Shown here: piece after piece, positions 1-64,000 of the stretch
Numbering within the stretch: the stretch's first letter is position 1
How the letters are laid out: the number at the start of each line of letters is the position of its first letter
Virus record (IMG/VR): IMGVR_UViG_3300027770_000025
Span: 186,001 to 250,000 of that record
DNA: 64,000 nucleotides
Reading direction: 5' to 3' (one strand)
Position numbers and translations under genes: made by a program
Notes under the pieces: generated by a model
Seen by the model: the letters and a program-made list of their open reading frames with translations, nothing else
What the model was told of the DNA's origin: nothing
The model's database searches: none

Positions 1-311
1 AATAATTCTTCTCCTGATTCTTCTGATGATCCTTCACCTTCAATTTCGTTTCTGATCCAATCAGCAACTTCTTGAATATCGTCTTTAGATGTAGCAATAT
101 GATCAGCAGCCCAATCGTGACCATTCTTAAGATGATTATCGACTTCTTCTGGATCCATTTTAAGAATCTCTTCTATGTAATGTTTAATGGAAGTTAAGTT
201 CGCAAAAAACATGTAATGCTGTTTCTCCTGACCTCCATCCATGTGGTTGTCGTCTTCCACTATTTCCGTAGCTTTTTTCTTGAAGTCGTCAAATGATACT
301 ATTCTTTCCAT
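1..311 (-). CDS. Hypothetical acidic protein, truncated at window edge (MERIVSFDDFKKK...)
   Basis: Translated by hand from ATG at 311; frame stays open to base 1; GATATATA motif at 334-341 upstream. Confidence 0.75.
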   Translation of the reverse strand, partial: MERIVSFDDFKKKATEIVEDDNHMDGGQEKQHYMFFANLTSIKHYIEEILKMDPEEVDNHLKNGHDWAADHIATSKDDIQEVADWIRNEIEGEGSSEESGEEL

Positions 312-349
312 TTTTTAAATTTTTATGTTTATGTATATATCTATCTTCA

Positions 350-940
350 CTATCTAATTATGTAATCTGTGTATTTAGGCTTTGCCGGTGTTTCGTTTGG
401 AAAATAATACTTTATTGTCTTTTTAGACTTTTCTAGGTATATCGTTTTATAAAATCCGCTAGGAACGGTGGCTCCCGTTGGGAGTTTAATTGATTTCTTA
501 TCAAAAACTAGCGTTATAGTAACTGTTACTTTCTCTCTTTTAGCTAATTCCCTCTCATATTCCTCTAGCATTCTCCAAACCCCTCTGTTTAAATATTGGT
601 TTTGTAAAGCGCAGTTTAAATAACTAAATGTTTGGTGCAAAAGCTCCTTAGTGCAATTGAAATCAGCTGCAGGTGCTAAATGCCCTTTATCATAAATATT
701 CTTTACGTAATCTTCATTATCTGATGTTTTGATCGAGTCATTGGTATAAAAATCCATGCCTGCTCTAGAAGCCGTCCCATTTGGACACTGTACGATATAT
801 TGTATCCAGGTGGGCTGTTCTAATTTTTCGCTGTATACCACTTCATATATTGGGGTTTTTACCTTAACCTCTTCTCTAAATTTCTGCCCAAATACTAAGG
901 TCGGTAATAATAGTATTAATATTAATTTTTTCATTAACAA
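350..940 (-). CDS. DNA/RNA non-specific endonuclease (NucA/Serratia beta-beta-alpha-Me family) with signal peptide
   Basis: YDKGHLAPAADF (DRGH motif), FSYLNCALQNQYLNRGVWRMLE, hydrophobic N-terminus. Confidence 0.9.
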   Translation of the reverse strand: MLMKKLILILLLPTLVFGQKFREEVKVKTPIYEVVYSEKLEQPTWIQYIVQCPNGTASRAGMDFYTNDSIKTSDNEDYVKNIYDKGHLAPAADFNCTKELLHQTFSYLNCALQNQYLNRGVWRMLEEYERELAKREKVTVTITLVFDKKSIKLPTGATVPSGFYKTIYLEKSKKTIKYYFPNETPAKPKYTDYIIR

Positions 941-971
941 TTTTTACTACTATTTATCAAAATATCTGAAT

Positions 972-3323
972 TTATTTAGTCCAGCTCCTAGCCTCTATAG
1001 CATCCATTACCTGCTTTGCCGATATTCTCTTGGTGCATTCAAATTGTCTAGATGTTCCTTTATGCTCTGGACACCAGAACCAATCCCCGGGATCAAATGG
1101 GAATTTTTCGGGTGAGTTAAAACAGGAATTACAAACGTCTTCCTTGTGGACCCTAATACAATCCTCATCAAACTCATTATCCTTCTTGGTTACCCCTGAT
1201 ATCACGACAACTTTTTTCCCTAGTGCATGTGCCACCCAAGATAATCCACTGGAAAGCCCTACGAAGAATTCGCAATGCTCTATCCAGTGCATCATTTCTG
1301 TAAGCTCCATGCCTGTCTTATTCATGCAGTTCTTAGGGATCTCGTTCCAATTTCCTTCTGTACCAAAGCTATAATATCGATCTATACAAACTGGGGTTAG
1401 TCCCTTCTTAGTAAGAAGGTCACATAATTTTTCCCAAGAATTGTTATTGTTCCAATGCTTAGCCTGAGCCGTACTATGGCTGGAGAAGCAAACATACTTC
1501 TTATTTAAAGGAGAAGGTTTACCAGATGTCTTTAACTGTGGTCTAACTTTGCCCATATCGGCTAATCCTAGCTGTTTAGCGAAGCCTATTTGTAAAGGTA
1601 AGTCATAGATATAGTCACAGCATATAATGTCTGTATAAGCGCTTAAATCGCCTGGCATTTGTATCAGATTCACATTGGGATATAGATCTTGATACAGAAA
1701 CCCAAAATTACCAACAACATCGCATTCAATCCCATGTCTTTTAGCGTACTCGTCTGCATACGGCATGAACGATATGGTATCACCCAATGCAGCTGTTTTT
1801 AAAATTATAAGCGGATTATGGGATTTAACGTGATTGGGGCTAAAGTAAGATATTATCTGATCCGTGTTTAGCACTCTATAAAATCCAGACTCGTCATCAC
1901 CATTATATTTAAAATGTGGTACATAAATGTCTTCAAGGTATTTTGATTTTTCAGATATTGAAGGAATACACTTAGTCGAAGACACAAAGTCCTTGACTAT
2001 GTCCTTGATATCGTTTCTTCTTATAGTTCCGTCCTCTATTAACACGTGTTGATCTGTTAGATCCATCTTAATTGTTTTTAGAACTTCCACACCATCCTTT
2101 ATAAAGATCTCCCAGTCAATATACTCGTTTTTATCATCAGGAATTGTTGACCAAGCTCTTCCGTTTTTTGCGGTATTTAAAAATGATTTAATCGATCCAG
2201 TTCTGCCATCCCTAAAAAATATTGATTGTCCTACAGCTTCCGGATATGAGCATTTATAAAAATGAGGATGTCTTTTAAACCACGAGTAAAATCCATGATC
2301 TTCTCTCTTTTCTATTCTTTTAGGAATTGTCCGATAATCATTAAGTATAAGATCCTTTTGCGATATCTTACCGAATGATGCATAGTCCATGAGCATTCGT
2401 GAAACGATAACCTCCCATGATATTAAACTTCTTTCCTCTTTACATTCAAGAACATACTGTGAATATCTTTTCATCACATCAGAAACACCATCAACTAGAT
2501 CTACTGTGTTTGCGGTATCTATTCTTTTCATCCCCTTTAAATCAGCTTCCATTAAACCGACAACAGGGATACCCATTGCTATGCTTTCAGTAACTGTTAG
2601 ATTGGGATGCCCGGCCTCAATAGAACCTGGGTTTAAAAAGATGTGGTGCTTTCTCATTTCTGAAAGCGAATCCTCATAATTCAAATCATATATTAAATTA
2701 AGTTTTCTGTATGATGCTACCACATTATTCTTCTCAAAAAACTCCTTGTTGTTTTTACTTGGACATATTATAGTTATTGGTAGATCCAGTACTGCAGCAC
2801 ACTCTATTCCAGGAATGAATCCCTTTCTATCGAATAATGGATCTCCTAAAAGACCGTTGTTTGCCATCATTATTAAACTTGGTCCTTTTTCGATAAGGTC
2901 TTTTGATCTATCCTCGAAATAGTAATCTTCTAAATTAGCTCCGTGGCTGAGATATCTTAGCTGTGGTAAAGAATCGAAATAATCGACAAGATATTTAGCA
3001 TGAACAAAAGATAGAACAGATCCCTTTATAGCTTCCAGATTTTGTTTATAAACAGCTGAATCCTTTCCTAAATGATGTGCGTGGTGGTCGTGGTGAGAAA
3101 AGACATAAGGAATGCCTCTCTCTTTTAAAATTAAAGCTAGATTAGCCATGTGTACATGAACGATATCCCATTCACCTACCCTGACGTCATCTGTGTAAAT
3201 TATTTCAACTTCATGGCCAAGACCTCTTAATACCTTTGTGTACTCCCAGATTATTTTTTCTACTGCTCCCCATCCGTTAGGGGGTATCTGAATTACTCCT
3301 GGTGTGATTTGTGCTATTCTCAT
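972..3323 (-). CDS. GT4 glycosyltransferase fused to a C-terminal AAH/TibC (BAHT)-like heptosyltransferase domain
   Basis: N-term IPPNGWGAVEKII and EAGHPNLTVTES; C-term ALGDTISFMPY, FVGLSSGLSWVAHALGK, and Cys cluster CNSC...WFWCPEH...FEC. Confidence 0.8.
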   Translation of the reverse strand: MRIAQITPGVIQIPPNGWGAVEKIIWEYTKVLRGLGHEVEIIYTDDVRVGEWDIVHVHMANLALILKERGIPYVFSHHDHHAHHLGKDSAVYKQNLEAIKGSVLSFVHAKYLVDYFDSLPQLRYLSHGANLEDYYFEDRSKDLIEKGPSLIMMANNGLLGDPLFDRKGFIPGIECAAVLDLPITIICPSKNNKEFFEKNNVVASYRKLNLIYDLNYEDSLSEMRKHHIFLNPGSIEAGHPNLTVTESIAMGIPVVGLMEADLKGMKRIDTANTVDLVDGVSDVMKRYSQYVLECKEERSLISWEVIVSRMLMDYASFGKISQKDLILNDYRTIPKRIEKREDHGFYSWFKRHPHFYKCSYPEAVGQSIFFRDGRTGSIKSFLNTAKNGRAWSTIPDDKNEYIDWEIFIKDGVEVLKTIKMDLTDQHVLIEDGTIRRNDIKDIVKDFVSSTKCIPSISEKSKYLEDIYVPHFKYNGDDESGFYRVLNTDQIISYFSPNHVKSHNPLIILKTAALGDTISFMPYADEYAKRHGIECDVVGNFGFLYQDLYPNVNLIQMPGDLSAYTDIICCDYIYDLPLQIGFAKQLGLADMGKVRPQLKTSGKPSPLNKKYVCFSSHSTAQAKHWNNNNSWEKLCDLLTKKGLTPVCIDRYYSFGTEGNWNEIPKNCMNKTGMELTEMMHWIEHCEFFVGLSSGLSWVAHALGKKVVVISGVTKKDNEFDEDCIRVHKEDVCNSCFNSPEKFPFDPGDWFWCPEHKGTSRQFECTKRISAKQVMDAIEARSWTK

Positions 3324-3326
3324 TTC

Positions 3327-5261
3327 TTAATTTTTTCTTTTTGCAAATATTACTCCGTGATCTGCATTGTTATCAACCTCTTTTTGTATTAATTCATCAT
3401 AAAGCTTAACCGCAAAATCAGCGCTAACTAATTTTTCTATTAACATATTGACCCTTCCGTCGTTATTGTCATGGAATTCTAGAATTATATTTTTAGCTTT
3501 AGCTAGAGATGCAATATCAGTATTACTAAGAAGATCATATTCAGCACCCTCTATATCAATCTTTAGAAGATCAACTGAATCATGATCAGACATCAAAGAG
3601 TTTAGTGTTTGCGATTTAACCAAAACAGTATTATCACCTATAGTTTTAGCAATGCTTGAAACTAGGCTGTTTCCTGGATCTACACTAAGATTAACATCCT
3701 CGCCATCCGAGGTCAAAGCAATCTCACTGAAGATAACATTTGGATTTTCTGAGTGCATTTTTCTGAATTCATTAGCGGCTAGGTGATTTGGTTCTATTGA
3801 GATAACTTTTTCAAACCCTACATCTAAACAATACTCTGTGAATAATCCAACATTAGCACCAACGTCAATAGCAACTTTCTTTTGGAATATGCTATCGGTC
3901 ATAATGTCATATATTCGGTCAGTGAAGAACTCTTCATAGTTTCTAAATATAGGATCTTTCGTATCCAATCTGCAAGTCTTCTTTGTTACGTTCCTAAATC
4001 TTATTATAGATTCTGAGATCACCTCTTCTCCCTGTTTATATTCAATTAAGAATCCACCAAAATTTGCATTATTTTGGAAATCGTAAATGTGGATGGGCAC
4101 TGGGATTATCCAATATGATCCACCTAAACTAAAGTTTATAGTGCAATGAAATATATTAGAACCGCTGTCCACATCCTTAACATAAACATCACAATCGAGT
4201 TCCTTTATGTTTCTTGAATCCCCTATATAAACTATATCAAGTTTATTATCCCATGGAGAAAATTTATGTATAAACATATCGCTTTTATTATTCATAGCTA
4301 ATTCTTTTTTAAGTTCTAATATTTCCCTTATCTGGTTTGCTATCCCTGTTTTATCATCACTTATAAAAAACTTTAGAGTGTTTGATTCCTGATACATGTC
4401 AACGTAGACAGGGAGATTTCTTAGGAGCAATGGGGCTTTCCAAGATATTGCTTCTTTGATAACAAGAGGGCTTGTTTCTTTATCATTAAATAAAGGTATT
4501 GACGGGAATATAACAAGATCCGCTGCCTGATAGAATAGATCTACGTCATCTCTTTCTCCCCATACCTTACAATTGCTGGGAAGATTGCTTGTGATAGGAT
4601 TCCAATACCATTTAAAATTATCAGCCATTGTACCGATGAAATGAAATTCCACTTCTGGTAGTAGCCTTGCAATCTCTGCTGTTTCCCTTTGATTTTTTCT
4701 TGGTGTAAATATACCTATTTGGATTACGTGTTTCTTATTAGGATCCAGCCCTAATTTTGCTCTGCTATCTAAATAATCTCTTACAGGTTTCTTAGCTATC
4801 TCGTGCTCGATAACTTCTATGGGTACTTTAAGATCTCTTAACAGATTAACCTGCCAAGGGCTAACGACCACAAATTTATCGGGAAGGTATATTTTTTCTT
4901 CAGGGGAAACCGATGAATCGTGCATGGTCTCAAATATTTTATATTCTCTGTCGTCGGAGAATATAATATCCAAAAGATGGTGACTTAAGAATTGCTCGCA
5001 TGGTTCTTCGAAATGTATAATATCAGGTTTCATCTCCTTAATCGCCTTGATAAGAATATCCTCAGGCTTTTCCCCCCATGTTATTATTCTCTCCGCACCA
5101 AGTATGGATTCTATTCTTTTCCTGATTGTATTATAGGAAAACTCGTGTCTTTTTTCAAAAACCCAAACTTCAGCTTCGTCTTTGATTTTGTCTATTTTAT
5201 TCTTTAAATATTCCGGCATTCCTCCGGTAGACAGATATGGTACAATATAAAAAACTCTCAA
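3327..5261 (-). CDS. GT4 glycosyltransferase fused to FkbM-family methyltransferase
   Basis: LSTGGMPEYL, IGIFTPRKNQ, FYQAADLVIFPS...PLVIKEAIS; C-term IDVGANVGLF, SIEP, LLKIDIEGAE. Confidence 0.85.
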   Translation of the reverse strand: MRVFYIVPYLSTGGMPEYLKNKIDKIKDEAEVWVFEKRHEFSYNTIRKRIESILGAERIITWGEKPEDILIKAIKEMKPDIIHFEEPCEQFLSHHLLDIIFSDDREYKIFETMHDSSVSPEEKIYLPDKFVVVSPWQVNLLRDLKVPIEVIEHEIAKKPVRDYLDSRAKLGLDPNKKHVIQIGIFTPRKNQRETAEIARLLPEVEFHFIGTMADNFKWYWNPITSNLPSNCKVWGERDDVDLFYQAADLVIFPSIPLFNDKETSPLVIKEAISWKAPLLLRNLPVYVDMYQESNTLKFFISDDKTGIANQIREILELKKELAMNNKSDMFIHKFSPWDNKLDIVYIGDSRNIKELDCDVYVKDVDSGSNIFHCTINFSLGGSYWIIPVPIHIYDFQNNANFGGFLIEYKQGEEVISESIIRFRNVTKKTCRLDTKDPIFRNYEEFFTDRIYDIMTDSIFQKKVAIDVGANVGLFTEYCLDVGFEKVISIEPNHLAANEFRKMHSENPNVIFSEIALTSDGEDVNLSVDPGNSLVSSIAKTIGDNTVLVKSQTLNSLMSDHDSVDLLKIDIEGAEYDLLSNTDIASLAKAKNIILEFHDNNDGRVNMLIEKLVSADFAVKLYDELIQKEVDNNADHGVIFAKRKN

Positions 5262-5314
5262 TGTTTTGTATTTATAGGTTCTATTGTAAAAGTCAAATAA
5301 AATTTCGGGTAAAA

Positions 5315-5337
5315 GTATTAAAGGGGTGCCTTTGTAC
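5315..5337 (+). repeat. Left arm of 23-nt imperfect inverted repeat (GTATTAAAGGGGTGCCTTTGTAC)
   Basis: Matches the reverse complement of 6234-6256 with two single-base indels. Confidence 0.85.
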
Positions 5338-5342
5338 GAAAT

Positions 5343-6155
5343 TTATTGATCTAGAGATTCGCCACAGTTAGGGCAAAATTTCCATGTTTTTTTCTTGGAT
5401 CTTGTTCCACATCCGGTACAATAATCCCTAATCTCAGTAACCTCTACAGGCTTAGCTGATCTCGGAAGAATTTGATACTCCGATGTGTAACCGCAATACC
5501 AGGAGTAACTACCTGAATCTTTTCCGAAGTCCTGATCAGATTTTTCCCCCTTTTCTACTCTACCGGTTTCAAGAGAACCTGCAACCGAGCAGTTAACTAA
5601 TCCAGATAATCTTTTAGAAGAGTAACCAATCGTACCACTCAATGCTGAAGTGTTGCTAGCGTAATAAACATTGTTGGTCGTAGTTCCTCCGAAAATAATA
5701 GGATTCACTGTTCCTGGGTCGTTCGTCCAAGTTTGGTGATAAGGTACATAGGCTGTCCCTGTTGAAAGAGGGCTCCAACTGTAACTCGTGTGTTCCTGAT
5801 AGAACTCAACCTTTACCTTACCGTTGTTTTTGATTGCCTCTTTAGCCTCTTCTGTGTCATCAACATCGTAAGTCGAGAATAAGAATTTCTTCTTCTCTTC
5901 GATGAAACGATCCAAGAAGTATCTCTGCCCGGGTCTAAGTACTAAACCTGAGCTACTGATAATCTTGTCATTGAGATAGATTTTAGCTAAATAGGATGTT
6001 GATGTTGGATTATAGAGCTCGATTTGAAACTCTTGTCCATTGTCTAGATAAACTAGATCTTCCTTTGAGCCGTAGATTTTTTGTCTGTTGTTGGATACGG
6101 CTACCCAAGCTTGTGGTTTTGGGGTACTGTATACCCCGATCGTGTTGTTTTTCAT
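5343..6155 (-). CDS. Hypothetical protein with C-terminal double zinc ribbon
   Basis: 270 aa ORF ending YCTGCG...KFCPNCG. Confidence 0.75.
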   Translation of the reverse strand: MKNNTIGVYSTPKPQAWVAVSNNRQKIYGSKEDLVYLDNGQEFQIELYNPTSTSYLAKIYLNDKIISSSGLVLRPGQRYFLDRFIEEKKKFLFSTYDVDDTEEAKEAIKNNGKVKVEFYQEHTSYSWSPLSTGTAYVPYHQTWTNDPGTVNPIIFGGTTTNNVYYASNTSALSGTIGYSSKRLSGLVNCSVAGSLETGRVEKGEKSDQDFGKDSGSYSWYCGYTSEYQILPRSAKPVEVTEIRDYCTGCGTRSKKKTWKFCPNCGESLDQ

Positions 6156-6233
6156 TTTACCTTTTTCTTTTTTTTAAAATCCCATCGCTGCTATTGCTAA
6201 CAACTCTAAGGCCATTTTGACCCGGGACACTAA

Positions 6234-6256
6234 GTACGAAAGGCACCCTTTAATAC
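6234..6256 (-). repeat. Right arm of 23-nt inverted repeat (minus strand GTATTAAAGGGTGCCTTTCGTAC)
   Basis: Direct comparison with 5315-5337. Confidence 0.85.
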
Positions 6257-6279
6257 ATTCTATATATAATCACTGGTTA

Positions 6280-6741
6280 TTACCAGAAATCTTCTCCCTC
6301 TTGCCCCTTTGAGTATTCATTATAACCACCCAATGAATTATCATAGTCATCATCCTCAAATTCTGCATCGCTAAGGAATTCCCTTTCTGATTCAGAAATT
6401 CTTTCAAACCAATCCCCGTTGTCTTTATACCAAACGGTGTTTATAGCGGGTGTTCCTGCTGTCCACTCTATTTTTGAATCATTCGATAAACCTCCGGGTA
6501 TAATTGAATCTAGATCGTTGACTACTTTTTCTAAATCGTTTTGTAGATCTGTGTCTAGTTCTACATCATCAACGTATATTTCTAAATATTCATTAAAGTT
6601 AGGTTCCATACAATCAATAAAGATATTATATAAAATAATGAAATCTTCTCTTGATTCCATTAGTAATTTAATATCTAATATTTCGCTAGCTTTAAACTTG
6701 TTATTGGTTATTAGCTCTGCATTTAAAATGTAATTCTTCAT
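6280..6741 (-). CDS. Hypothetical acidic protein
   Basis: 153 aa ORF in operon orientation. Confidence 0.65.
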   Translation of the reverse strand: MKNYILNAELITNNKFKASEILDIKLLMESREDFIILYNIFIDCMEPNFNEYLEIYVDDVELDTDLQNDLEKVVNDLDSIIPGGLSNDSKIEWTAGTPAINTVWYKDNGDWFERISESEREFLSDAEFEDDDYDNSLGGYNEYSKGQEGEDFW

Positions 6742-6775
6742 TATTTTTTTAGTTGTATATACCCATAATGCTTCT

Positions 6776-7060
6776 CTATTTTATTTGGCTTCCCCTAACT
6801 TTTATAGTTTCCTCTGTTATCGGTCGAGAATAAAGACTCATTATTTTAGTTCCCTCTACATTAGTAAAAGTAATTCTACTTTTCTCGTTTGGCCTCAGTG
6901 TAATCGTAACATCACCAGGTTCTTCTGAAATGTCACTCCATGCAAAAACAATAGGATTCTCGTTATCAAATTGAAAAACCCATTCGGCATCTTTGAAATT
7001 TTCTGGTAATCCTGCTATTGTAGCGGATTCCCCCTTTAGTTCTATGTTATTATCTTCCAT
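6776..7060 (-). CDS. Hypothetical protein
   Basis: 94 aa ORF starting directly after the RNase HII stop. Confidence 0.6.
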   Translation of the reverse strand: MEDNNIELKGESATIAGLPENFKDAEWVFQFDNENPIVFAWSDISEEPGDVTITLRPNEKSRITFTNVEGTKIMSLYSRPITEETIKVRGSQIK

Positions 7061-7066
7061 GTTATT

Positions 7067-7670
7067 TTATATAAAGTTTTGACAAAATGTTTTTCTGTGA
7101 TGTTTGGATAAACCGATTTCTCTTATTGCTGAGATGTGTTCTGGTGTACCGTACCCAACATTCTTTTCCCATAGATAATGTGAAAATTCTGGGCTGATAG
7201 ATTTCATTAGCCTATCTCTATGAACTTTAGCTAAGATAGATGCTGCAGATATACATTGCACTTTAGAGTCTCCTTTTATCACACACTCATAATCTATTCC
7301 CTTATGTCCAGGAAATCTATCGCCGTCAACATAAAGGAAATCCGGAACTACGCTACAAGAATCAATAGCTCTTTTCATAGCTAAAAATGTTGCCTGTAAA
7401 ATATTGATCTGATCTATTTCCTGTGGCGATGCTGCACCTATTCCCCATGCTATTGCATTTTCTTTTATTAGTGCTTCCACATCTTCTCTTTTTTTTAAGC
7501 TCTTTATGGTTTTACTATCTCTAATTCTAGGATCTAAAAAATCATTGGGTAGAATAACTACTGCGGCAACTACTGGGCCAGAAAGGCATCCTCTTCCTTC
7601 AGCCCACCTCGTCTACACCAGCAATAAATCTTAGCTCGCGTAGAAGAGGCGGATTATTATTTTCTATCAT
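7067..7670 (-). pseudogene. rnhB: Ribonuclease HII interrupted by a 7-nt excess containing TGA at the catalytic DE motif
   Basis: ATG 7670 reads ...IAGVDEVG*; the +1 frame continues EGRGCLSGPVVAAVV...DSK...NILQAT...VDG...KGDSKVQCISAASILAKVHRD...KNVGYGT...HRKTF. Confidence 0.8.
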
Positions 7671-7689
7671 TATTTTTATTATTAATTTA

Positions 7690-7770
7690 TTAAAATCCTC
7701 TTTGACAATATGCCATTGCATTTATCTTTTCTTTTTGCAACCACTGTAAATACTTAAATAATCTTTTCAT
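7690..7770 (-). CDS. Small ORF MKRLFKYLQWLQKEKINAMAYCQRGF (26 aa)
   Basis: Hand translation; ATGA overlap with the upstream gene's stop suggests translational coupling. Confidence 0.5.
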   Translation of the reverse strand: MKRLFKYLQWLQKEKINAMAYCQRGF

Positions 7771-7952
7771 GGACTTTCTATTGGATAATTTTCATATTGA
7801 AATATTAAATCTTTAAGTAATTTGTTTTCTTGAATGACTCCTTCACATTTATTACCTTCTTGAAACACGGTCATACCTATAAAAATTCCAATAACAAACC
7901 CTATAAGTAATCCTAATCCGGCTGCTCTATATTCGGTTCTTCTATCGGACAT
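7767..7952 (-). CDS. Small membrane protein
   Basis: One Gly-rich hydrophobic helix (GLGLLIGFVIGIFIG). Confidence 0.6.
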   Translation of the reverse strand: MSDRRTEYRAAGLGLLIGFVIGIFIGMTVFQEGNKCEGVIQENKLLKDLIFQYENYPIESP

Positions 7953-7965
7953 TTATTCTTAATTT

Positions 7966-9528
7966 TTATGGTTTAAGTGTGGTGAATTCGCCTTTAATGA
8001 AATTGATATGCTGAGCTTTACCGTCATGATGAATTATAACGTGTGATTGAAGCCATCCGCTAGGTCCGATATTATAATTAACCCTTAGCTTAGTTGATGT
8101 ACCTACTGCAAGTGCTCCGTCTTTTCTACCCGGTGAGTGATAGTGACCGACTACTATTTTAGTATTAAGTTTTCTGAATTGTACTAAGGATCCTCTGGTT
8201 CCGCTAGAACCAATATCTCCATGTTGGCCTAATTCCCAGCCATTGATTACCAAGCTATCGCTTCTGCCTAGAGTTTTGTACTTGGGGTATTTAGCGTTTA
8301 TTAAATAAGGTATAACACCGTTTGGAGCCACACCTTTAAGTAGCAATGCACTGTATTCCATATACTCTATGGAATTTTTCATGGTCGAAGCCTTTCTCCA
8401 ATCAGTTCCTTTTAGCCATCTATCCAAAAAATCATCATGATTACTTCTAACAATTACCACGTTATATTCTTCAAAGCTTTTTAATCCATCAAGCATGGCA
8501 TCAACTTCACTCTTAAGAGAATTAGTTCCGTCTAATTCTCTTTGATATTGTATGAAAGGATCTTTTGATTCGTGGTGGTTAATAGAAAGCCCATCAAATA
8601 CATCATGAAGAACTACGTGTTCCGGTTTTAGATTCTTGAATAGATCAAGTGTTTTTAAAATGACCCTTTCGTCATGCTGGCCGTAGTGAATATCTCCTAA
8701 TATAGCAGCTGCAATCGAATCAATCTTAGAAACTTCCCCTTCCTCAACTTTATAGTATAAATCGCAGAAATCCCCATCTTCGGTAGCTGTAACCTGTCTG
8801 GCAAAGAATGTATTTGCATCTTTAATTTCCACTACAACAAAACCTAATGTGTGATGAAATTCACCTTTCTTTCCTGATTTTGAATCGGTGTAGTTTTTAA
8901 GGGTACATGCTCCAGTGGTCATCATCATCTTAGGAAGATTTCCTTCGAGTACAGGAATTGTTTCCATATGAACTCTTGGTGATCCAAAGACGCAAGAATT
9001 AATTCCACTCATACCTTGTAGTCCTGTCATTGGATCTACTGCAGTAGGTTGAATCTTGACATCTGACATGATCCACATATGTTTATGAACCTCATGACGA
9101 TTGGCATCAAGATATATTGCTATTCTATTTGACCATTCGTCATAACTTCTGTCAGAGAAAACTGAAGTTGGATTTTTATATCTTCCTGCAATGACGTGAA
9201 TGTCTGCATCTATCTCTTTGGCGTAAGCCTCTATGTTCATTATAAAATCCTCATGAACTGGAGTATCGTTCTGTGCCCAAGTAATTATAAATTTCTTTTT
9301 CTTCTTGTCAAATTTTCTTTCCTTGGCCTTTATGTACTGTGGTGACTCTGTTAGTGCTTTTTCTGTTATGCCTAATTTAGAAATCCATTTTTGTATTGTC
9401 CTTTCGGATTTTCCTATAAGATCACTTAGGGTTTTCATTCTCTGATCCCATGTTAAATCTCTGTTCCAGTAAATATCCGACATTTTAGATATTTGCTCGT
9501 CGTTTAATTCTTCAAACTTCATTAGCAA
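7966..9528 (-). CDS. T5 A1-like protein (metallophosphoesterase-fold nuclease)
   Basis: FIITWAQN, TGACTLKNY..SKSGKKGEFHH, LGDIH, HDVFD, SNHDDFL, HGD.G..G.RGS, GHYHSP and GWLQSH match phage T5 A1 motifs as recalled. Confidence 0.75.
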   Translation of the reverse strand: MLMKFEELNDEQISKMSDIYWNRDLTWDQRMKTLSDLIGKSERTIQKWISKLGITEKALTESPQYIKAKERKFDKKKKKFIITWAQNDTPVHEDFIMNIEAYAKEIDADIHVIAGRYKNPTSVFSDRSYDEWSNRIAIYLDANRHEVHKHMWIMSDVKIQPTAVDPMTGLQGMSGINSCVFGSPRVHMETIPVLEGNLPKMMMTTGACTLKNYTDSKSGKKGEFHHTLGFVVVEIKDANTFFARQVTATEDGDFCDLYYKVEEGEVSKIDSIAAAILGDIHYGQHDERVILKTLDLFKNLKPEHVVLHDVFDGLSINHHESKDPFIQYQRELDGTNSLKSEVDAMLDGLKSFEEYNVVIVRSNHDDFLDRWLKGTDWRKASTMKNSIEYMEYSALLLKGVAPNGVIPYLINAKYPKYKTLGRSDSLVINGWELGQHGDIGSSGTRGSLVQFRKLNTKIVVGHYHSPGRKDGALAVGTSTKLRVNYNIGPSGWLQSHVIIHHDGKAQHINFIKGEFTTLKP

Positions 9529-9557
9529 GTGTTAAGTTTATTATTAGCAAGTGTTAA
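9521..9557. repeat. 15-nt direct repeat ATTAGCAAGTGTTAA x2 with 22-nt period
   Basis: Copies at 9521-9535 and 9543-9557, at the start of the A1-like gene. Confidence 0.85.
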
Positions 9558-9621
9558 AGTTACTGGTTATTATATACTTTTTCCAATTAAAGGTTTCAAT
9601 TATATAAAAACGGATAAGCAG

Positions 9622-9900
9622 TTAAAAATTATAAGCTTTATCAGAAAATCTTTCTCCTGTAGCTCCTACTATATCATCATATATTTTAGACTCTTCCGCT
9701 TCTCTTTCCAGCTCCTCGAAGAACTCTTTTATATAAGTGCATTTTTCAAATTCCTCGGTAGACTCATAGTATACAAGAAGAGATTTTTTGATGCTTTCCC
9801 TCTTGGGGTATATTTTTGCTGACAATATGCTACCAACTCCATATTTTTTCATGGTAGCTATTGCATTTTCGAATACACCTCTATCTATTTTTTTTTCCAA
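9622..9900 (-). CDS. Hypothetical protein
   Basis: 92 aa ORF. Confidence 0.6.
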   Translation of the reverse strand: MEKKIDRGVFENAIATMKKYGVGSILSAKIYPKRESIKKSLLVYYESTEEFEKCTYIKEFFEELEREAEESKIYDDIVGATGERFSDKAYNF

Positions 9901-9906
9901 TTCTTA

Positions 9907-10095
9907 TTATATTGTTGTTGGATTATCTATCTCTTTTATTATGCTTAAAAGATGATTGCATTTTTCATAGTCCTCAAAATACTCAAGTAATTTTATGCAA
10001 TCTAATATTTTATCTTTATCCCGGATTCTTTCTCTTACTATCGCAGAATAGATTATTAGATTCTTGTTGTATATTTCCTTCTCATTATCTTTCAT
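9907..10095 (-). CDS. Hypothetical protein sharing a 'YFE.YEKC' type motif with its neighbour
   Basis: LEYFEDYEKC here versus YYESTEEFEKC in 9622..9900. Confidence 0.55.
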   Translation of the reverse strand: MKDNEKEIYNKNLIIYSAIVRERIRDKDKILDCIKLLEYFEDYEKCNHLLSIIKEIDNPTTI

Positions 10096-10172
10096 GAGAT
10101 CATCATCCTGATATTATTTAATTTACAAAAATTGTAGTATTTGCGAATAGCTAGGTTCAGCCTTTTATAAAC

Positions 10173-10207
10173 AAAAAACCCTCATGCTATATATTAACAT
10201 GAGGGGT
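10173..10207 (-). terminator. Rho-independent terminator
   Basis: CCCTCATG/CATGAGGG stem followed by a U-tract on the minus strand. Confidence 0.7.
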
Positions 10208-10226
10208 ATTTTAACTAGTTATTGTC

Positions 10227-10637
10227 TTAAGGAGCTACTCCAAAAATAACTTTTAGTGCAATAGCTAATATAGCTCCAAAAATAATCCAAAGAGCTTTAT
10301 TAACACCGCTTTGCCATTTCTTAAGAGAATCAACATCGATATTAAATTTCATATAATCTTCATATCTGTTTTCTTCAGCTAATCTAAATTTGGTATTCTC
10401 ATTAACCTTAACAATAACGCCAGATTCTGGATCAAGAAGCTTTTTCTTCATATCCGAAATATCATCCTTCATAGACCTTTGGTCTTTCTTAAGATCCTCC
10501 ATTGTTGTTTGCAGGTGTTTTAATTCACCATTCGGCATATTAGCTTTAAGATGATTTAGTTCATCTAAAATCTGCTTCATTAAAAACGTGCTTGTTATAT
10601 CTTTTTCTTCCATTGTCTTTCGGTTAATTTTGCCCAA
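10227..10637 (-). CDS. Coiled-coil protein with C-terminal TM helix (XhlA/holin-like architecture)
   Basis: Heptad-rich body; ALWIIFGAILAIALKVIFG at C-terminus. Confidence 0.55.
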   Translation of the reverse strand: MGKINRKTMEEKDITSTFLMKQILDELNHLKANMPNGELKHLQTTMEDLKKDQRSMKDDISDMKKKLLDPESGVIVKVNENTKFRLAEENRYEDYMKFNIDVDSLKKWQSGVNKALWIIFGAILAIALKVIFGVAP

Positions 10638-10698
10638 TTCCCAAAAGATAACTGATTATATATCCTGGAAGGTCTAAGATCTAAATGGTTTTTAAAAA

Positions 10699-10923
10699 TT
10701 ATCTGAGGGTTTTTCCCTGAGGATATTCAACGGTTATTCCAATTGAGAACTCACTGAATACCTCGAAAGCATCTTCCGATGCTTTTACGTAAAATACACC
10801 ATAGAAAGGCTCATCTTTTTCGCACACTTTATCCGTTATTATTTCACAATTGAAGTAGTTTATAAGGGAGCAAGCCTCTATATGAGATTTGGGATCGTGG
10901 GTTTTTACGTAAAATTCAACCAT
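10699..10923 (-). CDS. Hypothetical protein
   Basis: ORF track; coupled to neighbours. Confidence 0.55.
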   Translation of the reverse strand: MVEFYVKTHDPKSHIEACSLINYFNCEIITDKVCEKDEPFYGVFYVKASEDAFEVFSEFSIGITVEYPQGKTLR

Positions 10924-11207
10924 TATCTTTTCCCAGTTACTATTTCTGATATGATATTACCGTTCATTCTATAGTAATTTTCTTCAGAGTCCTTAACTAA
11001 CATTAATACCTGATCTATAGTACCCATTAATTTCATGCTCTTTTCCTCGAACACAAATTCAGAACCTAGATGGCTAACCTCTAAAGAGGCTCTACGAATC
11101 CATTTGGTTTGGTTCCTTCCGTAAAGATCCGCATAGTGTTTAAGCATTTCCTTACTGGGGGCTTTAAATGGGATTAATTCGGACTTTTTATTTTTATTAT
11201 CTTCCAT
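10923..11207 (-). CDS. Hypothetical protein
   Basis: ORF track; overlapping stop/start. Confidence 0.6.
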   Translation of the reverse strand: MEDNKNKKSELIPFKAPSKEMLKHYADLYGRNQTKWIRRASLEVSHLGSEFVFEEKSMKLMGTIDQVLMLVKDSEENYYRMNGNIISEIVTGKR

Positions 11208-11385
11208 AATAGATTGGGTTCTTTGTGAGTTCTTTAATGTCTATGTGTTTATTGTCTTTTAGCGAGCCTGCTATTTTTCTCATTTTATCACCCAATTCCA
11301 TGTTGTTTGGTGTTTCCTGTGTGATCATGAGAATTAAATCTTTCAAATCCTCGTAGTTTTTTGGTGTTTGTAGTTCATCATTCAT
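11197..11385 (-). CDS. Hypothetical protein
   Basis: ORF track. Confidence 0.55.
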   Translation of the reverse strand: MNDELQTPKNYEDLKDLILMITQETPNNMELGDKMRKIAGSLKDNKHIDIKELTKNPIYYGR

Positions 11386-11403
11386 TGTGAATTTAGTTAT
11401 TTT

Positions 11404-12189
11404 TTACATATTAGACTGCCTCAATATGCCTTTCTCGCTATTAAAGCAATGTAACGAAGTTATGTGCATAACAAAGTAACCAGGGGTAACATCTGACCAT
11501 CTTTCAGGATCTCTTTGTTTTAAGTTGTCTAACAACCACATAAGTTTTCTGCATGCCATATAAACATCGTCTCTAAAGTGTCTTATATAATCACATGATC
11601 TTATGTAATAAGTCATATGAATCCAATTTCCTCTCCTGATAAACTGATATCCCAAGGTGCATGGTACGCGTTCCCCGTGAACTGTTCCTGTATCTTCTGG
11701 AAACCAAATAGGTAAAAATGCTTGTCTAGTAAAAGGCTCTCTCTCCATAAGATCTACCACATCGCCAAAATCGCCATATTCATATCTAATACCTTCCATT
11801 TTACTATTAGGAACCTCTGAAGCAAATTTAGGCCAAATTCTTTCTGGGTATGTATGTGAGAATTTATCATGTCCTCCGAATTGAGCGTTATTTTTCTGAG
11901 CAAAAGGCCATCTAACATGCGATGGGGGAGGATTTAATGGTTGACCCCCTACTCTCTCACCAAAATGCTCATCTGCCCAAGGCAAATTTGGTCTGATCTC
12001 CGTTACTAATTCATCTATGGTGTGTGGCATAAAAAACTGGAAAGAATGATTCATACTTTCCCACATATCGTCAGGAGATTCTATCCCCTGCCATCTTTCT
12101 GTTTTAACAACATAACCGTGATTAAATAGTTCCTCCTTGGTCCATTTAATTGCTTCGCTTGGTTTATAAAAAGTTTTTATGCCTGCCAT
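11404..12189 (-). CDS. Thymidylate-synthase-fold enzyme, dCMP hydroxymethylase (T4 gp42)-like
   Basis: TRQA, catalytic PC, YQF, RSCDYIRHFRDD (T4 gp42 has RSNDVVFGFRND), HITSLHCF. Confidence 0.75.
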   Translation of the reverse strand: MAGIKTFYKPSEAIKWTKEELFNHGYVVKTERWQGIESPDDMWESMNHSFQFFMPHTIDELVTEIRPNLPWADEHFGERVGGQPLNPPPSHVRWPFAQKNNAQFGGHDKFSHTYPERIWPKFASEVPNSKMEGIRYEYGDFGDVVDLMEREPFTRQAFLPIWFPEDTGTVHGERVPCTLGYQFIRRGNWIHMTYYIRSCDYIRHFRDDVYMACRKLMWLLDNLKQRDPERWSDVTPGYFVMHITSLHCFNSEKGILRQSNM

Positions 12190-12235
12190 ATCCTAGTTTA
12201 TAGAAGTTTTAGAATAAAGTGAGAAATAAATTTCA

Positions 12236-12895
12236 CTATACATGTAAAATTACTGGTGAATTTTTAACCTCGTAATACAAATCAAGAATACTTGCATTTA
12301 CGTAGATTACGCCATCCTTTTCAACTACACCATCAGCCTCGTGGATATGGCCAAAAACATGAACCTTTAAATCAGAAAGGCCCTCTATTTTATTGGCTAA
12401 TTCAGGGCATCCAACTCTAAGACCAGATTTAGTAGCATCAAGGGTTAGATAAGGAGGTCCATGGGTTATTAAAATATTAGTGTCTACAGGAATAAGATCC
12501 CAGTGTTCGTTTATTTTCTCTTCAACTCTATTGAATGCCCAATTATGAAACCATGGGGTGACTGGACTACCCCAGAATTTTAAACCTTCCAATTCAACCC
12601 CACTGTCATTTAAGTATATTATTCCTGGTCCTATTCTATCCAGTATATCTTTTGCTGCCTCTGGCGAGTCTTCGAATAAAAAATCATGATTACCTGCAAT
12701 CATGATTTTATGTTTAAATGGTAATCCTGAATACCACTCTGTAAATTCTTCAACCTCCCACTTTCTTCCTCTATATGAAATATCACCCGCATGTACTATA
12801 ATAGCATCAGGATGGTTCCCGTATATCTCTTTAAGTTGAGCATCTATTTCATAGTGCTTGGTGTGGGTATCTGATATTAAAACTAAAGTTGGCAT
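12236..12895 (-). CDS. Calcineurin-like metallophosphoesterase (MPPED-like)
   Basis: ISDTH, HAGD, IAGNHD, ITHGPP, HVFGHIHE. Confidence 0.9.
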   Translation of the reverse strand: MPTLVLISDTHTKHYEIDAQLKEIYGNHPDAIIVHAGDISYRGRKWEVEEFTEWYSGLPFKHKIMIAGNHDFLFEDSPEAAKDILDRIGPGIIYLNDSGVELEGLKFWGSPVTPWFHNWAFNRVEEKINEHWDLIPVDTNILITHGPPYLTLDATKSGLRVGCPELANKIEGLSDLKVHVFGHIHEADGVVEKDGVIYVNASILDLYYEVKNSPVILHV

Positions 12896-12925
12896 CGGCT
12901 ATTATTTTCTTTAATGTTAATTGTT

Positions 12926-13240
12926 TTAATGATCTGCTTTGCTAGTGTCATTAGGATCCTTAGTAGATCCAGCTTCTATCGGCTTAGCATTAGCAGAAAC
13001 ATGTTCTCTGTTACAGGCATGAATAACTTTAATCTTAATAGTATCGTGGATGTAAATAACTTCCTGCTTAGGACAAACGTGTGATTCTTTTACCAATTCT
13101 TTACTATGTGATCCCAAAGAAGACTTTCTGGTCATAGCAATTATAACCCCGAATAATAACATCATAAATATTAATATTATAACAGAAATTGGGATTATCC
13201 CTATCCAGAATACGCCTCTAAAGTTATTTTTGTTTTTCAT
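12926..13240 (-). CDS. Membrane-anchored hypothetical protein
   Basis: N-terminal TM helix. Confidence 0.6.
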   Translation of the reverse strand: MKNKNNFRGVFWIGIIPISVIILIFMMLLFGVIIAMTRKSSLGSHSKELVKESHVCPKQEVIYIHDTIKIKVIHACNREHVSANAKPIEAGSTKDPNDTSKADH

Positions 13241-13646
13241 TTAGTTTTTTTATTATTGATTTAAGACTATGCTGAACGTTATTTTTATATTCATCCTCCA
13301 TCTGATTCCTTCTTTTTTCTACCTCCTCTATAAAAGTTTCGGTTAGCATCCTTTCTGATTTTTGTGAAAGGGGAACGTTATATCCATATACATGATTTAC
13401 TATTGATATCTGATTGTGGCCTAGTACTAAAAGCATAGACTTATCTCTAGTTCTTATATAATATTTTCCTGATAAAGGGGAGGTAAGAAGCTCCGACTCA
13501 GGATCCTTTAAAAGTTTTCTGAATATAGATGCGGTTTCTCTTTCGCTCTCTTCTATTTTGGAGCAATTTAACGGATTCATTATTCGATAAAATTTAATTC
13601 CTATTTTCTGTGTAATTCTTTTTAGCGTGTGAATTCTGTTGTCCAT
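13224..13646 (-). CDS. Hypothetical protein
   Basis: 140 aa ORF with an upstream TAnnTTTG box. Confidence 0.7.
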   Translation of the reverse strand: MDNRIHTLKRITQKIGIKFYRIMNPLNCSKIEESERETASIFRKLLKDPESELLTSPLSGKYYIRTRDKSMLLVLGHNQISIVNHVYGYNVPLSQKSERMLTETFIEEVEKRRNQMEDEYKNNVQHSLKSIIKKLNEKQK

Positions 13647-13684
13647 TTTTTTAATTTGTTGATTAGTACTTTTTTTATTTTATG

Positions 13685-13712
13685 CAAATTTATATAGCGA
13701 TCCCGAATAAAA
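13685..13712 (-). promoter_or_regulatory. Bacteroidota-type sigma-A promoter box TAAATTTG with upstream TTTTTATTCGGG element
   Basis: Minus strand TTTTTATTCGGG-N9-TAAATTTG. Confidence 0.6.
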
Positions 13713-13724
13713 AAAATATTTTCA

Positions 13725-13764
13725 CAAAAAAACCTGCTAATTTATGATATTAGCAGGTTTTTTT
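13725..13764 (-). terminator. Rho-independent terminator (bidirectional-looking)
   Basis: AAAAAACCTGCTAAT/ATTAGCAGGTTTTTT stem flanked by A and T tracts. Confidence 0.8.
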
Positions 13765-13783
13765 AATATAGTTTCGTTATAAA

Positions 13784-14095
13784 TTAGCTTAGAAGCATAT
13801 CGTTTCCTTTATCCTTTGACTTTCTCTCTTTTTTAACTGCAGTTTCTTTTTTAACTATCTTCGCCTTAACCTTCTTTACCACTTTTTGTTTTGCTGGTTT
13901 TTCTTTAACTTTGGTTTTTTCTAATTCTGGTGTAGGTGAAGGCACATTCTCTAATATAACAGGGTATTCATTTTTTGTAACCTCGGGTACTGTTACTTCT
14001 GGTTCTGTTACTGTTGATTCTTTTTTTCTGTTAAATAATAAATATCCGATGTAGGAAACTGCCAATAAGATTAATAAGACGATTAAGGTTTGCAT
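13784..14095 (-). CDS. Membrane-anchored protein with acidic then Lys-rich low-complexity tail
   Basis: N-terminal TM helix; VTEPEVTVPEVT; KKVVKKVKAK. Confidence 0.6.
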   Translation of the reverse strand: MQTLIVLLILLAVSYIGYLLFNRKKESTVTEPEVTVPEVTKNEYPVILENVPSPTPELEKTKVKEKPAKQKVVKKVKAKIVKKETAVKKERKSKDKGNDMLLS

Positions 14096-14148
14096 AAATT
14101 TAGTTTTTTAATTTGGTTATTATATATTGATTACGCTGATTTGTTTCA

Positions 14149-14183
14149 AAAAAAATCCTTGTCAATTAGATTAACAAGGATTT
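14149..14183 (-). terminator. Terminator immediately after tmRNA
   Basis: AAATCCTTGT/ACAAGGATTT stem plus U-tract. Confidence 0.75.
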
Positions 14184-14187
14184 CGTG

Positions 14188-14650
14188 TGGATCTGCAGGG
14201 AGTCGAACCCTGGTCTCCTTCAGTTAATACTAAGAATTCATTCACAGGCTTAGAAAGTTTTTTATAAACTTACAAACTAATCGGGTTTATGACACCAGCA
14301 AACATTTTGCTGTCTTTTAGTGACTTACAGCGTCAGTCAGAGAACTTATACTAACAGCGATCTTAAGGGTATTGATGTTATCTCAGGGTTACTGATCATA
14401 AGCTCTACTTTTTTGGTACTGTTAACCCTTTTTCCCAACGTCACATTTTTTTAAACGGAGTAAGTGAGACTCCGGAGGTTATGCAGCGTAAGCGTACTCA
14501 ACCTCAGTTACAGGAGTACCAAACGAGTTGATAGCGTCCCAAACTGATTTTTTGCCATTTATAGCTTTATATAGGTTATTAAAGTGTTTCCAATACTAAC
14601 ACTGCCTGCATTCAAAGAACTACGCCTGCGGATCAATTCCGGTCAGACCC
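14188..14650 (-). ncRNA. ssrA: tmRNA (~463 nt) with tag (A)GKKSVWDAINSFGTPVTEVEYAYAA
   Basis: 5' GGGTCTG pairs with 3' CAGATCC-A including G3:U70; T-arm CAGGG-TTCGACT-CCCTG; resume context ATAAAT-GGC; tag frame 14556..14479 ends YAYAA-stop. Confidence 0.92.
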
Positions 14651-14730
14651 ATTTATTATGTATCTATAGATTAAGATGGATTATTTGTTTCGCCTCCATA
14701 TAATTCTCCGCTCTTAATTAAAATTATTTG

Positions 14731-14799
14731 TTATTTTTCTTCTCTTAGTAGCCAAAGTGCAATAATGCAAAGGCATGTTACCAATAAAACTTCTACCAT
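14731..14799 (-). CDS. 22-aa hydrophobic peptide MVEVLLVTCLCIIALWLLREEK
   Basis: Hand translation; begins 4 nt after the SLT stop. Confidence 0.45.
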   Translation of the reverse strand: MVEVLLVTCLCIIALWLLREEK

Positions 14800-14802
14800 A
14801 AT

Positions 14803-15324
14803 TTATCTGACTTTATAATTATAAACATCAATTGCATATTGATTTACCATCGGCCTACCTGTATTATAAGCACCGAATACTAATTTCCAATCTCCATAAG
14901 TTTCATATAGATGTTTCAGTAATTTCATACTCGTTTCAATATTAAACCTTATGTCTGTTCTAAGATTGTTTCTATCGATGACTTTATCTTTCCACATCAT
15001 TCTAGCAGTTGCCGGCATTATTTGCATTGGTCCTACTGCTCCGGCACAACTTTCTTGACCCGGATTATATTTCCAATGAAATGGACCTTCATATCTCGTT
15101 TCCTTAAATGCTACGCCAAAAGCGTAGTCTCTTGGTATCCCGTACTGTTCGGAATATTTTTCAATGTAATAATACATTTGAAGGCAAGGCGGGGATTGAG
15201 AATTTATAGGATTTCCCCTTACTGCTATTTCTGCTTCGTTCTCTATCTCTTTAGTTTCGAAATAAAAGAAAGCCAGAATAGCTAGCATCATTGCACCCAA
15301 GAGTGTGTATATGCCTCTGAACAT
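14803..15324 (-). CDS. Lytic transglycosylase (SLT domain) with N-terminal membrane anchor
   Basis: FKET catalytic Glu, GAVGPMQIMPATA, AYNTG. Confidence 0.9.
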   Translation of the reverse strand: MFRGIYTLLGAMMLAILAFFYFETKEIENEAEIAVRGNPINSQSPPCLQMYYYIEKYSEQYGIPRDYAFGVAFKETRYEGPFHWKYNPGQESCAGAVGPMQIMPATARMMWKDKVIDRNNLRTDIRFNIETSMKLLKHLYETYGDWKLVFGAYNTGRPMVNQYAIDVYNYKVR

Positions 15325-15680
15325 TATTTAGATTTTTGAGCATTATAAATCTGATTAGCTCGTAGGTTAAAAATAATATCCATTACGTTTTTGTCATAAA
15401 GTTGATATGATCCAGATTTAATGTCCATTAGCATTAATTCATTATCTCCGCTCAGATAAACCTTAGTCTCCTCTCCTGTTTTTGCGGTCTGCATTTTGTG
15501 GGTTTTTAGAGTCGTCTCGTATCTATGATAGATCTCTGATGCTGCATAACCCGAGGCCATTGCAGTAAAAATGATAGCCACTTTGCCTAAATTGTTGAAG
15601 AATTTTTTCAGATTCTCAGTAAAGGTCTTGAAGTTAAAATTGTACTTTTCCATGTTTTTCTTTTTTAAAGATTTAAACAA
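15324..15680 (-). CDS. Membrane-anchored hypothetical protein
   Basis: Hydrophobic segment VAIIFTAMASGYAA; true start may be the ATG at 15653. Confidence 0.6.
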   Translation of the reverse strand: MFKSLKKKNMEKYNFNFKTFTENLKKFFNNLGKVAIIFTAMASGYAASEIYHRYETTLKTHKMQTAKTGEETKVYLSGDNELMLMDIKSGSYQLYDKNVMDIIFNLRANQIYNAQKSK

Positions 15681-15747
15681 ATGTAAGACCAGTACACGGG
15701 ATAAAAAAATTTTTCAGTGATTATTCACAGCATGGAAAAAAATAGAT

Positions 15748-16065
15748 TTAATACTGAAATCTTTGAACTTGATCTATACCGTTGTAATTAATCTCAGGAT
15801 TCGGTGACATTATAACAGAAATACCATCGGATAAATCATATATGCTCTCAATATAGCTTTGAACCTCATCCTTCTTTGATTTGTCTATACCTAGTTGATT
15901 GAGTGCGTCATTAGTAATCTGATCGACAGAATTCATAAAATTTCCGCTATCATGAAAGTTGAAGTATTTTTCATATTTTTTTAGCCAGTTTCTAATCTCT
16001 GCTTGTTGTTCAGGATTAAGATCTAAGTCGTCCATATAGTCGGAGAATTCTAGTATTTTTTTCAT
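15748..16065 (-). CDS. Hypothetical protein (N-term MKKILEFSDY)
   Basis: ORF; GATATATA at 16070-16077. Confidence 0.7.
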   Translation of the reverse strand: MKKILEFSDYMDDLDLNPEQQAEIRNWLKKYEKYFNFHDSGNFMNSVDQITNDALNQLGIDKSKKDEVQSYIESIYDLSDGISVIMSPNPEINYNGIDQVQRFQY

Positions 16066-16067
16066 AC

Positions 16068-16077
16068 AATATATATC
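16068..16077. promoter_or_regulatory. Overlapping divergent RATATATA boxes (putative late promoter serving both strands)
   Basis: + strand AATATATA 16068-16075 and - strand GATATATA 16077-16070, between divergent ORFs. Confidence 0.5.
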
Positions 16078-16094
16078 ATCTAAATTACATTCAA

Positions 16095-16391
16095 ATGGAA
16101 GGCGAAGAACAATTACCAGGAGACGAGATATCTGCGGATAAGTCTCAATTAAATCAAGAAATAGGAAGAGAAGAAGGACAGGGATCTTGGGATCAGTTCG
16201 AGACGGAGCCAGAAGAAGATCCCAACACAGAGATTGAGACTGGGCAGGAAGAACCTGAAGTTATTGGAAATGATTCGGAAGAGGAAGAAGATCCAATAGA
16301 TTCGGAAGAGGAAGAAATAGAGCAAAAAAATACCCTGCAAGGCGAGCCAAACAGAGTATTATCATTTAAGGACTTCTCTAATAAAAATTAA
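16095..16391 (+). CDS. Highly acidic hypothetical protein
   Basis: E/D-rich; C-term RVLSFKDF. Confidence 0.65.
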   Translation: MEGEEQLPGDEISADKSQLNQEIGREEGQGSWDQFETEPEEDPNTEIETGQEEPEVIGNDSEEEEDPIDSEEEEIEQKNTLQGEPNRVLSFKDFSNKN

Positions 16392-16570
16392 TCCTCTGAA
16401 GTGCTCTTACCTAGATCTCTTCTAATTAGTCTTCTAACATAGTGAGATATTGATACCGGTGCATCGCCTTTAGCCAATGCGCTTTTAGCGATTTTTCTGC
16501 TAAGATCGGTTAAATCCTCTTCAGATAGAAGTACCTGTATCTTTTCTGTTTTTTCTTGTTGATTGCTCAT
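16388..16570 (-). CDS. Ribbon-helix-helix (CopG-like) DNA-binding protein
   Basis: KIQVLLSEEDL beta-strand/helix; SISHYVRRLIRRDL. Confidence 0.65.
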   Translation of the reverse strand: MSNQQEKTEKIQVLLSEEDLTDLSRKIAKSALAKGDAPVSISHYVRRLIRRDLGKSTSED

Positions 16571-16576
16571 ATTGTT

Positions 16577-18034
16577 TTATTTATTTTCAAAGTAGATTCC
16601 TGCATGGGCTTCACCCTTTGCTTTACCCGGACTATATTTATCTTCAGGCTCTTCAGTAACCACGAATGCCTTATTAGGGTTTACTATTAATCCCATTCTT
16701 CTCATTAGTGTTCTATTTGCTAAGAATGGTGTGCTTTTATCTGTTCTGCCGACAGGGGAAACTTTAACATTAGGTATTAGGCTTCCGTTAAATTCAAGGT
16801 TAATTTCTATGATAGGTCTAGTGTGTGTATCGCTTCCTATTTCAGCATCAGAATATCCAACGATATCATTAACGAACTTTTTATCACCAACTGACCAAAT
16901 AAGCTTTTTACCATTCTCTTCAATCTCGTCTGCATGAAGAGAGCAGGATTTTGCACCATTTCCTGTGTCAAATTTAGCTACCATGTCACCAATTCCAGGT
17001 ACAGATACTTTCTCAAGATAACCAATTTCTAAATTAGCATAGCTCCAATTAGCCTTATCTAAGATGTAATCAAGTACATCATTAACAATGGGTTTACCTA
17101 TAGCCTTGGAAATACCCTCGGTTCCAGGGGATGAATTAACCTCTAAAATATATGGTTTCTTAGTTTTCTTATCTATCATGATATCTACTCCACACCAGTG
17201 GCATCCAACTGCGTTAGCTGCTTTGCAAGCTATTTCTACTAAATCCTCTGGAATTTCGTAATTTGATACAGATCCGCCTAAAGAATAATTAGTTCTAAAA
17301 TCTTTATCTACCGCCTCTCTTTTCATAGACCCTAATATAATACAGTTGTCTGAAGATGGTTTGATTGGATCAAAGTTCTTAATTATAACCTGAATTCTAA
17401 GGTCAAAGTTTGAATCGATTTTTTCCTGAACTAATATCTCGCTGTTCTCGTCAAGTTTTCTTATCGTTTGATATACAGACTTTAAAGATGCGTAAGAATC
17501 CACAATAGAAACCCCGATACCTTGGGTTCCTGATAAAAGCTTCATGATGATTGGGAATTTGCCACCTATCTTTTCTAGTGCAGAATCAAGAAATTCCTCA
17601 TTCGGTACTAAAGCATATTTAGGAACGGGTAATCCCGCTTCCTCCATATATTGTGAAGTTATGTACTTATTTTCACAAACCTCAATGGATTCCAGTGTAT
17701 TCACAGTGAAATATCGGTCAGCTTCTAATTGTGTCAAAATTTGCTTAGTGTAAGAGTTTTCTATCACTCCTCTTCTTGGTATAATCACCGTTGAATTGGG
17801 ATCAATTAAAATTCCCTCTTTTCCAGTTTTTAATAGATGCCCATTATAAACTTTTTCTATCATCACTTGATTTACGTCAACCACATAGCATTCAACGCCC
17901 CTTTTTTCGCATTGTTCTGCGAAAGACTTAGATGTCTTACTTCCCTGCGTATTTCCAGTCAGAACTATAACCTTAGTAGTTTCACCTTTTGCTTCATTCA
18001 AAAAAGACCAAAAATCCAATACTTTACCAGCCAT
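16577..18034 (-). CDS. rimK: RimK-family ATP-grasp ligase fused to RimK-associated aspartic-protease-like domain
   Basis: CENK...LPVPK, PIIMKLLSGTQGIGV, LVQE...DLR, FRTNYSLGG, GVDIM, EVNSSPG; C-term AKFDTGNG...FLANR. Confidence 0.85.
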   Translation of the reverse strand: MAGKVLDFWSFLNEAKGETTKVIVLTGNTQGSKTSKSFAEQCEKRGVECYVVDVNQVMIEKVYNGHLLKTGKEGILIDPNSTVIIPRRGVIENSYTKQILTQLEADRYFTVNTLESIEVCENKYITSQYMEEAGLPVPKYALVPNEEFLDSALEKIGGKFPIIMKLLSGTQGIGVSIVDSYASLKSVYQTIRKLDENSEILVQEKIDSNFDLRIQVIIKNFDPIKPSSDNCIILGSMKREAVDKDFRTNYSLGGSVSNYEIPEDLVEIACKAANAVGCHWCGVDIMIDKKTKKPYILEVNSSPGTEGISKAIGKPIVNDVLDYILDKANWSYANLEIGYLEKVSVPGIGDMVAKFDTGNGAKSCSLHADEIEENGKKLIWSVGDKKFVNDIVGYSDAEIGSDTHTRPIIEINLEFNGSLIPNVKVSPVGRTDKSTPFLANRTLMRRMGLIVNPNKAFVVTEEPEDKYSPGKAKGEAHAGIYFENK

Positions 18035-18057
18035 TAATATTTTATTATTTTTATAAG

Positions 18058-18330
18058 CTATATATCACTTATCTGGTCTCTTAAAAAGTGCTTAACCATT
18101 ATTGCCTTCTTTAATTCGTTCAGCTCCTGTACAATTTCATGTTCTTCCTCTAAATAGAATAGGTCAATCATCTGATCCAGATTAAATAGCTTAGTTATTG
18201 AGCCTATAGAATTTGTTTGAATATACCGTTTTTTACCCTTTAGGACTAGTTCGGTCTCTTCTAATATGAATTTACGGTATAAATCATAGTTATCAAGTAT
18301 GTTCCCCTGTGGCGTGTTTTCTCTCTCCAT
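18058..18330 (-). CDS. Hypothetical protein
   Basis: ORF track. Confidence 0.55.
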   Translation of the reverse strand: MERENTPQGNILDNYDLYRKFILEETELVLKGKKRYIQTNSIGSITKLFNLDQMIDLFYLEEEHEIVQELNELKKAIMVKHFLRDQISDI

Positions 18331-18502
18331 TGGATTTTATTTTTTCATAAAGCGAATCAAGATAGTCCACAGATTCCTTAGGACCTATTAGAGCATCTGA
18401 TTTTCCCACAACAGCATCCAGAAATTCCTGGTCCGAATTATAGTCCTTCCTTCTTTCCTTTAGTACCTCTATCTTCTGAATATATCTTTTGTTGAATCCC
18501 AT
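18293..18502 (-). CDS. Hypothetical protein
   Basis: ORF track. Confidence 0.55.
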   Translation of the reverse strand: MGFNKRYIQKIEVLKERRKDYNSDQEFLDAVVGKSDALIGPKESVDYLDSLYEKIKSNGERKHATGEHT

Positions 18503-18506
18503 AGTG

Positions 18507-19655
18507 TTAAAATAAAGCGTTTATTAAGAATAAATTTGGACTTATTGTATTGTAGCCCATAACCTCAATGAATCTATTAATAGGATCCAGAATTGTTTTG
18601 GTAAATTGCATGTCATGGTCTATCGGGGGTGCATATTCATAAGGATAAGTTCCCTGTGCATAAGCAAAAACGTTATTGTCCATAATGGACTTAGTCTTAA
18701 CAAAATAATAATTGATTTTTTCTCCACTTCTAATTAATGGGTACTTGTCTTTATATTTTGATCTGTTCAGCAGAAGATTATGATAAGCTGCTGCTCTAAC
18801 TTGAATAGGACATCCCTTTGTGACTTCTAATGCACTTACATCATTAAGGATATACTTTTCATAGTTATTAATTGCTATTGCGGCAGAGATGTTCCTAGGC
18901 TCTTGTATTTTAAAGTCTCTTTTAATATCTTTAAGCTCTCTTACAAATTCTCTTATATCGAATGCACGGCCTTTAGCAAAAATGAATTTCGTTAGGTAAA
19001 TTAGTTTCTCCCTAACAAAAGGTGGGGTTCCGCCTTTGATCATTTCCACTCCTACTGTCTTTATCTGTGAGAGTGGATCCATATGTAGACCATCTGAATA
19101 AACTAGATTAGTAACATACTTCTTCTTTCCTAAGAATATACCATTTATTGCCAGGTTCTCCATCTCGAAATCCTGGTAATTTATCGTGCCCCATTTTTTG
19201 GAGTATTTCTCAAAGCATGCTTTAAGATAATCTGCTAACCTATATTCGTTTATTTTTAAAATAAGATCTTTCGGATCGCCATTCCAATCACACGAATCTA
19301 CTACCTCCTGAAAGGTAACATAGTTAGAATCGGTGTCTCCATAAATAACAAGAGGTTTAGAAACTCTCTTAACCTTAGTTAATTCTAGCTTGTCGTGGAG
19401 TTCCTTATCTACATGCCAATACTCATGAAAATATTTATGAAGCACCTTCTCCGAATATTTGATCAAGTCCTGGCCCTGAAGTGTCACTGCCTCCGCAACG
19501 TCAGGGTTAAAGCAAACAAACCAATTATTTCCAATCGCTCCGTAGATGGAGTTCATCGTTAATTTTACAGCCTGTTCCTCGTTCTTTAACTCGTTCTTTA
19601 GTGAGGTAAGTTTTTCTATTCTTTCTTCAATTTCTTTTATTTCTTCCTGATTCAT
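18507..19655 (-). CDS. Family-B DNA polymerase, C-terminal subunit (gp43B-like)
   Basis: Motif B KLTMNSIYG, motif C YGDTDS, KKKY, GVEMIK; no exonuclease or motif A. Confidence 0.92.
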   Translation of the reverse strand: MNQEEIKEIEERIEKLTSLKNELKNEEQAVKLTMNSIYGAIGNNWFVCFNPDVAEAVTLQGQDLIKYSEKVLHKYFHEYWHVDKELHDKLELTKVKRVSKPLVIYGDTDSNYVTFQEVVDSCDWNGDPKDLILKINEYRLADYLKACFEKYSKKWGTINYQDFEMENLAINGIFLGKKKYVTNLVYSDGLHMDPLSQIKTVGVEMIKGGTPPFVREKLIYLTKFIFAKGRAFDIREFVRELKDIKRDFKIQEPRNISAAIAINNYEKYILNDVSALEVTKGCPIQVRAAAYHNLLLNRSKYKDKYPLIRSGEKINYYFVKTKSIMDNNVFAYAQGTYPYEYAPPIDHDMQFTKTILDPINRFIEVMGYNTISPNLFLINALF

Positions 19656-20588
19656 TTATCTTAAATTTGTTGGGTCATTTGATACCCTACCTATATTTTC
19701 AGGATTTCTTGGTGATTTTAGATAAACCCAATTGCTTCCATCGAATGTATTCCAGTAAATATAATCACTTGGCCCCTGATTGGTTTCGATGAAATCATAG
19801 CCAAAATTTCTTCTGCAGAAATTTAGAAAATTGAATCCCCCTGGATTTTTAACTATTTTACCATTCAAATCATTTATAAGCAATCCTGAGATAGATTGAT
19901 CGTGTCTGTGTCCAACTTTACCACAGTTTCCGACATCAACTCCGTAAAAATCCCTTACTGGTTCATCCAATGATGATAAACTAGCACACTCATCTATAAG
20001 ATTCCATTTTAACCACTCAGATACAAAATCTAGGGTTTTCTTTGATTTTTGAAAGACCATCATGCCTGAAGCATGCTGTATGGAATGGCGATACTTTTGC
20101 ATGTCCATTCTATTCATACAGGACTCTGTGGTAAAGTTCTCATGCGTATGTGGAGCAACTTCGTTATTAACTATCCAAACACTTTCAGTGCTAAGTATAC
20201 CACCGTTTGAGTTGCACAGTTCTTTTATAACGTCAAGGCTAAACACCGAAGAATCGAACGATAGATTAGTCCAATGCTCGGGGGAAACGTCATTATAGAT
20301 TAAAAAATCTCCATCCCCTATTGACTTTAAAGCTTCTAGGATAGTGAATGGCTTATAGCATCTACCGTTCATAGCAGGATCATAATTATCTAGCATCTTT
20401 TTATTCTCCTTATAGAAATCTGTCGATAGTATATCATTAAATTTCCAAAAGAAAAAATTAGAGAATTCCATATGGGAATTACCTCTAAGAGTTTCTAAAA
20501 TAAAATCCTGAGTTGATGAATATTTGCCATCCTTACGCCCATATCTGTCATCAGATACGGTTACAAATGAAATGTTGCTTGTGCTCAT
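19656..20588 (-). CDS. Putative GT-A glycosyltransferase
   Basis: YKP, LIYND, SGMMVFQK...FVSEW, HRHDQS motifs. Confidence 0.6.
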   Translation of the reverse strand: MSTSNISFVTVSDDRYGRKDGKYSSTQDFILETLRGNSHMEFSNFFFWKFNDILSTDFYKENKKMLDNYDPAMNGRCYKPFTILEALKSIGDGDFLIYNDVSPEHWTNLSFDSSVFSLDVIKELCNSNGGILSTESVWIVNNEVAPHTHENFTTESCMNRMDMQKYRHSIQHASGMMVFQKSKKTLDFVSEWLKWNLIDECASLSSLDEPVRDFYGVDVGNCGKVGHRHDQSISGLLINDLNGKIVKNPGGFNFLNFCRRNFGYDFIETNQGPSDYIYWNTFDGSNWVYLKSPRNPENIGRVSNDPTNLR

Positions 20589-20594
20589 TAATTA

Positions 20595-21356
20595 TTATTT
20601 TTCAACTAATCCTATCGCAATCGAAGTAGACGATTGTTCAGAGCACATGACCAATCTGTTATCGTGTACGTAAACTTGGCAAGTCTCAGCTTCCATGTAT
20701 GATAATTGTCCTTTGTATATGTTTGAGATAACAGATTCCGACGTGGTTATTTCAGAAGCACCCAAATTAAGTTTGTATCTGAATGAGTCACCAAATGAAT
20801 GCGCATTTTTTTCGTTTATTTCAAATGCTAATACTTCCTCTGAGTTTGTTTCCAATCCACATAAGGAAAGAATTGTGGTAAAGTCTGATTGGTAGATCTT
20901 GAATTGTGCAACTGCATCTTCCTGTGAATGTACCATGCTTAAGATTTTATCTTCGACATAAGATAATAATCCTAGATCTGCACATCTTAATCTGATGTTT
21001 AATGAAGCAGAGATAAGTTTAATCTCAGTAGATACGCAATCACCATCTACATTATCAGTAGTAAGTTCTAAGTAAACGTCCTCTTCTGGTCTAAAGTGTT
21101 TAAATGCTTCTATTAATCTTGTAGCATCCAAAATACCAATTTTAATCCTATCAGTTTTTAATTTTGTCCAATCAACATCTCCCTCCATAACATCAGATAA
21201 TAAAATACTAGTGTATTTCATAACCGATTTATCCGCGGTGTGAACTTTTGAGAATAAGCTATCCTTCGTCAATTCAAGGATTACACTTTTTTCTACTGAT
21301 TTAAGTCTTTTTAAAAAGACTAGAAAATTTTGGATGCTCGTTATTCTTAATTTCAT
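20595..21356 (-). CDS. DNA polymerase sliding clamp (gp45/PCNA-like)
   Basis: 253 aa, two-domain alternating beta/alpha pattern, adjacent to the polymerase. Confidence 0.65.
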   Translation of the reverse strand: MKLRITSIQNFLVFLKRLKSVEKSVILELTKDSLFSKVHTADKSVMKYTSILLSDVMEGDVDWTKLKTDRIKIGILDATRLIEAFKHFRPEEDVYLELTTDNVDGDCVSTEIKLISASLNIRLRCADLGLLSYVEDKILSMVHSQEDAVAQFKIYQSDFTTILSLCGLETNSEEVLAFEINEKNAHSFGDSFRYKLNLGASEITTSESVISNIYKGQLSYMEAETCQVYVHDNRLVMCSEQSSTSIAIGLVEK

Positions 21357-21393
21357 TTTCTTATTATTTAATAGTTCTAGATTTATTTTGCAA

Positions 21394-22800
21394 TTAAATT
21401 TCGTTTTCTTCTAAATTTTCATCCGAAATTACTGTATCCTCTTCATCTGGTACCTGATAAACTTCTATTCCCTCTATCTGATTTGTCTCGAATAGATTTA
21501 TCATGGGTTTGAATGACTTAATTTTACCTAATGCCTGTATTTTCTTAGCCGCTTCTTTGTGTATTTTTTCCTGATCCTTTACAAGCTTTTTAGCTTCAGT
21601 TATTTTTTCTTTTAACTCTTTGATATCAATCTCGGTTTGTTTAATATGATCAGAGCTTAGCCTTATTATTTCAATCCTCTGCAATCTCTGGGAGATCCAA
21701 TTTTCAAATTCTCCCAGAAATGCTATGATCTCATCGTTTGTTCTTTTCTTAGATATCATGAAATTAAGGAACTTTAGTTTTGCTTCCAAAAACTGTAGCT
21801 CTCTAGAATAGTCGCTAAGATCCTTTAATAACCTTTTTAGCTTAACCAATTCAAGATGACCCTTGAAATGATCTAAGTACTCTTTGACAGAGGTGAATTC
21901 CATAACGCCACCGTCACGAATGAATATAACATCCTCTGTAACTATAATCTTACACATCCTTGATATGATTTCAACAATTTCGGTAAACCTGGTATTATCC
22001 ATACCCCTTAGTGAAACTATAAGATCGCATTTACTTTGTGACCTGTTCTCTATCCTATACTCACATCCGGAGTTTTCTAATTTAGAATCTAGCTTATTTA
22101 TAAAGCTATCATATCTCATTACCGGTGGTAAATCGTAGATGTGTATTGTTTTTTTCTTAGCATCAACATCAAATCCACTTTCAAATAACCACGTATTATC
22201 CTCGTTTCTAAATTTTGATATCTTACCTGAGAAATCCTTAAAATATGGTTTAAGCAATTTCGGAGATCCATTTAGATATTCTATAATATCTTCTAATTTT
22301 CTAGGAAGGATGTTACTTCTGTACCCTACTGCAATACCAACAACGTGAGTTAGTAATCCAACAGGAACTTCAACATGAAGCCAATCGTGGCCACCCTCTT
22401 CGTTCTTGTCATTAAGATCATAGTTTTTGAATAGAAAATCTTTGATCTTGCTATTGATTTTAACCGACGTGTATCTGGGAGCAGATGGACTTGGATTGAC
22501 TGGGGATCCAAAGAATCCGTCACCTTCTAAAACACTGAATGAGCATCCGAAAGGTCTAGCTAATTTAGATATAGCTCCAGAAAGTGAAGAATCCCCATGA
22601 TGGTAAAGCCCGGTTTTGATTACCTCTCCAACCAAGCCAATGGTCTTATTAAATTTTCCAGGGGAGTTCTCTAATATTAATCTCTGAACTGGGGTTAAAG
22701 CATCATAGAAATTTGGTATACCTCTGCTTTGTAAAACATATAATGCGTACGTTCTATATTGATGATTTATTTGATCCGATATGCTTAAATTTTGTAACAT
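21394..22800 (-). CDS. Type IIA topoisomerase subunit A (gp52/GyrA-like)
   Basis: DALTPVQR, YHHGDSS, GFFGS, APRYT catalytic Tyr, GIAVGY. Confidence 0.93.
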   Translation of the reverse strand: MLQNLSISDQINHQYRTYALYVLQSRGIPNFYDALTPVQRLILENSPGKFNKTIGLVGEVIKTGLYHHGDSSLSGAISKLARPFGCSFSVLEGDGFFGSPVNPSPSAPRYTSVKINSKIKDFLFKNYDLNDKNEEGGHDWLHVEVPVGLLTHVVGIAVGYRSNILPRKLEDIIEYLNGSPKLLKPYFKDFSGKISKFRNEDNTWLFESGFDVDAKKKTIHIYDLPPVMRYDSFINKLDSKLENSGCEYRIENRSQSKCDLIVSLRGMDNTRFTEIVEIISRMCKIIVTEDVIFIRDGGVMEFTSVKEYLDHFKGHLELVKLKRLLKDLSDYSRELQFLEAKLKFLNFMISKKRTNDEIIAFLGEFENWISQRLQRIEIIRLSSDHIKQTEIDIKELKEKITEAKKLVKDQEKIHKEAAKKIQALGKIKSFKPMINLFETNQIEGIEVYQVPDEEDTVISDENLEENEI

Positions 22801-22815
22801 TATAAATTTTTATTA

Positions 22816-23127
22816 TTAACTGTTTCTTGAGCCCTTAACTAGATAAATTATAAACGATTCGATCAATACTGAAACACCGCTTTGAATTATTGGGTATGCT
22901 ATGTAGCCAACCCATTTGTATGTTGTTATGTAAGGAACTTCATCTAGTGCTAAAAGTGGAACGAATATAATTATCCCAACCCATAACCCTGTGCATTGTA
23001 TACAGGAAAGTAGTTTTCCAAAAAATGGATACTTTACAAGAAGGTAATTTCTAAGTGGATCAAATATAGATCCGTTTACTAGGATTGACGTAAGTGACCA
23101 TCCAAGAAATAAATATAGTGTAATCAT
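22816..23127 (-). CDS. DUF1360-like membrane protein
   Basis: IFDPLR...LLSCIQCTGLWVG, several TM segments. Confidence 0.6.
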   Translation of the reverse strand: MITLYLFLGWSLTSILVNGSIFDPLRNYLLVKYPFFGKLLSCIQCTGLWVGIIIFVPLLALDEVPYITTYKWVGYIAYPIIQSGVSVLIESFIIYLVKGSRNS

Positions 23128-23130
23128 AGT

Positions 23131-24174
23131 TTAAAAATATTCTATTGCTTTCATTTGTTCTTCTGTAAGGAATTCTGGTATTTTAACATTTACCTGGACT
23201 AGGATGTCACCAAATCCAAATCCATTAAATTCTGGTAATCCTTTGCCTTTTAATCTAAATATCTTACCTGGTTGTGTTCCAGGGGGAACTTTTATTCTAA
23301 AGCTAGATCCGGTTAAGTTGGGAAAATCCATTTCAGTACCTAGACAAATATCTTTGAATGAAATGTATTTCTCGCTTACTAAATTTATGCCATCTCTACG
23401 ATAAACAGGATGTGCATATTCTTCTATTGCTACAACAAGATCTCCTGGATTTGAAGGTGCCTTTGCCCAATCACCTTTAGCAGCCAAAACGTAAGAAACA
23501 CCATCTATAGATCCTTTAGGTATATTGAAATCAACCTCTTCCTCTTTTTTAACCGTACCTGTTCCTGAACAGTCATTACATGGCTTTCTAGGTTTAGTCC
23601 CATGTCCTCCGCAAGATCTACATGTTTCCTGTGTAACCATTTCTCCGAATTGATATTGAATAGTTTTATTAACCCTACCAATTCCCCCGCATGCAGAACA
23701 ATTTACAACGTCAGCATTTTCTGCACCGGTACCTTTACATGGATCGCAGTGGACTCTTCTATTAAGTTTGATCCTCTTATTTACCCCCGTCATCATCTCC
23801 TCCAAAGTTAAAGCTACGATAGTGTTTATATTTCTACCCTTGTTTACCATTGGCTCTTGAGATCTCTTACCCTGACCATTGAAAAACGATGAGAAGTCTC
23901 CGCTTTGAAATGGATTTGTTCCGTTCCAGAACTGTTCAAATGGATTACCCCCACCCGCTCCAGAGAATGGACTTGGGTTATCGTGTTTTGATTTTTTGTT
24001 CGGGTCAGATAAATTATCATAAGCCTCAGAAACCTCTTTAAATTTTTTCTCCGCATCGGGATCATTCCCTGTTTTGTCCGGATGATATTTTATAGCTAAC
24101 TTTCGGTAAGCCTTTTTTATTTCATCTGGTGAAGCTCCTTTATGAACTCCTAATATTTGATAGTAATCTTTCAT
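23131..24174 (-). CDS. dnaJ: Chaperone DnaJ
   Basis: J domain with HPD, G/F region, four CxxCxGxG repeats. Confidence 0.95.
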
Positions 24175-24184
24175 CTTGTTATTT

Positions 24185-24520
24185 CTAAGATTTAAAAAGG
24201 TTTTTTATTCTAGAAATACTTGGAGATTCCTCTATAAATTCCCTGTTTTTCCATCTTTCTTTAAATTCTTTGCTTAAATCTAGAACTTCCTTGCAAACTT
24301 CATAATCTTCTAATCCTTCCCAATAATTGAGAATCCTTTCAGTAAATTTATCTAGCTGGAACTCGTCATTAAACACATAAAGTAAATCGTTAGTTCTACT
24401 TCTCAGCGAATCTATAAAAAGATCCTGAACTGCTCTTTCTATATGCTTCTTTATAACTTCGAACTGCGGATGTTCCCCTTCGTTTCTGAAATCATTTATT
24501 TGGAAGCCCCCGCTGTTCAT
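24185..24520 (-). CDS. Hypothetical protein
   Basis: ORF; [10 protein letters not shown] resembles the motif in 9907..10095. Confidence 0.6.
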
Positions 24521-24523
24521 ACT

Positions 24524-24763
24524 TTATATCGAAAATTCATTTAGTATTCTAGCTACAGTGTTGAAATTATCAATATCATAAAGATCGGTCATTTCCAACC
24601 CAGATTCTTTGATACCTAAATCTGTTTTTTCTTTACCGAAACTGTCACAAAGATATTCATACTTTACCAAAGCTTCCATATTACTATCAACAGTATATTT
24701 AATCTCCTCTGTGTTTTCTTTATTAAGAATCATATTCTCAAAGTTCTGTATGTTCTCTCTCAT
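24524..24763 (-). CDS. Hypothetical protein
   Basis: ORF track. Confidence 0.55.
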   Translation of the reverse strand: MRENIQNFENMILNKENTEEIKYTVDSNMEALVKYEYLCDSFGKEKTDLGIKESGLEMTDLYDIDNFNTVARILNEFSI

Positions 24764-25682
24764 AATTTAATATTTTTTTATTTTCTTTTAAGAATTTGAG
24801 CAAAGCCAAATCCTTCATTTTTACTTCAAACTCTATATCAAAATTAAGTCCATAAGTTTCGACATTTCCCCATACCCAGTCTGTATGAGCAAGCTCTTTT
24901 GATGATTCGTCCTCATAAAGTTTTTTAGAATCAGAGTAGTGTGTAATAGCAGGTATTTCTTTAGGCCAAGTAGATAGGCATAGAGCTAGTGCTTCTTCCT
25001 CATTAAGTATTGACGGGTTACATCGATTATGCAAATAATCAAAAGTAATTGGAATTCCAATGTTTTTATGGATTAAATGGAATAGATTAACCGCTGTATA
25101 CTGTGATTTCTTATCGTCAACTTCAACGACCAGTCTTTTCTTAACTGAATCTGATAGTCTTTCGAAATTTAAACAGAATCTTTCTGCAGCTTCTTCTTTG
25201 GATGGTTGTGTCGTATTTACGTGTATATTTATGGGATAAAATAAACTCCTATCTAAACCCATTAGATCAAAGATTTCTCCATGCTGGTTCAATTCTTTTA
25301 TTGCTTTAATAACTACTGATGGATTCACTGAAGCTAAAACGCCATACGGTGATGGGTGAAATGTTATCCTCTGATCAGTTCTCTTTGCAAAATCTCCACA
25401 TGATTTCAATATCTCTAAGATAGCCTGATAATCAGGGAGATCCATTATTTCATATTCAGAGCACCAGGGAAAGATGTCACTGGACATCCTAAACATCCTT
25501 ATGTTATTATCATCATTCCACTCTAGTATCTGTCTGAGATCTAATACATTCTTTAGAGCAAGTTCGGAGGCATAAGCAATACCCTTTTCTTCAAAGGTCT
25601 TTTTGACCATTCCCCTATTTGTAGAAATTTTGTCCTTAGCTAAACTTAAATTTATACAACAATAACCATATCTTCTTTCCAT
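24738..25682 (-). CDS. uvsE: UV DNA damage endonuclease
   Basis: GYCCIN, FRMSSDIFPW, RITFHP, INIH, LVVEVDD, FDYLH, HYSD, HTD, EVKMKD. Confidence 0.92.
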   Translation of the reverse strand: MERRYGYCCINLSLAKDKISTNRGMVKKTFEEKGIAYASELALKNVLDLRQILEWNDDNNIRMFRMSSDIFPWCSEYEIMDLPDYQAILEILKSCGDFAKRTDQRITFHPSPYGVLASVNPSVVIKAIKELNQHGEIFDLMGLDRSLFYPINIHVNTTQPSKEEAAERFCLNFERLSDSVKKRLVVEVDDKKSQYTAVNLFHLIHKNIGIPITFDYLHNRCNPSILNEEEALALCLSTWPKEIPAITHYSDSKKLYEDESSKELAHTDWVWGNVETYGLNFDIEFEVKMKDLALLKFLKENKKILNYEREHTEL

Positions 25683-25718
25683 TCGGTAAATGTATTAAAA
25701 TATCCCGGTATAAAAAAA

Positions 25719-27506
25719 TTAAACAATCGAGCTTAACCATTTTTTTCTCTCCATTGCAGACTTACCAAATGCCATATCTAAATGGTACTTAGTTTTCTTG
25801 TCTTCAATTAAGACCGTTATCCTTTTATCCTTCATCACATAATCCCAGTCTTCAAGAGATAATGAGCCAAGTCCTTTTAGGTATCTTACGTTTCCTTTAT
25901 CAGATTTACCCGATCCCTTCTTAAATTCTTCAAGTGAGTAGAAATACTTTTTAGCCTTATCCCCGGTAGTAACTAAGGGTGTTTCCAAAAACTGTATTCT
26001 TCCCTGTTTAATCATCCAAGGGAACCAAAGATAAAATAGATTTATTAAGAGTGAAGTAATGTGTGCTCCGTCAGGATCCTGGTCAGTAGCTATAACAACC
26101 CTGTCAAATGGACACTGTATATTTTGTCCCTCTGGATCCAGATTTAATATCTGCATCAATTCTAAAATTTCTCTGTTATCAGAAAGATCAGATAAGCTTC
26201 TTGCATTTTTAATCTTTCCCTTTAACGCATAAACAGCTTCTTTCTTAGGATCTCTTTTTTGTAATATAGATCCCATGGCACTAAGTCCTTCCACTATAAA
26301 AAGAGTTTCTGGTCTGGAGGATGCAGAGGGAAAGTATTTATTTGATTGTTTTATTCTAATTGATTTCTTATCCCTTCTTATCTTTTTTAGCTCGGTCTCT
26401 TTTTTTCTGGCATCTACAGCCTTCCTAATGTTCTTGTAAACCTCGCTCTTAAAGAATCTAGCCAATATAGGATCAAAGTGTTTTGCTATGGTTGGCTCTA
26501 CCTCTTCTCTTTTAGAAACGAATTTAGTCTTATTCTGATCACCGAATCTAACGATGCCAGGGGAAAGATTCAATACAATTAATGTGTCGTAAAAATGGTG
26601 TCCCAAAGAATCATCCAGCTGTCCGTTGATTCTATCAAGAATTATCTTTTGGTGGATGCCAGTACAAAGAGCACTGTTTACAAAAGAGAAAGATCCAGAC
26701 TCCGAAGTTTTTTCCCAGATTAGTATTTCACCTATCGGTGTTTTTGCAGTCCAATCGGGTGAAAGGAGACTTGTTATATTCTCTGTTTTTCCATCCCAAA
26801 TGAAATCAATCTTAAGGCTGGCAGTTTTAGATTCGGTCTCTAATACTCTTTTCTTTAAACAAAGGTATGATTTTATTGTTTGATAATCCCATTTTGAGTT
26901 ATCAAAAACCTGGTGATTTGGTATGAAGGTTACTCTAGTCCCTGTTTGCCTACTCTTTGCTTTAGGGGTAACCTTAGCAGAAGATGCTTTAAAAGTTTTC
27001 CAAGTCTGTAAATAAGCTTCATTTGGATTGACCGTTTCAATCTCAAACATATTTGATAAGGCATTAACTAAGCTAACCCCCATACCATTCGTTCCTACGA
27101 GGGTTTCTGTGATTGAATCATTATCAAAATTGGATCCAGAACGGAGCATGGAAACAGCAGTTTCGATGTTACTTAGACCACTCTTTTTGTTTATCGTAGA
27201 TCCGTTGGTAAATCCGTCTCCGGTATCGGTAATAGAAACAGAATTCTCTTTTATGTTAACATCGACTATTATTTTCTTCATCGGTGTAGACATCCTTTTT
27301 GCTTCGTCTACCGAGTTTGAAAACACTTCATCAAATAACTTATACATTCCAACCGAATGTTCTTTTACGACGCCCTTAATGATGCCTGCGTCAATTATAG
27401 GAAGTGTTTCCTCGCTCCTTTTAACACTGCCAACATAGATTGTTGGTCTTTTTATAATGTGTTCAAAATCTGTAAGAACCTCGATGGTCTTATTAACTTT
27501 ACTCAT
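25719..27506 (-). CDS. Type IIA topoisomerase subunit B (gp39+60/GyrB-like)
   Basis: HIIKRPTIYVGS, EVFSNSVDE, DTGDG, GTNGMG, VEGLSA, LKGKIKN, DQDPDG, RYLKGLGS. Confidence 0.95.
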   Translation of the reverse strand: MSKVNKTIEVLTDFEHIIKRPTIYVGSVKRSEETLPIIDAGIIKGVVKEHSVGMYKLFDEVFSNSVDEAKRMSTPMKKIIVDVNIKENSVSITDTGDGFTNGSTINKKSGLSNIETAVSMLRSGSNFDNDSITETLVGTNGMGVSLVNALSNMFEIETVNPNEAYLQTWKTFKASSAKVTPKAKSRQTGTRVTFIPNHQVFDNSKWDYQTIKSYLCLKKRVLETESKTASLKIDFIWDGKTENITSLLSPDWTAKTPIGEILIWEKTSESGSFSFVNSALCTGIHQKIILDRINGQLDDSLGHHFYDTLIVLNLSPGIVRFGDQNKTKFVSKREEVEPTIAKHFDPILARFFKSEVYKNIRKAVDARKKETELKKIRRDKKSIRIKQSNKYFPSASSRPETLFIVEGLSAMGSILQKRDPKKEAVYALKGKIKNARSLSDLSDNREILELMQILNLDPEGQNIQCPFDRVVIATDQDPDGAHITSLLINLFYLWFPWMIKQGRIQFLETPLVTTGDKAKKYFYSLEEFKKGSGKSDKGNVRYLKGLGSLSLEDWDYVMKDKRITVLIEDKKTKYHLDMAFGKSAMERKKWLSSIV

Positions 27507-27561
27507 ATTTTTATGTAATTAGATCCGGAGATTATATGCTTAGATCAATCAAAGTTTCAAT

Positions 27562-27595
27562 AAAAAACTCCAACATTTAAAAAATATTGGAGTTT
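27562..27595 (-). terminator. Rho-independent terminator
   Basis: AAACTCCAA/TTGGAGTTT stem plus U-tract. Confidence 0.7.
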
Positions 27596-27619
27596 AAGTT
27601 ATTTAAAGGGATCTAATAA

Positions 27620-28156
27620 TTAAGATTTATTAAAATAAATCTCCATTATTTGATCTGGTGATATTTTAACAGTGTAGTAGTCTTTTAAACTTGGCTCTCT
27701 TTTAATCTTGCTTACAAAAGAAGCAGGAATACCGATTAAATAATCCTTTCCGATCTCTCTAACAACTCCTTCGATAGCATATTCAGAGTCAACAAAAACG
27801 TTAATTTCGTCTCTGTATTCTTCATCCTCTGGCCTATCAGCTCTTTCGATTCTACTTCCGTATATAGCTTGTTGTCTTTGAGCCATTCTTTCTCTTTCCT
27901 TTGTCATTAAATCCCTAACATATCCAGGAGCATTTTTACCTTGGGTAGGTAAATCTGCAATAACATTAACGGAAGCAAGCTCGCCAGCTTCAACCTTGTT
28001 TAAAAGCCCTTCAATAACCGCAGGAATTTGGGTCCATTTAATTTCCATTTCTGGTTTAGACTTTGTATCCTTTACGAATTCTGCCTCATCATAAACTGGG
28101 ATAGCGCCTTCGTTTACCTGATTTTCGTAAGATTCATATTCTAGTAAATGTTTCAT
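27620..28156 (-). CDS. Hypothetical protein (start revised to MKHLLEYESY)
   Basis: The ORF-track start overlaps the GATATATA box at 28177-28184; next ATG is 28156. Confidence 0.65.
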   Translation of the reverse strand: MKHLLEYESYENQVNEGAIPVYDEAEFVKDTKSKPEMEIKWTQIPAVIEGLLNKVEAGELASVNVIADLPTQGKNAPGYVRDLMTKERERMAQRQQAIYGSRIERADRPEDEEYRDEINVFVDSEYAIEGVVREIGKDYLIGIPASFVSKIKREPSLKDYYTVKISPDQIMEIYFNKS

Positions 28157-28193
28157 TAATTTAATATTTTTTTCTTTATATATCATTTATTTA

Positions 28194-28940
28194 TTATAAA
28201 TAGTCCTTTATGTTAGCATAGGTAGCCAACGCATTGTACTTTCTGGTCTCTTCTGGTGGTAGATTAGTCATTTGTTTATACATTAGCACCCTATCTTCAT
28301 CTCCCATCTCCGGCCAATACTCTTCTAGAGCCTGTTGATAAGCCATTCCTTTTTCCATTAGCGCAAAGATGGAATACAAAGTTGTTTTAGTGACTGAATT
28401 ATCAGCACAATTGAAATTCCGACCAACCGTCTGAGGTGCTCCCTCCAGAGATGTGAGATGATTGTGACGACAATTGAAATCCCCGTCAACGCTCTGTGGT
28501 GCTCCCACCAGTGAGGTGAGCTCATTGTTACGACAATTGAAACTCCACCCAACCGTCTGAGGTGCTCCCTCCAGTGTGGTGAGCCGATTGTCATAGCAAT
28601 TGAAACTCCCACCAACCGTCTGAGGTGCTCCCTCCAGTGAGGTGAGCTCATTGTCGTCACAATAGAAACCCGCACCAACGGTCTGAGGTGCTCCCCCCAG
28701 TGTGGTGAGCCGATTGTTATAACAAACGAAATCCCCACTCACGTCTCCGAACTTAACACCTTTAAGATCTGTCAGACCCTGTTCGCTACAATAGAAACTC
28801 CCAACCACATCAACAAGACCTGTTTGTGGATTAAGCTTCCATTTTCTTTTTACACATTTATCCAACCAGCCAATCTGCTTCGCTGTAAGTGCAGCTGTCG
28901 CACTGGCTTCGAATAGTGCATATGGTAAAACATGTTTCAT
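28194..28940 (-). CDS. Leucine-rich-repeat-like protein with 21-aa repeats
   Basis: Units LTxLxGAPQxVxxxFxCxxN; N-term MKHVLPYALFE. Confidence 0.8.
   Translation of the reverse strand: MKHVLPYALFEASATAALTAKQIGWLDKCVKRKWKLNPQTGLVDVVGSFYCSEQGLTDLKGVKFGDVSGDFVCYNNRLTTLGGAPQTVGAGFYCDDNELTSLEGAPQTVGGSFNCYDNRLTTLEGAPQTVGWSFNCRNNELTSLVGAPQSVDGDFNCRHNHLTSLEGAPQTVGRNFNCADNSVTKTTLYSIFALMEKGMAYQQALEEYWPEMGDEDRVLMYKQMTNLPPEETRKYNALATYANIKDYL
28400..28740 (-). repeat. 63-nt coding tandem repeat, ~5 units plus a degenerate one
   Basis: GGTGCT anchor ends at 28440, 28503 and 28566, giving a 63-nt period. Confidence 0.9.
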
Positions 28941-29022
28941 GGATCATTATATATCTAAAAATTAATGGTGGTTTATATGCAGTTCACAGGGATCGCTATT
29001 TTAATCTAGATTTATAAAGCAA

Positions 29023-29053
29023 AAATAAAGCAGACCGAAGTCTGCTTTATTTA
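29023..29053 (-). terminator. Rho-independent terminator
   Basis: AATAAAGCAGAC-CGAA-GTCTGCTTTATT perfect hairpin. Confidence 0.85.
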
Positions 29054-29078
29054 ATAAACATATTTTAAATTTAATAAA

Positions 29079-30344
29079 TTATCTTCTTTGCATTTGCTGA
29101 GCTTTTTCAGCTGCTTGCATCTGCTGGATCTTCTTCATTTTCTCTTCCGATCCCTTTTTATAGAAGTCCATATTTTTTCTTAATCTCGTCTTCTCATCCT
29201 CAGGTAAGGTGTTAAAGAATGGTGCACTTAAGATTGCTGCGGTCTTTTCTACAGATAAATCAGGATTTCCTATATAATATGCGCAAAGTGAATATTCATC
29301 CAGAAGTCTCCATTGCCATATCTCGGGCTCAACGAATAGGATATCACCAGTTCCCCTTGTTTTTATAGCAATATCACCATAAGCAAAAGCAATAAGAAAT
29401 CTTTTCTGATCTCTAAGTTTTCTCATAGTATGGAAAACAGCTTCTAGTCTTTCTGGTCTGTATTCCCAAGCTCTAGAATAGCACTCAGTAACTTCTTTGT
29501 CGGATGCACCAATCTTCTCTTTAATTTTAGCAATCATATACATTGAGTAATAAACTTCCTCTGGCCATTCCCCCATGTTGATTCTTTTCTCGTAAGCCTC
29601 GATAGCTTTCTCGTGTTGCTCTGAATCCCTGTAGCTTTGTGCTAGATAAAACATATATCTGGTGTTATTAGGCTCATCGACTAGAGCTTTTTCTAATATA
29701 ATAGCATCATTAGCATATTTTTCCTGTAATGAATTAGCTCTTTTTAATGGTGAGATATCAGCAATAACATAAGACATTGGAATTATACCCTGTGAAATCT
29801 CGGGCTTGTCCAAATGTAGGTATTCATGGAGTACCCCTTTATAAACCCAGTCCTGATCTGATTTTACAATCTGTACCCTATGGTATTGTAATGTGTTCAG
29901 TTTATATAAAATCTGATATCCGTCAGGCTCATTTGTTAATCCTACAAATGGATTAGTTCCGGGAACTTCAGGATAGAATGTATCATCCGCATCTATTATC
30001 CATCTGTAATCGCATCTTCCCTTTGCTAGTTCTAAACTCTCTGTTCTATTAACCTCAAAGTTAACCCAAGGTCTTTCGTGGAGCTCACCCTTAATATTAA
30101 GTTCTGCTGTTGTTTCTCTAATGACATTCAAAGTGTTATCCTTAGATCCCGTATCAACTATAACCCAATACGAAATATACGGGGCAACAGCTTTTAAACA
30201 TTTTGCTATTGTATCTTCCTCGTCTTTTACTATCATAACCAAGCATAAGGATATTTCTTGCTTGTTAGATAAAGGTTTTGACATTGATGCAGTTATGGGT
30301 TTTATTTTCCCCATAGGGACTGCTTTTTTCTTAAATTTACTCAT
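29079..30344 (-). CDS. GT2 glycosyltransferase with TPR repeats
   Basis: LVMIVKDEE, VDTGSKDNT, IIDADD, WVYKGVLHE; TPR RYMFYLAQSYRD. Confidence 0.88.
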   Translation of the reverse strand: MSKFKKKAVPMGKIKPITASMSKPLSNKQEISLCLVMIVKDEEDTIAKCLKAVAPYISYWVIVDTGSKDNTLNVIRETTAELNIKGELHERPWVNFEVNRTESLELAKGRCDYRWIIDADDTFYPEVPGTNPFVGLTNEPDGYQILYKLNTLQYHRVQIVKSDQDWVYKGVLHEYLHLDKPEISQGIIPMSYVIADISPLKRANSLQEKYANDAIILEKALVDEPNNTRYMFYLAQSYRDSEQHEKAIEAYEKRINMGEWPEEVYYSMYMIAKIKEKIGASDKEVTECYSRAWEYRPERLEAVFHTMRKLRDQKRFLIAFAYGDIAIKTRGTGDILFVEPEIWQWRLLDEYSLCAYYIGNPDLSVEKTAAILSAPFFNTLPEDEKTRLRKNMDFYKKGSEEKMKKIQQMQAAEKAQQMQRR

Positions 30345-30371
30345 TGGTTGTATATTTTAATTATTATAGAT

Positions 30372-31022
30372 CTATTTTTTGTTTTTCCTCCTCTTTTTTG
30401 GAAATAAAGTAAAGTTATCCGGTTCATCTATTTCATTAAAGGTTATTGTGATTTCATGGCCAGATTCTCCGCTAAGTGTACTAATTTTTTTTATGTTCCT
30501 ATTAAAATCTTTAAGTCTTATAGATTCCACGTTTATCTCTGAGTTTTCATATAGCCAGTATTTTATTTCATGATAATTCTTTTCAAAAACTGAGTATCCA
30601 AATTTAGAATCACACTGGGATATTTTAATCTTAAAAGTTCTAAGTCTTTTTGAAAAAATCTCTAATGAAATCATATTATGCGGATTACCCGATGCTACCA
30701 ATCTATTTTCTAAATCCAATATAAATAAACACTTATATTCCCCTAACATAGCTGACTGGCTAGATATTCCTGATTTTTCTAATGAGTTCTTTATACTTTC
30801 GTATGGGTCTTCTGGAGAATATACATCAACAAAACAGGATATTTCCGAAGTTTCAAAATCCCTAATTGTTCTTACCTCTAGATCTGAATGCTCTTTGAAT
30901 ACACCAAGTATTATATTAAGGGAATCCTGTAGTAGGATTCTTTTCTTTTGTATTTGATTTTTTTCTTCAGAAATTTTTTCTTTTAGAGACCTCACAAAAT
31001 TCCCAGATATACTTTCTGTCAT
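30372..31022 (-). CDS. Hypothetical protein
   Basis: 216 aa ORF. Confidence 0.6.
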   Translation of the reverse strand: MTESISGNFVRSLKEKISEEKNQIQKKRILLQDSLNIILGVFKEHSDLEVRTIRDFETSEISCFVDVYSPEDPYESIKNSLEKSGISSQSAMLGEYKCLFILDLENRLVASGNPHNMISLEIFSKRLRTFKIKISQCDSKFGYSVFEKNYHEIKYWLYENSEINVESIRLKDFNRNIKKISTLSGESGHEITITFNEIDEPDNFTLFPKKRRKNKK

Positions 31023-31031
31023 GGTCTAGAT

Positions 31032-31658
31032 TTATTTTTTTGATTTCAAACCAAGTCTTTCCCTGACTTGTTTTAGCACTTTATCCTTTCCTTCGTTAGC
31101 TTCTACCTTTATAAGCTTACGACTTTTTTGATAAAAGTCTAATAATGGAAAAGTCTTCTCGTGATATTCTTTGAATCTTTTCTCAACTATTTCTTCGCTA
31201 GCATCATCTTTTCTATTCTCTTCCTTAGCTCTGCTTTTTATTCTTTCCCTGGCTACTTTATCAGGAAGATCTAAGTAAATGGCATGATTCAAACCTAAGC
31301 CCATTCTACCTAAAAGAGAATCTAGTCTTTTTGCTTGCTTTATCGTTCTAGGAAATCCATCAAGTATAACATTAGAACTGGGATCAATTTTTTTAAGTTC
31401 AGCCCTGAGCATTTTTATCATCATATTATCAGGAAGTAGATTTCCAGCATCTATGATTTTTTTTATATCTTCATCTTTGGAATTTCTTATTAGATCACCA
31501 GTTGACAAGTGGATAAAGTTATAGTCTTTTTTTAATTCCTTAGATAATGTTCCCTTACCTGATCCAGGTGCTCCTAAGATAACAAGGATTTTACCCTGGT
31601 TATCAGGAAGTTGTCTTTCATTTAGTGCAAAATCTTCAAAAGTTTTTATTCTTTCCAT
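31032..31658 (-). CDS. adk: Adenylate kinase, short-lid type (start revised to MERIKTFEDF)
   Basis: GAPGSGKGT, HLSTGDLIR, LDGFPRT, R..DD; the ORF-track start lies inside nrdA. Confidence 0.9.
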   Translation of the reverse strand: MERIKTFEDFALNERQLPDNQGKILVILGAPGSGKGTLSKELKKDYNFIHLSTGDLIRNSKDEDIKKIIDAGNLLPDNMMIKMLRAELKKIDPSSNVILDGFPRTIKQAKRLDSLLGRMGLGLNHAIYLDLPDKVARERIKSRAKEENRKDDASEEIVEKRFKEYHEKTFPLLDFYQKSRKLIKVEANEGKDKVLKQVRERLGLKSKK

Positions 31659-31672
31659 CTTTTTAATATTTT

Positions 31673-34153
31673 TTATGATCCACAGGCGATACAATCGTCT
31701 GGGTTGTCCAAGCTACAAACTATTCCGGATGTAAGCTCTTCCTCTGCTGCTTTGCTTAATTCCTCGCTAGTCATGCTTCCTAAGTCTATTTTCTTGGATT
31801 CAGTTTCGACGTCCTCCATTCTTTTAAGAGATTCTTTAGCTTTGGCCATATCTATCCCTAATCCTGCAATTGCATCAACAGCAGATTTAGTTCTTAGGTA
31901 GTACATACCAGTTTTAAGCCCTAGCTCCCAAGAGTGAAAATGTGCTGCCGTTAATTTAGCAGAGTTAACACCCTCGATGAATAGATTTAGAGACTGTGAC
32001 TGACAGATAAATTTACCTCTATCAGCTGACATTTGGATTAGATCCTTTTGTTTGATCTCCCATACTGTCTTATAAACTTCTCTGATCTCCTGAGGTATTT
32101 GTGGGATATTCTGAACAGATCCTTTGTGTAAGATAATAAGATTTTTCATATCCTCACTCCAAAGATCTAATGAGATTAAATCCTTAACAAGGTGTTTATT
32201 AACTAAAACAAATTCTCCACTTAATGTTCTTCTCGTATAGATATTAGATGTGAAAGGTTCGAAAGCTTCGTTATTACCCATGATCTGAGCTGTTGAAGCA
32301 GTTGGCATAGGGGCTAACAATAAAGAATTTCTAGCTCCATTCTTCATAACATCCTTTCTTAATTTAGCCCAATCCCATCTTCCTGAAAGTTGCTCGTCTT
32401 TAAATCCCCAAAGATTGAATTGGAAATCACCTTTACTTAATGGTGATCCGTCAAAGGTTTCATATTTACCGTCTTTTTTAGCTAACTCCATTGAAGCTGT
32501 CATAGCTGCAAAGTATATAGTTTCGAAAACTTCCTCGTTGGTTTTCATAGCTTCCTCAGAAGTAAATGCTATTCTCATATTAGCAAAAAGATCTGCTAAG
32601 CCTTGGATACCGATACCAATTGGTCTATGTCTAAAGTTAGATTTTTTTGTCTCGGGTGTTGGATAATAATTAATATCAATAACCCTATTTAAGTTGACCG
32701 TTGTTTGATAGGCAACATCATATAATGCTTTATGATCAACCTCACATTTACCTCTGTTAATCTTAGCAGTTCTTGCGTCTGTTGATTTTAAGAACTTATT
32801 AACAGGTATAGAAGCTAAGTTACAAACTGCTTGCTCATCTTTATCAGTGTATTCTAATATCTCTGTACAGAGATTTGAACTTTTAATCGTTCCAAGGTTT
32901 TGTTGATTTGATTTTCTATTAGCAGCATCTTTATAAAGCATATAAGGTGTTCCCGTTTCAATCTGGGAATCAATCACTTTGGTCCAAAGTTCTCTCGCTT
33001 TAATAACCTTTCTTGCTTTACCTGCAGCTTCAGCTTCAATATAAGCTTTTTCGAATTCGTCACCGTAAAGTTCCCAGAGTCCGGGAACGTCGGAAGGAGA
33101 GAACAATGACCAATCCTCACTGGCCTTAACTCTCTTCATGAATAGATCAGAGATCCAAAGTGCTAGAAAAAGATCTCTCGCTCTTAGTTCTTCTTTACCT
33201 GTATTCTTTCTTAGGTCTAAGAAATCTTCAATATCTGCATGCCAAGGCTCGATATAAATAGCAAAGGATCCTTTTCTTTTTCCCCCACCCTGATCTACGT
33301 ATCTTGCAGTTTCATTGAATACTTTTAGCATCGGAACGATACCATTTGATGTACCATTTGTTCCTTTGATATAAGAACCAGTACTTCTAATATTATGTAT
33401 GGCCAAACCTATACCTCCAGCATTCTGTGATATGGTGGCTACATCGGTTAAAGTTTTATAAATACCCTGTATAGAGTCATCAGACATTGTTAAAAGAAAA
33501 CAAGAAGATAATTGGGGTTTTCTAGTACCTGCATTAAATAATGTAGGCGTAGCGTGTGTCATCATATGGGTAGATAAAAGTTCGTATGTTTTAAGAACGT
33601 TCTTTGTGTCTTCTCCCCAAATTCCAGCAGCAACTCTCATATACATGTGTTGAGGACTTTCAGCTGGCTGTCCTTTCATCTTTAAAAGATAACTTTTCTC
33701 TAATGTTTTAAATCCAAAATATTCAAAATTAAAATCCCTTTCATGTATAATACCACCATCAAACTTCTGTTTGTTTTTCATAACAGAGCTATATGTTTCT
33801 TCGTTGATTAAACCTGCAGGTTGATTAGTTTCTGGATCTATGTAAGAATATAGATCTTGAATTGTTTCCGAGAATTTTTTCTTAGTTGATTTGTGTAATT
33901 TAGATACCGCAATTCTAGATGCCAATACCGAATAGTCCGGATGTTTTGGTATTAAAGAAGCTGCTGTTTCTGCTGCAAGATTATCTAGTTCATCTGTTGT
34001 AATACCGTCATAAATTCCTGCAATTACTTTTTGTGCGATTTCAATCGGATCAATATAATCCCCATTTAGACCATAAGTCATTTTTCTTACTCTGTTTGAT
34101 ATCTTCTCGAATCTCACGGGCTCTTTCGAACCATCCCTTTTTATTACCTGCAT
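31673..34153 (-). CDS. nrdA: Class Ia ribonucleotide reductase alpha subunit with ATP cone
   Basis: VIKRDG ATP cone, ATPTLFNAG, SSCFL, SNLCTEI, C-terminal CxxC. Confidence 0.97.
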   Translation of the reverse strand: MQVIKRDGSKEPVRFEKISNRVRKMTYGLNGDYIDPIEIAQKVIAGIYDGITTDELDNLAAETAASLIPKHPDYSVLASRIAVSKLHKSTKKKFSETIQDLYSYIDPETNQPAGLINEETYSSVMKNKQKFDGGIIHERDFNFEYFGFKTLEKSYLLKMKGQPAESPQHMYMRVAAGIWGEDTKNVLKTYELLSTHMMTHATPTLFNAGTRKPQLSSCFLLTMSDDSIQGIYKTLTDVATISQNAGGIGLAIHNIRSTGSYIKGTNGTSNGIVPMLKVFNETARYVDQGGGKRKGSFAIYIEPWHADIEDFLDLRKNTGKEELRARDLFLALWISDLFMKRVKASEDWSLFSPSDVPGLWELYGDEFEKAYIEAEAAGKARKVIKARELWTKVIDSQIETGTPYMLYKDAANRKSNQQNLGTIKSSNLCTEILEYTDKDEQAVCNLASIPVNKFLKSTDARTAKINRGKCEVDHKALYDVAYQTTVNLNRVIDINYYPTPETKKSNFRHRPIGIGIQGLADLFANMRIAFTSEEAMKTNEEVFETIYFAAMTASMELAKKDGKYETFDGSPLSKGDFQFNLWGFKDEQLSGRWDWAKLRKDVMKNGARNSLLLAPMPTASTAQIMGNNEAFEPFTSNIYTRRTLSGEFVLVNKHLVKDLISLDLWSEDMKNLIILHKGSVQNIPQIPQEIREVYKTVWEIKQKDLIQMSADRGKFICQSQSLNLFIEGVNSAKLTAAHFHSWELGLKTGMYYLRTKSAVDAIAGLGIDMAKAKESLKRMEDVETESKKIDLGSMTSEELSKAAEEELTSGIVCSLDNPDDCIACGS

Positions 34154-34175
34154 TTTTTAGTTTAATTATTTTTAT

Positions 34176-35159
34176 TTAGAAGTCTGTGTCGAAGTCGAAC
34201 GAATCTTCTGATTTGTTCATTACCCCTGATTTTTGATACTCGCCAACTCTTTTTTCAAAGAAGTTAGTTTTCCCCTGTAGTGAAATGTTTGCCATGAAAT
34301 CGAAAGGATTTTCTACATTGTATACTCTAGAACATCCTAAATCCATAAGCAATCTATCAGCTACAAACTCAAGATATTGTTTCATCAAATCTGAATTCAT
34401 TCCTATTAATCTAACTGGAAGCGATTCGGTAATGAACTCTTTTTCAATCTCTAGAGCGCTCATAATAATTTCTTTGATTCTTTCCTCCGAAACTTTATTT
34501 GATAAATGATTATTATGCAACATAACAGCAAAATCTGTGTGCATTCCTTCGTCTCTCGAGATTAGCTCATTAGAGAAAGATAGACCTGGCATAAGCCCTC
34601 TTTTCTTTAACCAGAAAATAGAACAGAAAGATCCACTAAAGAAAATACCTTCCACTGCGGCAAACGCCACGACTCTTTCTTGAAAGTGCGGTGAGTCTAT
34701 CCATTTAAGTGCCCACTCAGCTTTTTTCTTAACAGCAGGAATAGTATCGATTGCATGGAGAAGAGTGCTTTTTTCTTCCGGATCTTGAATATATGTGTCA
34801 ATTAAAAGAGAATAAGTCTCTGAGTGTATATTCTCCATCATTATTTGGAAACTATAAAAGAACTTTGCCTCAGTGTATTGAACTTCAGACAAAAAGTTCT
34901 CAGCCAGATTTTCATTTACTATACCATCGGAAGCTGCAAAGAAAGCTAAAACGTTCTTGATGAAATATCTCTCGTCGTCGCTTAATCTGTTTCTCCAATC
35001 GTTTAAATCCTGAGCTAGGTCAATTTCCTCCGCTGTCCATATGCAAGCTTGTTGTTGTTTATACATCTGCCAGATGTCGTGGTGCTCTATTGGAAATAAA
35101 ACAAACCTATCTGGGTTTTCTTGCAGAATAGGCTCAGGTATAGAATAAAAATCTTTCAT
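34176..35159 (-). CDS. nrdB: Ribonucleotide reductase beta subunit
   Basis: [44 protein letters not shown]. Confidence 0.97.
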
Positions 35160-35176
35160 GTTTTTAATTAGTTTTT

Positions 35177-35656
35177 TTAATAATTGTTTTCTTGTCTTCT
35201 GATATTTTCTTTATTCTTACTTAAATAATAATTATAAAGCTCATCTGCGGTCATACCAACAGAGACCATCATATTAAATAAGAAATGCTGAATATCAACC
35301 AGCTCCATTTTAAGTTCTTTAACATCTTCTGGAGACAGGTCAGATACCTTCATGGAATAAGCTTTCTTGTGATTACTTTTCCATGGCTTCCAAACTGCGT
35401 TACCAATCGATGTTTCTCCATTATTAGAAACACCGCCTAGAGCGTCATATGCTTCCGATATTTCATCATCTATTGCTCTGGTGTTCCAGAGCCAGAAGTC
35501 TTTAATCTCTCCTAAAGAAAGATTTGCGAAATCGTAACCATAGACTTTCTCCTGGGTGTTTTTTTGGAGTGTCATTAATGTGCCCAAGTGATGCGTGGAC
35601 TTTACGTAGTCGTCCTCAACGGGAAGATCTTTGCATTGATTGTCTGTATTTGCCAT
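35177..35656 (-). CDS. T4 gp56-like dCTPase/dUTPase (all-alpha NTP pyrophosphatase)
   Basis: [48 protein letters not shown]. Confidence 0.88.
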
Positions 35657-35756
35657 ATTTGTGATTTTTGACTAGGTTTTTTTGTCTATGCCTCCACCAC
35701 CGGGTTTTTTATATATCGATCTGTTTCCGGGGACAGGGGCTTGACGTGATTTATTT

Positions 35757-37157
35757 TTATATTTTGCCTATCTTTTTTTTCAGCTGATCGATTTCATATT
35801 CTAACTCTAACATTCGGTCCTTAGTTTTACGACGTTTACCGTACAAATCCTTAATAATTATTTTAAGTATAGGATCTTCTTCATCGGAAGCAAAGCATGC
35901 CCCGGAGGCAGTTCTAATCCAATCGTCTTTGGGATTTACTGGATTTTTACCTCTATATGCTTCAGGCGAAATGTTCCACTGAACCATTGTATTTGGGTAT
36001 AGCGATGCAAAGTCATAGCAGGCTACCCATTCATGTAATCCTTTTATAGGTTCTTTAACATATCCACCCGCAAACTTGACGTGTACCTCCTCTCTTTTTT
36101 CCACGACAAATAGCTGTTTACGGTCTAAAAACTTTCTAAGCATTAATACTTCCGTCGACCAAACAGGGGAAAGGCATCGATTTATCTCCACCCCGCTAAT
36201 CATAGCGATTTTAAAGAAAGTCTGCATGGTCTTTAACTTCTGATCGATATAATGTACTAAAGCACAGTCAACTACGTTATAGTAAATAAAGTCCTCGAAG
36301 TTTGACTGGTAAAGGTCTCGGAGGGTTCCGTTATATTCAATCTTTTTAAGTCCTATTGCTTTGTCTGCTACGTAGTCCAATCTATTGCTTTCTTTAATCT
36401 TGATAACTCGGTCCCACTTCTTGTAGATTTCTAAGTAGTCAAACATTAATAGATGAACCGGAAGCTGTTGCTTCCCTATAAGGTATCCCCCAGGTGAAAT
36501 AATTTTTGGATCAATCCCAAGTTTCTTCGCTCTGTTAATAAGATAAGGCCAGTCATATCCTAGCCAGTTCCATCCTGTCATAACCGGCATTTTAGGTCCA
36601 AGTTCTTTAAAGAATGTATACATCATATCATATTCGGTCTCGAACTGTTTATATTTAAAGGACCATTCATCTCCAAACTTCTTGAAATATTCGTTGGTCT
36701 TCTTATAGATATTAGCTTGTTGCTCTGGTGTCAATGGATCTAGCCCTAAAACTATCAATTTACATTTGTCTGTTGCAATACCTATTGATAGAACACGATT
36801 TTTAGCATTCTCTGTGTCTAGTGCTGCTGCCATATCTTCGGTTATCTCGACCTCAATATCGACAAAGTATTTCTTAGGATTCTGATATACCCAAAGTGGT
36901 GCTGTTAATTCAGGATCTGCTTCGATTAGAATCTGAGCCATCCTATATTTGTCGTATTTTTGAGTTTTTAGTTTCTTTACCGAATCACCTGTCCAGGTTT
37001 TCCATTCTTTATCCTTAGCGGAATTGCTAGGACTGCACTTTTCCCAAACGAATCTTTCTGATTCCGGAATGGGTACATCTAGGAAAGCTAGGTCGCCTTC
37101 TTCTGTGAAATGTGATACTTTAAGATATTCCCCTCTGTTCTCAATGTCTACGATCAT
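35757..37157 (-). CDS. Family-B DNA polymerase, N-terminal subunit (exonuclease + motif A; gp43A-like)
   Basis: ExoI VDIEV, ExoII GWNWLGYDW, ExoIII YNVVDC, motif A YDFASLYP; ends in the fingers helix. Confidence 0.92.
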   Translation of the reverse strand: MIVDIENRGEYLKVSHFTEEGDLAFLDVPIPESERFVWEKCSPSNSAKDKEWKTWTGDSVKKLKTQKYDKYRMAQILIEADPELTAPLWVYQNPKKYFVDIEVEITEDMAAALDTENAKNRVLSIGIATDKCKLIVLGLDPLTPEQQANIYKKTNEYFKKFGDEWSFKYKQFETEYDMMYTFFKELGPKMPVMTGWNWLGYDWPYLINRAKKLGIDPKIISPGGYLIGKQQLPVHLLMFDYLEIYKKWDRVIKIKESNRLDYVADKAIGLKKIEYNGTLRDLYQSNFEDFIYYNVVDCALVHYIDQKLKTMQTFFKIAMISGVEINRCLSPVWSTEVLMLRKFLDRKQLFVVEKREEVHVKFAGGYVKEPIKGLHEWVACYDFASLYPNTMVQWNISPEAYRGKNPVNPKDDWIRTASGACFASDEEDPILKIIIKDLYGKRRKTKDRMLELEYEIDQLKKKIGKI

Positions 37158-37239
37158 TTTTTTTATTTACGTATGTTTTATACCAATACCATCTTTTTAT
37201 TTCGATCTTTACTTAAGTTTCATGAAGATATATAAAAAT

Positions 37240-37545
37240 ATGAAGAATTTAAAAAACATTTACCAATTTATCAATGAGTGGCTTGATTCACCGGGTAGTA
37301 TCGACGTTCCTGGTCAGAATTCGGAAATTAGAGTCAATTCTAGAAATTACAAAACACAGAATCAGCAGCTTCCCGAAGTTGTTGATGCTATGTTCGAGGC
37401 AGCATATTTTCACGATTTTCTAGATGAGGAGGGCAAATCAGAGGAATTTAATAAATTTTTAGATGGTGGGAAAAAATCGGGTGCTCAGGTAACAAGCTAT
37501 ATAAAAGACTCTTTTAAAAATAAGGCATCTAAAAAGAGAGATTAA
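37240..37545 (+). CDS. Hypothetical protein (start revised to MKNLKNIYQFINE)
   Basis: GATATATA at 37227-37234 precedes ATG 37240; the longer ORF-track start overlaps polB. Confidence 0.65.
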   Translation: MKNLKNIYQFINEWLDSPGSIDVPGQNSEIRVNSRNYKTQNQQLPEVVDAMFEAAYFHDFLDEEGKSEEFNKFLDGGKKSGAQVTSYIKDSFKNKASKKRD

Positions 37546-37550
37546 TTTTT

Positions 37551-37577
37551 AATATCCGCATTAAAACATTAGATTTG
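37551..37577 (+). promoter_or_regulatory. Bacteroidota-type promoter TATCCGCA-N9-TAGATTTG
   Basis: TAnnTTTG at 37570-37577, upstream of the M28 gene. Confidence 0.55.
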
Positions 37578-37590
37578 TAAGAAAAATAAT

Positions 37591-38589
37591 ATGTACTCAA
37601 AAATATACGACTTTTGTAAAGTCAAAAATTTAGGAAATTGCTACAGAAACGGGGAAAGCCCAACACCGAGGGTAAACTTCATATTAGATCTTTGTGATCA
37701 AATGGGGCTTAAATACGAGTTGGATATTTTCGCAGACAACAGATCTAGTGCTGGTGATGATATGACAATGAGGGATTTCCGCTACATACTAGATACCCTG
37801 TCACCCGATAAAAGAAAGGATGCACTGGATCTATATAAAGAATTCACCCAAAAGGTAAAAGATCTTGACACCGACTTTGAAAATTCGGGTCTAGAGGATG
37901 ATGATTCTGCTATCGATTTCCACGAGGAAAAATATTACCAGCTGGAAGATGAATACTCTGAAAAATTAAAAGGAATTGCAGGAGAGATAAAAAAAGGTGT
38001 TAATAACTACTTCAATATAGTTCTTCCTGGATCATCAGATAAATTTGTTGTAGCACACCACGACATCGTAAATAAAGATTCAGATAATGCCAATGATAAT
38101 TCTTGCTCAGTTATAAATGCTTTAATGATTAAGAAGCTAAGACCTGAGGTAAACGTGGTTATATTAGACGGAGAGGAATTCGGAGGTATAGGATCTAATC
38201 AATTAGCACAAAGAATTAAAGCAGGTGATTTCAAATGTAAATGGGTGCTTAACCTAGAGCTAACTGGTAAGGGCGGAAAAAGCTTCTTCGTTGGAGCTAT
38301 GGGAACACCTTTAACAGATTGGATCGCAAATAGATTTGAATGCCCAATCGTAAATGTGCCATTCAATGATTCAGTGATATTTAAGAAATATGGAATAAAT
38401 AGCACTGTGATTAATCCTCTTCCTGTAACAGATGAAAAAAGCCCGGTTATAAATAAGGATGGTGAATACCTAAACTTTAAAATGCTATTCAACTGTCACA
38501 AAATGACAGACTCAGTAGACAGCATTGATCCAAAAGATATGGAAGAATTCGTTAATGAAGTTTGTCTAAAAATAATAGACGAAGCTTGA
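37591..38589 (+). CDS. M28-family Zn peptidase-like protein with an acidic helical insertion
   Basis: VAHHD, DNANDNSCS, LDGEE.G..GS, NLELTG, H...DS. Confidence 0.75.
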   Translation: MYSKIYDFCKVKNLGNCYRNGESPTPRVNFILDLCDQMGLKYELDIFADNRSSAGDDMTMRDFRYILDTLSPDKRKDALDLYKEFTQKVKDLDTDFENSGLEDDDSAIDFHEEKYYQLEDEYSEKLKGIAGEIKKGVNNYFNIVLPGSSDKFVVAHHDIVNKDSDNANDNSCSVINALMIKKLRPEVNVVILDGEEFGGIGSNQLAQRIKAGDFKCKWVLNLELTGKGGKSFFVGAMGTPLTDWIANRFECPIVNVPFNDSVIFKKYGINSTVINPLPVTDEKSPVINKDGEYLNFKMLFNCHKMTDSVDSIDPKDMEEFVNEVCLKIIDEA

Positions 38590-38690
38590 GACGTATAAAA
38601 CTATTTGAAGAATTTATTGAGTATGTTATGCCGGTAAAAAAGCGTAACATGAAAAACATAGTCATTATACCTAATTGGAAGGTCTATTAA
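38586..38690 (+). CDS. 34-aa ORF MRRIKLFEEFIEYVMPVKKRNMKNIVIIPNWKVY (TTG start)
   Basis: Hand translation; TTGA overlap with the M28 stop; carries the shared N-terminal motif. Confidence 0.5.
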   Translation: MRRIKLFEEFIEYVMPVKKRNMKNIVIIPNWKVY

Positions 38691-39072
38691 TGGCCTTTAA
38701 ATAAGCATCCAGCTTTTTATCAGCAACCTCTATATTTAAGTTTCCGTTAATAAAGATTTCCCAAGAATCCCTGCCATATTTACCTATACCTGGCAGCTCT
38801 ATAGCATCTCTAAATCCCTCAACCCATTTCTGACTTAACTTTATTATCCGGGATGCTTTTACATTCTGAAATCCGGTTGTTTTTATGACCGCTGCCAGCC
38901 TTTCTGGATCACACCCAATAGTAGATATGGGCGTCGGGATAAGTTCAAATACGGAGCTTAAAATCGGTCTTACTTGCTTATTATTTGTTTGATTTAATAG
39001 AATACAACAAACCATCATTTTCCATGGCTCTTTCAGATAATCCTCCTGTATTAGTATCTCTCTTTCCCCCAT
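38671..39072 (-). CDS. MBD4-like HhH DNA glycosylase
   Basis: PWKMMVCCILLNQT, G....KA..IIKLS, LPGIGKYGRDSWEIF, D..L..Y. Confidence 0.85.
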   Translation of the reverse strand: MGEREILIQEDYLKEPWKMMVCCILLNQTNNKQVRPILSSVFELIPTPISTIGCDPERLAAVIKTTGFQNVKASRIIKLSQKWVEGFRDAIELPGIGKYGRDSWEIFINGNLNIEVADKKLDAYLKAINRPSN

Positions 39073-39911
39073 TATATTTGTATTCCGGGTACCCAGTGGG
39101 TCATTCTACCATCATCGGTAATCTCATGAACTACTATGTTACCTAAAGGATCCTTATCCTTACGGTAAACATGAAAGGAGAAAACAAAATCCCCGTGGTT
39201 GTTGTCCATGTCGGTGTACGTGGCTAGAGTTGCTCCCCCTTGTTCATACGATGTTTTAATTATGGTCTTTATCCATTCGCATAGCTTCTCCATTCTATCC
39301 ATCGGAATGTCGCATATTTTTAAATGTGGAGAAATGCCAGCTCTGTAAAGTGCCTCCGATTTTATATAGTTGCCTACGCCTGAGATGACCTTCTGATCCA
39401 TGATAGCTTTGCAAATGTTTTTGTTTGGTGATTTGGTTAATCTAGCATAAAATTCAGCAAAAGGAACTTCATTATTTAACATATCTGGTCCTGATGAGTT
39501 TAGCTTCTTCCTAATCTCCTCGTGATCAGAATAGAAAGAAATGTTACCAAATCTCCTTACATCCTCAAAGAAAACTTCGGAAGAGTCTGAAAATCTAAGT
39601 ACAAAATGCGAATGCTTCCCTCTAAGGTCTCTCCATCCCCCACTCATGCCCAACGTGTTCCACATAAACAGATCTCCAATTTTAGCATAGATAAATTTAC
39701 CTTTAACTCTGACCCAGTCAACCTGGAGTGGACCTGCTGATAACGCTTCCCTGATAAGTGAAATCCCGGTGGGTTCTTTCTTTAACCATTTTCCTCCGAG
39801 TATTTCAGCCTCTGTTAGTTCTTTATAAACTATTCTTTTGGCTAATCCCTCAGCCATTCTTCTTACTTCCGGTCCTTCTGGCATTTCTTTTCTTTTTGCA
39901 AATATAATCAA
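39072..39911 (-). CDS. Fpg/Nei-family DNA glycosylase (likely start MPEGPEV)
   Basis: PEGPE, KGK, LGMSG, DVRRFG, MDQ..ISGVGNYIKSEALY, zincless finger GRMTHW. Confidence 0.92.
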   Translation of the reverse strand: MIIFAKRKEMPEGPEVRRMAEGLAKRIVYKELTEAEILGGKWLKKEPTGISLIREALSAGPLQVDWVRVKGKFIYAKIGDLFMWNTLGMSGGWRDLRGKHSHFVLRFSDSSEVFFEDVRRFGNISFYSDHEEIRKKLNSSGPDMLNNEVPFAEFYARLTKSPNKNICKAIMDQKVISGVGNYIKSEALYRAGISPHLKICDIPMDRMEKLCEWIKTIIKTSYEQGGATLATYTDMDNNHGDFVFSFHVYRKDKDPLGNIVVHEITDDGRMTHWVPGIQI

Positions 39912-39921
39912 TAGACCCGGT

Positions 39922-39958
39922 ATAAAAAAATAAAGCCGAGCTAATTTAGCCCGGCTTT
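39922..39958 (-). terminator. Terminator after dnaK
   Basis: AAAGCCGGGCTAA/TTAGCTCGGCTTT stem plus U-tract. Confidence 0.8.
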
Positions 39959-39977
39959 ACCTTATAATTTATTTATA

Positions 39978-41867
39978 TTATTGCTTGATTTCTTCGTACT
40001 CTACATCTTGTAAATCTTCCGCACTATCAGAAGTTTGTTCGGAAGGGGATTCAGTTGCTTGAGCTTGCTGATCTGCTGCATATACAGCAGAAGCTATTAC
40101 ATTCATCTTATCAGAAAGAATCTTCATTGTGGATTCGATAGCATCTAAATCGTCACCGTCCATGATTTTTCTTAATTCTTCTATTTTATCAGAGATCTCT
40201 TGTTTATCTGAATCACTTACCTTGTCGCCAAAGTCGCTAATCGCTTTTTCCATCTGAAAACACATAGAAGAAGCTTCATTATAAAGCTGAGATTTTCTTA
40301 ATCTCTCCTTATCTGCCTCTGCATTTGCTTCAGCATCATTTTTCATCTTTTCAATTTCTTCATCAGTTAGCTTAGATCCTGATTCAATTCTAATATTTTG
40401 AACTTTACCTGTTCCCTGATCCTTAGCAGAAACCTTAATAATACCGTTGGCATCAATATCAAATGTAACTTCGATCTTTGGAATACCCCTCATTGAAGGC
40501 GGAATATCAGTTAACTGAAATCTGCCAAGAGATCTGTTATCTGTAGCCATTGCTCTTTCCCCTTGTAATACGTGTATCTCCACTGCTGGTTGGTTATCAA
40601 CAGCTGTAGAAAATACCTCGCTCTTTGTTACTGGTATAGTTGTGTTGGATTCGATCAATTTAGTAAATACACCACCTACTGTTTCTATTCCTAGAGAAAG
40701 AGGTGTGATGTCTAACAAAAGAACGTCTTTAATATCTCCAGCTAGCACTCCTCCTTGGATAGCAGCTCCAATAGCTACCACCTCATCAGGATTAACGCCC
40801 TTGGAAGGTTTCTTACCGAAAAGTTTTTCAACTTCTTCCTGTACCTTAGGTATCCTTGTAGATCCGCCTACTAAAATAACCTCATCAACCTGAGCAGCTG
40901 TTAAACCTGCATCTTTCAATGCTTTCTTACAAGGTTCTAATGTTCTTTTAATTAGATCCCCGCACATAGACTCGAATTGAGCTTTAGATAATTTCTTTAC
41001 GAAATGTTTAGGCCCATTTGAATCTGCACTTAAATAAGGAAGGTTAATCTCTGTCTCATTAGAAGCAGAAAGTTCAACTTTTGCTTTCTCCGCACCTTCT
41101 CTAATTCTTTGATAAGCCGTAGGGTCTTTAGAAGCATCCACACCGGTTTCATCTTTAAATGCAGCAACTACCCAATCGATAATCATTTCATCAAAGTTGT
41201 CACCACCTAAGTGGGTGTCACCGTTGGTGGAAAGAACCTCAAATACTCCAGATCCTATTTCTAGGATTGAAACGTCAAATGTACCGCCACCTAAGTCATA
41301 CACTGCAACCTTAAGATCTTTGTCACCTTTATCCAGGCCATAAGCTAAAGCTGCTGCTGTTGGTTCGTTAATAATACGGAGTACTTCTAATCCTGCAATT
41401 TCACCAGCCTCTTTAGTTGCTTGTCTTTGGCTATCGTTGAAATAAGCAGGAACTGTAATTACCGCTTGGGTAACAGCTTCTCCTAAATACTCCTCTGCAG
41501 TTCTTTTTAGATTCTGTAAAATTATTGCCGAAATTTCTTGGGGTACGTATGTTTTTCCGTTTGCTTCTACTACTACCTTATCACCCTTTTCTTTTTTTAC
41601 TTTATAAGACATTTTACCTGCCTCATTTTTAATCTCCGAATACTTAGATCCAATAAACCTTTTTACTGAATAGATAGTATTCTCTGGGTTAGTAACCGCT
41701 TGTCTCTTTGCAGAGTCTCCGATTCTAATGTCACCATCTTTAAAAGAAACCACACTAGGTGTAGTTCTTTTTCCCTCCTGGTTAACAATAACTGAGGGTG
41801 TGCTTCCTTCAATTAGGGAAACACATGAATTTGTTGTTCCTAGGTCAATACCAATTACTTTTGCCAT
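39978..41867 (-). CDS. dnaK: Chaperone DnaK (Hsp70)
   Basis: [33 protein letters not shown]. Confidence 0.98.
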
Positions 41868-42017
41868 TTGTTTTAAATTTATTATTTTTAGTTGATTTCT
41901 GAGAAAAGATTCCGTTATAGAATCATATTTCCTGTAATAAATTAATCAAAATTAGATCCGAAAGAAATTTTTAGTCATATTGTCATTTCATTCCCAAATA
42001 AAGTGACTTTTTGTCTA

Positions 42018-42056
42018 CCGAAGCCCACAAAAAAACCCGATCTACCGACCGGGTTT
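42018..42056 (-). terminator. Rho-independent terminator
   Basis: AAACCCG/CGGGTTT stem plus U-tract. Confidence 0.65.
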
Positions 42057-42073
42057 GTCATATCAATGAAATA

Positions 42074-42532
42074 TTATTTCTTCTTTCTTTTCTTTACGAA
42101 TTCAAGATAATTATCAACAGTCTTTGCTTTCTTTTTCTTAGCTGCTCCTGTTCCTGCAGTAAGACTTGTGAATTTGTCACCGGACCCATTATTAGTTGAA
42201 TCATAAAATCCGCTATTAGTTGCACCTGCTGAGCTAGGTGGAGATGGATTACCCATTCCCGATACGTTGCCCAATGTAGCTAATCCCGGAGCTGGAGCTG
42301 CTGCTCCCATATCCTCATTCATTTTATCTTCGTCCATGCCTTTAGCTTTAAGATATTCTTTTAGCTGCCAGCTTTCTACACAGTAATCATTCTCATTTAG
42401 CCATTCGGTAACGGCTTTAACGTATTGTTCTGAAGATTCGCAATCACAAATAATGTCATCTAATTCTTCTTCCTCATCCATCATGCAGATTAAGGTTTTT
42501 CCATTTGGTAATTGTCCTGTTGGGTGAAACAT
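42074..42532 (-). CDS. Hypothetical protein with Gly/Pro-rich low-complexity region
   Basis: ORF track. Confidence 0.65.
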   Translation of the reverse strand: MFHPTGQLPNGKTLICMMDEEEELDDIICDCESSEQYVKAVTEWLNENDYCVESWQLKEYLKAKGMDEDKMNEDMGAAAPAPGLATLGNVSGMGNPSPPSSAGATNSGFYDSTNNGSGDKFTSLTAGTGAAKKKKAKTVDNYLEFVKKRKKK

Positions 42533-42536
42533 ATTA

Positions 42537-42767
42537 TTAGTCTAAGGTTTGTTTTATATTGGTTTTAAAAATACGAACTATATTGCCGTCCGGATTCTTA
42601 GTGATATATCCTATTATATCATTGTATATATCATATATGGGAGACTGTATTAGTAGTTTTCTGTTTAGATTGTCCAATACCCATTTGTTTAGGATCTTGC
42701 TTTCCTCTTTTGACATATCTCTTTTAACAGACTCAAATTCAAAACTGCTTCCTGTACAATTACACAT
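42537..42767 (-). CDS. Hypothetical protein
   Basis: ORF track. Confidence 0.55.
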   Translation of the reverse strand: MCNCTGSSFEFESVKRDMSKEESKILNKWVLDNLNRKLLIQSPIYDIYNDIIGYITKNPDGNIVRIFKTNIKQTLD

Positions 42768-43192
42768 TATCTATAATTTCCTCTTTCTTGTTTGCGTTTA
42801 ATATATTGCCAAAGGTATCTTAATCCCTTTGCATACTCAGAAGGTCTGCTAAAAGGCTTGCCGAAGTCTTTTATATCGTTTCCGTTACCCTCCATTCTTT
42901 CGCCGGGATTATCCTCATTCTTTAGTGGATTATATCTTCTAACCTTTCCTGTTGGGTGGATAGTATAGAATACTTTATCGTGGCCCTTCTCGTTTTTATT
43001 GTTGGTTACCCTAATAAATTTTAGAGTGTTGTTGATTTCCTGCTGATGTGATGTATCCTCTTTGAAACCAAGTTCTATTAGTCTCTTATAGTCAACTGTC
43101 TTTCTAACAAGATCCAGGTTAAGGGATCTTCTAGAATCTGATTTGTATTCCTCATCCGGACTGTATTTTTCATATTCTAATAGGTACTTCAT
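42767..43192 (-). CDS. Hypothetical protein (N-term MKYLLEYEKY)
   Basis: ORF; AATATATA 4 nt upstream of the start. Confidence 0.7.
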   Translation of the reverse strand: MKYLLEYEKYSPDEEYKSDSRRSLNLDLVRKTVDYKRLIELGFKEDTSHQQEINNTLKFIRVTNNKNEKGHDKVFYTIHPTGKVRRYNPLKNEDNPGERMEGNGNDIKDFGKPFSRPSEYAKGLRYLWQYIKRKQERGNYR

Positions 43193-43203
43193 ACTCTATA
43201 TAT

Positions 43204-43611
43204 TTACTTTAACTCCTCAAGATTCATCCGGCTTCCCTGACCCCAGTAATCTGCACCCCCGTAATAGGTGCAAATCTCTTCATTTTGTTCTATGTCTCTA
43301 ATTGCATAGAAGAAAAAAGTCTCCCTTGGTTCTGAACTTTTCCATGCTGCATTGGGAGAATTTGAATGATTGTAAAGTGCTCCATAACCAGTTGGTATAA
43401 CCTGTGTAACCGGAGACACAGTAGGCCACATAAATCGATAGTGTTCTAGTACATGCCAACATGATGCATTTACGTGTAGATCCAGTCCTATAACTGTGCA
43501 TTCTTCTATGATCTCACCCTTTCCTATTCTGGATTTAGCAAAAACACCATATCCGTGGATTGGGCTAGGTGAAACATAAACTTTTTCTGGTAAATAAATT
43601 TGTACTGCCAT
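43204..43611 (-). CDS. SET-domain lysine methyltransferase
   Basis: HGYGVFA..I.KGE.I, YNHSNSPNA, AIRDI...EEIC.YYG. Confidence 0.9.
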   Translation of the reverse strand: MAVQIYLPEKVYVSPSPIHGYGVFAKSRIGKGEIIEECTVIGLDLHVNASCWHVLEHYRFMWPTVSPVTQVIPTGYGALYNHSNSPNAAWKSSEPRETFFFYAIRDIEQNEEICTYYGGADYWGQGSRMNLEELK

Positions 43612-43672
43612 TTGATCTGTTTTTTAAGTATAGGTTATACACACAAAAAGAAAAACTGTTCCGGCTTAATAT

Positions 43673-44050
43673 CTATTTAGAATTTAGCCAATCCCTATAA
43701 TCTTTTAAATTCTCCAGATTTTTTTTCCCCTTTTTCTTTTGCTTAGAGTCGGGATCAAGAAAAGGTACTATTTTACCTGGGCCTTTTGGCTGGAACGTCG
43801 GAATACTGTCAGATCCAACAGGTTCCAAACTAACTGGCATATCACCAATGACTTCCTCATCCACATGGTGTGGCAAGTTCTTATGTTTCGTAGAAGCATA
43901 TTTTTGAAGTTCCTTCTTAGTCATGCTATCTGCAAGATTCGTAATGGCTTTCTTGTATTTTGGATTGAGATCGGAAGGTTCCATCGCTCCCACTTTTATT
44001 GCATAGGCCTGGGCCATTAATCGTTGTTGTGCTGTACTAAGTGCTGGCAT
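43673..44050 (-). CDS. DUF3008-like protein
   Basis: MPALSTAQQRLMAQA...MTKKEL.KYASTKHK.LP. Confidence 0.6.
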   Translation of the reverse strand: MPALSTAQQRLMAQAYAIKVGAMEPSDLNPKYKKAITNLADSMTKKELQKYASTKHKNLPHHVDEEVIGDMPVSLEPVGSDSIPTFQPKGPGKIVPFLDPDSKQKKKGKKNLENLKDYRDWLNSK

Positions 44051-44098
44051 TTCTTCTGTTGATTTTTTTGTGATCTATATATCCACACAAAAAAGGAC

Positions 44099-44341
44099 TT
44101 ATAAATATAAGTCCTTTTGTTTCTTGTCCCATTCACTTTGTGTTATGGGTTTAGAGGATAAATCCCAATTCTTATCTGGATTGATAATTTTCTTTTTAGA
44201 TTTGTACCAATCATTGAAGGTCCAAATAAATCGATTATATCCCTTGCCGACTAAGGCAAATCCACTGTCCCCTGGTTGAATAGCCATTGGCGATTGAGGG
44301 GGAGCATAAAAACTTGTTTCAGGATTCTTTGTTTTTGACAT
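44099..44341 (-). CDS. Hypothetical protein
   Basis: ORF track. Confidence 0.6.
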   Translation of the reverse strand: MSKTKNPETSFYAPPQSPMAIQPGDSGFALVGKGYNRFIWTFNDWYKSKKKIINPDKNWDLSSKPITQSEWDKKQKDLYL

Positions 44342-44343
44342 TA

Positions 44344-44553
44344 TTAGTTGCCTACGACAGCCTCTATTTTTGATTTCGTAACTTGAGTTGTCTCAAATCC
44401 TCCAACTGAACCATCTAAGTATTCAGCCATTTTAGTTTCTACGTCAAGAACAGATTCGCCAGATACTAAGAATTCTGCTTTTTTATAAACAGGATCACCG
44501 TTCTTGTTAACCTCTCCAGACTCAAAACTTGTTTTAACTACGTAATAGCTCAT
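44344..44553 (-). CDS. DUF4494-like protein
   Basis: YVVKT.FE...NG...YKK.EFLV...SV..VE....EY...F....V.KSKI..V. Confidence 0.55.
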   Translation of the reverse strand: MSYYVVKTSFESGEVNKNGDPVYKKAEFLVSGESVLDVETKMAEYLDGSVGGFETTQVTKSKIEAVVGN

Positions 44554-44578
44554 TAGATTTTTAGTTTTAAAATGTTAA

Positions 44579-44758
44579 TTAAGCTTTTTTGTTTTTAAAC
44601 TCTTGCACTTCTAATCTAAGATCTTGAGCAAGTTTTTTAAGTTCCTGCATAGCTTGTCTTACTCTTGTACCAGCTGAGCCGTTACCTTTGTCGAAAAACT
44701 TTTCAGCGTCTCCTTGAGTGCTTTCGATTAATGCTTTGATTTGTTCGAATTTTTCCAT
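44579..44758 (-). CDS. Hc1-like ('histone H1-like', Bacteroidota type) small basic protein, 59 aa, missing from the ORF track
   Basis: MEKFEQIKALIESTQGDAEKFFDKGNGSAGTRVRQAMQELKKLAQDLRLEVQEFKNKKA. Confidence 0.75.
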   Translation of the reverse strand: MEKFEQIKALIESTQGDAEKFFDKGNGSAGTRVRQAMQELKKLAQDLRLEVQEFKNKKA

Positions 44759-44818
44759 GATTTTTTTTGTTTTTTAAATTGTTACTATTTATACTTGTTT
44801 ATTACTGATTGTTTCGTC

Positions 44819-45382
44819 TTATCTGCTAATTAATACAGATTTTTTTGTTGATCCCTGTTGAACCGACCAATTTTCTCCTAAATAAGAAATAATAATTGAC
44901 TTCATAAACTCAATATATTCACCCTTACCGTCAAATTCTAAATTGTCCTGTATTTCATCATATATTCTATTGGTCTTAGGATTTGATTCTAGATAGCTGC
45001 TTAAACATTTCGATGCGTATTCCATTATTCTAGAAACCTCATTTCCACCTGCTTTGAATTTCATAGTGTTAGGCTGAGGAACTTCCTCTTTCTTTACCGC
45101 TATGTCTTCTATTAATTCATGAGAAATCTCATTCAATGTAAGTACACAATATGAATTTTTAGGTCCATCTATAACTTCGTTATTAGAATATTTTCCGATT
45201 ATGAAATGAAATCCTTTTTCATCTTCACCCCTTTCATCTTCTATATCAAAGAAGTAGTTGTAAATATCCCCGTTTTTTACCAAGAGGAAAGGAGAAGTAC
45301 CGAATCCATCTGATTCATGCATAGACCTTGACTCCAGATCATTTATTTTGAATTGCTCGAATGTAGATATTATTCTTCTCAT
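44819..45382 (-). CDS. Hypothetical protein (N-term MRRIISTFEQF)
   Basis: 187 aa ORF. Confidence 0.7.
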   Translation of the reverse strand: MRRIISTFEQFKINDLESRSMHESDGFGTSPFLLVKNGDIYNYFFDIEDERGEDEKGFHFIIGKYSNNEVIDGPKNSYCVLTLNEISHELIEDIAVKKEEVPQPNTMKFKAGGNEVSRIMEYASKCLSSYLESNPKTNRIYDEIQDNLEFDGKGEYIEFMKSIIISYLGENWSVQQGSTKKSVLISR

Positions 45383-45390
45383 TTTATTTT

Positions 45391-47412
45391 TTATTTTTCT
45401 ATATTTTCTTTTAGAGATTCATTCTCAAGATCTGCGATTTCACTCTCAGTTACGATTTCCTCTGATTCTTTAATTTCCTTTCCGTTAATAGAAGAAAGTA
45501 AACTATTATAGAAAGAAGAAACACCCTGTGGTACAAGCTTTTTAAATGTTAGGAAATCTTCGTTCCCTATGGAATTTCTAATTTCTGTTCCTGTCGTTGT
45601 TCTTGGGGTTTCTACAACTTCTATTTCTTCAGAGAAATCACCGCCAGCTTTTTTAAGGTATTCCGATTGTTTCCTGTAATCATCCATCCTATCGTCGCCA
45701 GCTCCTATTAGATTAACTTTATACCCCATTTCTTTTGCTATACCATATATAACACCCAATAATCCTTTTTTAGTTGCAAAATATCCATTAATTAGTCCAG
45801 GATGATCCTTAACTACTGCTTCCATATACTTGCCAATAAGATCCTCATTGAATGGGGATTTGCCCGATTTATTATGACCTGGATTAACCACAGCAACTAT
45901 ACTAGGTAAACCGTTTTTCTCTTTAAGTAATTTTGCCATCTTTATATGACCATTATGGAAAGGCTGGAATCTGCCAACTAAAATATTAACCTCATTAAGC
46001 TCCGGTTTTTTGTCTTCCCCTTTTTCATCTAATTTAGGTTTTTCTATGTCCTTCTTAGTTGTATCTATTGTTTCCAAAGCCGAGATAAATTCATTATAAG
46101 AACAGAAGTGATCATCATCCTTAGTGCTCTCTTCAGATTCACTAGTTACGTAATCAACTTTTTTAGGCTTTAAATTATTCTTTTTAAAATCTAAAAATGA
46201 AGGCATTTCTGACTCCATTACAGCAGGTTTCTTTGTTTCAGTCTCTACCCTTTTTTCTATTGAGGATACGAGTAAATTGAATTGATCTATTATACCTGGT
46301 GTGATTATTCCACCTGCTCTCTTTTTAATCTTTCTGAATGAATTAAGAATAAGCTTAAATAGCGATTCAAAAGCTTCGTCTTCTTCCAAATACTTTAGTA
46401 CTCTTCTGTCAGTTATAAGATTCTTATTCAGTCTGAAGTCTTCTTTCTTTAAATATTCTGGCTCTTGAAAATCTGCCCCTTTGTATTTGTATCCATATTC
46501 GTCTAGGAATTTAGAGAAGACATCAGAAATAAAAGAAATGTATCTCTCATCTTCGGTAGTTCCTGCTATTTCAAAAGTATCCACACCATTTTCTAGTATG
46601 AAGTTCATCACATCCAGTATAGTAATACCTAAGAAATCGCTAGGTTTTTCCTCTGTTCTTTTCTTAGCCTTTGATTTTGCAAGCTCAGTAAAAACAGGAT
46701 CTACCATTTTAGATAAAATAGGTTCTTGCTCTTCATCTTCTTCCCCGAATCTAAATACTATTCCCTCTATTGGCTTTTCTAAATCTGCATTTAGAGCAGT
46801 CTTTTTTAATTCAGGATTAAGCACGCCAATAATAAATGCAACGAAACTTCTTGTTTTATATTCGGTTACGAGATCTTCGAAAGGTGTTCTTAAGAAATCG
46901 AGTATTCTATCTTTCTGCTCTTTTTCAAGATACCCCTGAAAAATGATAGGTGGTCTTTCTACCCCTAATAAATCTGCCCATGTATCTAGATCATTCTTAC
47001 CCTGAATTGTTCCCTTAGGTTTTCCACTTTGATCTTTCTTATGGATATAAGAAAGTATTAGATTATTCTTAGGAACTTCATCATAAACTATCTCAACCGG
47101 AGCACTATTTGCAAAGTACTCTAATCCAAATCTCCACCCCCTAGGGATTTCTTTTATTATGTGGGGAGGCAATGATTCGATATATTGTATGGGTTTTTCA
47201 TAGTACTTCATTAAAGTCCTATCTACCAGGGTTATTGGATTTCTCTGATCTCTTTTATAAAAATTAAATTTTCCTGTTTCGCTATCTCTTTCAACAATGA
47301 AAGCAGACCCGTCCATTTTCTCGTTAACGGTAACATAAGTGTTGAAAAGATTATCGATGAAATCTTTTCCCTTCTTATTATAGAGATCATATAAATGACT
47401 AATTCCTGCCAT
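45391..47412 (-). CDS. RNA-ligase-type nucleotidyltransferase fused to a C-terminal HIGH-family (NMNAT/PPAT-like) nucleotidyltransferase
   Basis: Motif I EKMDGS, III FGLEY, IV EGIVFR, V SKMVDP.F; C-term VGRFQPFHNGH, AGDDR, TTGTEIR. Confidence 0.75.
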   Translation of the reverse strand: MAGISHLYDLYNKKGKDFIDNLFNTYVTVNEKMDGSAFIVERDSETGKFNFYKRDQRNPITLVDRTLMKYYEKPIQYIESLPPHIIKEIPRGWRFGLEYFANSAPVEIVYDEVPKNNLILSYIHKKDQSGKPKGTIQGKNDLDTWADLLGVERPPIIFQGYLEKEQKDRILDFLRTPFEDLVTEYKTRSFVAFIIGVLNPELKKTALNADLEKPIEGIVFRFGEEDEEQEPILSKMVDPVFTELAKSKAKKRTEEKPSDFLGITILDVMNFILENGVDTFEIAGTTEDERYISFISDVFSKFLDEYGYKYKGADFQEPEYLKKEDFRLNKNLITDRRVLKYLEEDEAFESLFKLILNSFRKIKKRAGGIITPGIIDQFNLLVSSIEKRVETETKKPAVMESEMPSFLDFKKNNLKPKKVDYVTSESEESTKDDDHFCSYNEFISALETIDTTKKDIEKPKLDEKGEDKKPELNEVNILVGRFQPFHNGHIKMAKLLKEKNGLPSIVAVVNPGHNKSGKSPFNEDLIGKYMEAVVKDHPGLINGYFATKKGLLGVIYGIAKEMGYKVNLIGAGDDRMDDYRKQSEYLKKAGGDFSEEIEVVETPRTTTGTEIRNSIGNEDFLTFKKLVPQGVSSFYNSLLSSINGKEIKESEEIVTESEIADLENESLKENIEK

Positions 47413-47422
47413 GTTTTAAATT

Positions 47423-48355
47423 TTAACCAATTCTGTTTATTTCTGTTGGTATTTCTAGACCAGCTCTTTCAAGATATTCCAGAAATCTTTGTTTTATTTC
47501 AGGTAATCTTTCGTGTAGATCAAATTTTGGATCTTCTATTATATCTAATAAAGCCTCGAAAGTTTTAACATCCTCTAGTTTATATCCCTGACCCAATGCA
47601 AAGTTTATAAATTCTTGAGGATCTCTTGTCACAAATCTTTCGCTTCCCTCTAATTTCTTAGAGTGTTTTAATCGGGGGATTCTAATTCCTTTGTATGATT
47701 TCGTGTGCCAATATAATCCGTCACTAAGAATCAATACAGGTGCATTATAGTCCATGATTTCCCCAGTTTCATCTGTATCTATTATTTCTTTTCTAGCGGA
47801 TAGTATGGCTGATAAAAGCCAGTTTCTGTGTGCTGATTTGTATTTACTCTCGTCCACTTTATAATTGGGCGAATAGTAAATAAAATCTGCCCATTCCATG
47901 CTGGATAATGGGATAAGGTCCAATTGAACTATGCCCTTTTGTAAATCACCTTCTATTGGCCAGCCAAGGCTAACCACGTTTAATCCCTTCAGATAATTTA
48001 TTTCTGGTTCAAATCCAAGTGCTTCTGCAAGTTGTGTTCTTAGTATGGTATCAACCGTTGCCGAACATTCTTTAGCGCCTACCCCATGCTCTCGTGAAAA
48101 GAAAGTTGTATCATAGCCAAGATCAAGATCACCTGATGTGTCATCGGGATTCTTTTTCTTACCTATGCTTCCGATTATAATATATTCCTCCCCGTACTTA
48201 TCAACATCTATACCTAGAAGTGGAAAAAGAATTTCTTTGATACTATCAAGGGTTTTAGGAAATTCATCTTCACGAATTCTCCTTGAGGTTTTTATGGCAG
48301 CGCCACCCTCAAATATCTTGGAAAAGCCTGAAAAATTTAAAACAGTATTACCCAT
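47423..48355 (-). CDS. Pol-beta superfamily nucleotidyltransferase (start revised to MGNTVLNFSGF)
   Basis: IGSIG...SGDLDL and a third Asp in VQLDLI. Confidence 0.75.
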   Translation of the reverse strand: MGNTVLNFSGFSKIFEGGAAIKTSRRIREDEFPKTLDSIKEILFPLLGIDVDKYGEEYIIIGSIGKKKNPDDTSGDLDLGYDTTFFSREHGVGAKECSATVDTILRTQLAEALGFEPEINYLKGLNVVSLGWPIEGDLQKGIVQLDLIPLSSMEWADFIYYSPNYKVDESKYKSAHRNWLLSAILSARKEIIDTDETGEIMDYNAPVLILSDGLYWHTKSYKGIRIPRLKHSKKLEGSERFVTRDPQEFINFALGQGYKLEDVKTFEALLDIIEDPKFDLHERLPEIKQRFLEYLERAGLEIPTEINRIG

Positions 48356-48893
48356 TATTTTTTTGAATCTTATCATAATATCTTCCCATAGCACCACTTA
48401 AATAGCTGCTATATTGTTTCTCGTCGTCTGTTTTAGGCTTAAGCGGATCATAGTTTTTACCGAAGTAGCTTTTACCTTTAAGAGCACCTGATTTATAGAA
48501 ATCTTCAGCATCTTTCTGTGTAACGTTCTTATCCCCTATTTTTTCCTTCTCCCAATCATCCAAGACATCTTTCTCTTTAGACTTAAGATCAGCTTTAGAC
48601 ATTTTAGAATAGCTATCTTTAGAATCACCTTTAAAGAAAAAATCAGAAATAGCAGCTCCTGAGCTAGCTATCAATCTTCCGAAAAGTGGAATAATTGAAT
48701 TTATTCTATTAATCGTTGCCCTTCCTCCGTCATCCGGACCTGGATCAGTATCTCCCCTAAGCTTATCGTACTCGTATTCCATGTTTGCATCCACCTTTCT
48801 AAGCCATCTGCTTAGTTTAGTATTGCCTTTATATAAGTCGATTTCACCTTCAGTTAGCGATTCTGTAAAAGTATCAAATTTCTTTATCCTCAT
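48348..48893 (-). CDS. Hypothetical protein (N-term MRIKKFDTFTE)
   Basis: ORF; GATATATA upstream. Confidence 0.7.
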   Translation of the reverse strand: MRIKKFDTFTESLTEGEIDLYKGNTKLSRWLRKVDANMEYEYDKLRGDTDPGPDDGGRATINRINSIIPLFGRLIASSGAAISDFFFKGDSKDSYSKMSKADLKSKEKDVLDDWEKEKIGDKNVTQKDAEDFYKSGALKGKSYFGKNYDPLKPKTDDEKQYSSYLSGAMGRYYDKIQKNNG

Positions 48894-48924
48894 TTCTGTA
48901 GTTTTTCTTTATATATCCCTAAAA

Positions 48925-50463
48925 TTAAAGTTTTACCTTGTATATCTTATATTCGAAGGATTCGTTCTTATAGATCTGAATTCTTGCTTCTGAGTGTTTA
49001 AGTAGATAGTTTTGGTACTTAGGCGAAGAAAAGTCATCAACAAAGTCTATTATGTTAACTTTTTCCTTACCCTCCATCTGTCTCATTCCCCTCCCTAAAC
49101 TTTGTTTAATTAGAACCTCACTTTTATATGACTCAACCAAAAAAATGTTATGTAGGTTGTTTATTGAGATTCCCGTTGAGAATGTACCATAGGTTGCAAT
49201 AAGTATTTTATTATTTCCTGATGCCATTCTTGATTTGTATTCCTCCCTTAAACCCTCGTTTGTGTCGCCATCTACATAGAAAACCTCTTTTTCGCTATTC
49301 TTCTCCCTGAGTAGGTTCCATATCTGTTTGCCATACTCATCCTTAACAGATTGGAATAGCACCAAAGAATTCTTAGATGTTTTACTTATAAAGTCTACTA
49401 CATAATTAAGCCTTTTCTTGCTTTCAACTACAAGTTTTCTCTCCAGATTATAAACCTCATTCCCTTCTAGATTATTATTATTAAGCTTTAAATCAGCAAG
49501 TTTATCCTTATATTCTTTTTCTAACCAATCCATAACGACTATCTTGATTGAAACCGGTGTTGCATAATTATTATCGAAAAGAAAACTAGGGGATATCTCA
49601 ACTATAAGTGGACCGAGAAATTGCTGTATAGTCAAATAATCCGCCGTGCCCCTTTTAGTTAGTGTTCCAGTTAGTCCGAATCTCCACCTAGAGTGCATAC
49701 AATTTGCAACAATCTTTTTGATAGACATTGAATTTGTATGATGTGCTTCGTCAACAAAAACCAAATCAGCTTCTTCGAAGAATTCAGGATCTTGTTTAAC
49801 CAAAGACTGGAATGTACCTATAATAACATCACATCCTTCTCTTAATTTAGATCCGCCACCTATTTGTTGTATCTTAGAACCTAGCTTATGTAATCCATAA
49901 TCTTCAAAATCCTCACTACCTTGGAAAACCAAGTTTGTACTAGGAACGATCATAAGGAACTTTCTAATAAGTCCTTTCTGTCTAAGATATGCAAATATCA
50001 TAAACGAGATTAGAGTCTTGCCAGATGATGTTGCAACCTCAGAAATCGAGTATCTATATTTGATTAGCTTCCATGCTGTCTCAATCTGGTAATCCCTTGG
50101 CATCTTATTTGGATCACCGCCAATGCCGCCTTCAAAAAATTCATTAACCCATTCGGTATACTCCTCCAGGGTCAAGTCCTTACTAACTATTTTATCGAGA
50201 CCGTTTATCTCGATCTCTATTCTATAATCTTCGCCGATTTGTAAAACTTCTCTCCATAGGCCTATTGGAACTTTCCATGCGTTACCCTTCTTTTCAATAA
50301 AGCATATATTTCCATCCCAGATTTTTTTCTTAACTAAAGGATGGAAATAGAAGTTGTGTATCTTCTTGGTTAATGATATATCTATTTGTTTCTTCTCAAC
50401 CTCGTCAAGTGCTTCAGTTAGCACTATCCATTGATGGTCGTCAGAAACTTGGAATTTAATCAT
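48925..50463 (-). CDS. uvsW: UvsW-like SF2 helicase
   Basis: PRDYQ, ATSSGKT, VDEAHH, GLTGTL, TYGTFSTGISINNLH, QSLGRGMR. Confidence 0.92.
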   Translation of the reverse strand: MIKFQVSDDHQWIVLTEALDEVEKKQIDISLTKKIHNFYFHPLVKKKIWDGNICFIEKKGNAWKVPIGLWREVLQIGEDYRIEIEINGLDKIVSKDLTLEEYTEWVNEFFEGGIGGDPNKMPRDYQIETAWKLIKYRYSISEVATSSGKTLISFMIFAYLRQKGLIRKFLMIVPSTNLVFQGSEDFEDYGLHKLGSKIQQIGGGSKLREGCDVIIGTFQSLVKQDPEFFEEADLVFVDEAHHTNSMSIKKIVANCMHSRWRFGLTGTLTKRGTADYLTIQQFLGPLIVEISPSFLFDNNYATPVSIKIVVMDWLEKEYKDKLADLKLNNNNLEGNEVYNLERKLVVESKKRLNYVVDFISKTSKNSLVLFQSVKDEYGKQIWNLLREKNSEKEVFYVDGDTNEGLREEYKSRMASGNNKILIATYGTFSTGISINNLHNIFLVESYKSEVLIKQSLGRGMRQMEGKEKVNIIDFVDDFSSPKYQNYLLKHSEARIQIYKNESFEYKIYKVKL

Positions 50464-50475
50464 TATCTATATATC

Positions 50476-50919
50476 TTATTTTACGGTGGACCCTCTTAGA
50501 TATTCCTCAAGCGATATTCTTTGGCGAACCCCATAAAGCATATGATCCACAGTTTGTACTGTTTGATCTATAAATTTTCTATGGCTTTCTACAAGCTCTA
50601 TCTTTTCTGCAATCTCAGTTAAGTCACCTTCAATTAATACGGTCTTTTCATTAGCACCGTATCTAACATCGCTTCTTTCTGAATAATCTTTTAGCTTCTT
50701 TGCTCTCTCCACTCTTCCTTTTGAATTCAATTTAGATACAATAGCTGCTAGCTTATAACTGTACTCAAGTAAAACCTGGCGTTGGCTGAAAAGATCAACC
50801 TGAGCTTTAGCTAGGGTTTTTATATCCTTCATCATGATGGCTATTACTTGTATTTTCTCTCTCCATTCGCCTCTTTCGTTTTCGAAGATCTTACTAAAAT
50901 CAGTTTTTTCTGTTGACAT
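50476..50919 (-). CDS. UvsY-like recombination mediator
   Basis: Helical, ~147 aa, next to uvsW; KTVLIEGD...I....G.RQRI. Confidence 0.6.
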   Translation of the reverse strand: MSTEKTDFSKIFENERGEWREKIQVIAIMMKDIKTLAKAQVDLFSQRQVLLEYSYKLAAIVSKLNSKGRVERAKKLKDYSERSDVRYGANEKTVLIEGDLTEIAEKIELVESHRKFIDQTVQTVDHMLYGVRQRISLEEYLRGSTVK

Positions 50920-51258
50920 TTAAAATAGTTTATTTTTATCTTTATCTTTATTTTTACTGCTAGTTAGACTTACCACCTTAACAGAATTTTTATTTTTTTC
51001 GCTCTTCTTTTCTTTAGGTTCCTTTACTACAGGTTCATCAAATTCCGTGCTGACCTGATCTATTAGATTATCCTTCAGCTTAAGTGGGAATTTTATGCGA
51101 GGAGAACTTCTCTCATCACACTGTTTTTCCCATTCACCAGTTTTGTCCGTGCCTGAGCTAGGATCATTTATCAATAAAATATCTAAGGTCAAGTGCTTCG
51201 TTGGTAAAGTAGTTATCAAATCTCTTAATTTTTTTCCCCGTAGTTCTAAGGTGAACAA
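50920..51258 (-). CDS. Hypothetical protein (start uncertain; overlaps primase)
   Basis: ORF track; Lys-rich tail. Confidence 0.45.
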   Translation of the reverse strand: MFTLELRGKKLRDLITTLPTKHLTLDILLINDPSSGTDKTGEWEKQCDERSSPRIKFPLKLKDNLIDQVSTEFDEPVVKEPKEKKSEKNKNSVKVVSLTSSKNKDKDKNKLF

Positions 51259-52228
51259 CTAGATCATTAAGATCCCATTTTCTATTCTTTGTTATATTAT
51301 TTTCTTCCAGAAATTTTCCCCAATTGAAAACAGTAAATCCTTTAGCTAAAAGATCCACGCTTTTCTCTATTCCTGCTTTATCCCAATCATACCAATATCT
51401 TAGATCCTCAAATTCAAACGGAAATTTATTCTCTATTGAGCAAAGTCCAGCAGAATTTGTCCACATCCAAGAATCCATTGGTCCTTCGAATATTGTAATA
51501 GGCTGACCGAAGTCCAAGAATCCTATACCAAAAACGTGAGATATGGGATCGATAGTTCTTGCTTTTTCTATAAGCTCTACATCTTTCCAATTTAAGAGTT
51601 TTTCGTAAATACCACTTAATTTGTAAGTGAGATATTTAGATGACCCCTTTATTGAATTCATGTTTCTAACTTGTAACCCTATTATCTTATCGTCAGGGGT
51701 AAGATTAAAAAGAAATAGCCTTTCTTTTTTTCCGTCCCAGGCAAATCTTGAATCTATTCTCTGATTTCTTTTTTGGATGTATCTTTGTATTTTAGATCCC
51801 CAAACTTCCTGGAGGCTTAAAGCATTCATAAAGTCTGCTCTCTTTATTAAAATATCAGAGATATCGTTATCGAAAAAATAGCTGATGTCAACCTTACCAT
51901 ATACAGTTCTTCTTTTAGTACGGTTTTCTTCAATGATAGTTTTTATCAGATCCTTTTCGCTTCCCGTCAGTTTGTTGAACAAACCAAAATCTTTCATAAG
52001 GGTTATAGAATCTTTGAATATTCCGCAACCTCCATTATAGCATTTATATGCCATAGTATCCATATAGAAATTCCCGCGTTTCTTTTTACCGTCGTTGGAA
52101 TCACCACAATACGGACAAGAGAAATTCAATCTGTTACCAGCTTTATAAACAATTTGTTTTGCTGGATTACCCTGAAATTCTCTGCTGAGTATTACTCCTA
52201 TTAGATCTTCTATTCTTTCTGGTTGCAT
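51164..52228 (-). CDS. DNA primase (T4 gp61-like)
   Basis: Zn finger FSCPYCGDS...CYNGGC; TOPRIM IFEGPMDS, YDWDKAG, DLND. Confidence 0.9.
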   Translation of the reverse strand: MQPERIEDLIGVILSREFQGNPAKQIVYKAGNRLNFSCPYCGDSNDGKKKRGNFYMDTMAYKCYNGGCGIFKDSITLMKDFGLFNKLTGSEKDLIKTIIEENRTKRRTVYGKVDISYFFDNDISDILIKRADFMNALSLQEVWGSKIQRYIQKRNQRIDSRFAWDGKKERLFLFNLTPDDKIIGLQVRNMNSIKGSSKYLTYKLSGIYEKLLNWKDVELIEKARTIDPISHVFGIGFLDFGQPITIFEGPMDSWMWTNSAGLCSIENKFPFEFEDLRYWYDWDKAGIEKSVDLLAKGFTVFNWGKFLEENNITKNRKWDLNDLVVHLRTTGKKIKRFDNYFTNEALDLRYFIDK

Positions 52229-52232
52229 GGGA

Positions 52233-52265
52233 TAAAAAAGGGGACAGCAATAAAGCCGTCCCCGG
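52233..52265 (-). terminator. Terminator after the ssb gene
   Basis: GGGGACGGC/GCTGTCCCC stem plus U-tract. Confidence 0.75.
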
Positions 52266-52277
52266 TTAGGTTATCTA

Positions 52278-53246
52278 TTAAAGATCGTTATAAAGATCTT
52301 CTAGTGAAGATGAAGTTGAGCTAGTATTAGGTCTAGCTGGTGCTTCGGTTTGAGCTGGTTCTTCTCTTTTAGCTGAAGATCCAACTTTAGTCTGAGCAGC
52401 TTCAGCATAAATATCATCAGAGTGACTGTGTTCTGAGCCTTTTGCCGGGGCTGAATTAACGCCACCAATGATTTCATTAATGATACGAGCTTCTGGAACG
52501 GTGTTCTTAATAACACTCATAATCTTTTCAGTCATTTCATCGTCCCAATCTTTGTAATCAAAGCTTGTTAGATTTTTAGGACCTTCGTTTAAATATTCCA
52601 AGATAGCATTCATGTCATCTTGATTTTTATTCATTGATTTTCCATTTACTTGAATCGAACATTTCTCGCCAACGAAAGAGCATAAATCGTAGTTGTTCCA
52701 TTCTCCTACTTTTCTAACTTGGACTGCAAATAATTTACCCTCGAATAAATCAAAAGGATTTGATGGTTCGCCATACTCGGGTTGAAGCTGAGCTTCAATA
52801 AGCTCGTTTAATTTTTTACCAAATTTAAAGATCATTATCTTTCCTTCTAATTCTGGCTTATTCTTGTCCTGAACGATTTGAACTAAAGAATAGTAATCCT
52901 CTTTTCTAGAAAATTTCTTAGCAAGCTCTTGATCTGCTGCAGAATGAGAATTTTTTAATTTCCAAAAAAGATCTTTAAGAATTGATCTTTTTCCTACTGT
53001 GGAAGGACAATCAGCAGAAAATGCATTACCACTAATAGGATCGTTTAGGTAAACGTAGTACTTGTGGATTTTTGATTTTGCTGGATTAGCTGGATTAGGT
53101 ACGAATCTCATTAAAGATTTATAAACTCCGTCTTTTCCATCCTCCGGATACGGTTTGTAAAATTCAAGGTCTTTTCCTGCTCCTTGTTTAGCAGTTGGGG
53201 TTACGAACGCTTCTGCGTCCAGGTTGAAGATGTCTAAATTGCTCAT
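52278..53246 (-). CDS. Single-stranded DNA-binding protein (T4 gp32-like)
   Basis: FYKP, MRFVP, VQIVQD...EGKIMIFKFGKK, NPFDLFEG, NYD; acidic tail LEDLYNDL. Confidence 0.9.
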   Translation of the reverse strand: MSNLDIFNLDAEAFVTPTAKQGAGKDLEFYKPYPEDGKDGVYKSLMRFVPNPANPAKSKIHKYYVYLNDPISGNAFSADCPSTVGKRSILKDLFWKLKNSHSAADQELAKKFSRKEDYYSLVQIVQDKNKPELEGKIMIFKFGKKLNELIEAQLQPEYGEPSNPFDLFEGKLFAVQVRKVGEWNNYDLCSFVGEKCSIQVNGKSMNKNQDDMNAILEYLNEGPKNLTSFDYKDWDDEMTEKIMSVIKNTVPEARIINEIIGGVNSAPAKGSEHSHSDDIYAEAAQTKVGSSAKREEPAQTEAPARPNTSSTSSSLEDLYNDL

Positions 53247-53340
53247 GTTTTTTTAAATTTAATTTTTAGTTTTACTTTTTGTTTTCTTTTTGTTTCTATT
53301 AATTTCTATTTTTTCATTAAAATTTTCTTTTTTTTTCTAC

Positions 53341-53628
53341 TTATATCTTTGTGATGTTGTATTCTTTTGTGATTAACCTACCTGTACGAAGACCGTTTTG
53401 TGACCAATGTGTTTTTATTGGAGCACTAGCTATATCTCCGTAGCGAGCTTGTAAATGACCGTTACGGTTATTGTGTGATGCTGTTATCTTTGCGATAACA
53501 CTAAACGAATTTAAAGATGGATGAGATGCCTCTTCTGCAGAGTATAGATACTCTGACCTTTTAGAAAAATAGTTTAATTTACTAGAGGTCTGCTGTGTGT
53601 TCTGTTTCAAAATTTCCTTTAATTCCAT
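53341..53628 (-). CDS. Possible hypothetical protein (could be a non-coding leader)
   Basis: 95 aa ORF overlapping the end of the RuvC-like gene. Confidence 0.35.
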   Translation of the reverse strand: MELKEILKQNTQQTSSKLNYFSKRSEYLYSAEEASHPSLNSFSVIAKITASHNNRNGHLQARYGDIASAPIKTHWSQNGLRTGRLITKEYNITKI

Positions 53629-54289
53629 AAATTTCTTTTAGTTCTTTCTTTAAATACAATGTTATCCAAGTTGCGTCCACAATATCATCAATCGGTTTGT
53701 TAACTACCTTAGCTGGTGTTATCCACTCAGTTTTGTTAGTTTCTAATATATTAGCAAAGATTGCTAAATTTGTTTCATTCTCTTTGTAAATACATAGAGA
53801 ATTATATAGTTCGTCCTTTTTAGCATTACCCTTTAAGGCGAATTTTTTAATAGATGTCGGAGAGAAAACGTGAAACCTTTCCACACCAACCCTATCTATT
53901 ATTTTTTTCCTTAATAATGCAGTAGCCATAGATATATCTATAAGTGCATTACCATTAGAGGAGAAACTTAATCCTTCCATAGCAACATGGAAATTTGAAT
54001 CCCCCATAACTTCTTCTATACTACTCCAAAACGAATCAACAATTTCCAGGAAGTAAACTATTTTGATTCTTTCCCTGCCTGTATAATCATCGGGTAATTC
54101 CTTCTTATCAAGGAAGATGAATTTAAAATCCTTCTCCGCTTCTAAAACGGCAAAAGGTTTCTTTGAACTCTTTCTTAGTGATTCCGGGCTTCTGTCGGAT
54201 CTTGTCAAAGATCCCCAAATATACCTACCATCTTTATAACAGCAAAAAGCGGGGGAGTTTATAGAAAAATCGATTCCTACTGCATTCAT
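53582..54289 (-). CDS. RuvC-like Holliday junction resolvase
   Basis: VGIDFSINSPA, VAMEGLSF, P.SIKKFA..GNA.K, DDIVDA. Confidence 0.82.
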   Translation of the reverse strand: MNAVGIDFSINSPAFCCYKDGRYIWGSLTRSDRSPESLRKSSKKPFAVLEAEKDFKFIFLDKKELPDDYTGRERIKIVYFLEIVDSFWSSIEEVMGDSNFHVAMEGLSFSSNGNALIDISMATALLRKKIIDRVGVERFHVFSPTSIKKFALKGNAKKDELYNSLCIYKENETNLAIFANILETNKTEWITPAKVVNKPIDDIVDATWITLYLKKELKEIYGIKGNFETEHTADL

Positions 54290-54303
54290 AAAAAATTTAC
54301 GAA

Positions 54304-54537
54304 TTAAGAAGGGTGAATAATCTGGCCCACCGATCCTGTATATCCATAAACTTTAGCAAGCTTTTCGAAACAAGATTTCATTTGTGCATCTGTTAAACAA
54401 CTTACCAAGTCATTTAATACTCTTTGGTCGTTACCTGCAGCAGATACCAAAAGGTTTTTCATTTGGTCCTTTTCATCACCTAGTGGCTGACCATACTTCA
54501 TTTCGTTTAATTCTTTTACGTCTGAAAACTTTTTCAT
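54304..54537 (-). CDS. Hypothetical protein (N-term MKKFSDVKELNE)
   Basis: ORF; GATATATA at 54557-54564. Confidence 0.65.
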   Translation of the reverse strand: MKKFSDVKELNEMKYGQPLGDEKDQMKNLLVSAAGNDQRVLNDLVSCLTDAQMKSCFEKLAKVYGYTGSVGQIIHPS

Positions 54538-54564
54538 CTTTATTGTTTAATTTAATTATATATC

Positions 54565-55113
54565 TTACTTGGCTTCAAGAACTATATCTAAATAGTTACA
54601 TTTAAAACCTAGATTAAATGTTGTATATGCAGGGTTATTGTTTGTGTAGTTTAGCTCTAATTCAGAGAAGGAAGTAAATAAAACCTCCTGAAATGTCACC
54701 GACATAACTATGTTACCCTCGTTGTCCATTATTCTTAGCGGAAGTGACTGGATAAAAACCTGATTACTAGCAAAATTAAGAAAATCTAAAACTGTATCGA
54801 GCATTATAAAATAGTTTATAAATCCATCAGCCATTTTAAAGATCATAGTAAATTCCTTAGAGAAAAGATCCTGTGTAGGTGTAGCACTCTTATAAGCTAT
54901 CTTTTTACCCAAGTTTCTAACCTGTTCTACAGAATCTATAGATAATCCAGGAAATCCCACTGATTGTATTGTGCTATTTACATATTGAGCAACATCATCA
55001 AACGGAATAGGTTGTTTCTTAATATAGTCTTCATACTTCTTAGTCACCCTTTCCGAAAAGAATCCCCTAGGAAAGTTGAAGTAAAAGCTATTTGATTTTG
55101 GATTAAGTAGCAT
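54565..55113 (-). CDS. Tail-tube-fold structural protein (gp19/gp54-like)
   Basis: Size and pattern (PGLSI..VEQ...FTMIF...L.Y...F...F..N) in the structural cluster. Confidence 0.55.
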   Translation of the reverse strand: MLLNPKSNSFYFNFPRGFFSERVTKKYEDYIKKQPIPFDDVAQYVNSTIQSVGFPGLSIDSVEQVRNLGKKIAYKSATPTQDLFSKEFTMIFKMADGFINYFIMLDTVLDFLNFASNQVFIQSLPLRIMDNEGNIVMSVTFQEVLFTSFSELELNYTNNNPAYTTFNLGFKCNYLDIVLEAK

Positions 55114-55121
55114 GCTTATCT

Positions 55122-57335
55122 TTATATATTACGTAATGTTGATGATTTAAGAATTCCGTCTGCAGCTTTTTTAAACTGAGCCCTAGTTAATCCAGGATAT
55201 TGGAGGTACCCAGGTTTACTTGGGCTTAAGAAGTAATCAACTATTGTTTGATCCGCCCATCCGCTATCATGAAATCCTAATATATGTGCAGATAAAGCAC
55301 TTATTAGAGCATCACCTTGCAATGCTGCGTTTATAGGATTTGTGCTGGGTACTGTATTTACTACCGGTGTACCGGCAGTACCACCGGATGCTGGGGTAAC
55401 CCCTTTAACTACACCTTGGGGTGCTGCTTCTGTCCTTTGGGGTGCTGGTACCCTGCTCGGTTTAACAGATTGAGCTCCAGTTGCTCCAGTTGCATCGGTA
55501 GGTAATGTTACAACCTCGAATTCTTTTTTCCAATATCCCCAGAATAAAACTGATGAGGATTCATTAGACACTGGGTTTTGTGATGTTAATGTTACCGGTG
55601 CTAATGTCAAACTTTTTTTTGGCTGAACCTCTGCATTAGACTGAGCAGTTACATTGCCGTTTATTATAAAGAATCTTCTATCAGTAAACTTAAGTATTTT
55701 AGTTGACTGTGTCTCATCCACCTTGAAAGCAAGCTCACCTAAAGCAGGTTTTGCTATATCATTATCAAGTAATGTAGGCACATAATTTTTATTTCCCGAA
55801 TTGTCCAGAAAAGCAATCTTATAAAGACCACTATTACTTAAATCTATTTCAACTGGTATACCATTAGGACCTGCTTTAACAAACTTAAATTTATAATAGT
55901 TATCAAAAGGGGAAATAGATATACTAAGTTTACCTGAGCCTAAAGCGGTAACATTTGAAGTTCCGTTATTTTGGGTTAGATTTCCGTTGGTAAAAGTTAG
56001 ATTTGCTGAAGTAGCGGTTACGTAGTTTTGTTGTATAAAAACATTGGTGTATCTAATAATTTCAATAGGAGGTGGTGACTCAGTGTTACTTGAACCTACA
56101 CTAATAGAAGAGGTGGAATAAACTCTGTTGTATATTTTCTGAACCTGAGGCAGATTTTGAAGCTTTATTGGTGTTATGGTTGTTCCCCACTGTGCAGGAT
56201 TATTAGAAGCATAGGATGATATTCTAATGACTCTACTTTGATCGACACTGTTTATTAATGACATTGTATATCTCAAAAAGAATGATGATGAATACGCTGC
56301 ATTTCTTACGATAGGTCTGTAGTAATTAGGCGAATCATAAGCAGTTGTTTGTGTTGACTCAAACCTAGATGTCTCGATTATAGCAGCTCCTATTTGTTCA
56401 AGAACTTCTATCTGATGGCTTATGTAATAGCTATTACCTATCGAGTTTTGAAAAAGAATAAAATCCTCCACAAATCCTTCATTATCTGTTGCATAATATT
56501 CAAAGAATTGACCTTTTGCTGATTCTTTTATAGTTGCCCCTATATTAGAGAAAGGATCTTCCTGCTCTAAAGAAAGAAGAGCAATTCTTGCAGAATCATA
56601 TCTCGAATACCCCTCAAAGTCAGTAGTACTTTGTACCTGCCACGCAGAGATTCTGATAGGTGCATCCGAAACGAAACCATCTCCGCTCTGGCTTATTAGT
56701 GAAGCTAAAGTTTGAGGTCTGAAGTAATCCGAAGCAGCAAGATACTTATAGTTCATATCTTTAAGATTCGGTATCTTAATCTCAAAGTATTTATCATAAA
56801 TATTCGAGCCTATGACTACAGGGTTAGGATTAAGCTCATAATCTTGTTCAGTTCCTTTCTTAAGTAGTATTTGAGAAGCAGTTACGTAATTTAAGTTCTG
56901 ATCTTGAAATTCTATTTTAAGTATTAAACCATCTATATTAGAAAGGTTATACCCAGCTCTAATGTGATATTTAATAGTGTCATAAATCACTAATAGGTTA
57001 GATGGAAATACTATTGGGAGATCTGCAGTATTAGTTAGCTTATCCGAATAATCGTTGAATGGAATTATTAGATTTGAATCTAAAGTAATAAAAGAGTTAG
57101 TACTAATTTGTACAACACTATTGCTTGCACTGTTGTGTGTTAAGTCATAGTCACCATTCGGGTTGAATATCTGTACAGCATTATCCTGATAACCATTGAT
57201 AAGTTTATCGTATCCTATTGTTGATGGTCCGCTGTTAACAAAGTGATCCTCTGGCTGCGGTTGATCAGCATACATGTACTCCATTAGGAGATACGGGGTA
57301 AGCTGAACGTATTTTGATGTTGTGCTGTAAGCCAT
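55122..57335 (-). CDS. Putative virion structural protein
   Basis: 737 aa, beta-rich, Ser/Thr/Asn-rich, in the tail cluster. Confidence 0.55.
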   Translation of the reverse strand: MAYSTTSKYVQLTPYLLMEYMYADQPQPEDHFVNSGPSTIGYDKLINGYQDNAVQIFNPNGDYDLTHNSASNSVVQISTNSFITLDSNLIIPFNDYSDKLTNTADLPIVFPSNLLVIYDTIKYHIRAGYNLSNIDGLILKIEFQDQNLNYVTASQILLKKGTEQDYELNPNPVVIGSNIYDKYFEIKIPNLKDMNYKYLAASDYFRPQTLASLISQSGDGFVSDAPIRISAWQVQSTTDFEGYSRYDSARIALLSLEQEDPFSNIGATIKESAKGQFFEYYATDNEGFVEDFILFQNSIGNSYYISHQIEVLEQIGAAIIETSRFESTQTTAYDSPNYYRPIVRNAAYSSSFFLRYTMSLINSVDQSRVIRISSYASNNPAQWGTTITPIKLQNLPQVQKIYNRVYSTSSISVGSSNTESPPPIEIIRYTNVFIQQNYVTATSANLTFTNGNLTQNNGTSNVTALGSGKLSISISPFDNYYKFKFVKAGPNGIPVEIDLSNSGLYKIAFLDNSGNKNYVPTLLDNDIAKPALGELAFKVDETQSTKILKFTDRRFFIINGNVTAQSNAEVQPKKSLTLAPVTLTSQNPVSNESSSVLFWGYWKKEFEVVTLPTDATGATGAQSVKPSRVPAPQRTEAAPQGVVKGVTPASGGTAGTPVVNTVPSTNPINAALQGDALISALSAHILGFHDSGWADQTIVDYFLSPSKPGYLQYPGLTRAQFKKAADGILKSSTLRNI

Positions 57336-57346
57336 TTAATTTTAAA

Positions 57347-58192
57347 TTATTTTCCGAATTGTAAAAATCTTGGTGAATAGTGAACCCCAAATCCGATATA
57401 AAATCCAGGAGAAAGTCCAACAGATGATCCAGAAATACCGTATCCAAGCTGAACCCCAAGTCCAAATTCTTTTCTAGCTGCTTTTAAAGCCTTTCTAGTA
57501 TCTGCATTATCTGTAATGTCGAAAGAGTTAATGTCATTAAAAGTTAAACCTGGATAGGTTGTGGTTACCCTTGTCATCATTCTTTTAGTTTTTGGATCTC
57601 TGTATATTCCTGTTGTGATATCTATATTTTGTTCTAGATTCAAAGAAGTAAGACCAGGTAAAATTGTAGCTATGTATTTGGTTGAATCTAAAGGATCCAC
57701 ATTAAGACCTATTGTATATGGGGTTTTTCCTGATATCATCAATCTATTTTTTCCTGTCATAATTGGATTATGAAGGAAATTAATTGATTCTTCTCCATTA
57801 GGATCCTTAACAATTGTTGATACTATCTTAACACTATCCCTAATCTCGGTAACGATATTTATTACTGAGTTTGGGGTGTTTCCTCTTCCGCTAGATTTTA
57901 AACCTAACTGATATATCAGCTCTTTTTGATTTTTAGAAAGCTCAGAAGCTTTTAGCTCGTAAGCTGATTTTTCCTGAATCAAATGCCCATTCTCGCTCTT
58001 AATAGTTCTTACACTATCTAAAGATGCGAGATAGTTATTGTGATCTCTCTTAGCTTCTGCCTCTATGTGAGATATTTGCCCGCATTGTTTTAAAAACAGC
58101 AAGATCATAATAATGATAACAGCAAGCATCATAAATCTGCTGCTTAATACCGAAGATACTTCGGATAGTGTATCCTTATTTAATAATTTCAT
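57347..58192 (-). CDS. Membrane-anchored coiled-coil protein with C-terminal Gly/aromatic beta strands (spanin-like candidate)
   Basis: N-term TM, coiled coil, FGLGVQLGYG...FYIGFGVHY. Confidence 0.5.
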   Translation of the reverse strand: MKLLNKDTLSEVSSVLSSRFMMLAVIIIMILLFLKQCGQISHIEAEAKRDHNNYLASLDSVRTIKSENGHLIQEKSAYELKASELSKNQKELIYQLGLKSSGRGNTPNSVINIVTEIRDSVKIVSTIVKDPNGEESINFLHNPIMTGKNRLMISGKTPYTIGLNVDPLDSTKYIATILPGLTSLNLEQNIDITTGIYRDPKTKRMMTRVTTTYPGLTFNDINSFDITDNADTRKALKAARKEFGLGVQLGYGISGSSVGLSPGFYIGFGVHYSPRFLQFGK

Positions 58193-58439
58193 ATATAACT
58201 TCTTTTTTCCATTTTAGACCCATAGGATCCAGTTGTCCTTCCCCATATTTTTCTGCTAACGAATCAGAAAAGTACTTCTCTCTTTCCCTGCATTCTTCAA
58301 GTTCTTGAATTAATTCGGAAGATCTGATCTCCATCTTCTTGATTGTTTCCTCTACTGTCATTATTTCACCATGGATTCTGATAAACTCCTGGGAAATACT
58401 TAAAACATCTTCTTTTTCTTTTTTAGTTAGTTCTGTCAT
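58176..58439 (-). CDS. Coiled-coil hypothetical protein
   Basis: ORF track. Confidence 0.6.
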   Translation of the reverse strand: MTELTKKEKEDVLSISQEFIRIHGEIMTVEETIKKMEIRSSELIQELEECREREKYFSDSLAEKYGEGQLDPMGLKWKKEVIYEIIK

Positions 58440-58457
58440 TTTATTTTATTTTTTAGT

Positions 58458-60206
58458 TTAATTCTGGACTTGCCCTGTAATTACTACAGAAGCAGCACCA
58501 GAGGCAACATAAGTAGTAACTATACTTCCTACACTAGCATAATTAGTCAATGATATGTATCCGCTAATTCCATCACACGTTTTCCAAAATACCCTAGGAT
58601 TTGCGTTAGTTGTACTAGCTATGCCCAAAAAAGTTAAATCAACATATAAACACTCCGTAGGGTAAGTGTTCAAAGAAGGTTGGTATCTAAATCTCATGTA
58701 ATATGGGATTGATGATATAGTGGATCCCCCGCCCTTAGCTGAATTGAAACTAAAGTAATTATATACTAATCCAGCTATTTTATATGATTGAGAATTACTA
58801 ATATCATTCAAGAATATTCTATATGTGTTGGTATATCCAGTATTATAAAGTCCATCCACATTTTGATCATATGAAGTAGGAATTCTAAGGAAAACCTCAT
58901 TGGCAGCTGGTAGGTTATATGAAGTAGGCGTAATTAATATCATATTGCTGTCCCAAAGAGAAACAGGAGTTAAATCCATTACGTTATAAACAGTTTCCGA
59001 AGTTGTCGTGGTTGCTGACAAATATCTTGCGCTCAGCGTAATAGTCGAAGATCTAACCTCCCTTACTCTCTTAACTGGATAAAGATAAGGACCTCCTGTA
59101 GCTCCAGCAGCCTGTCCCCCTGTAGATCCGAACGTGGTCTGTATATGTTTTCCCGAAGAAACCGACCCTCTAGCTTTAGCAGAGAATATTGGTGCGTTTT
59201 TAAGATCAAAAAATTCAAAAGCAGAATCCTGAGTGCTAGAAGCTAGAATTGATATCCCTGCTGTTGATGTAGATACCCCCGAAGGGTTATTCTTAGTAGC
59301 ATCAAAAACTGTTTGCCCGGCATAAAAGTAAGTATTAGACTGTACTTTTATAGGTATTCTTGAGGATAAACTTGTAGAAGAAAGAGTTAGGTTAGAAGAA
59401 GCTATCGAAAGATTTCCACCAACCCCAATAGTTGTATTTGAGTATAAATAAAAATTACCGGTTCCCCCTATATTAATATTCTGAACGGAGCTTATCTCTG
59501 CGTTATCTCCATATAATATAGATCTTGCGGTATATGAGTCTATAGTAATCCCATCTCTAGAAGATATCTCAAGACTACCTGTAGAATAATATCTCAATGA
59601 AGCTGAATTACCCCCTGTTCTCCAATAGAAACCAGGTACTCCCGTTGAGGTTGCTCCTGTTTTAGAGAAAGTTAATATAGGCCTGGTTATCTGATCTTCA
59701 GTAGAAATTAATAACTTGCTTCTATTTGGATTTATTCCTGTGATTGTGGTATAATCATCTCCTATAACTAAAGACGTGTTAAACGCACTTAAATTAGAAT
59801 TTATGCCTACCACATACTTGTCTGTTACCCCAGCAGGTCCTACTATACCTCCATATATGGAAAAGTACGTAGAAGTAAATAACGAATATCCTGTATATGA
59901 CCAGGAACCTCCAGTACCTAAGGTGCTTATCTGATAGTCACTAGTATTAGAATCTATCCACATATCGAAAGCATTACCTGAGGTTGGCTGGTCATCCATC
60001 TTAGACCAAAGGGTACCTCTTAAACCAGTAGCTCCAGTAGCTCCTTTTTTTCCTGAAGGCCCATCATATCCTGCTGGACCCTTAAGTCCTTGCTTCCCAT
60101 TAGGTCCAACAGCAAAGGAAAGTATCTGGTCAAAATTATAATTGATCTTTCTTTTTATCACTGAAGCTGAATCACCAGCAAAAATATATTTAGTATTAAA
60201 GTGCAT
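58458..60206 (-). CDS. Tail fibre/baseplate-type protein with short collagen segment (paralog 1)
   Basis: INYNFDQI, G-X-Y run, RGTLW, DMWIDS. Confidence 0.65.
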   Translation of the reverse strand: MHFNTKYIFAGDSASVIKRKINYNFDQILSFAVGPNGKQGLKGPAGYDGPSGKKGATGATGLRGTLWSKMDDQPTSGNAFDMWIDSNTSDYQISTLGTGGSWSYTGYSLFTSTYFSIYGGIVGPAGVTDKYVVGINSNLSAFNTSLVIGDDYTTITGINPNRSKLLISTEDQITRPILTFSKTGATSTGVPGFYWRTGGNSASLRYYSTGSLEISSRDGITIDSYTARSILYGDNAEISSVQNINIGGTGNFYLYSNTTIGVGGNLSIASSNLTLSSTSLSSRIPIKVQSNTYFYAGQTVFDATKNNPSGVSTSTAGISILASSTQDSAFEFFDLKNAPIFSAKARGSVSSGKHIQTTFGSTGGQAAGATGGPYLYPVKRVREVRSSTITLSARYLSATTTTSETVYNVMDLTPVSLWDSNMILITPTSYNLPAANEVFLRIPTSYDQNVDGLYNTGYTNTYRIFLNDISNSQSYKIAGLVYNYFSFNSAKGGGSTISSIPYYMRFRYQPSLNTYPTECLYVDLTFLGIASTTNANPRVFWKTCDGISGYISLTNYASVGSIVTTYVASGAASVVITGQVQN

Positions 60207-60209
60207 ATT

Positions 60210-61925
60210 TTAAATTGCTATTGAACTTGCTGTGTACATTACCCCGCAATGATTTCCTACTATATTACCCCCATATGCGCTATAATAAACTTTGAACCAT
60301 CTACGACTAGCAGAGGTAGCTCCAGTTCCCGCTATGTTCATTATGGTAAAATCTATGTGAGATGCTCCGACTCCATCGGTAGATGTTAAATCTATAGCTT
60401 GGGAGGAACCATACGGAGCATATGGTGCGACTGTAAAAGTATTAGATGTATTTAATCCCAGAAATCTAATAAATTTGCTTTCTGAATCAGTCCTAACTCT
60501 GAAGTTGATTGCCTCGTGATCATTAAGCATATTAAGCCATCCTCCATTATTATCAACGCCACTTCCGCCTGTTGCAGGTGTCCATAGACAAATACCTACG
60601 GTGTTACTAGGTCCATATACGGAAGGCCTAATAACAAAATCAGTTCCGTTGTTAGAGCTTATTCTTTGACTTGCTGTACCCCCCGCACCAGCATAGATTG
60701 CTCCTGGTATTGCTGTATACCACTGAACCGAAACAGTAGGCCCTGTTATATTGGTGTTTCCAGTTACCGTTGGGGTAACAGTTTGAGCAGGTTGTATTGA
60801 ATTAATCCTTTTGTTATACCAAACTTCCCCATTAGCTTTAACATCAAATATAACTTCACTTGATGTATAAGCTAGGAATAATCGAGAAACCCTGCTAGAT
60901 GCTACATTTGACTGGTATCTTAAATTTCCCTGATTTGATCTCGTGCTTTCTATCCAAAGCGGGGGGAGAGAGGTATTTAACGGATTAGTAAAATCAAAAG
61001 CAATAGGCATTTCAAATACATTTGCTCCAAATCCAAGATTTACAGCAGCATAGCTTATGTTTCTATTAGATAGTAATAGTGCTCCCGATGCTGTATGATT
61101 TAGTATGAAATTACCGCTCGTTGTTACGGAAAGTCCTTGACTTCCTGTTAGGTTTAAATTAAAACCGGTAGATCTATATCTTGAATTATTGCCTCCATTA
61201 GCAGTGGTCGAAAGCTTTAATTGGCCAAAGGGGATATCAAAAAATAACGAATCGCCATTTTTCCAAGAGAGCCCATATTTCAAAGATGTCGTTGCAGTTG
61301 TAGTCCAGTAAAATCTAGGGGTCTTTGTGTTAAATGATGTAGCTGTTGAATAGATACCCTTGGTAAATTCCATCAGATTTTTTCCAGTAGCTCCGCCGTT
61401 TATTGCGATGACAGCCTTAGAATATTGTGGGTTTGCAATTCCAGTAGCACCTACTGATGATAATGAATTGTCGCTAAGTACTAACGTGTAGTTGTAGGGA
61501 TTCGTTGAAGTTAACACGTATCCGTTATATGTTGAATTTCCTGCAGATGTTGGTATATTCGGATAAACCCTAAATAGGTCCTGTGAAAGCATTCCAAATC
61601 CATATTGGTTCCATCCCGAAGAAGAAAATTGATAAATCGGATTACCTAATCCTGTTCTTGTATTTAACCAGAAATCATTATTAATATAGCCAGTTAATCC
61701 AGGATCAGTAGCTCCTATGGTCCAAATGCTACCCCTACTCCCCATGTCACCATAAGAACCAACTGGACCAGCTTGTCCCTGTATACCATCAGGTCCTTGC
61801 TGTCCTATCTTTCCGTAAGGCCCCCCTCCGAAAGTTAGAACATCAGAAAAATTAGAGTTGATCTTATCAACAAAAACTTTTTGATTGTCTCCTTCTTGTA
61901 TTCTTAGTAATTTTAAATCTGGCAT
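60210..61925 (-). CDS. Tail fibre/baseplate-type protein with short collagen segment (paralog 2)
   Basis: INSNFSDV, G-X-Y run, RGSIW, DFWLNT. Confidence 0.65.
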   Translation of the reverse strand: MPDLKLLRIQEGDNQKVFVDKINSNFSDVLTFGGGPYGKIGQQGPDGIQGQAGPVGSYGDMGSRGSIWTIGATDPGLTGYINNDFWLNTRTGLGNPIYQFSSSGWNQYGFGMLSQDLFRVYPNIPTSAGNSTYNGYVLTSTNPYNYTLVLSDNSLSSVGATGIANPQYSKAVIAINGGATGKNLMEFTKGIYSTATSFNTKTPRFYWTTTATTSLKYGLSWKNGDSLFFDIPFGQLKLSTTANGGNNSRYRSTGFNLNLTGSQGLSVTTSGNFILNHTASGALLLSNRNISYAAVNLGFGANVFEMPIAFDFTNPLNTSLPPLWIESTRSNQGNLRYQSNVASSRVSRLFLAYTSSEVIFDVKANGEVWYNKRINSIQPAQTVTPTVTGNTNITGPTVSVQWYTAIPGAIYAGAGGTASQRISSNNGTDFVIRPSVYGPSNTVGICLWTPATGGSGVDNNGGWLNMLNDHEAINFRVRTDSESKFIRFLGLNTSNTFTVAPYAPYGSSQAIDLTSTDGVGASHIDFTIMNIAGTGATSASRRWFKVYYSAYGGNIVGNHCGVMYTASSIAI

Positions 61926-61960
61926 TTTTTCTACGGGATCTTAATAAGTTATTGTATATA

Positions 61961-63514
61961 TCAATAAGTGAAAGATCCCCCGGAACCTCCAGTAGATCCT
62001 ATGGCACCACTTGATGACCAAGGTGCATAAGCACGATAGTAAACCGTAGTAACCCCAGTTCCGGTAACCCCTCTGGCAATAGTAAGATCCACTGTTGGTG
62101 ATAGGAATGGCAAGGTTACCTTGGTTACACAAGAAGCTGAAGCCCCCGTGCCCACCCCTATAAACTTGAAACCTGAAGCTGATGTTGTTGGAGAATCTGA
62201 GCTATTGTGAACTGTTATGTCAATCGATTCACCCATTTGAAGTCCTCCAGATCCGCCCCATCCTAAATTAGAGTCATTATATAGCCCAAGACCAACATGC
62301 TGTCCTGAAACTATAGCTGGATTTATTATCATGGTATTTCCGTTATTTAAAGGAGATCCTAGCGTTGCAGAAGTTCTAGAAATAAAATACCAATTTATTG
62401 CAGTAGCTCCGGAATAACCAACAGTTCTCTGAGTAGTAGACGGATATGATATACCCTCGACTGTTTTATTCATTTTAAGCTTTCCCTTAGTTGAAAGCCA
62501 AACTTGCTTTCCTGTAGAGTTCACTAGTTCCAAATGATAAGTAAATTGGGAAATCGTACTATATGTGTCACCTATTCTGGTTGATCTAAATCCAGCTGTT
62601 CCGGATGGGGTTATCTGTGTGTGGGGAGATGCAGATGCTACTGTTGCTATTGATCTAATAGGATCAAGAAAGCCTCCGGATACTCCGGATATATTAAGAT
62701 ACTTACTTGTTACATTAAGCTGCCCAGTTAAATTGATATTATATCCGCCTGTTGCATATATTCCTGATGTCGAGTCTACTCCGTAGTTTATATCGGTACC
62801 TTTTTGTGATTCCATTCTCAAAGATGAAAACCTCGATTCAAATCCCCCGGAAACCCCAATATCTAAAGTACCACCAGGGACTCTTATACCTAATGAATTG
62901 TCGGTTGGTATAGTAGAAGGCCAATAAAAATATGGATGTTGTATATAATCGGTCACACTTCCATCTGCTACATCACTTCTAGAAAATTCTAAAAGTGGGG
63001 AATCATTTACAGCTGAATCGTTGGAAATAGAGAATTTAGAAAGCAATTCATTTATAACACCATTCTCAGGTGTAACATCGCTTAGTATAAACAGATAGTT
63101 CTTAGGTAATGTCTGAGCCATTTGTATAGCAGCACCAGTTCCCCCGTTATATGTAAAATCGTCTATTCTGAATAGATCTCCACCCGATCTTATATTATAT
63201 CCCGTTGGGTTCCACCCAGTTAACTCGAGGGTGTATATGTTACTGGTTATCGAGTCTATCCAATAATCCCCCTCCTGAGCGGATCCAGCAGGAGCTAAGG
63301 AAGAAACAAACCATCTAGTTCCTCTCGCACCATCTAATCCAGTATGGCCAAAAGTTCCAGAATCACCTATTGCTCCTCTGTCACCAGTAGGACCTACCGT
63401 ACCCTGAGTTCCCCCGTGTAGCTCCACTGTTTCGTCGAAGTTATTATTCAGCTTATTTATCAGTTGACTTTGGTTGTCGCTGTAGCTTAAGGCCTGTATA
63501 TTAGTATTTGGCAT
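61961..63514 (-). CDS. Tail fibre/baseplate-type protein with short collagen segment (paralog 3)
   Basis: LNNNFDET, G-X-Y run, RGTRW, DYWIDS. Confidence 0.65.
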   Translation of the reverse strand: MPNTNIQALSYSDNQSQLINKLNNNFDETVELHGGTQGTVGPTGDRGAIGDSGTFGHTGLDGARGTRWFVSSLAPAGSAQEGDYWIDSITSNIYTLELTGWNPTGYNIRSGGDLFRIDDFTYNGGTGAAIQMAQTLPKNYLFILSDVTPENGVINELLSKFSISNDSAVNDSPLLEFSRSDVADGSVTDYIQHPYFYWPSTIPTDNSLGIRVPGGTLDIGVSGGFESRFSSLRMESQKGTDINYGVDSTSGIYATGGYNINLTGQLNVTSKYLNISGVSGGFLDPIRSIATVASASPHTQITPSGTAGFRSTRIGDTYSTISQFTYHLELVNSTGKQVWLSTKGKLKMNKTVEGISYPSTTQRTVGYSGATAINWYFISRTSATLGSPLNNGNTMIINPAIVSGQHVGLGLYNDSNLGWGGSGGLQMGESIDITVHNSSDSPTTSASGFKFIGVGTGASASCVTKVTLPFLSPTVDLTIARGVTGTGVTTVYYRAYAPWSSSGAIGSTGGSGGSFTY

Positions 63515-63517
63515 TTT

Positions 63518-64000
63518 TTATATCTTAGCTATTCTTATGTTAAACATTAAAGAGTAATAAAAACCAACTTCTGTTGGATATTCAAACTCGTATATTAAAT
63601 TAGTAATCGGTGTTAATTTATAGTTGTTATTTATAAAATATTCCAATTTATATCTATCGGTAGCAAATAGATCACCTCTAACTATTTCAAGGTTAGGTAT
63701 TGTTGAGTTTGCGATTTTCTTAACATAAAGATCAAATAAGTCACCTCTGTATATAGGGGCAACGTTTAAATCTATATAAGTGTTGATATCGTCATTTATT
63801 GATAAAGGATTGCCTACGCCAAACTGGGATATCATATTATCAATAAAGACTTTTTTTACCCCTGAATTTAACAGGTATCTTCTGAGTATTCTATCTAATC
63901 TTATTATACCTTTTATATTTCCCTGACCCGATCTATCTGAAAAATTCTGCCAAATAACTTCTGCGTTAGTGAATATTTTAAGATCTAGCTTATCGTAATC
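63518..64000 (-). CDS. C-terminal part of a gene truncated by the window edge (probably structural)
   Basis: Frame is open from 64000 (DYDKLDLKIF...) through the ORF-track Met at 63835. Confidence 0.75.
   Translation of the reverse strand, partial: DYDKLDLKIFTNAEVIWQNFSDRSGQGNIKGIIRLDRILRRYLLNSGVKKVFIDNMISQFGVGNPLSINDDINTYIDLNVAPIYRGDLFDLYVKKIANSTIPNLEIVRGDLFATDRYKLEYFINNNYKLTPITNLIYEFEYPTEVGFYYSLMFNIRIAKI

What the first reader, a model, noticed from the sequence alone, without database searches (positions are those of the whole stretch)
1..54537. T4 capsid-targeting-like motif on many unrelated proteins: a probable injected-protein payload
Seen at N-termini: MERIVSFDDF (311), MKKILEFSDY (16065), MAGKVLDFWSFLNE (RimK), MKHLLEYESYENQVNE (28156), MKHVLPYALFE (LRR), MERIKTFEDFALNE (Adk), MKNLKNIYQFINE (37240), MRRIKLFEEFIE (38586), MKYLLEYEKY (43192), MRRIISTFEQF (45382), MGNTVLNFSGFSKIFE (Pol-beta NTase), MRIKKFDTFTE (48893) and MKKFSDVKELNE (54537). 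Similar words end other proteins (VLSFKDF, VDNYLEF, LKDYRDW). Known: T4 internal proteins carry MKT(Y/F)xEFxxE, which targets them to the prohead and is cleaved after Glu by gp21. Inference: RimK ligase, Adk, an NTase and an LRR protein are packaged and delivered at infection, which would be an enzyme-rich ejected arsenal.
Basis: partly seen in the sequence, partly recalled or inferred. Interest (0 to 1): 0.75.

Follow-up and report, generated by a model that had tools for sequence, protein, structure and literature searches.

The report
Capsid-loading tag on many phage proteins
A 348-kb uncultured T4-like jumbo phage puts the same 11-14-residue N-terminal tag, which resembles the T4 capsid-targeting leader and ends in a head-protease-type cut site, on about 55-70 unrelated late proteins; this most likely marks them for loading into the capsid, so the packaged protein set could be read from sequence alone.

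Summary
In the whole 348,582-bp genome, 52 of 438 genes start with [ILVM]xx[FY]xx[FYW] at residues 3-6, against 3.8 expected. A profile scan gives 54 genes in 48 unrelated families.

Evidence that fits a capsid-targeting leader:
- The tag is usually followed by [LIVM]-x-E and then S/A/G, the T4 gp21 cut-site type.
- The genome encodes a gp21-family protease, a gp23-family capsid protein and a gp55-like late sigma factor.
- Tagged genes share the promoter-like word GATATATA with the protease, portal, sheath, neck and fibre genes (34/54 against 28/384).
- The tag lines up with the T4 leader MKTYQEFIAE in a register shifted by three residues.
- The same aromatic-xx-aromatic-[LIV]-x-E word is the unit of a 13-copy repeat in the protease-scaffold fusion protein.
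- The tag recurs at residue 1 of hundreds of protein families from related uncultured jumbo phages.

I found no report of it in the papers I searched. Capsid targeting with proteolytic removal is the best explanation (about 0.68). Delivery into the host is untested. The C-terminal "similar words" are chance, 38586 is not a convincing gene, and the NTase and LRR labels are weak. This is a new variant of a known kind.

The parts
3..311 (-). Tagged gene. It runs off the left end of the window and is 139 aa in the genome. N-terminus MERIVSFDDFKKKATEIVE|D.
   Evidence: GATATATA lies 30 nt upstream.
15748..16065 (-). Tagged gene, 105 aa, MKKILEFSDY... No [LIVM]xE follows nearby.
   Evidence: Promoter word 12 nt upstream. 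No Pfam family.
16577..18034 (-). RimK-type ATP-grasp ligase with the tag: MAGKVLDFWSFLNE|A.
   Evidence: Pfam RimK 2.3e-32. The pre-ATP-grasp domain starts at residue 21. Promoter word 32 nt upstream.
27620..28156 (-). Tagged gene, 178 aa from the second ATG: MKHLLEYESYENQVNE|G.
   Evidence: The promoter word lies 28 nt upstream of this ATG and overlaps the upstream ATG, which supports this start.
28194..28940 (-). Tagged member of a 7-gene paralogue family (..EQIGWLDKCV..): MKHVLPYALFE|A.
   Evidence: A paralogue has LRR_4 at 1.7e-7; this copy has only a weak DUF4893 hit. Promoter word 15 nt upstream.
31032..31658 (-). Adenylate kinase with the tag: MERIKTFEDFALNE|RQLPDNQG, then the P-loop.
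   Evidence: Pfam ADK 3.1e-40 from residue 27. 116 of the 120 closest homologues keep the tag. In the AF2 model residues 1-22 have pLDDT 51-60 and the fold starts at residue 24. It has no promoter word of its own and is the last gene of the nrdB-nrdA string.
37240..37545 (+). Tagged gene, 101 aa: MKNLKNIYQFINE|W (variant with I at position 7).
   Evidence: GATATATA at 37227, 13 nt upstream. No Pfam family.
42767..43192 (-). Tagged gene, 141 aa, MKYLLEYEKYSPDEE. No cut site follows nearby.
   Evidence: The variant word AATATATA lies 12 nt upstream.
44819..45382 (-). Tagged gene, 187 aa: MRRIISTFEQFKINDLES.. The first [LIVM]xE is MHE23|S.
   Evidence: No promoter word.
47423..48355 (-).
   Evidence: No Pfam or PHROG family. 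Weak NTP_transf_2 lead only.
48348..48893 (-). Tagged gene, 181 aa: MRIKKFDTFTE|S.
   Evidence: Promoter word 24 nt upstream.
54304..54537 (-). Short variant, 77 aa: MKKFSDVKELNE|M.
   Evidence: Promoter word 27 nt upstream. It lacks the aromatic pair.
38586..38687 (+). Doubtful: a TTG-started frame of 33 codons, (L)RRIKLFEEFIE.., which may be a decayed tag gene.
   Evidence: No ATG and no promoter word. It overlaps the end of the M28 peptidase gene at 37591-38589.
61955..61962 (-). Example of the promoter-like word GATATATA in front of a structural gene, the tail-fibre-like gene 60210-61925. Other copies on the minus strand in the window start at 341, 10664, 16077, 18066, 28184, 28955, 35717, 42632, 44083, 48917, 50475 and 54564, with one on the plus strand at 37227.

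Best explanation
The motif is the capsid-targeting leader of this phage lineage, a longer version of the T4 CTS.

**Consensus.** M-[KR]-x-[ILV]-K-x-[FY]-[EN]-x-[FY], then either [ILV]-N-E or an immediate E, then a small residue.

**Proposed course of events (inferred).**
1. Tagged proteins are made late from GATATATA promoters, together with the head proteins.
2. The two aromatic residues and the upstream I/L dock the leader onto the prohead core. The likely docking site is the 13 tandem 14-residue repeats (Y-x-x-Y-[LIV]-A-E) in the C-terminal half of the protease-scaffold fusion protein, because the leader looks like one such unit.
3. The capsid protein shell closes around the core.
4. The gp21-family protease cuts after the Glu of [LIV]-x-E in the leaders, in the scaffold repeats and in the capsid protein propeptide (candidate sites LINE6, PLIE18, SLNE43).
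5. The scaffold fragments leave the head. The mature cargo stays in the head and, by analogy with the T4 internal proteins, leaves with the DNA at infection.

**Cargo.** Identified members are a RimK-type ligase, adenylate kinase, SLT, CHAP, two PG_binding_1 proteins, GDPD and an LRR family. Most of the rest have no known family.

**Shown here.** The motif, its position lock at the N-terminus, the unrelated carriers, the cut-site word, the promoter association, the homology of the head genes, the scaffold repeat and the spread across a clade.

**Inferred.** Binding, cleavage, packaging and ejection.
For: 1. **Enrichment and position lock.** 52 genes against 3.8 expected, with 36 cores starting at residue 4. 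The 54 carriers fall into 48 unrelated families.
2. **Cut-site word.** [LIVM]xE at residues 8-20 occurs in 74% of carriers and 22% of other genes. With S/A/G after it the figures are 54% and 7%, and 3.4% for internal windows. [LIV]NE occurs in 30% against 3%.
3. **T4-type head machinery.**
   - Gp23 MCP, 3.6e-41. It aligns with T4 gp23 from residue 1.
   - Peptidase_S77 and PHROG head maturation protease, 2.1e-37. GELDHP and ISSRA align with T4 H85 and S140.
   - A gp55-like sigma factor.
4. **T4 comparison.**
   - The T4 leaders, read from the T4 record, are MKTYQEFIAE|A for IPII and IPIII and MKTFKEF... for IPI (PMC8442874).
   - In T4, residues 4 and 7 serve targeting and residues 8 and 10 serve processing (PMC9026906, section 2.6).
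   - With a three-residue shift, Y4/F7/I8/E10 of T4 match F7/F10/I11/E13 here.
   - The genome also holds T4-form leaders: MKTFKDFIYE and MLKYREFVINE.
5. **Late-promoter word.**
   - GATATATA lies 12-40 nt upstream of 34/54 carriers against 28/384 other genes (Fisher 5e-20).
   - The other genes include the protease, portal, tail sheath, neck and tail fibre genes and about 10 genes with variant tags.
6. **The tag is an appendage.** The Adk fold starts at residue 24 and the RimK domain at residue 21. 116 of 120 Adk homologues keep a diverging but pattern-conserving tag.
7. **Scaffold link.**
   - Ar-xx-Ar-[LIVM]-x-E occurs 45 times in the proteome: 13 in the scaffold repeat, 14 in N-termini, and 18 elsewhere against about 20 expected.
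   - All 11 related genomes checked have a protease-scaffold fusion with 7-13 such units next to the MCP gene. Nine of the 11 have a tag-like gene next to the protease or MCP gene: 7 between portal and protease, where T4 has gp67 and gp68, and 4 just after the MCP gene.
8. **Clade-wide use.**
Of 153 matches, 143 open an ORF of at least 50 aa.
   - Residues 11-13, not specified in the search pattern, are mostly [ILV]-N-E.
   - 13 of 24 records have a Gp23 match; most of the rest (8 of 11) are 3-32% complete fragments.
   - 355 cluster representatives match the tag profile at E<=1e-3, and 139 of the best 150 match at residue 1.
Against: - There is no proteomic, structural or genetic evidence. 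The phage is uncultured, and I found no cultured phage with the tag. Tenacibaculum phage pT24 lacks it.
- About a quarter of the tags have no [LIVM]xE within 20 residues, for example window 16065 and 43192.
- Adk and a few others lack the promoter word and sit among nucleotide-metabolism genes. Their timing is therefore uncertain.
- My profile, built on the long form of the tag, scores the T4 leaders negatively. The match to T4 depends on choosing a shifted register.
- The late character of GATATATA is inferred from the genes it precedes, not measured.
- The complex prediction of protease-scaffold with the Adk leader gave no verdict.
- Fifty to seventy cargo species is far more than in T4. Some tagged proteins may be core or scaffold parts that are degraded rather than delivered.
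Confidence: 0.68

Rival explanations
1. The tag marks proteins of the prohead core itself, in the way of T4 gp67, gp68 and gp22. They would co-assemble with the scaffold, be degraded by the protease and be expelled, so they would not be delivered cargo.
For: The tag resembles the scaffold repeat unit. Small tagged genes sit between the portal and protease genes in relatives, where T4 has gp67 and gp68. Three tagged coiled-coil-like, K/E-rich proteins follow the MCP gene.
Against: Folded enzymes such as Adk, RimK, SLT, CHAP and GDPD carry a single leader and have no obvious excess of internal sites. In T4, proteins with one leader are cut once and retained (PMC8442874). This rival probably holds for a subset only.
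Confidence: 0.12
2. The leader is a propeptide or localisation/degradation signal unrelated to the capsid. Examples would be an inhibitory propeptide removed in the cytoplasm, a degron for a Clp-type protease, or a handle for some other late complex.
For: Several carriers are cell-wall hydrolases that would benefit from latency. Adk sits in the nrd gene string without a promoter word of its own. A ClpA-like gene is listed among widely shared genes of moraphages (PMC12619734); I did not look for it in this genome.
Against: This rival does not explain the likeness to the T4 leader, the likeness to the scaffold repeat, or the shared [LIV]-x-E with the MCP propeptide. It also does not explain the restriction of the tag to phages with gp23/gp21-type heads.
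Confidence: 0.12
3. The motif is a nucleotide-level feature of late genes (a translation-initiation or mRNA-structure signal), or it is a by-product of K-rich, AT-rich gene starts and of paralogy.
For: The genome is 36% G+C. MK.. starts are common, with K at residue 2 in 106 of 438 genes. One 7-member paralogue family carries the tag.
Against: Conserved positions use many codons (position 4: ATA, ATT, CTA, TTA, GTT, ATC, GTA, CTT; position 7: TTT, TAT, TAC, TTC). Shuffling residues 2-20 gives 3.8 hits against 52 observed. The carriers form 48 unrelated families. Within the Adk family the pattern is kept while the letters change.
Confidence: 0.03
4. It is a secretion or membrane signal that takes the lytic enzymes to the cell envelope.
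For: Carriers include SLT, CHAP, PG_binding_1, Hydrolase_2 and GDPD domains.
Against: The leader has no hydrophobic core; charged residues occur every two to three positions. Its net charge is near zero. It also sits on cytoplasmic enzymes (Adk, RimK). True signal peptides in the same genome look different, for example MKKLILILLLPTLVFGQ at window 934.
Confidence: 0.03

Closest known systems
[quoted passage not shown]
   Same: - A short N-terminal leader on otherwise unrelated proteins.
- Aromatic or hydrophobic determinants three residues apart.
- The leader ends in [LI]-x-E followed by a small residue.
- The phage has a gp21-family protease, a gp23-family capsid protein and a gp55-like sigma factor.
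- The genes are scattered or clustered in variable regions.
- Some leaders here are almost the T4 form (MKTFKDFIYE, MLKYREFVINE).
   Different: - The usual form is three residues longer, with an extra I/L-K-x turn. It is 11-14 residues against 10 in T4.
- It sits on about 55-70 genes (13-16% of the gene set), against four matches in T4.
- Its carriers include metabolic and cell-wall enzymes.
- The scaffold is fused to the protease and is built of repeats that resemble the leader.
- Function is untested.
Propeptides of inner-body and ejection proteins of phiKZ-like giant phages (phiKZ, 201phi2-1, SPN3US; PMC5694885, PMC7411985)
   Same: Many head-internal proteins, including enzymes, are processed by a gp21-related prohead protease after Glu and are ejected into the host.
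   Different: In those phages most propeptides are longer than 100 residues. The cut-site word there is S/A/G-x-E and no short shared leader is known (PMC5694885). Here the leader is short and shared, and P3 is L, I or V.
T4 prohead core proteins gp67, gp68 and scaffold gp22
   Same: Their genes lie in the portal-protease-MCP gene string, and they have multiple [LI]-x-E sites. In 7 of the 11 relatives checked, a small tagged gene occupies the gp67/gp68 position.
   Different: No sequence similarity was detected and there are no PHROG hits. The scaffold here is a C-terminal extension of the protease with 14-residue repeats.

Membership tests
T4-type capsid targeting sequence / gp21-processed head-internal proteins | A short leader at the extreme N-terminus, shared by proteins that are otherwise unrelated | tested here: met
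   52 genes against 3.8 expected; 36 cores start at residue 4; 48 unrelated families. 139 of the best 150 library matches start at residue 1.
T4-type capsid targeting sequence / gp21-processed head-internal proteins | Targeting determinants: aromatic or hydrophobic residues three apart (T4 residues 4 and 7) | tested here: met
   [FY]7 and [FYW]10, plus [ILV]4. This corresponds to T4 Y4 and F7 in a register shifted by three. In the unshifted register the T4 leaders score negatively on my profile.
T4-type capsid targeting sequence / gp21-processed head-internal proteins | The leader ends with the gp21 cut-site word [LI]-x-E | tested here: met
   74% of carriers against 22% of other genes. With S/A/G after it, 54% against 7%. 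About a quarter of the tags lack it.
T4-type capsid targeting sequence / gp21-processed head-internal proteins | The phage encodes a gp21-family (Peptidase_S77) prohead protease and a gp23-family capsid protein | tested here: met
   The His and Ser align with T4 H85 and S140.
T4-type capsid targeting sequence / gp21-processed head-internal proteins | Made late, together with the head proteins | tested here: inconclusive
   The GATATATA word is shared with structural genes and a gp55-like sigma factor is present. No expression data were examined.
T4-type capsid targeting sequence / gp21-processed head-internal proteins | The protein is found inside proheads and virions with the leader removed | not testable with these tools
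   The phage is uncultured. No proteome is available.
T4-type capsid targeting sequence / gp21-processed head-internal proteins | The protein is ejected into the host with the DNA | not testable with these tools
   This rests on analogy with the T4 internal proteins only.
phiKZ-type inner-body / ejection protein propeptides | Long propeptides (mostly over 100 residues) cut at S/A/G-x-E | tested here: not met
   The leaders are 11-20 residues long. P3 is L in 24, I in 8, F in 3, M in 3 and V in 1 of 39 sites. Definition from PMC5694885.
Sec/Tat/lipoprotein signal peptides | An uninterrupted hydrophobic core of about 7-15 residues after a basic N-region | tested here: not met
   Direct reading of the 54 leaders shows K, E, N or D every two to three positions. 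A typical signal peptide is present elsewhere in the window (MKKLILILLLPTLVFGQ).

The most novel reading that the evidence does not exclude
A whole clade of uncultured T4-superfamily jumbo phages of Bacteroidota (the moraphage/Lak neighbourhood) loads dozens of different proteins into the capsid. The cargo would include nucleotide-metabolism enzymes, an ATP-grasp ligase, cell-wall hydrolases and, in relatives, an Acb1-type anti-CBASS enzyme. Loading would work through a 13-residue leader that copies one unit of the phage's own repeat-built scaffold, and the prohead protease would then cut both leader and scaffold. If this is so, the set of ejected proteins of uncultured phages can be read directly from sequence, and the leader is a portable packaging tag.
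Probability: 0.4. Interest if true: 0.85.

Novelty: new variant of a known kind. Interest (0 to 1): 0.72.

Why it matters
- **Reading the cargo from sequence.** Proteins carried in the capsid and released at infection act before any phage gene is expressed, for example as anti-restriction factors, host take-over enzymes or wall-piercing enzymes. For uncultured phages they are invisible today. A sequence tag that marks them would let the ejected protein set be listed for hundreds of jumbo phage genomes.
- **Unusual cargo.** The tag points to cargo not usually expected in a capsid, such as adenylate kinase and a RimK-type ligase.
- **A mechanism for the CTS.** The likeness between the tag and the scaffold repeat suggests how a capsid targeting sequence works, namely by mimicking a scaffold unit. 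I am not aware that its binding partner has been pinned down, even in T4.
- **A candidate tool.** The tag may serve as a packaging tag for protein delivery by phages of Bacteroidota.
- **Annotation aids.** The GATATATA word and the tag both help to place late genes and true start codons in these genomes.

Tried and rejected
- **Complex prediction.** Protease-scaffold residues 1-480 with Adk residues 1-40 gave no verdict (score 0.00, partner pLDDT under 30). This is no evidence either way.
- **Nearest phage records.** Megablast of the tail-fibre region against phage records found no match.
- **The 90-aa T4-form tagged protein.** tblastn against phage records found no match.
- **PHROGs on head-module tagged proteins.** Seven head-module tagged proteins (five from this genome, two from a relative) and three other genes (one untagged head-module gene, two tagged window genes) gave no family.
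- **Search for a cultured phage with the tag.**
  - Tenacibaculum phage pT24 has an Adk but no enrichment of the tag word (20 matches against 28 in the reversed control).
  - Cluster look-ups for 10 Adk homologues gave no organism names.
- **Literature.** No paper in the library contains MKHIKLFE, MKYIKLFE, MKRIKLFE, IKLFEEF, IKLFEQF or IKTFESF. The moraphage paper does not mention N-terminal motifs.
- **C-terminal 'similar words'.** Rejected as chance.
- **Paralogy and nucleotide-level explanations.** Rejected.
- **Profile against T4.** My long-form profile does not recognise the T4 leaders in the same register. The likeness holds only with a three-residue shift or for the short-form leaders.
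- **Gene calls.** They come from my own simple codon-usage caller, not a standard tool. Counts could shift by a few genes.
Full report
**What the window is.** The window is bases 186,001-250,000 of a single 348,582-bp IMG/VR virus record. The record has 36% G+C and CheckV rates it complete.

It belongs to the T4 superfamily:
- It has a Gp23-family major capsid protein, 3.6e-41. This protein aligns with T4 gp23 from residue 1.
- It has a Peptidase_S77 head maturation protease. The motifs GELDHP and ISSRA align with T4 gp21 H85 and S140. That these are the catalytic residues comes from my own knowledge.
- It has a gp55-like late sigma factor.

The nearest capsid proteins in phage records are an uncultured 462-kb phage (LR756500, 45% identity) and the Prevotella Lak megaphages (47%). 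The window also carries DnaK and DnaJ genes. That fits the recently described "moraphages", large aquatic phages predicted to infect Flavobacteriia (PMC12619734).

**Check of the observation.** Twelve of the 13 listed N-termini read as stated. The frame at 38586 starts with TTG, has 33 codons and has no promoter word, so I do not count it.

I called 438 genes across the genome with a simple codon-usage caller.
- The core [ILVM]xx[FY]xx[FYW] begins at residue 3-6 in 52 genes. About 3-4 are expected from internal positions, from internal Met residues, or from shuffled N-termini (maximum 11 in 1000 shuffles).
- Thirty-six cores begin exactly at residue 4.
- A position matrix found 54 genes. After removal of the first 22 residues, these form 48 families with no BLASTP similarity.
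- Codon choice at the conserved positions is varied, so the constraint acts on the protein.
- The C-terminal "similar words" are at chance level, 8 observed against 5.6 expected.
- Only about a fifth of the tagged genes lie in the window. The densest cluster, about 30 genes mostly on the minority strand, lies at genome 97-127 kb.
- Counting short and variant forms, the total is about 55-70 genes.

**Anatomy of the tag.** The consensus is M-[KR]-[NHY]-[IL]-K-x-[FY]-[EN]-x-[FY]. Two endings follow.
- One ending is [ILV]-N-E, as in FALNE|R in Adk and FLNE|A in RimK.
- In the other, the residue between the aromatics is I, L or M and Glu follows the second aromatic directly, as in YQIFE|A and NLFE|S.

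Both endings give [LIVM]-x-E.
- This word is present at residues 8-20 in 74% of carriers against 22% of other genes.
- With S, A or G next, the figures are 54% against 7%, and 3.4% for internal windows.
- T4 gp21 cuts after [LI]-x-E. This comes from my own knowledge; the review mentions a gp21 cleavage logo and gives LIE-9 as an example (PMC9026906).

The same word occurs elsewhere in the head proteins:
- in the capsid protein propeptide (LINE6, PLIE18, SLNE43), where the H-x-H-x-L-[NY]-E site is kept in all 11 relatives checked;
- at the protease's own N-terminus (MPQLQSINE|N here, MNEPQLLIE|T in T4).

**Comparison with T4.** From the T4 record itself the leaders are:
- MKTYQEFIAE|A for IPII and IPIII;
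- MKTFKEFTSTTTPVSTITE|A for IPI;
- MKTFKEFIKE|D for a 54-codon ORF (the sequence is also given in PMC8442874).

In T4, residues 4 and 7 carry targeting and residues 8 and 10 carry processing (PMC9026906, section 2.6).

In the same register my profile does not score these leaders. Shifted by three residues, YQEFIAE lines up with FEQFINE: aromatic, x, x, aromatic, I, x, E.

The genome also holds nearly T4-form leaders. Examples are MKTFKDFIYE (genome 82832-83458) and MLKYREFVINE|E (genome 298121-298393, two genes after the MCP gene). The tag is therefore best seen as a T4 CTS with one extra N-terminal turn.

**Independent support 1: a shared late-promoter-like word.** GATATATA occurs 77 times in the genome against 35 expected. 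Sixty-five copies lie 12-82 nt upstream of a gene start on the correct strand.
- It precedes 34 of 54 tagged genes and 28 of 384 others (Fisher 5e-20).
- The others include the head protease, a portal protein, the tail sheath, a neck protein and a tail-fibre-like protein, plus about ten genes with variant tags.
- Several tagged genes without the word directly follow a tagged gene that has it.
- Together with the gp55-like sigma factor, this looks like the counterpart of the T4 late promoter TATAAATA (my own knowledge).
- It also fixes start codons. At window 28156 the word lies between the upstream ATG and the tag's ATG.

**Independent support 2: the tag is an appendage.**
- The Pfam ADK match starts at residue 27 and the RimK pre-ATP-grasp match at residue 21.
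- In an AlphaFold2 model of Adk built with 32 homologues, residues 1-22 have pLDDT 51-60 and the fold starts at residue 24.
- Among the 120 closest Adk homologues (65-97% identity), 116 keep the tag. The letters vary (MEQIKYFEQFLNE, MDRILNFDKFTLNE, MKTIIKSFEDFKLLE, MYKIVDFNSFSKIYE) but the pattern is constant.

**Independent support 3: likeness to the scaffold.** The protease gene (genome 302345-304309) encodes 654 residues. The protease domain spans residues 19-291. It is followed by 13 tandem 14-residue units, K-x-I-x-Y-[ST]-E-Y-[LIV]-A-E-N-[LV]-D, at residues 297-478.
- The word aromatic-xx-aromatic-[LIVM]-x-E occurs 45 times in the proteome. Thirteen are these units, 14 lie in the first 25 residues of proteins, and 18 lie elsewhere, where composition predicts about 20.
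- LR756500 and all 11 other relatives I fetched have the same protease-scaffold fusion, with 7-13 units, next to the MCP gene.
- Nine of the 11 have a tag-like gene next to these head genes. Seven have one between portal and protease, where T4 has gp67 and gp68, and 4 have one just after the MCP gene.
- I infer that the tag docks by behaving as one more scaffold unit, and that the protease then cuts both. This step is a hypothesis. The repeat units share one origin, so their number is not 13 independent observations.

**Spread.**
- Of 153 matches, 143 open an ORF of at least 50 residues, and 129 have a closed frame within 15 codons upstream.
- The 136 distinct proteins form 101 families.
- Residues 11-13, which the search did not specify, are I/V/L in 62%, N in 37% and E in 56%.
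- ATATATA lies within 50 nt upstream in 34%, against 1.4% of random windows.
- Thirteen of 24 source records have a Gp23 match. Eight of the 11 without one are fragments rated 3-32% complete.
- A profile of the tag found 355 cluster representatives at E<=1e-3 among 1.84 billion. Of the best 150, 139 match at residue 1.
- Of 88 of these scanned with Pfam, most have no family. Single members carry Acb1 (anti-CBASS), Zeta_toxin/AAA kinases, a cytidylyltransferase and others.

**Cargo in this genome.** Pfam hits on tagged genes:

| Family | Note |
|---|---|
| RimK | window gene |
| ADK | window gene |
| PG_binding_1 | two genes |
| SLT | |
| CHAP | |
| GDPD | |
| Hydrolase_2 | weak |
| Pterin_4a | the motif overlaps the start of the domain, so this gene is doubtful |
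| LRR_4 | in a 7-gene family with one member in the window |

Most tagged genes have no family. Wall-degrading enzymes among the carriers fit proteins that act on entry. I found no mention of the motif in the papers I searched.

**Verdict.** The best explanation is a T4-type capsid-targeting leader removed by the prohead protease, with confidence about 0.68. That the mature proteins are delivered into the host follows only by analogy.

Rivals retain some weight:
- tagged proteins are core components that are degraded rather than delivered;
- the leader is a propeptide or degron unrelated to the capsid.

Nucleotide-level, paralogy and secretion-signal explanations are essentially excluded.

The system is a new variant of a known kind. 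It uses the same logic as the T4 CTS, but with a longer tag, on 13-16% of the genes, on enzymes, across a large uncultured clade, and with a scaffold built from tag-like repeats.

Noticed in passing
Window 35757-37157 (-) and 18507-19655 (-): The family-B DNA polymerase is split into two genes 16 kb apart. One holds the exonuclease domain and the start of the polymerase domain; the other holds the rest of the polymerase domain.
   Followed up: no
Window-wide; the copies are listed in 'parts' (for example 61962, 54564, 37227): GATATATA, 12-40 nt upstream of start codons, precedes structural and tagged genes. It is likely the late promoter of this lineage (T4: TATAAATA). A gp55-like sigma factor lies at genome 320414-320773.
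   Followed up: partly
Genome 302345-304309 (L017:16345-18309, -), outside the window: The prohead protease is fused to a scaffold-like tail with 13 tandem 14-residue repeats (Y-x-x-Y-[LIV]-A-E). The fusion is conserved in LR756500 and in all 11 other relatives checked.
   Followed up: yes
Window 39978-41867 (-) and 23131-24174 (-): DnaK- and DnaJ-like genes, judged from their N-terminal sequences ([15 protein letters not shown]..., [10 protein letters not shown]...). They match the hallmark described for 'moraphages' (PMC12619734). I ran no family search on them.
   Followed up: no
Genome 316048-317661 and 317671-319281 (-), outside the window: Two tandem genes of 537 and 536 aa with similar MAGF... 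N-termini, probably portal paralogues. Only 317671-319281 was scanned (PHROG portal, 7e-54). They lie about 13 kb from the protease-MCP pair, whereas relatives have one portal gene close to the protease gene, usually with one small tagged gene between.
   Followed up: no
Genome 97-127 kb (L009, L010), outside the window: An island of about 30 consecutive tagged genes, mostly on the minority (+) strand, many with their own GATATATA. It is reminiscent of the variable internal-protein regions of T-even phages.
   Followed up: partly
Window 972-5219 (-) and 29079-30344 (-): A set of glycosyltransferase genes: GT9-like, GT1 fused to an FkbM methyltransferase, and GT2 with TPR-like repeats.
   Followed up: no
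Alignment A3 (library proteins P0122-P0267): Among 88 tagged proteins from public metagenomes, one carries Pfam Acb1 (anti-CBASS) together with 2_5_RNA_ligase2. This hints that counter-defence enzymes may be among the cargo in relatives. I did not identify which member.
   Followed up: no
Window 37591-38589 (+): A Peptidase_M28 gene on the minority strand, directly after the tagged gene 37240-37545. The doubtful TTG frame 'RRIKLFEEFIE' overlaps its end.
   Followed up: partly

What the first reader, a model, noticed from the sequence alone, without database searches (positions are those of the whole stretch)
972..3323. Phage GT4 fused to an iron-binding BAHT-type (AAH/TibC-like) heptosyltransferase
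Seen: the C-terminal domain has GT9-like motifs and a four-Cys cluster (CNSC...WCP...EC). Known: this Cys arrangement binds the structural iron in bacterial autotransporter heptosyltransferases, which O-heptosylate proteins using ADP-heptose. Inference: the phage may heptosylate virion or host-surface proteins, or drain the host ADP-heptose pool. The fusion to GT4 suggests building a di- or oligosaccharide.
Basis: partly seen in the sequence, partly recalled or inferred. Interest (0 to 1): 0.6.

Follow-up and report, generated by a model that had tools for sequence, protein, structure and literature searches.

The report
Huge phage's double sugar-adding enzyme
A 348-kb freshwater phage encodes one protein joining an ordinary sugar-transferring enzyme to a relative of the iron-containing enzymes that bacteria use to put heptose sugars on their adhesins. 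Gene neighbourhoods suggest the phage uses it to coat its own serine/threonine-rich collagen-like fibres with sugars, which has not been described for any phage.

Summary
Window 972-3323 (-) is an intact 783-aa gene.

**Domains**
- Residues 1-321 form a GT4-type GT-B fold.
- Residues ~341-783 form a complete TibC/AAH-type (BAHT) module.
- The catalytic Asp, the Thr/Lys/Trp sugar-phosphate contacts and all four finger cysteines are invariant in 34 homologues.

**Context**
- The fusion is a conserved gene of a clade of huge, probably Bacteroidota-infecting, phages.
- A GT1+FkbM-methyltransferase gene lies upstream in 4 of 4 loci, adjacent in two.
- The same genome has a second, stand-alone BAHT. 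It sits in the virion module, just downstream of giant collagen-like (Gly-Ser/Thr-Ser)n fibre genes. This held in 6 of 6 phage contigs examined, five of them syntenic relatives.

**Interpretation**
- Best reading: a phage protein O-glycosylation system that builds a short, methyl-capped glycan on virion fibre proteins.
- The acceptor, the donor and the metal are all inferred.

**Caveats**
- The module lies outside the classical autotransporter-linked clade.
- Its clade has lost TibC's adenine-contact Arg286 (0 of 27), so ADP-heptose is uncertain.

Verdict: a new variant of a known kind.

The parts
972..3323 (-). Whole gene: 783-aa bifunctional glycosyltransferase (GT4-type domain + BAHT-type module)
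   Evidence: ORF and translation. 1169 homologues at E<=1e-3; the 120 best listed are almost all 756-794 aa and cover 98-100% of the query at 42-91% identity (a few are truncated fragments).
2361..3323 (-). Residues 1-321: GT4-type GT-B (retaining-type) glycosyltransferase domain
2034..2303 (-). Residues 341-430: eight-stranded beta domain at the position of TibC's N-terminal beta-barrel
   Evidence: DSSP of the model shows eight strands between 345 and 430. VIA aligns the model from 341/367 to TibC from residue 50/30. Pfam TibC_1st was not detected, and the hhalign confidence is low here.
1830..2033 (-). Residues 431-498: helix/strand insert between the beta domain and the catalytic domain, with no counterpart in TibC
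   Evidence: Model secondary structure. The HMM and TibC sequence matches start only at residue 499-500.
975..1829 (-). Residues 499-783: BAHT (TibC/AAH-type) catalytic domain
   Evidence: TIGR04414 220.9 bits, above the cut-off of 200. TibC 4rap E 1.4e-38. Pfam GT9 E 6.6e-10.
1779..1781 (-). Asp515, equivalent of TibC catalytic base Asp110
   Evidence: Aligned to TibC D110, the residue changed in the D110A entry 4rb4. Invariant in 34 of 34 homologues and in 127 of 127 tree rows. Role from PMC4358343.
1293..1295 (-). Met677 at the position of TibC Arg286 (adenine N1 contact)
   Evidence: alignment. M/V/I in 34 of 34 fusions. Arg in 0 of 27 in the fusion clade against 16 of 16 in the classical clade.
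1341..1370 (-). Residues 652-661: beta-hairpin at the place of TibC's 'thumb'
   Evidence: Strands 652-655 and 658-661 in the model. F653, G654, W659 and N660 are invariant. The tip is Glu/Asp-Gly instead of TibC Phe265-Val266.
1035..1133 (-). Cys731, Cys734, Cys751, Cys763: four-Cys metal finger
   Evidence: Aligned to TibC Cys339/342/358/370 (for their role). Invariant in 34 of 34 and in 27 of 27 in the clade.
3327..5261 (-). Upstream partner gene: 644-aa GT1 (GT4-type C-terminal domain) + FkbM methyltransferase, 3 nt from the fusion gene's start
   Evidence: Pfam Glycos_transf_1 E 2.2e-11 (residues 166-321) and Methyltransf_21 E 3.2e-12 (466-608). TIGR01444 FkbM 81.7 bits. An orthologue of ~650 aa lies upstream of the fusion in L007, L011 and L012.
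58458..60206 (-). 582-aa Ser/Thr-rich protein with a collagen-repeat segment: candidate acceptor (inference only)
   Evidence: S+T 24.7%. Pfam Collagen E 3.2e-5, below cut-off.
61961..63514 (-). 517-aa Ser/Thr- and Gly-rich protein with a collagen-repeat segment: candidate acceptor (inference only)
   Evidence: S+T 23.4%, Gly 13.5%. Pfam Collagen E 1.4e-3, below cut-off.

Best explanation
The gene encodes a soluble, cytoplasmic enzyme with two glycosyltransferase active sites. The C-terminal module is a TibC/AAH-type protein O-glycosyltransferase: beta domain, GT9-like GT-B catalytic domain, thumb hairpin and Cys4 metal finger. I propose that it starts glycosylation by transferring a nucleotide-activated sugar onto Ser/Thr hydroxyls of a repetitive phage protein. 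The sugar is most likely a heptose. It may come from host ADP-heptose, or from another nucleotide, because the adenine-contact Arg is missing. The N-terminal GT4-type domain then adds a second sugar. The co-transcribed upstream GT1+FkbM enzyme adds a further sugar and O-methylates it. The most likely acceptors are the phage's own collagen-like (Gly-Ser/Thr-Ser)n fibre proteins, which would give the virion a glycan coat.

Shown: domain identities, conservation of catalytic and metal-ligand residues, the conserved two-gene module, and the linkage of the paralogous BAHT to fibre and structural genes.

Inferred: the acceptor, the donor, the metal, the order of the steps and the oligomeric state.
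For: **Identity**
- TIGR04414 scores above its curated cut-off.
- D515, T618, K622, W696 and the four Cys are invariant or nearly so. Their roles in TibC come from PMC4358343.
- The GT4 fold is supported, with invariant R166-K167-G168, E236 and E246.

**Real, conserved gene**
- 1169 homologues, many on 100-600 kb contigs.
- Near-identical DNA recurs in freshwater metagenomes of about ten studies besides the possible source sample.
- Short contigs from three metatranscriptome libraries lie on it.

**Oligosaccharide module**
- A GT1+FkbM gene lies upstream in 4 of 4 loci. It is directly adjacent in two; extra unknown or GT2 genes are inserted in the other two.
- The only two PF00534-type GT genes of the genome each sit directly upstream of a BAHT.

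**Protein/fibre acceptor**
- Classical BAHTs sit next to their giant repetitive substrate gene: aah-aidA and Burkholderia/alphaproteobacterial loci.
- The genome's second BAHT lies in the order giant collagen-like fibre gene, DUF6445, GT2, GT2, GT1, BAHT, neck, terminase, sheath.
- The GT1-BAHT-neck-TerL-sheath order holds in four relatives (L008, L095-L097).
- Collagen-like G-[ST]-S genes lie within 10 kb in 6 of 6 phage contigs examined, including the non-syntenic L010.
- They also lie next to BAHT genes in five low-GC contigs binned as MAGs.

**Donor availability**
- A heptose-7-P kinase homologue occurs in 128 of 201 sampled genomes of the presumed host phylum.
- The phage carries a small nucleotidyltransferase whose best family hits are heptose-1-P adenylyltransferase.
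Against: - No acceptor is demonstrated. The fusion gene lies among replication and nucleotide-metabolism genes, not next to fibre genes. The fibre link is borrowed from a paralogue only 35% identical and belonging to a different deep clade.
- The fusion clade never has Arg at TibC Arg286, which is invariant in the classical clade. R286A abolished or largely diminished TibC activity.
- The thumb tip is polar rather than hydrophobic. A TibC-like dodecamer, which TibC needs for activity, is therefore not assured.
- A collagen triple helix is not the beta-helix that TibC recognises.
- The phage has no gmhA and no heptose kinase.
- The host is inferred, not known.
- Metatranscriptome contigs do not prove transcription.
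Confidence: 0.5

Rival explanations
1. Host-surface remodelling. During infection the enzyme, with its GT1+FkbM partner, glycosylates host proteins, such as large secreted adhesins or gliding-motility proteins of a Bacteroidota host, or host envelope glycoconjugates. This would block superinfection or change cell-surface properties.
For: Phage glycosyltransferases that alter host serotype are well known (reviewed in the text cited). The gene sits among early or metabolic genes rather than structural ones. Classical BAHTs modify surface adhesins before export. A relative's locus carries a gene with a T9SS sorting domain.
Against: No membrane segment, flippase, polymerase or lipid-carrier gene is nearby. 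The BAHT-specific features match a protein acceptor, not LPS: TIGR02193 scores 26.6 bits against a cut-off of 185. The paralogous BAHT is firmly embedded in the virion module next to phage-encoded repetitive proteins. No host target is identifiable.
Confidence: 0.2
2. DNA hypermodification. Some or all of these GT-B domains glycosylate hydroxymethylated pyrimidines in phage DNA to evade restriction.
For: The genome encodes a canonical thymidylate synthase and a second, divergent TS-like protein that could be a pyrimidine hydroxymethylase. It also has at least 11 GT domains and a NodU-like carbamoyltransferase. Phage DNA glycosyltransferases are GT-B enzymes; a cyanophage 'DNA alpha-GT' appears as a weak fold match to the GT4 domain. 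The literature on viral DNA glycosylation is cited.
Against: The BAHT module keeps the family-specific beta domain, thumb and Cys4 finger of protein-modifying enzymes. BAHT genes in phages and bacteria alike are linked to giant repetitive protein genes. No hydroxymethylase activity is established, and the TS-like hit is weak in Pfam (E 0.0026).
Confidence: 0.07
3. ADP-heptose sink. The enzyme mainly consumes the host ADP-heptose pool to perturb LPS core synthesis, and the acceptor is unimportant.
For: The phage lacks gmhA and the heptose kinase, so it would depend on the host pool.
Against: The conserved fusion to a second GT and the conserved GT1+FkbM partner point to a defined multi-sugar product. 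The adenine-contact Arg is missing. A hydrolase would be a simpler sink.
Confidence: 0.03

Closest known systems
TibC (ETEC) and AAH (DAEC), the bacterial autotransporter heptosyltransferases (BAHT; NCBIfam TIGR04414; PDB 4rap/4rb4)
   Same: The score is above the curated family cut-off. TibC is the best PDB match by sequence and fold. The catalytic Asp, the Thr/Lys/Trp donor contacts, the four Cys of the iron finger and Phe368 are conserved. Ser691 matches AAH Ser294, which tolerates both heptose epimers, rather than TibC Pro300.
   Different: - It is encoded by a phage and fused behind a GT4-type domain.
- A ~70-residue insert lies before the catalytic domain.
- The adenine-contact Arg286 is replaced by Met.
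- The thumb tip is polar.
- It belongs to a separate deep clade made only of metagenomic proteins.
- No autotransporter gene is nearby.
The same genome's stand-alone BAHT (G000:341787-342968, 393 aa) and its orthologues in related huge phages
   Same: Same family (TIGR04414 264.7 bits). 35% identical to the fusion's module over 334 aa. It is also preceded by a PF00534-type GT gene.
   Different: - It is single-domain and keeps Arg286, but lacks the thumb hairpin.
- It belongs to a different clade, sister (support 91) to Arenicellales-type gammaproteobacterial enzymes.
- It is fixed in the fibre-neck-terminase module.
Microcystis phage Mel-JY01 1226-aa protein annotated 'methyltransferase FkbM' (PP395634.1), a cultured phage
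   Same: It carries GT1, TibC_1st and GT9/BAHT domains in one polypeptide. It lies next to a 'structural protein' gene and about 7 kb from the terminase gene. It is one of only four phage records among 50,697 with a BAHT module.
   Different: It has a different domain order and length. Its BAHT module falls in another clade. It infects a cyanobacterium. No experimental data were found.
Mycobacteriophage virion glycosylation (Freeman et al. 2023, as cited in PMC12619734)
   Same: Phage-encoded glycosyltransferases O-glycosylate the phage's own structural proteins.
   Different: The acceptors there are C-terminal tails of capsid and tail-tube subunits. As far as I know those enzymes are not BAHT-type, but this was not tested here.
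Glycosylated collagen-like surface fibres: Bacillus anthracis BclA and Mimivirus fibrils (my own knowledge, not checked here)
   Same: Collagen-like Gly-X-Thr/Ser repeats form a hair-like surface layer that is heavily O-glycosylated.
   Different: Those systems use other glycosyltransferase families and none is a tailed phage. The parallel is an analogy only.
SdgA/SdgB, staphylococcal Ser-Asp-repeat adhesin O-glycosyltransferases (GT4)
   Different: The similarity is at generic GT4 level, far below family cut-offs.

Membership tests
BAHT (TibC/AAH; TIGR04414) | Score above the curated equivalog cut-off of the family HMM | tested here: met
   220.9 bits against a cut-off of 200, E 2.4e-65, residues 499-777 on profile positions 80-372 of 374.
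BAHT (TibC/AAH; TIGR04414) | Catalytic base (TibC Asp110) | tested here: met
   Asp515 aligns to it. Invariant in 34 of 34 and 127 of 127 sequences.
BAHT (TibC/AAH; TIGR04414) | Beta-phosphate and heptose contacts (TibC Thr226, Lys230, Trp305) | tested here: met
   Thr618, Lys622 and Trp696 align to them. K and W are invariant; T is 32 of 34.
BAHT (TibC/AAH; TIGR04414) | Adenine-specific contact (TibC Arg286) | tested here: not met
   Met677 in the window. M/V/I in 34 of 34 fusions. Arg in 0 of 27 in its clade against 16 of 16 in the classical clade.
BAHT (TibC/AAH; TIGR04414) | Four-Cys finger (TibC Cys339, 342, 358, 370) | tested here: met
   Cys731, 734, 751 and 763 align one-to-one and are invariant.
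BAHT (TibC/AAH; TIGR04414) | The finger binds ferric iron | not testable with these tools
   Sequence cannot tell Fe from Zn. This needs ICP-MS or UV-visible spectra of purified protein.
BAHT (TibC/AAH; TIGR04414) | N-terminal flattened beta-barrel (TibC 1-97; Pfam TibC_1st), required for TibC activity | tested here: inconclusive
   The model has eight strands between 345 and 430. VIA aligns from TibC residue 30-50. Pfam TibC_1st is not detected, and hhalign confidence is low there.
BAHT (TibC/AAH; TIGR04414) | Beta-hairpin thumb with two hydrophobic tip residues (TibC Phe265, Val266) | tested here: inconclusive
   The hairpin is present and conserved (F653, G654, W659, N660). The tip is Glu/Asp-Gly, and alignment at the tip is uncertain.
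BAHT (TibC/AAH; TIGR04414) | Ring-shaped dodecamer | not testable with these tools
   A homodimer prediction of residues 340-783 gave no answer (score 0.00). That is neither support nor evidence against.
BAHT (TibC/AAH; TIGR04414) | Gene linked to an autotransporter adhesin substrate gene | tested here: not met
   The neighbours are GT1+FkbM, an endonuclease, RNase HII and others. The classical pairing is seen in L093 (aah-aidA). The phage paralogue is instead linked to collagen-like fibre genes.
BAHT (TibC/AAH; TIGR04414) | Placement inside the clade of characterised enzymes | tested here: not met
   The classical clade (AAH, Burkholderia, Bordetella, Lentisphaeria) has 100% support. The fusion's module falls in a separate clade with 99% support, made of metagenomic proteins (quick IQ-TREE, LG+G4, unrooted).
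BAHT (TibC/AAH; TIGR04414) | Transfers heptose from ADP-heptose to Ser of a protein | not testable with these tools
   This needs an enzyme assay.
GT4-type retaining GT-B glycosyltransferases (N-terminal domain) | GT-B fold with GT4 enzymes as nearest solved structures | tested here: met
GT4-type retaining GT-B glycosyltransferases (N-terminal domain) | Pfam GT4/GT1 family HMM above gathering score | tested here: not met
   Glyco_transf_4 scores 16.3 bits against 28.5; Glyco_trans_4_4 scores 13.4 against 29.7. No Glycos_transf_1 hit.
GT4-type retaining GT-B glycosyltransferases (N-terminal domain) | Conserved donor-binding motifs (basic pair at the start of the C-lobe; paired Glu motif) | tested here: inconclusive
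   R166-K167-G168, E236 and E246 are invariant in 34 homologues. Their equivalence to catalytic motifs rests on my reading of the sequence, not on a structure-based residue mapping.
LPS heptosyltransferases WaaC/WaaF/WaaQ (GT9 proper) | Family HMM above cut-off | tested here: not met
   TIGR02193 scores 26.6 against 185.3; WaaC NF008204 17.7 against 437; TIGR02195 11.6 against 134.6.

The most novel reading that the evidence does not exclude
Huge phages of freshwater Bacteroidota carry their own protein O-glycosylation machinery built around BAHT-type enzymes. These enzymes, possibly ring-shaped and processive like TibC, load sugars onto the thousands of Ser/Thr in collagen-like (Gly-Ser/Thr-Ser)n virion fibres. 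Fused and neighbouring GT4/GT1/GT2, methyl-, carbamoyl- and sulfo-transferases then build variable glycans. The result would be a mucin-like 'bottle-brush' coat whose composition differs between related phages. The fusion clade, having lost the adenine-contact Arg, may use a sugar donor other than ADP-heptose.
Probability: 0.3. Interest if true: 0.8.

Novelty: new variant of a known kind. Interest (0 to 1): 0.6.

Why it matters
BAHTs are known only as virulence-associated enzymes that hyper-heptosylate autotransporter adhesins of Proteobacteria. This work gives three results.
- The family is much wider: 448 clusters at 50% identity reach E<=1e-30.
- Deep, uncharacterised clades occur in huge phages, often fused to other glycan-building domains.
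- In phages the genes are linked to giant collagen-like fibre genes.

If the proposed function holds, it would be a second, mechanistically distinct case of phage virion glycosylation, after the mycobacteriophages. It would also give a new acceptor class for BAHTs (collagen-like repeats). It could explain why huge phages carry so many glycosyltransferases. Such a coat could affect host recognition, particle stability, and how sticky or grazable the particles are in lakes.

The enzymes could also serve as tools for site-dense O-glycosylation of repetitive proteins.

Tried and rejected
- **Generic LPS heptosyltransferase (WaaC/WaaF):** rejected. Family scores are far below cut-off, and TibC outranks all other structures.
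- **Near-identical DNA in the phage collection:** none. The source record may have been left out of that collection.
- **Phage-encoded ADP-heptose pathway:** no gmhA and no heptose-7-P kinase. There is only an ambiguous 133-aa nucleotidyltransferase.
- **Homodimer prediction of the BAHT module (residues 340-783, two copies):** 'no answer', score 0.00. This is neither support nor evidence against oligomerisation.
- **T9SS sorting domain in the phage genome as a host marker:** no hit, but the control search also found nothing anywhere, so it is uninformative.
- **Using a locus directly as a taxonomic centre for a genome search:** I redid it through a genome handle. The phylum of that handle rests only on the record title ('uncultured Bacteroides sp.').
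- **Literature:** no paper on phage BAHT/TibC-like enzymes or on Mel-JY01. One huge-phage paper lists a 'heptosyltransferase I' as an auxiliary metabolic gene and interprets it as LPS-related.
- **The two BAHTs of the genome as recent duplicates:** rejected. They fall in different well-supported clades.
- **Model coordinates:** not available in the script box, so Cys-Cys geometry and the distance between the two active sites could not be measured.
Full report
**1. The observation**

Window 972-3323 (minus strand) is one uninterrupted ORF of 783 codons. Its ATG lies 3 nt after the stop of the upstream gene (3327-5261).

A phmmer search of all PDB chains returns only TibC (4rap/4rb4, E 1.4e-38). 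In the printed alignment the four cysteines pair with TibC Cys339, 342, 358 and 370. The TibC structure paper identifies these as the tetrahedral ligands of a ferric ion. That 'iron finger' is needed for dimer and dodecamer assembly and for activity (PMC4358343).

NCBIfam's equivalog model for this family (TIGR04414, hepto_Aah_TibC) scores 220.9 bits, above its cut-off of 200. The models for LPS heptosyltransferases I, II, WaaC and WaaQ score 11-27 bits against cut-offs of 135-467. The C-terminal domain is therefore specifically BAHT-like, not generically GT9-like.

**2. Structure**

- An AlphaFold2 model built on 34 homologues is confident (mean pLDDT 87.7, pTM 0.79).
- Foldseek ranks TibC first (E 7e-25, TM 0.68 on the target).
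- Pfam's GT4 models stay below threshold, so the 'GT4' label rests on fold and on conserved motifs (R166-K167-G168, E236, E246).
- Between the two domains the model shows eight beta strands (345-430) where TibC has its N-terminal flattened barrel. A ~70-residue insert (431-498) follows, with no TibC counterpart. Pfam's TibC_1st model does not detect the barrel, so I treat it as probable, not proven.

**3. Residue-level comparison with TibC**

Residue roles are from PMC4358343.

| TibC residue | Role in TibC | Window residue | Conservation |
|---|---|---|---|
| Asp110 | Catalytic base | Asp515 | Invariant |
| Thr226, Lys230 | Beta-phosphate contacts | Thr618, Lys622 | Conserved |
| Trp305 | Heptose O4 contact | Trp696 | Invariant |
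| Phe368 | Packs with the thumb-tip residues at the dimer-dimer contact | Phe761 | Conserved |
| Pro300 / AAH Ser294 | Stereoselectivity | Ser691 (invariant Ser) | The AAH state, which accepts both heptose epimers |
| Arg286 | Hydrogen-bonds adenine N1; explains ADP specificity | Met677 | Met/Val/Ile in all 34 fusion homologues |
| Phe265-Val266 | Hydrophobic thumb tip | Glu/Asp-Gly | Hairpin itself present and well conserved |

Sources. Two features differ.

- **Arg286.** On a 127-sequence alignment, Arg is present in 16 of 16 members of the classical clade and in 0 of 27 members of the clade holding the window's enzyme.
- **Thumb tip.** It is polar rather than hydrophobic.

Donor nucleotide and quaternary structure may therefore differ from TibC. 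A homodimer prediction gave no answer either way.

**4. The genome and host**

- The window is bases 186001-250000 of a 348,582-bp virus record with 36% G+C.
- The record has a T4-type large terminase, a sheath and a neck protein.
- The terminase is closest to uncultured 460-640 kb phages, Sphingomonas phage PAU, Tenacibaculum phages and the Lak megaphages.
- The window also encodes DnaK, DnaJ, class I ribonucleotide reductase, topoisomerase II subunits and a split family-B polymerase.
- A homologous locus in a relative carries a gene with a type-IX-secretion sorting domain.
- A recently described Bacteroidota-associated jumbo-phage lineage shares the DnaK/DnaJ trait (PMC12619734).
- A Bacteroidota host is therefore likely but inferred.
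- Near-identical DNA recurs in freshwater and lake metagenomes of about ten studies from 2017 to 2024. Short contigs from three metatranscriptome libraries fall within the gene. This is compatible with transcription but does not prove it.

**5. How common is the fusion?**

- A search of 5.8 billion proteins finds 1169 relatives at E<=1e-3. The 120 best listed are almost all 756-794 aa and cover 98-100% of the query, at 42-91% identity. Many lie on contigs of 100-600 kb. The JGI pipeline already names many of them 'autotransporter strand-loop-strand O-heptosyltransferase'.
- Against 1.84 billion cluster representatives, the BAHT module alone finds 1162 clusters, 448 of them at E<=1e-30. Many are multidomain proteins of 600-1900 aa.
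- Examples I checked are GT1+BAHT (960 aa), GT2+GT1+BAHT (1145 aa), and a 1226-aa GT1+TibC_1st+GT9 protein of the cultured Microcystis phage Mel-JY01.
- The module is rare in deposited phage genomes: 4 of 50,697 records. It has no PHROG family.
- BFVD holds two clear viral look-alikes. One is auto-named 'Glycosyltransferase Aah/TibC'.
- I found no paper that discusses a phage BAHT.

**6. Gene context of the fusion**

- The upstream gene (3327-5261) encodes a GT1 domain plus an FkbM-type methyltransferase.
- An orthologue of ~650 aa lies upstream of the fusion in all three relatives examined (42-60% identity). It is sometimes separated by an inserted unknown protein or a GT2.
- The conserved unit therefore carries at least three glycosyltransferase domains and a methyltransferase.
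- In this genome the region 8-13 kb further on also holds a NodU-like carbamoyltransferase, a GT2 and a small HIGH-motif nucleotidyltransferase. The latter's best but sub-threshold hits are heptose-1-phosphate adenylyltransferase.

**7. A second BAHT and the fibre link**

The genome has a second, stand-alone BAHT: 393 aa, TIGR04414 264.7 bits, at genome 341787-342968. It keeps Arg286 but lacks the thumb. It is 35% identical to the fusion's module.

Its neighbourhood, read in the direction of transcription, is as follows.

1. A giant collagen-like gene that runs off both contig ends. The open piece at the low-coordinate end has at least 2599 aa of Gly-Ser/Thr-Ser-type triplets. The piece at the other end has 388 aa and ends in what looks, by sequence inspection, like an S74-type chaperone. 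I read the two pieces as one gene of a circularly permuted genome, which is an inference.
2. DUF6445
3. GT2
4. GT2
5. A 91-aa protein
6. GT1
7. BAHT
8. An 829-aa neck protein
9. A 259-aa protein
10. Terminase
11. Sheath

The GT1-BAHT-neck-terminase-sheath order is kept in four relatives (L008, L095-L097). What lies just upstream varies. In one it includes two sulfotransferases, an FkbM methyltransferase and an APS kinase. A fifth contig, L010, is not syntenic. Its BAHT sits among methyltransferases, a carbamoyltransferase and an epimerase, next to a giant repeat gene.

Collagen-like G-[ST]-S proteins lie within 10 kb in 6 of 6 phage contigs examined. They also lie beside BAHT genes in five low-GC contigs binned into bacterial MAGs.

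In Proteobacteria the BAHT gene is followed by a 1500-2600-aa Ser/Thr-rich gene, the autotransporter. The annotated aah-aidA pair is an example.

The general rule seems to be that a BAHT gene sits beside its giant repetitive substrate gene. In phages that neighbour is a collagen-like fibre.

**8. Phylogeny**

A maximum-likelihood tree of 127 BAHT modules was built (quick IQ-TREE, LG+G4, unrooted; rows over 75% identical were removed).

- It recovers a classical clade (AAH, Burkholderia, Bordetella, alphaproteobacteria, Lentisphaeria) with 100% support.
- The fusion's module falls in a separate clade of 26 metagenomic proteins with 99% support.
- The second BAHT falls in a third clade with 99% support, next to Arenicellales-type gammaproteobacterial enzymes (support 91).
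- The phage's two BAHTs are therefore not recent duplicates.

**9. Donor supply**

The phage lacks gmhA and the heptose-7-phosphate kinase. A strong match to that kinase occurs in 128 of 201 sampled genomes of the phylum of a MAG labelled Bacteroides; 98 of them are above the cut-off. A host-supplied ADP-heptose pool is therefore plausible. This does not remove the doubt raised by the missing Arg286.

**10. Conclusion**

The most likely function is protein O-glycosylation that starts at the BAHT module. The fused GT4 domain and the GT1+FkbM partner would then extend and cap the glycan. The phage's collagen-like fibres are the most likely acceptors. That last step is inferred from the context of a paralogue and from the family's general habit, so I put it at about one in two.

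The main rivals are modification of host surface proteins or glycoconjugates (about 0.2) and DNA glycosylation (under 0.1). The DNA reading stays open because the genome has a second, divergent thymidylate-synthase-like gene and many GTs.

By sequence and fold the enzyme belongs with the BAHTs. It fails four defining features of the characterised enzymes:
- the adenine-contact Arg;
- placement in the classical clade;
- linkage to an autotransporter gene;
- possibly the hydrophobic thumb tip.

I therefore class it as a new variant of a known kind.

Noticed in passing
outside the window: G000:341787-347255 (locus L004:13205-18673): A second, stand-alone TibC/AAH-type gene (393 aa) lies in a glycan cluster (DUF6445, two GT2, GT1). 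The cluster sits between a giant collagen-like fibre gene and the neck, terminase and sheath genes. The GT1-BAHT-neck order is conserved in four related phage contigs.
   Followed up: yes
outside the window: G000:1-7798 and 347414-348582 (loci L006, L004): Both contig ends lie inside collagen-like Gly-Ser/Thr-Ser repeats. One piece has at least 2599 aa and the other 388 aa; the latter ends in what looks by sequence inspection like an S74-type chaperone. I read them as one giant fibre gene of a circularly permuted genome, broken at the assembly ends. A further 789-aa collagen-like protein lies at 7811-10180.
   Followed up: partly
window 58458-63514 (-): Three consecutive Ser/Thr- and Gly-rich proteins (582, 571 and 517 aa). 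Two have short collagen-repeat segments. They are followed just past the window by proteins of 1200-1850 aa, probably more fibre or baseplate components.
   Followed up: partly
window 35757-37157 (-) and 18507-19655 (-): The family-B DNA polymerase appears split. The exonuclease plus the start of the polymerase domain is in one ORF (466 aa), and the later polymerase part in another (382 aa). About 16 kb separates them, holding ribonucleotide reductase, topoisomerase, DnaJ and UvdE genes.
   Followed up: no
window 39978-41867 (-) and 23131-24174 (-): Full-length DnaK (Hsp70, E 2.7e-253) and DnaJ homologues. Relatives also carry GrpE. This matches a trait reported for Bacteroidota-associated 'moraphages' (PMC12619734).
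   Followed up: partly
window 11404-12189 (-) and G000:180422-181633: A divergent thymidylate-synthase-like protein (261 aa; Pfam E 0.0026, phrog_160 E 8e-24) occurs in addition to a canonical ThyA of 403 aa with an insertion. It could be a pyrimidine hydroxymethylase, which would imply modified DNA.
   Followed up: no
outside the window: G000:174042-179163 (locus L005): This stretch holds a NodU-like carbamoyltransferase (562 aa), a GT2 (241 aa), a metallophosphatase, a 133-aa nucleotidyltransferase (best hits heptose-1-P adenylyltransferase and glycerol-3-P cytidylyltransferase, both below cut-off) and a thioesterase. It looks like a further sugar-modification neighbourhood 8-13 kb from the finding.
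   Followed up: partly
window 29079-30344 (-): A 421-aa GT2 domain protein with a TPR-like segment. It is one of six PF00535 matches in the genome.
   Followed up: no
window 16577-18034 (-) and 45391-47412 (-): A RimK-like ATP-grasp ligase (485 aa), and a 673-aa protein whose C-terminal part resembles nicotinamide-nucleotide adenylyltransferase.
   Followed up: no
locus L008:3323-6731 (related 328-kb phage, GCA_013572995.1): At the place where this phage has two GT2 genes, the relative has two sulfotransferases, an FkbM methyltransferase and an APS kinase. This suggests sulfated, methylated glycans and rapid turnover of the decoration genes between related phages.
   Followed up: no
loci L020-L023, L026, L028, L047, L077: Low-GC (28-37%) contigs binned into MAGs of unrelated phyla (Bacteroides, Rickettsiaceae, Chloroflexota, Staphylococcaceae and others) carry multidomain BAHT fusions, often with collagen-like genes. 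They look like mis-binned phage or giant-virus contigs.
   Followed up: partly

What the first reader, a model, noticed from the sequence alone, without database searches (positions are those of the whole stretch)
5315..6268. Gene enclosed by a 23-nt inverted repeat: whole-mRNA closing stem or invertible cassette
Seen: GTATTAAAGGGGTGCCTTTGTAC (5315-5337) is nearly the reverse complement of 6234-6256. The arms lie just outside the zinc-ribbon gene, and a TATATATA box at 6261-6268 sits immediately 5' of the upstream arm. A transcript from that box would begin with the arm that pairs with its own 3' end, giving a ~21-bp stem that encloses ~900 nt. Inference: this could be RNA processing or circularisation, 5'-3' fold-back translational control, or a recombinase-targeted cassette. 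No recombinase or reverse transcriptase is seen in the window.
Basis: partly seen in the sequence, partly recalled or inferred. Interest (0 to 1): 0.7.

Follow-up and report, generated by a model that had tools for sequence, protein, structure and literature searches.

The report
Phage mRNA closed by end-pairing
The two inverted repeats are most likely the base-paired 5' and 3' ends of one phage messenger RNA: the closing stem has been kept by compensating mutations across more than a hundred related huge-phage sequences, next to a structured leader that matches no Rfam family, which makes it an unusually well-conserved case of a bacterial-type mRNA controlled through contact between its two ends.

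Summary
Arms 5312-5337 and 6234-6259 pair over about 27 positions with two 1-nt bulges. The motif occurs nowhere else in the 348-kb phage genome, and this gene ranks first of 370-424 ORFs for flank complementarity.

Homologues of the enclosed 270-aa zinc-ribbon gene occur in huge phages, including Lak megaphages. About 85% of roughly 100 related loci keep 5'/3' complementarity at the same places, but with more than 20 unrelated arm sequences. Cognate arms pair far better than non-cognate ones (0 of 100,000-200,000 permutations), and this held in an independent metagenome set.

The 5' arm starts 5-7 nt after a promoter-like box. In distant clades the 3' arm ends 1-4 nt before a classical terminator. 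Between the arm and the AUG lies a three-way-junction leader (P1-P3) with strong covariation and no Rfam match.

The inner part of the 5' arm is also complementary to the motif just before the AUG. This suggests a switch in which the 3' end frees the ribosome site; that part is inferred.

No inverted arrangement was seen in any locus or in DNA metagenome contigs, and synteny is fixed. It is an RNA closing stem, not an invertible cassette. Transcript ends remain unmapped.

The parts
6260..6268 (-). Promoter-like box TATATATAG directly 5' of the upstream arm
   Evidence: Sequence. KATATATAR has 12 matches in the window, 10 of them on the coding (-) strand; those checked against the ORF list lie in short gaps just upstream of ORF starts. 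The total count (12 against 7.6 expected) is not itself enriched. The equivalent position in distant relatives holds TTGACA-N17-TATATT. Promoter function and the transcription start are inferred.
6234..6259 (-). P0 5' arm (core 6234-6256); its inner part 6239-6245 (UGCCUUU) is the proposed switch strand
   Evidence: Pairs with 5312-5337. Conserved in position with co-varying sequence in relatives.
6174..6233 (-). Structured leader core, a three-way junction: P1 6224-6233 with 6174-6183, P2 6219-6223 with 6209-6213, junction UAGAG 6204-6208, P3 6198-6204 with 6187-6193
   Evidence: RNAalifold consensus. Pair counts: 94-96% of cells paired against 74-79% in shuffles and 34-51% when partners are slid; 18 of 22 pairs show double changes. 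Covariance model R1 gives one hit in the whole genome, at window 6149-6233. No Rfam match.
6158..6164 (-). Pre-AUG motif AAAGGUA (ribosome-site region), alternative partner (P0') of the 5' arm's inner part
   Evidence: Complementary to 6239-6245. Cognate versus non-cognate tests in two data sets. Leader-only folds. Function inferred.
5343..6155 (-). Enclosed gene: 270-aa protein with a beta-sandwich, a disordered Ser/Thr/Asn-rich linker and a C-terminal zinc ribbon; function unknown
   Evidence: ORF. Pfam zinc-ribbon hits below cut-off. At least 1,583 homologues. AlphaFold model with pLDDT above 90 in the folded parts. No informative fold match.
5312..5337 (-). P0 3' arm (core 5315-5337), starting 5 nt after the stop codon; 5327-5333 (AAAGGCA) resembles the pre-AUG motif
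   Evidence: Present in both the MFE and the centroid fold of the 955-nt transcript. About 22.6 base pairs expected in the ensemble.

Best explanation
The repeats are the two strands of an RNA helix (P0) that joins the first nucleotides of a monocistronic phage mRNA to the segment just after its stop codon.

The transcript would start a few nucleotides after the TATATATAG box. Its order is: P0 5' arm, a conserved three-way-junction leader (P1-P2-P3), an A-rich ribosome-loading tract with AAAGGUA, the 270-codon ORF, and the P0 3' arm.

Shown by comparison: P0 and P1-P3 are under selection as base-paired structures, on the sense strand, at fixed positions.

Inferred function has two parts.
(i) P0 buries both RNA ends in a duplex. 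This would protect the mRNA from 5'-end-dependent and 3'-exonucleolytic decay. It also holds the stop and start sites at one helical junction.
(ii) The inner part of the 5' arm can instead pair with the pre-AUG motif (P0'). On a nascent or 3'-truncated RNA the ribosome site would then be masked. It would be released only when the longer, better-matched 3' arm is made and displaces it. Translation would thus be licensed by a complete 3' end.
For: Conservation of P0 with changing sequence:
- Complementarity persists in relatives with 59-99% protein identity, including an A-U to G-C double change.
- In 63 unique viral loci the arms stay at about -110..-78 from the AUG and +2..+38 after the stop, with more than 13 unrelated sequences.
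- Across 13 arm families, cognate duplexes average -23.5 kcal/mol against -9.6 (sd 3.6) for non-cognate pairs. The cognate is best in its row in 13 of 13 cases, and 0 of 100,000 permutations reach the observed sum.
- In an independent set of 18 new arm families from metagenome contigs, the cognate score is 33.3 against 15.8 (sd 3.9), with 0 of 200,000 permutations.
- A 642-kb huge phage (LR756502) has a perfect 14-bp pair followed by a terminator.

The arms sit at the transcript ends:
- In L085 and L067 the -10 hexamer of an 11/12 sigma-70-type promoter ends 5-6 nt before the 5' arm, and the terminator hairpin starts 1-4 nt after the 3' arm.
- The window's box belongs to a motif that recurs upstream of ORFs on the coding strand.

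Sense-strand RNA:
- The adjoining leader helices have many near-invariant G-U pairs and 18 of 22 pairs with double changes.
- Within P0 there are 31 G-U against 16 A-C among 1,102 Watson-Crick pairs (p=0.04).

Thermodynamics:
- P0 and P1-P3 appear in both the MFE and the centroid fold of the full 955-nt RNA.
- P0 is expected at 12.7-22.6 bp in the ensembles of six families.

Expression: four freshwater metatranscriptomes carry contigs only within 5330-6409 of the 3-kb stretch laid. Two of them end at 5330 and 5336, inside the 3' arm.

P0':
- The complementary segment pairs co-vary: UGCCUUU/AAAGGUA, GUUAACU/AGUUAAU, UUUCCUU/AAGGAAA, GUGGUGC/GCACUAU, and in the new data GUCUC/GAGAU, UUAGA/UCUAA, UCUGG/CCAGA, CUUGU/ACAAG.
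- 0 of 200,000 permutations in each data set.
- Leader-only MFE folds show P0' in about 12 of 17 families.
Against: - Transcript ends have not been mapped experimentally. One low-depth metatranscriptome contig (6094-6409) reads through the box into the upstream gene; this could be read-through RNA or DNA carry-over.
- The RNA runs were found by searching with this gene, so its coverage is partly by selection.
- The window's clade has no recognisable terminator after the 3' arm.
- About 10-15% of loci keep the leader but lack P0.
- Co-evolving inverted repeats alone cannot separate RNA pairing from twin protein sites. The G-U over A-C excess is modest and not corrected for phylogeny.
- P0' is only 5-8 bp. 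Per-sequence shuffles give a mean z of only 1.8. The cognate is best in its row in only 5 of 18 cases.
- Equilibrium folds of stop-truncated mRNAs that include the whole ORF show P0' clearly only in L054, and predicted ribosome-site accessibility does not change otherwise. If real, the switch is kinetic.
- The host and the protein's function are unknown.
Confidence: 0.75

Rival explanations
1. P0 is mainly an RNase III processing site. A long-range duplex forms on read-through transcripts and is cut to excise or inactivate the gene's mRNA, as with the stems that flank 16S and 23S rRNA or the phage T7 early processing sites.
For: In the window's clade the helix is about 27 bp with two conserved bulge positions, within the RNase III substrate size. 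No terminator follows the 3' arm. One RNA contig reads through the promoter box, and two RNA contigs end inside the 3' arm.
Against: In most other clades the conserved helix is only 11-15 bp, and the unit has its own promoter and terminator, so no excision is needed. Contig ends at a depth of about 2 are weak evidence. No cleavage data exist.
Confidence: 0.12
2. The closed loop mainly serves ribosome recycling. P0 and P1 hold the stop codon next to the start site, so terminating ribosomes re-initiate on the same mRNA, a bacterial analogue of the eukaryotic closed loop.
For: Geometry only. P0 and P1 are separated by 0-3 nt. The 3' arm starts mostly 6-14 nt after the stop, roughly the leading edge of a terminating ribosome. 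In the window P1 ends 18 nt before the AUG.
Against: There is no functional evidence. The same geometry follows from simple end protection. Short 3' UTRs are common anyway.
Confidence: 0.08
3. The repeats act on DNA, either as sites for an invertase that flips the gene relative to its promoter, or as terminal inverted repeats of a mobile gene cassette.
For: Inverted repeats flank exactly one gene, with the promoter-like box outside them. The arms of related elements co-evolve, as transposon ends also do.
Against: - The upstream neighbours (RNase HII, a 94-aa ORF, the acidic 153-aa ORF) are conserved and co-oriented in 14 of the 17 loci fetched with 3-kb flanks, down to 58% identity of the enclosed protein.
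- The leader lies on the promoter side in all 94 loci where model R1 scored.
- No strand-switch joints were found, and DNA contigs span both arms in four metagenomes.
- There is no target-site duplication: the flanks read TTCGGGTA and CTATATAT.
- The enclosed protein resembles no recombinase.
- The arms coincide with predicted transcript ends.
Confidence: 0.02
4. The arms are two operator sites for one DNA-binding protein (possibly the zinc-ribbon protein itself) that loops the DNA around the gene.
For: In the window each arm is a near-palindrome. One site overlaps the predicted transcription start. Operators and their binding protein could co-evolve.
Against: In most families the arms are not palindromic and match only as inverted copies. 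Arm length ranges from 11 to about 30 nt. G-U is tolerated more than A-C. The 5' arm is also complementary to the pre-AUG motif, which has no meaning for DNA binding.
Confidence: 0.03

Closest known systems
Bacillus subtilis hbs mRNA 5'/3'-UTR interaction (Braun, Durand and Condon 2017, PMC5737220)
   Same: [quoted passage not shown] It modulates ribonuclease access to the leader and ties stability to translation initiation.
   Different: [quoted passage not shown] Here the pairing is kept across a very broad phage family with more than 20 arm sequences, involves the extreme 5' end, is up to about 27 bp long, and sits beside a conserved three-way junction. Nuclease effects are untested here.
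Type I toxin mRNAs with 5'-3' fold-back: hok (fbi element) and Helicobacter aapA1/aapA3 long-distance interaction with co-transcriptional metastable hairpins (PMC5416894, PMC6733600)
   Same: A monocistronic mRNA whose 5' and 3' ends pair. The pairing is supported by covariation. Weaker local structures mask the ribosome site while the RNA is being made and are replaced by the long-distance helix once transcription is complete.
   Different: The logic appears reversed. In hok and aapA the full-length closed form is translationally inert and 3' trimming activates it. Here the closed form leaves the ribosome site open in silico. The product is a 270-aa beta-sandwich/zinc-ribbon protein, not a small toxic peptide, and no antisense RNA is evident.
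Staphylococcus aureus icaR mRNA (3' UTR UCCCC motif pairs with the Shine-Dalgarno region; PMC3868564, PMC7821165)
   Same: A cis 5'UTR-3'UTR base-pairing that controls translation and creates a double-stranded RNase III substrate.
   Different: In icaR the 3' UTR is the anti-ribosome-site strand and represses translation. Here the 3' arm resembles the ribosome-site motif and pairs with an upstream anti-site strand, so it would de-repress.
Anti-antisense activation of rpoS by the small RNA DsrA (PMC2831331)
   Same: An inhibitory leader strand that masks the ribosome site is titrated away by a better-matched RNA partner.
   Different: DsrA acts in trans and depends on Hfq. Here the activator would be the mRNA's own 3' end.
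5'-terminal stem-loop stabilisers such as the E. coli ompA leader, and RNase III stems flanking rRNAs
   Same: Base pairing of the very first nucleotides protects against 5'-end-dependent decay. Long-range helices that enclose a whole functional RNA exist in rRNA operons.
   Different: Here the 5'-terminal helix is closed by the 3' end of a protein-coding mRNA, not by a local hairpin. It is too short for RNase III in most clades.

Membership tests
mRNAs with a cis 5'UTR-3'UTR interaction (hbs, icaR, RNAIII type) | Complementary segments in the 5' and 3' untranslated regions of the same gene | tested here: met
   Kept with co-varying sequence in two independent locus sets.
mRNAs with a cis 5'UTR-3'UTR interaction (hbs, icaR, RNAIII type) | Both segments lie inside one transcript | tested here: inconclusive
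   Promoter and terminator predictions bracket the arms in L085 and L067. Metatranscriptome contigs cover the gene, but the ends are unresolved and one contig reads through the box.
mRNAs with a cis 5'UTR-3'UTR interaction (hbs, icaR, RNAIII type) | The pairing changes mRNA stability or translation | not testable with these tools
   Needs arm and compensatory mutants in a reporter or an infected host.
Type I toxin fold-back mRNAs (hok, aapA) | 5'-3' long-distance interaction supported by covariation | tested here: met
Type I toxin fold-back mRNAs (hok, aapA) | Encodes a small toxic peptide controlled by an antisense RNA | tested here: not met
   The product is a conserved 270-aa beta-sandwich/zinc-ribbon protein. 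An antisense RNA was not looked for specifically.
Type I toxin fold-back mRNAs (hok, aapA) | Ribosome site sequestered in the full-length closed form | tested here: not met
   In silico only. The pre-AUG region is unpaired in the full-length MFE. Its unpaired probability is 0.61-0.95 in six families.
icaR-type 3'UTR anti-ribosome-site control | The 3' UTR segment pairs with the ribosome-binding site | tested here: not met
   The 3' arm pairs with the 5' arm. It resembles, rather than complements, the pre-AUG motif.
RNase III processing stems enclosing an RNA | Duplex of about 20 bp or more formed by flanking sequences | tested here: inconclusive
   Met in the window's clade (about 27 bp). Not met in most other clades (11-15 bp).
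RNase III processing stems enclosing an RNA | Staggered cleavage within the duplex | not testable with these tools
   Only contig-level RNA data were available.
Invertible DNA segments (site-specific invertase switches) | Both orientations present in populations or relatives | tested here: not met
   One orientation in all loci. No strand-switch joints in contigs from four DNA runs; contigs can miss rare variants.
Invertible DNA segments (site-specific invertase switches) | Cognate recombinase encoded nearby | not tested
The window's other ORFs were not screened.
Transposon or cassette with terminal inverted repeats | Variable genomic location, target-site duplication, transposase | tested here: not met
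   Conserved synteny. Flanks TTCGGGTA and CTATATAT are not duplicated. No transposase-like domain in the enclosed protein.
Any Rfam 15 family (for the leader and arms) | Covariance-model match | tested here: not met
   No hit better than E=2.5 in 5100-6500; all were far below gathering scores. Only a tmRNA elsewhere in the window.

The most novel reading that the evidence does not exclude
The element is a three-partner RNA switch in which an mRNA's own 3' end licenses its translation. While the RNA is incomplete or 3'-degraded, the first nucleotides of the transcript mask the ribosome site (P0'). The 3' arm, a longer decoy of that site, then captures the masking strand to form P0. This opens the ribosome site, seals both ends against nucleases and places stop and start at one junction. 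It would be a cis-acting, 3'-end-dependent anti-antisense activator, the mirror image of hok/aapA fold-back inhibition. It is conserved across huge phages together with a new three-way-junction leader that may bind a still unknown factor.
Probability: 0.4. Interest if true: 0.85.

Novelty: new variant of a known kind. Interest (0 to 1): 0.75.

Why it matters
Base pairing between the two ends of a bacterial-type mRNA is known from only a handful of cases (hbs, icaR, RNAIII, type I toxins). The hbs case is reported as not conserved in close relatives, and the icaR pairing motif is absent in S. epidermidis (PMC7821165).

This one has the kind of evidence that usually establishes an RNA structure. 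There are dozens of independent compensatory solutions at a fixed position. They span freshwater, marine and gut huge phages, including relatives of the Lak megaphages and the 460-740-kb phages of Al-Shayeb et al..

That gives a natural, sequence-diverse test bed for three questions:
- How does end-to-end pairing affect mRNA decay and translation?
- Does it prevent translation of incomplete messages?
- What does the new leader motif recognise?

It also flags a conserved, individually regulated and still uncharacterised protein of huge phages.

Tried and rejected
- Repeated regulatory motif (a promoter/stem-loop cassette of the T4 PeSL type): rejected. The motif is unique to the two sites in the whole genome.
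- Direct repeats of a palindrome: rejected. Inverted alignments beat direct ones, and most families' arms are not palindromic.
- Nucleotide search against GenBank phages: no match.
- PHROGs: no hit. Pfam: only sub-threshold zinc-ribbon hits.
- First AlphaFold model from 19 sequences: poor (pLDDT 54). A second model from 89 sequences was good in the folded parts. Foldseek against PDB, AlphaFold DB and BFVD gave only uncharacterised beta-sandwich proteins.
- Profile search of PDB sequences: only zinc-ribbon similarity.
- G-U versus A-C asymmetry as a strand test: only weakly informative (p=0.057 and 0.04).
- Sense versus antisense duplex energies: do not discriminate.
- Intrinsic terminator after the window's 3' arm: none found.
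- Equilibrium folding of stop-truncated mRNAs: did not reproduce the P0' masking except in one family. An earlier run of that test timed out.
- Similarity of the pre-AUG window to the 3' arm, measured by longest identical run: not significant (p about 0.07).
- Lak megaphage loci: gave no covariance-model hit and need an alternative genetic code, so they were not analysed further.
Full report
**Context.** The window is bases 186,001-250,000 of a 348,582-bp virus record that CheckV rates complete. G+C is about 35%, and nearly all ORFs lie on the - strand. The finding concerns one gene, 5343..6155 (-), which encodes a 270-aa protein with a C-terminal CxxC...CPxC zinc ribbon.

In the mRNA sense the upstream arm is 6259-6234 and the downstream arm is 5337-5312. 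Allowing two single-nucleotide bulges, they form 26 standard pairs and one G-U. The downstream arm begins 5 nt after the stop codon. The upstream arm ends 78 nt before the AUG and follows TATATATAG (6268-6260).

The 23-mer has no other match in the window at up to three mismatches. Its 13-nt core occurs only at these two sites in the entire genome. Among all ORFs of the genome, this gene has the strongest complementarity between its upstream and downstream flanks by two measures:
- Duplex energy of -39.6 kcal/mol, against a mean of -15.6 (sd 5.3) over 370 ORFs.
- Helix score of 44, against a non-cognate mean of 19.9 and a maximum of 35.

**The gene family.** The protein has at least 1,583 homologues in metagenomic contigs, many of them 200-430 kb long. 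By tblastn it also matches Prevotella Lak megaphages and the 460-740-kb 'huge phages' deposited as LR7565xx.

The alignment shows four regions: a conserved N-terminal domain, a variable Ser/Thr/Asn-rich linker, a conserved ETGRVEKG...SEYQILPRS segment and the zinc ribbon. An AlphaFold model from 89 sequences is confident (pLDDT above 90) for residues 10-122 and about 190-235, and shows a beta-sandwich. Structure searches return only uncharacterised proteins. The protein's function is unknown.

**The decisive comparison.** I fetched 17 and then 80 related loci from viral contigs and compared each gene's upstream flank with the reverse complement of its downstream flank.

Close relatives keep the same arms. 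They include a clean double change: UAUUAAAGGG becomes UAUUGAAGGG, with the partner U changed to C. More distant relatives keep complementarity at the same two places, about -110..-78 from the AUG and +2..+38 after the stop. Their arm sequences, however, are unrelated: GAGGAAAGAGCC, AGUGGUGCCCAUACU, GCGGUGCCUUUUACC, GAAGACGGUUUCCUUUA, UAUACGUUAACUC, GGAACCUCAC, GACCUUGUGGUU, UACAUUAGCUCAAGU, GAAAUCUUAUGAU and AUCGUGAUUGA.

With one representative per arm family (13 families):
- Cognate 5'/3' duplexes average -23.5 kcal/mol, against -9.6 (sd 3.6) for non-cognate pairs.
- The cognate partner is the best in its row in all 13 cases.
- None of 100,000 permutations reaches the observed total.

A second, independent set of 73 metagenome loci yielded 18 further arm families with the same result: 33.3 against 15.8 (sd 3.9), and 0 of 200,000 permutations. 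A 642-kb huge phage has a perfect 14-bp pair. About 10-15% of loci keep the leader but have no detectable closing helix.

**RNA rather than DNA.** Four lines of evidence point to a helix in the sense transcript.

1. *The arms coincide with predicted transcript ends.* In L085 and L067 an 11/12 match to TTGACA-N17-TATATT ends 5-6 nt before the 5' arm. A classical hairpin-plus-U-run terminator begins 1-4 nt after the 3' arm. In the window, the box belongs to a KATATATAR motif with 10 of 12 matches on the coding strand. Those checked against the ORF list lie in short gaps upstream of ORF starts.
2. *The sequence directly 3' of the arm is a structured RNA on the same strand (next section).* Its helices contain near-invariant G-U pairs, which would be C-A mismatches on the other strand.
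3. *Within P0, transitions that give G-U in the sense strand outnumber those that give A-C.* The count is 31 to 16 among 1,102 Watson-Crick pairs (p=0.04). It is uncorrected for phylogeny, so it is weak evidence.
4. *There is no sign of DNA rearrangement.*
   - The upstream neighbours are conserved and co-oriented down to 58% identity of the enclosed protein.
   - The leader lies on the promoter side in all 94 loci where the covariance model scored.
   - Contigs from four DNA metagenomes span both arms in the reference orientation without strand-switch joints.
   - No target-site duplication flanks the arms.

**A new structured leader.** The roughly 85 nt between the 5' arm and the A-rich pre-AUG tract are more conserved than the neighbouring proteins.

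RNAalifold predicts a three-way junction. In the window its parts are:
- P1: 6224-6233 with 6174-6183.
- P2: 6219-6223 with 6209-6213.
- A conserved UAGAG junction.
- P3: 6198-6204 with 6187-6193.

On a 49-sequence MAFFT alignment, 95.8% of cells pair, against 79.4% in shuffles and 37-51% when partners are slid. Fourteen of 17 pairs show double changes. On a 52-sequence model-based alignment I added five outer P1 pairs that were not part of the model. Four of them form standard pairs in nearly every sequence and three co-vary strongly; the fifth is unpaired in 23 of 52 sequences, an internal mismatch. For example, one position splits AU 24, UA 24, GC 2. Over all 22 pairs, 94.1% of cells are paired and 18 pairs show double changes.

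The covariance model built from this alignment behaves specifically:
- One hit in the own 348-kb genome.
- One hit per locus in 52 of 59 sources searched, each just upstream of the gene.
- Hits in 42 of 54 new metagenome loci, all at the same position upstream of the gene.
- Hits in two LR7565xx huge phages.

Rfam 15 has no matching family. The literature searches I ran found no description of it, although a large anonymous catalogue of phage RNA candidates exists (PMC10690425).

**Whole-transcript folding.** The 955-nt RNA from 6260 to 5306 folds with P0 and P1-P3 in both the minimum-free-energy and the centroid structure (z = -4.6 against shuffles). In six families the ensemble contains 12.7-22.6 expected P0 base pairs. 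The arms' own local hairpins are weak (-6 and -3.5 kcal/mol).

**A second partner for the 5' arm.** The inner part of the 5' arm is also complementary to the 5-8 nt that lie 2-14 nt before the AUG, and the two change together.

Pairs seen in the viral set: UGCCUUU/AAAGGUA (window), GUUAACU/AGUUAAU, AUUAGCU/AGUUAAU, UUUCCUU/AAGGAAA, GUGGUGC/GCACUAU and ACCUUGU/AUAAGGU. Pairs seen in the independent set: GUCUC/GAGAU, UUAGA/UCUAA, UCUGG/CCAGA and CUUGU/ACAAG.

Cognate scores exceed non-cognate ones in both sets (13.6 against 10.4, and 13.7 against 10.6), with 0 of 200,000 permutations in each. Folding the leader alone places this helix (P0') in the MFE structure in about 12 of 17 families.

The caveats are real:
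- The helix is short.
- Only a handful of independent motif changes underlie the statistic.
- Per-sequence shuffles are marginal.
- Equilibrium folds of stop-truncated RNAs that include the whole ORF show P0' clearly only in L054.

If P0' functions, it probably does so as a co-transcriptional, metastable structure, as documented for the aapA3 toxin mRNA (PMC6733600).

**Mechanism.**

*Shown:* a conserved, co-varying helix joins the gene's two flanks. A co-varying three-way junction follows the 5' arm. Both lie on the sense strand, between a promoter-like box and (in many clades) a terminator.

*Inferred, most likely:* the mRNA is monocistronic and its first nucleotides pair with the segment after the stop codon. 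Pairing of the extreme 5' end is a known way to block 5'-end-dependent decay, and a duplexed 3' end resists exonucleases. The closest experimental precedent is hbs, where a 14-bp 5'/3'-UTR pairing limits RNase Y cleavage of the leader (PMC5737220).

*Inferred, less certain:* the 3' arm competes with the ribosome site for the 5' arm, so only complete transcripts are fully translatable.

*Speculative:* P0 and P1 are contiguous (0-3 nt apart). The 3' arm typically starts 6-14 nt after the stop, and in the window P1 ends 18 nt before the AUG. The stop and start sites therefore sit at one junction, which could favour re-initiation.

**Direct RNA evidence is thin.** Four freshwater metatranscriptomes hold contigs from this gene. 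Within the 3 kb laid they cover only 5330-6409. Two contigs end at 5330 and 5336, inside the 3' arm. One low-depth contig (6094-6409) crosses the promoter box. Because the runs were found by searching with this gene, the coverage contrast is only suggestive.

**Comparison with known systems.** The element works like the small group of mRNAs with cis 5'-3' pairing. It differs from hbs in conservation, length and use of the extreme 5' end. It differs from icaR in polarity: the 3' arm resembles the ribosome site rather than complementing it. It differs from hok/aapA in logic and in product: the closed form appears translatable, and the protein is a 270-aa non-toxin-like protein.

An RNase III role is possible for the roughly 27-bp helix of the window's clade, but it cannot explain the 11-15-bp helices elsewhere. 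I therefore class the element as a new variant of a known kind, accompanied by a leader motif that matches no Rfam family.

**Verdict.** The invertible-cassette interpretation is not supported. Confidence is about 0.9 that P0 is a selected RNA helix, about 0.75 for the overall model and about 0.4 for the switch. Interest is 0.75.

Noticed in passing
window 14185-14650 (-): A phage-encoded tmRNA gene (Rfam RF00023, 62.6 bits; ARAGORN tag peptide EVEYAYAA).
   Followed up: no
window 10656, 18058, 28947, 35709, 44075, 48909, 50467, 54556 (all - strand): GATATATA(A/G) recurs on the coding strand just upstream of ORF starts (10 of 12 matches are on the - strand). It is probably a phage promoter motif of which the finding's TATATATAG is a variant.
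   Followed up: partly
own genome G000:C1:72946-73686 (+), outside the window: A 246-aa gene also has an ATATATAG box followed by a segment (AUAACAGGGUAACCCAU) complementary to the sequence 3 nt after its stop codon. It may be a second closing stem, but its score lies within the upper tail of the null.
   Followed up: partly
own genome G000:C1:105524-106000 (+), outside the window: An AU-rich complementarity of about 21 nt between -35..-13 before the AUG and +4 after the stop of a 158-aa ORF (score 34, against a null maximum of 35).
   Followed up: no
window 5343-6155 (-), model m741d4615f9a7: The protein's beta-sandwich fold matches uncharacterised proteins of giant viruses, nudiviruses, nimaviruses (Wsv390), iridoviruses (ICP-18) and baculoviruses (P22.2) at Foldseek E of 1e-10 to 1e-4, with TM of about 0.3-0.47. 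Some phage relatives carry a SHOCT domain in place of the zinc ribbon.
   Followed up: no
window 5297-5307 (-) and the following ~40 nt: A motif CGAAAUUUUAU about 5 nt after the 3' arm is conserved in the window's clade. It is followed by a T4-late-like CTATAAATA before the next gene (glycosyltransferase/FkbM methyltransferase fusion, 3327-5261).
   Followed up: no
L103 (LR756500.1) upstream ~272-300 and downstream of the stop: Two complementary segment pairs (GUUAAGG/CCUUAAC and UCUCACUUUGUU/AACAAAGUGAGA) occur in crossing order, so both cannot form as nested helices.
   Followed up: no
L037 and L040, about 1368-1388: These relatives keep the leader but have lost the 3' arm. The relic of the 5' arm still folds as a weak local 5' hairpin (-5 kcal/mol).
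   Followed up: partly
L100, L101 (Prevotella Lak phages): The homologous ORFs contain in-frame TAG codons, consistent with the alternative coding reported for Lak phages. The leader model gave no significant hit there, although a degenerate look-alike is visible by eye.
   Followed up: no
window 6207-6257, run X3 record 11: A low-depth DNA contig matches the 5' arm and the leader start with 4 differences, then diverges exactly at 6257 into a different A/T-rich upstream sequence. It is probably a co-occurring relative with another promoter region, not an inversion joint.
   Followed up: partly
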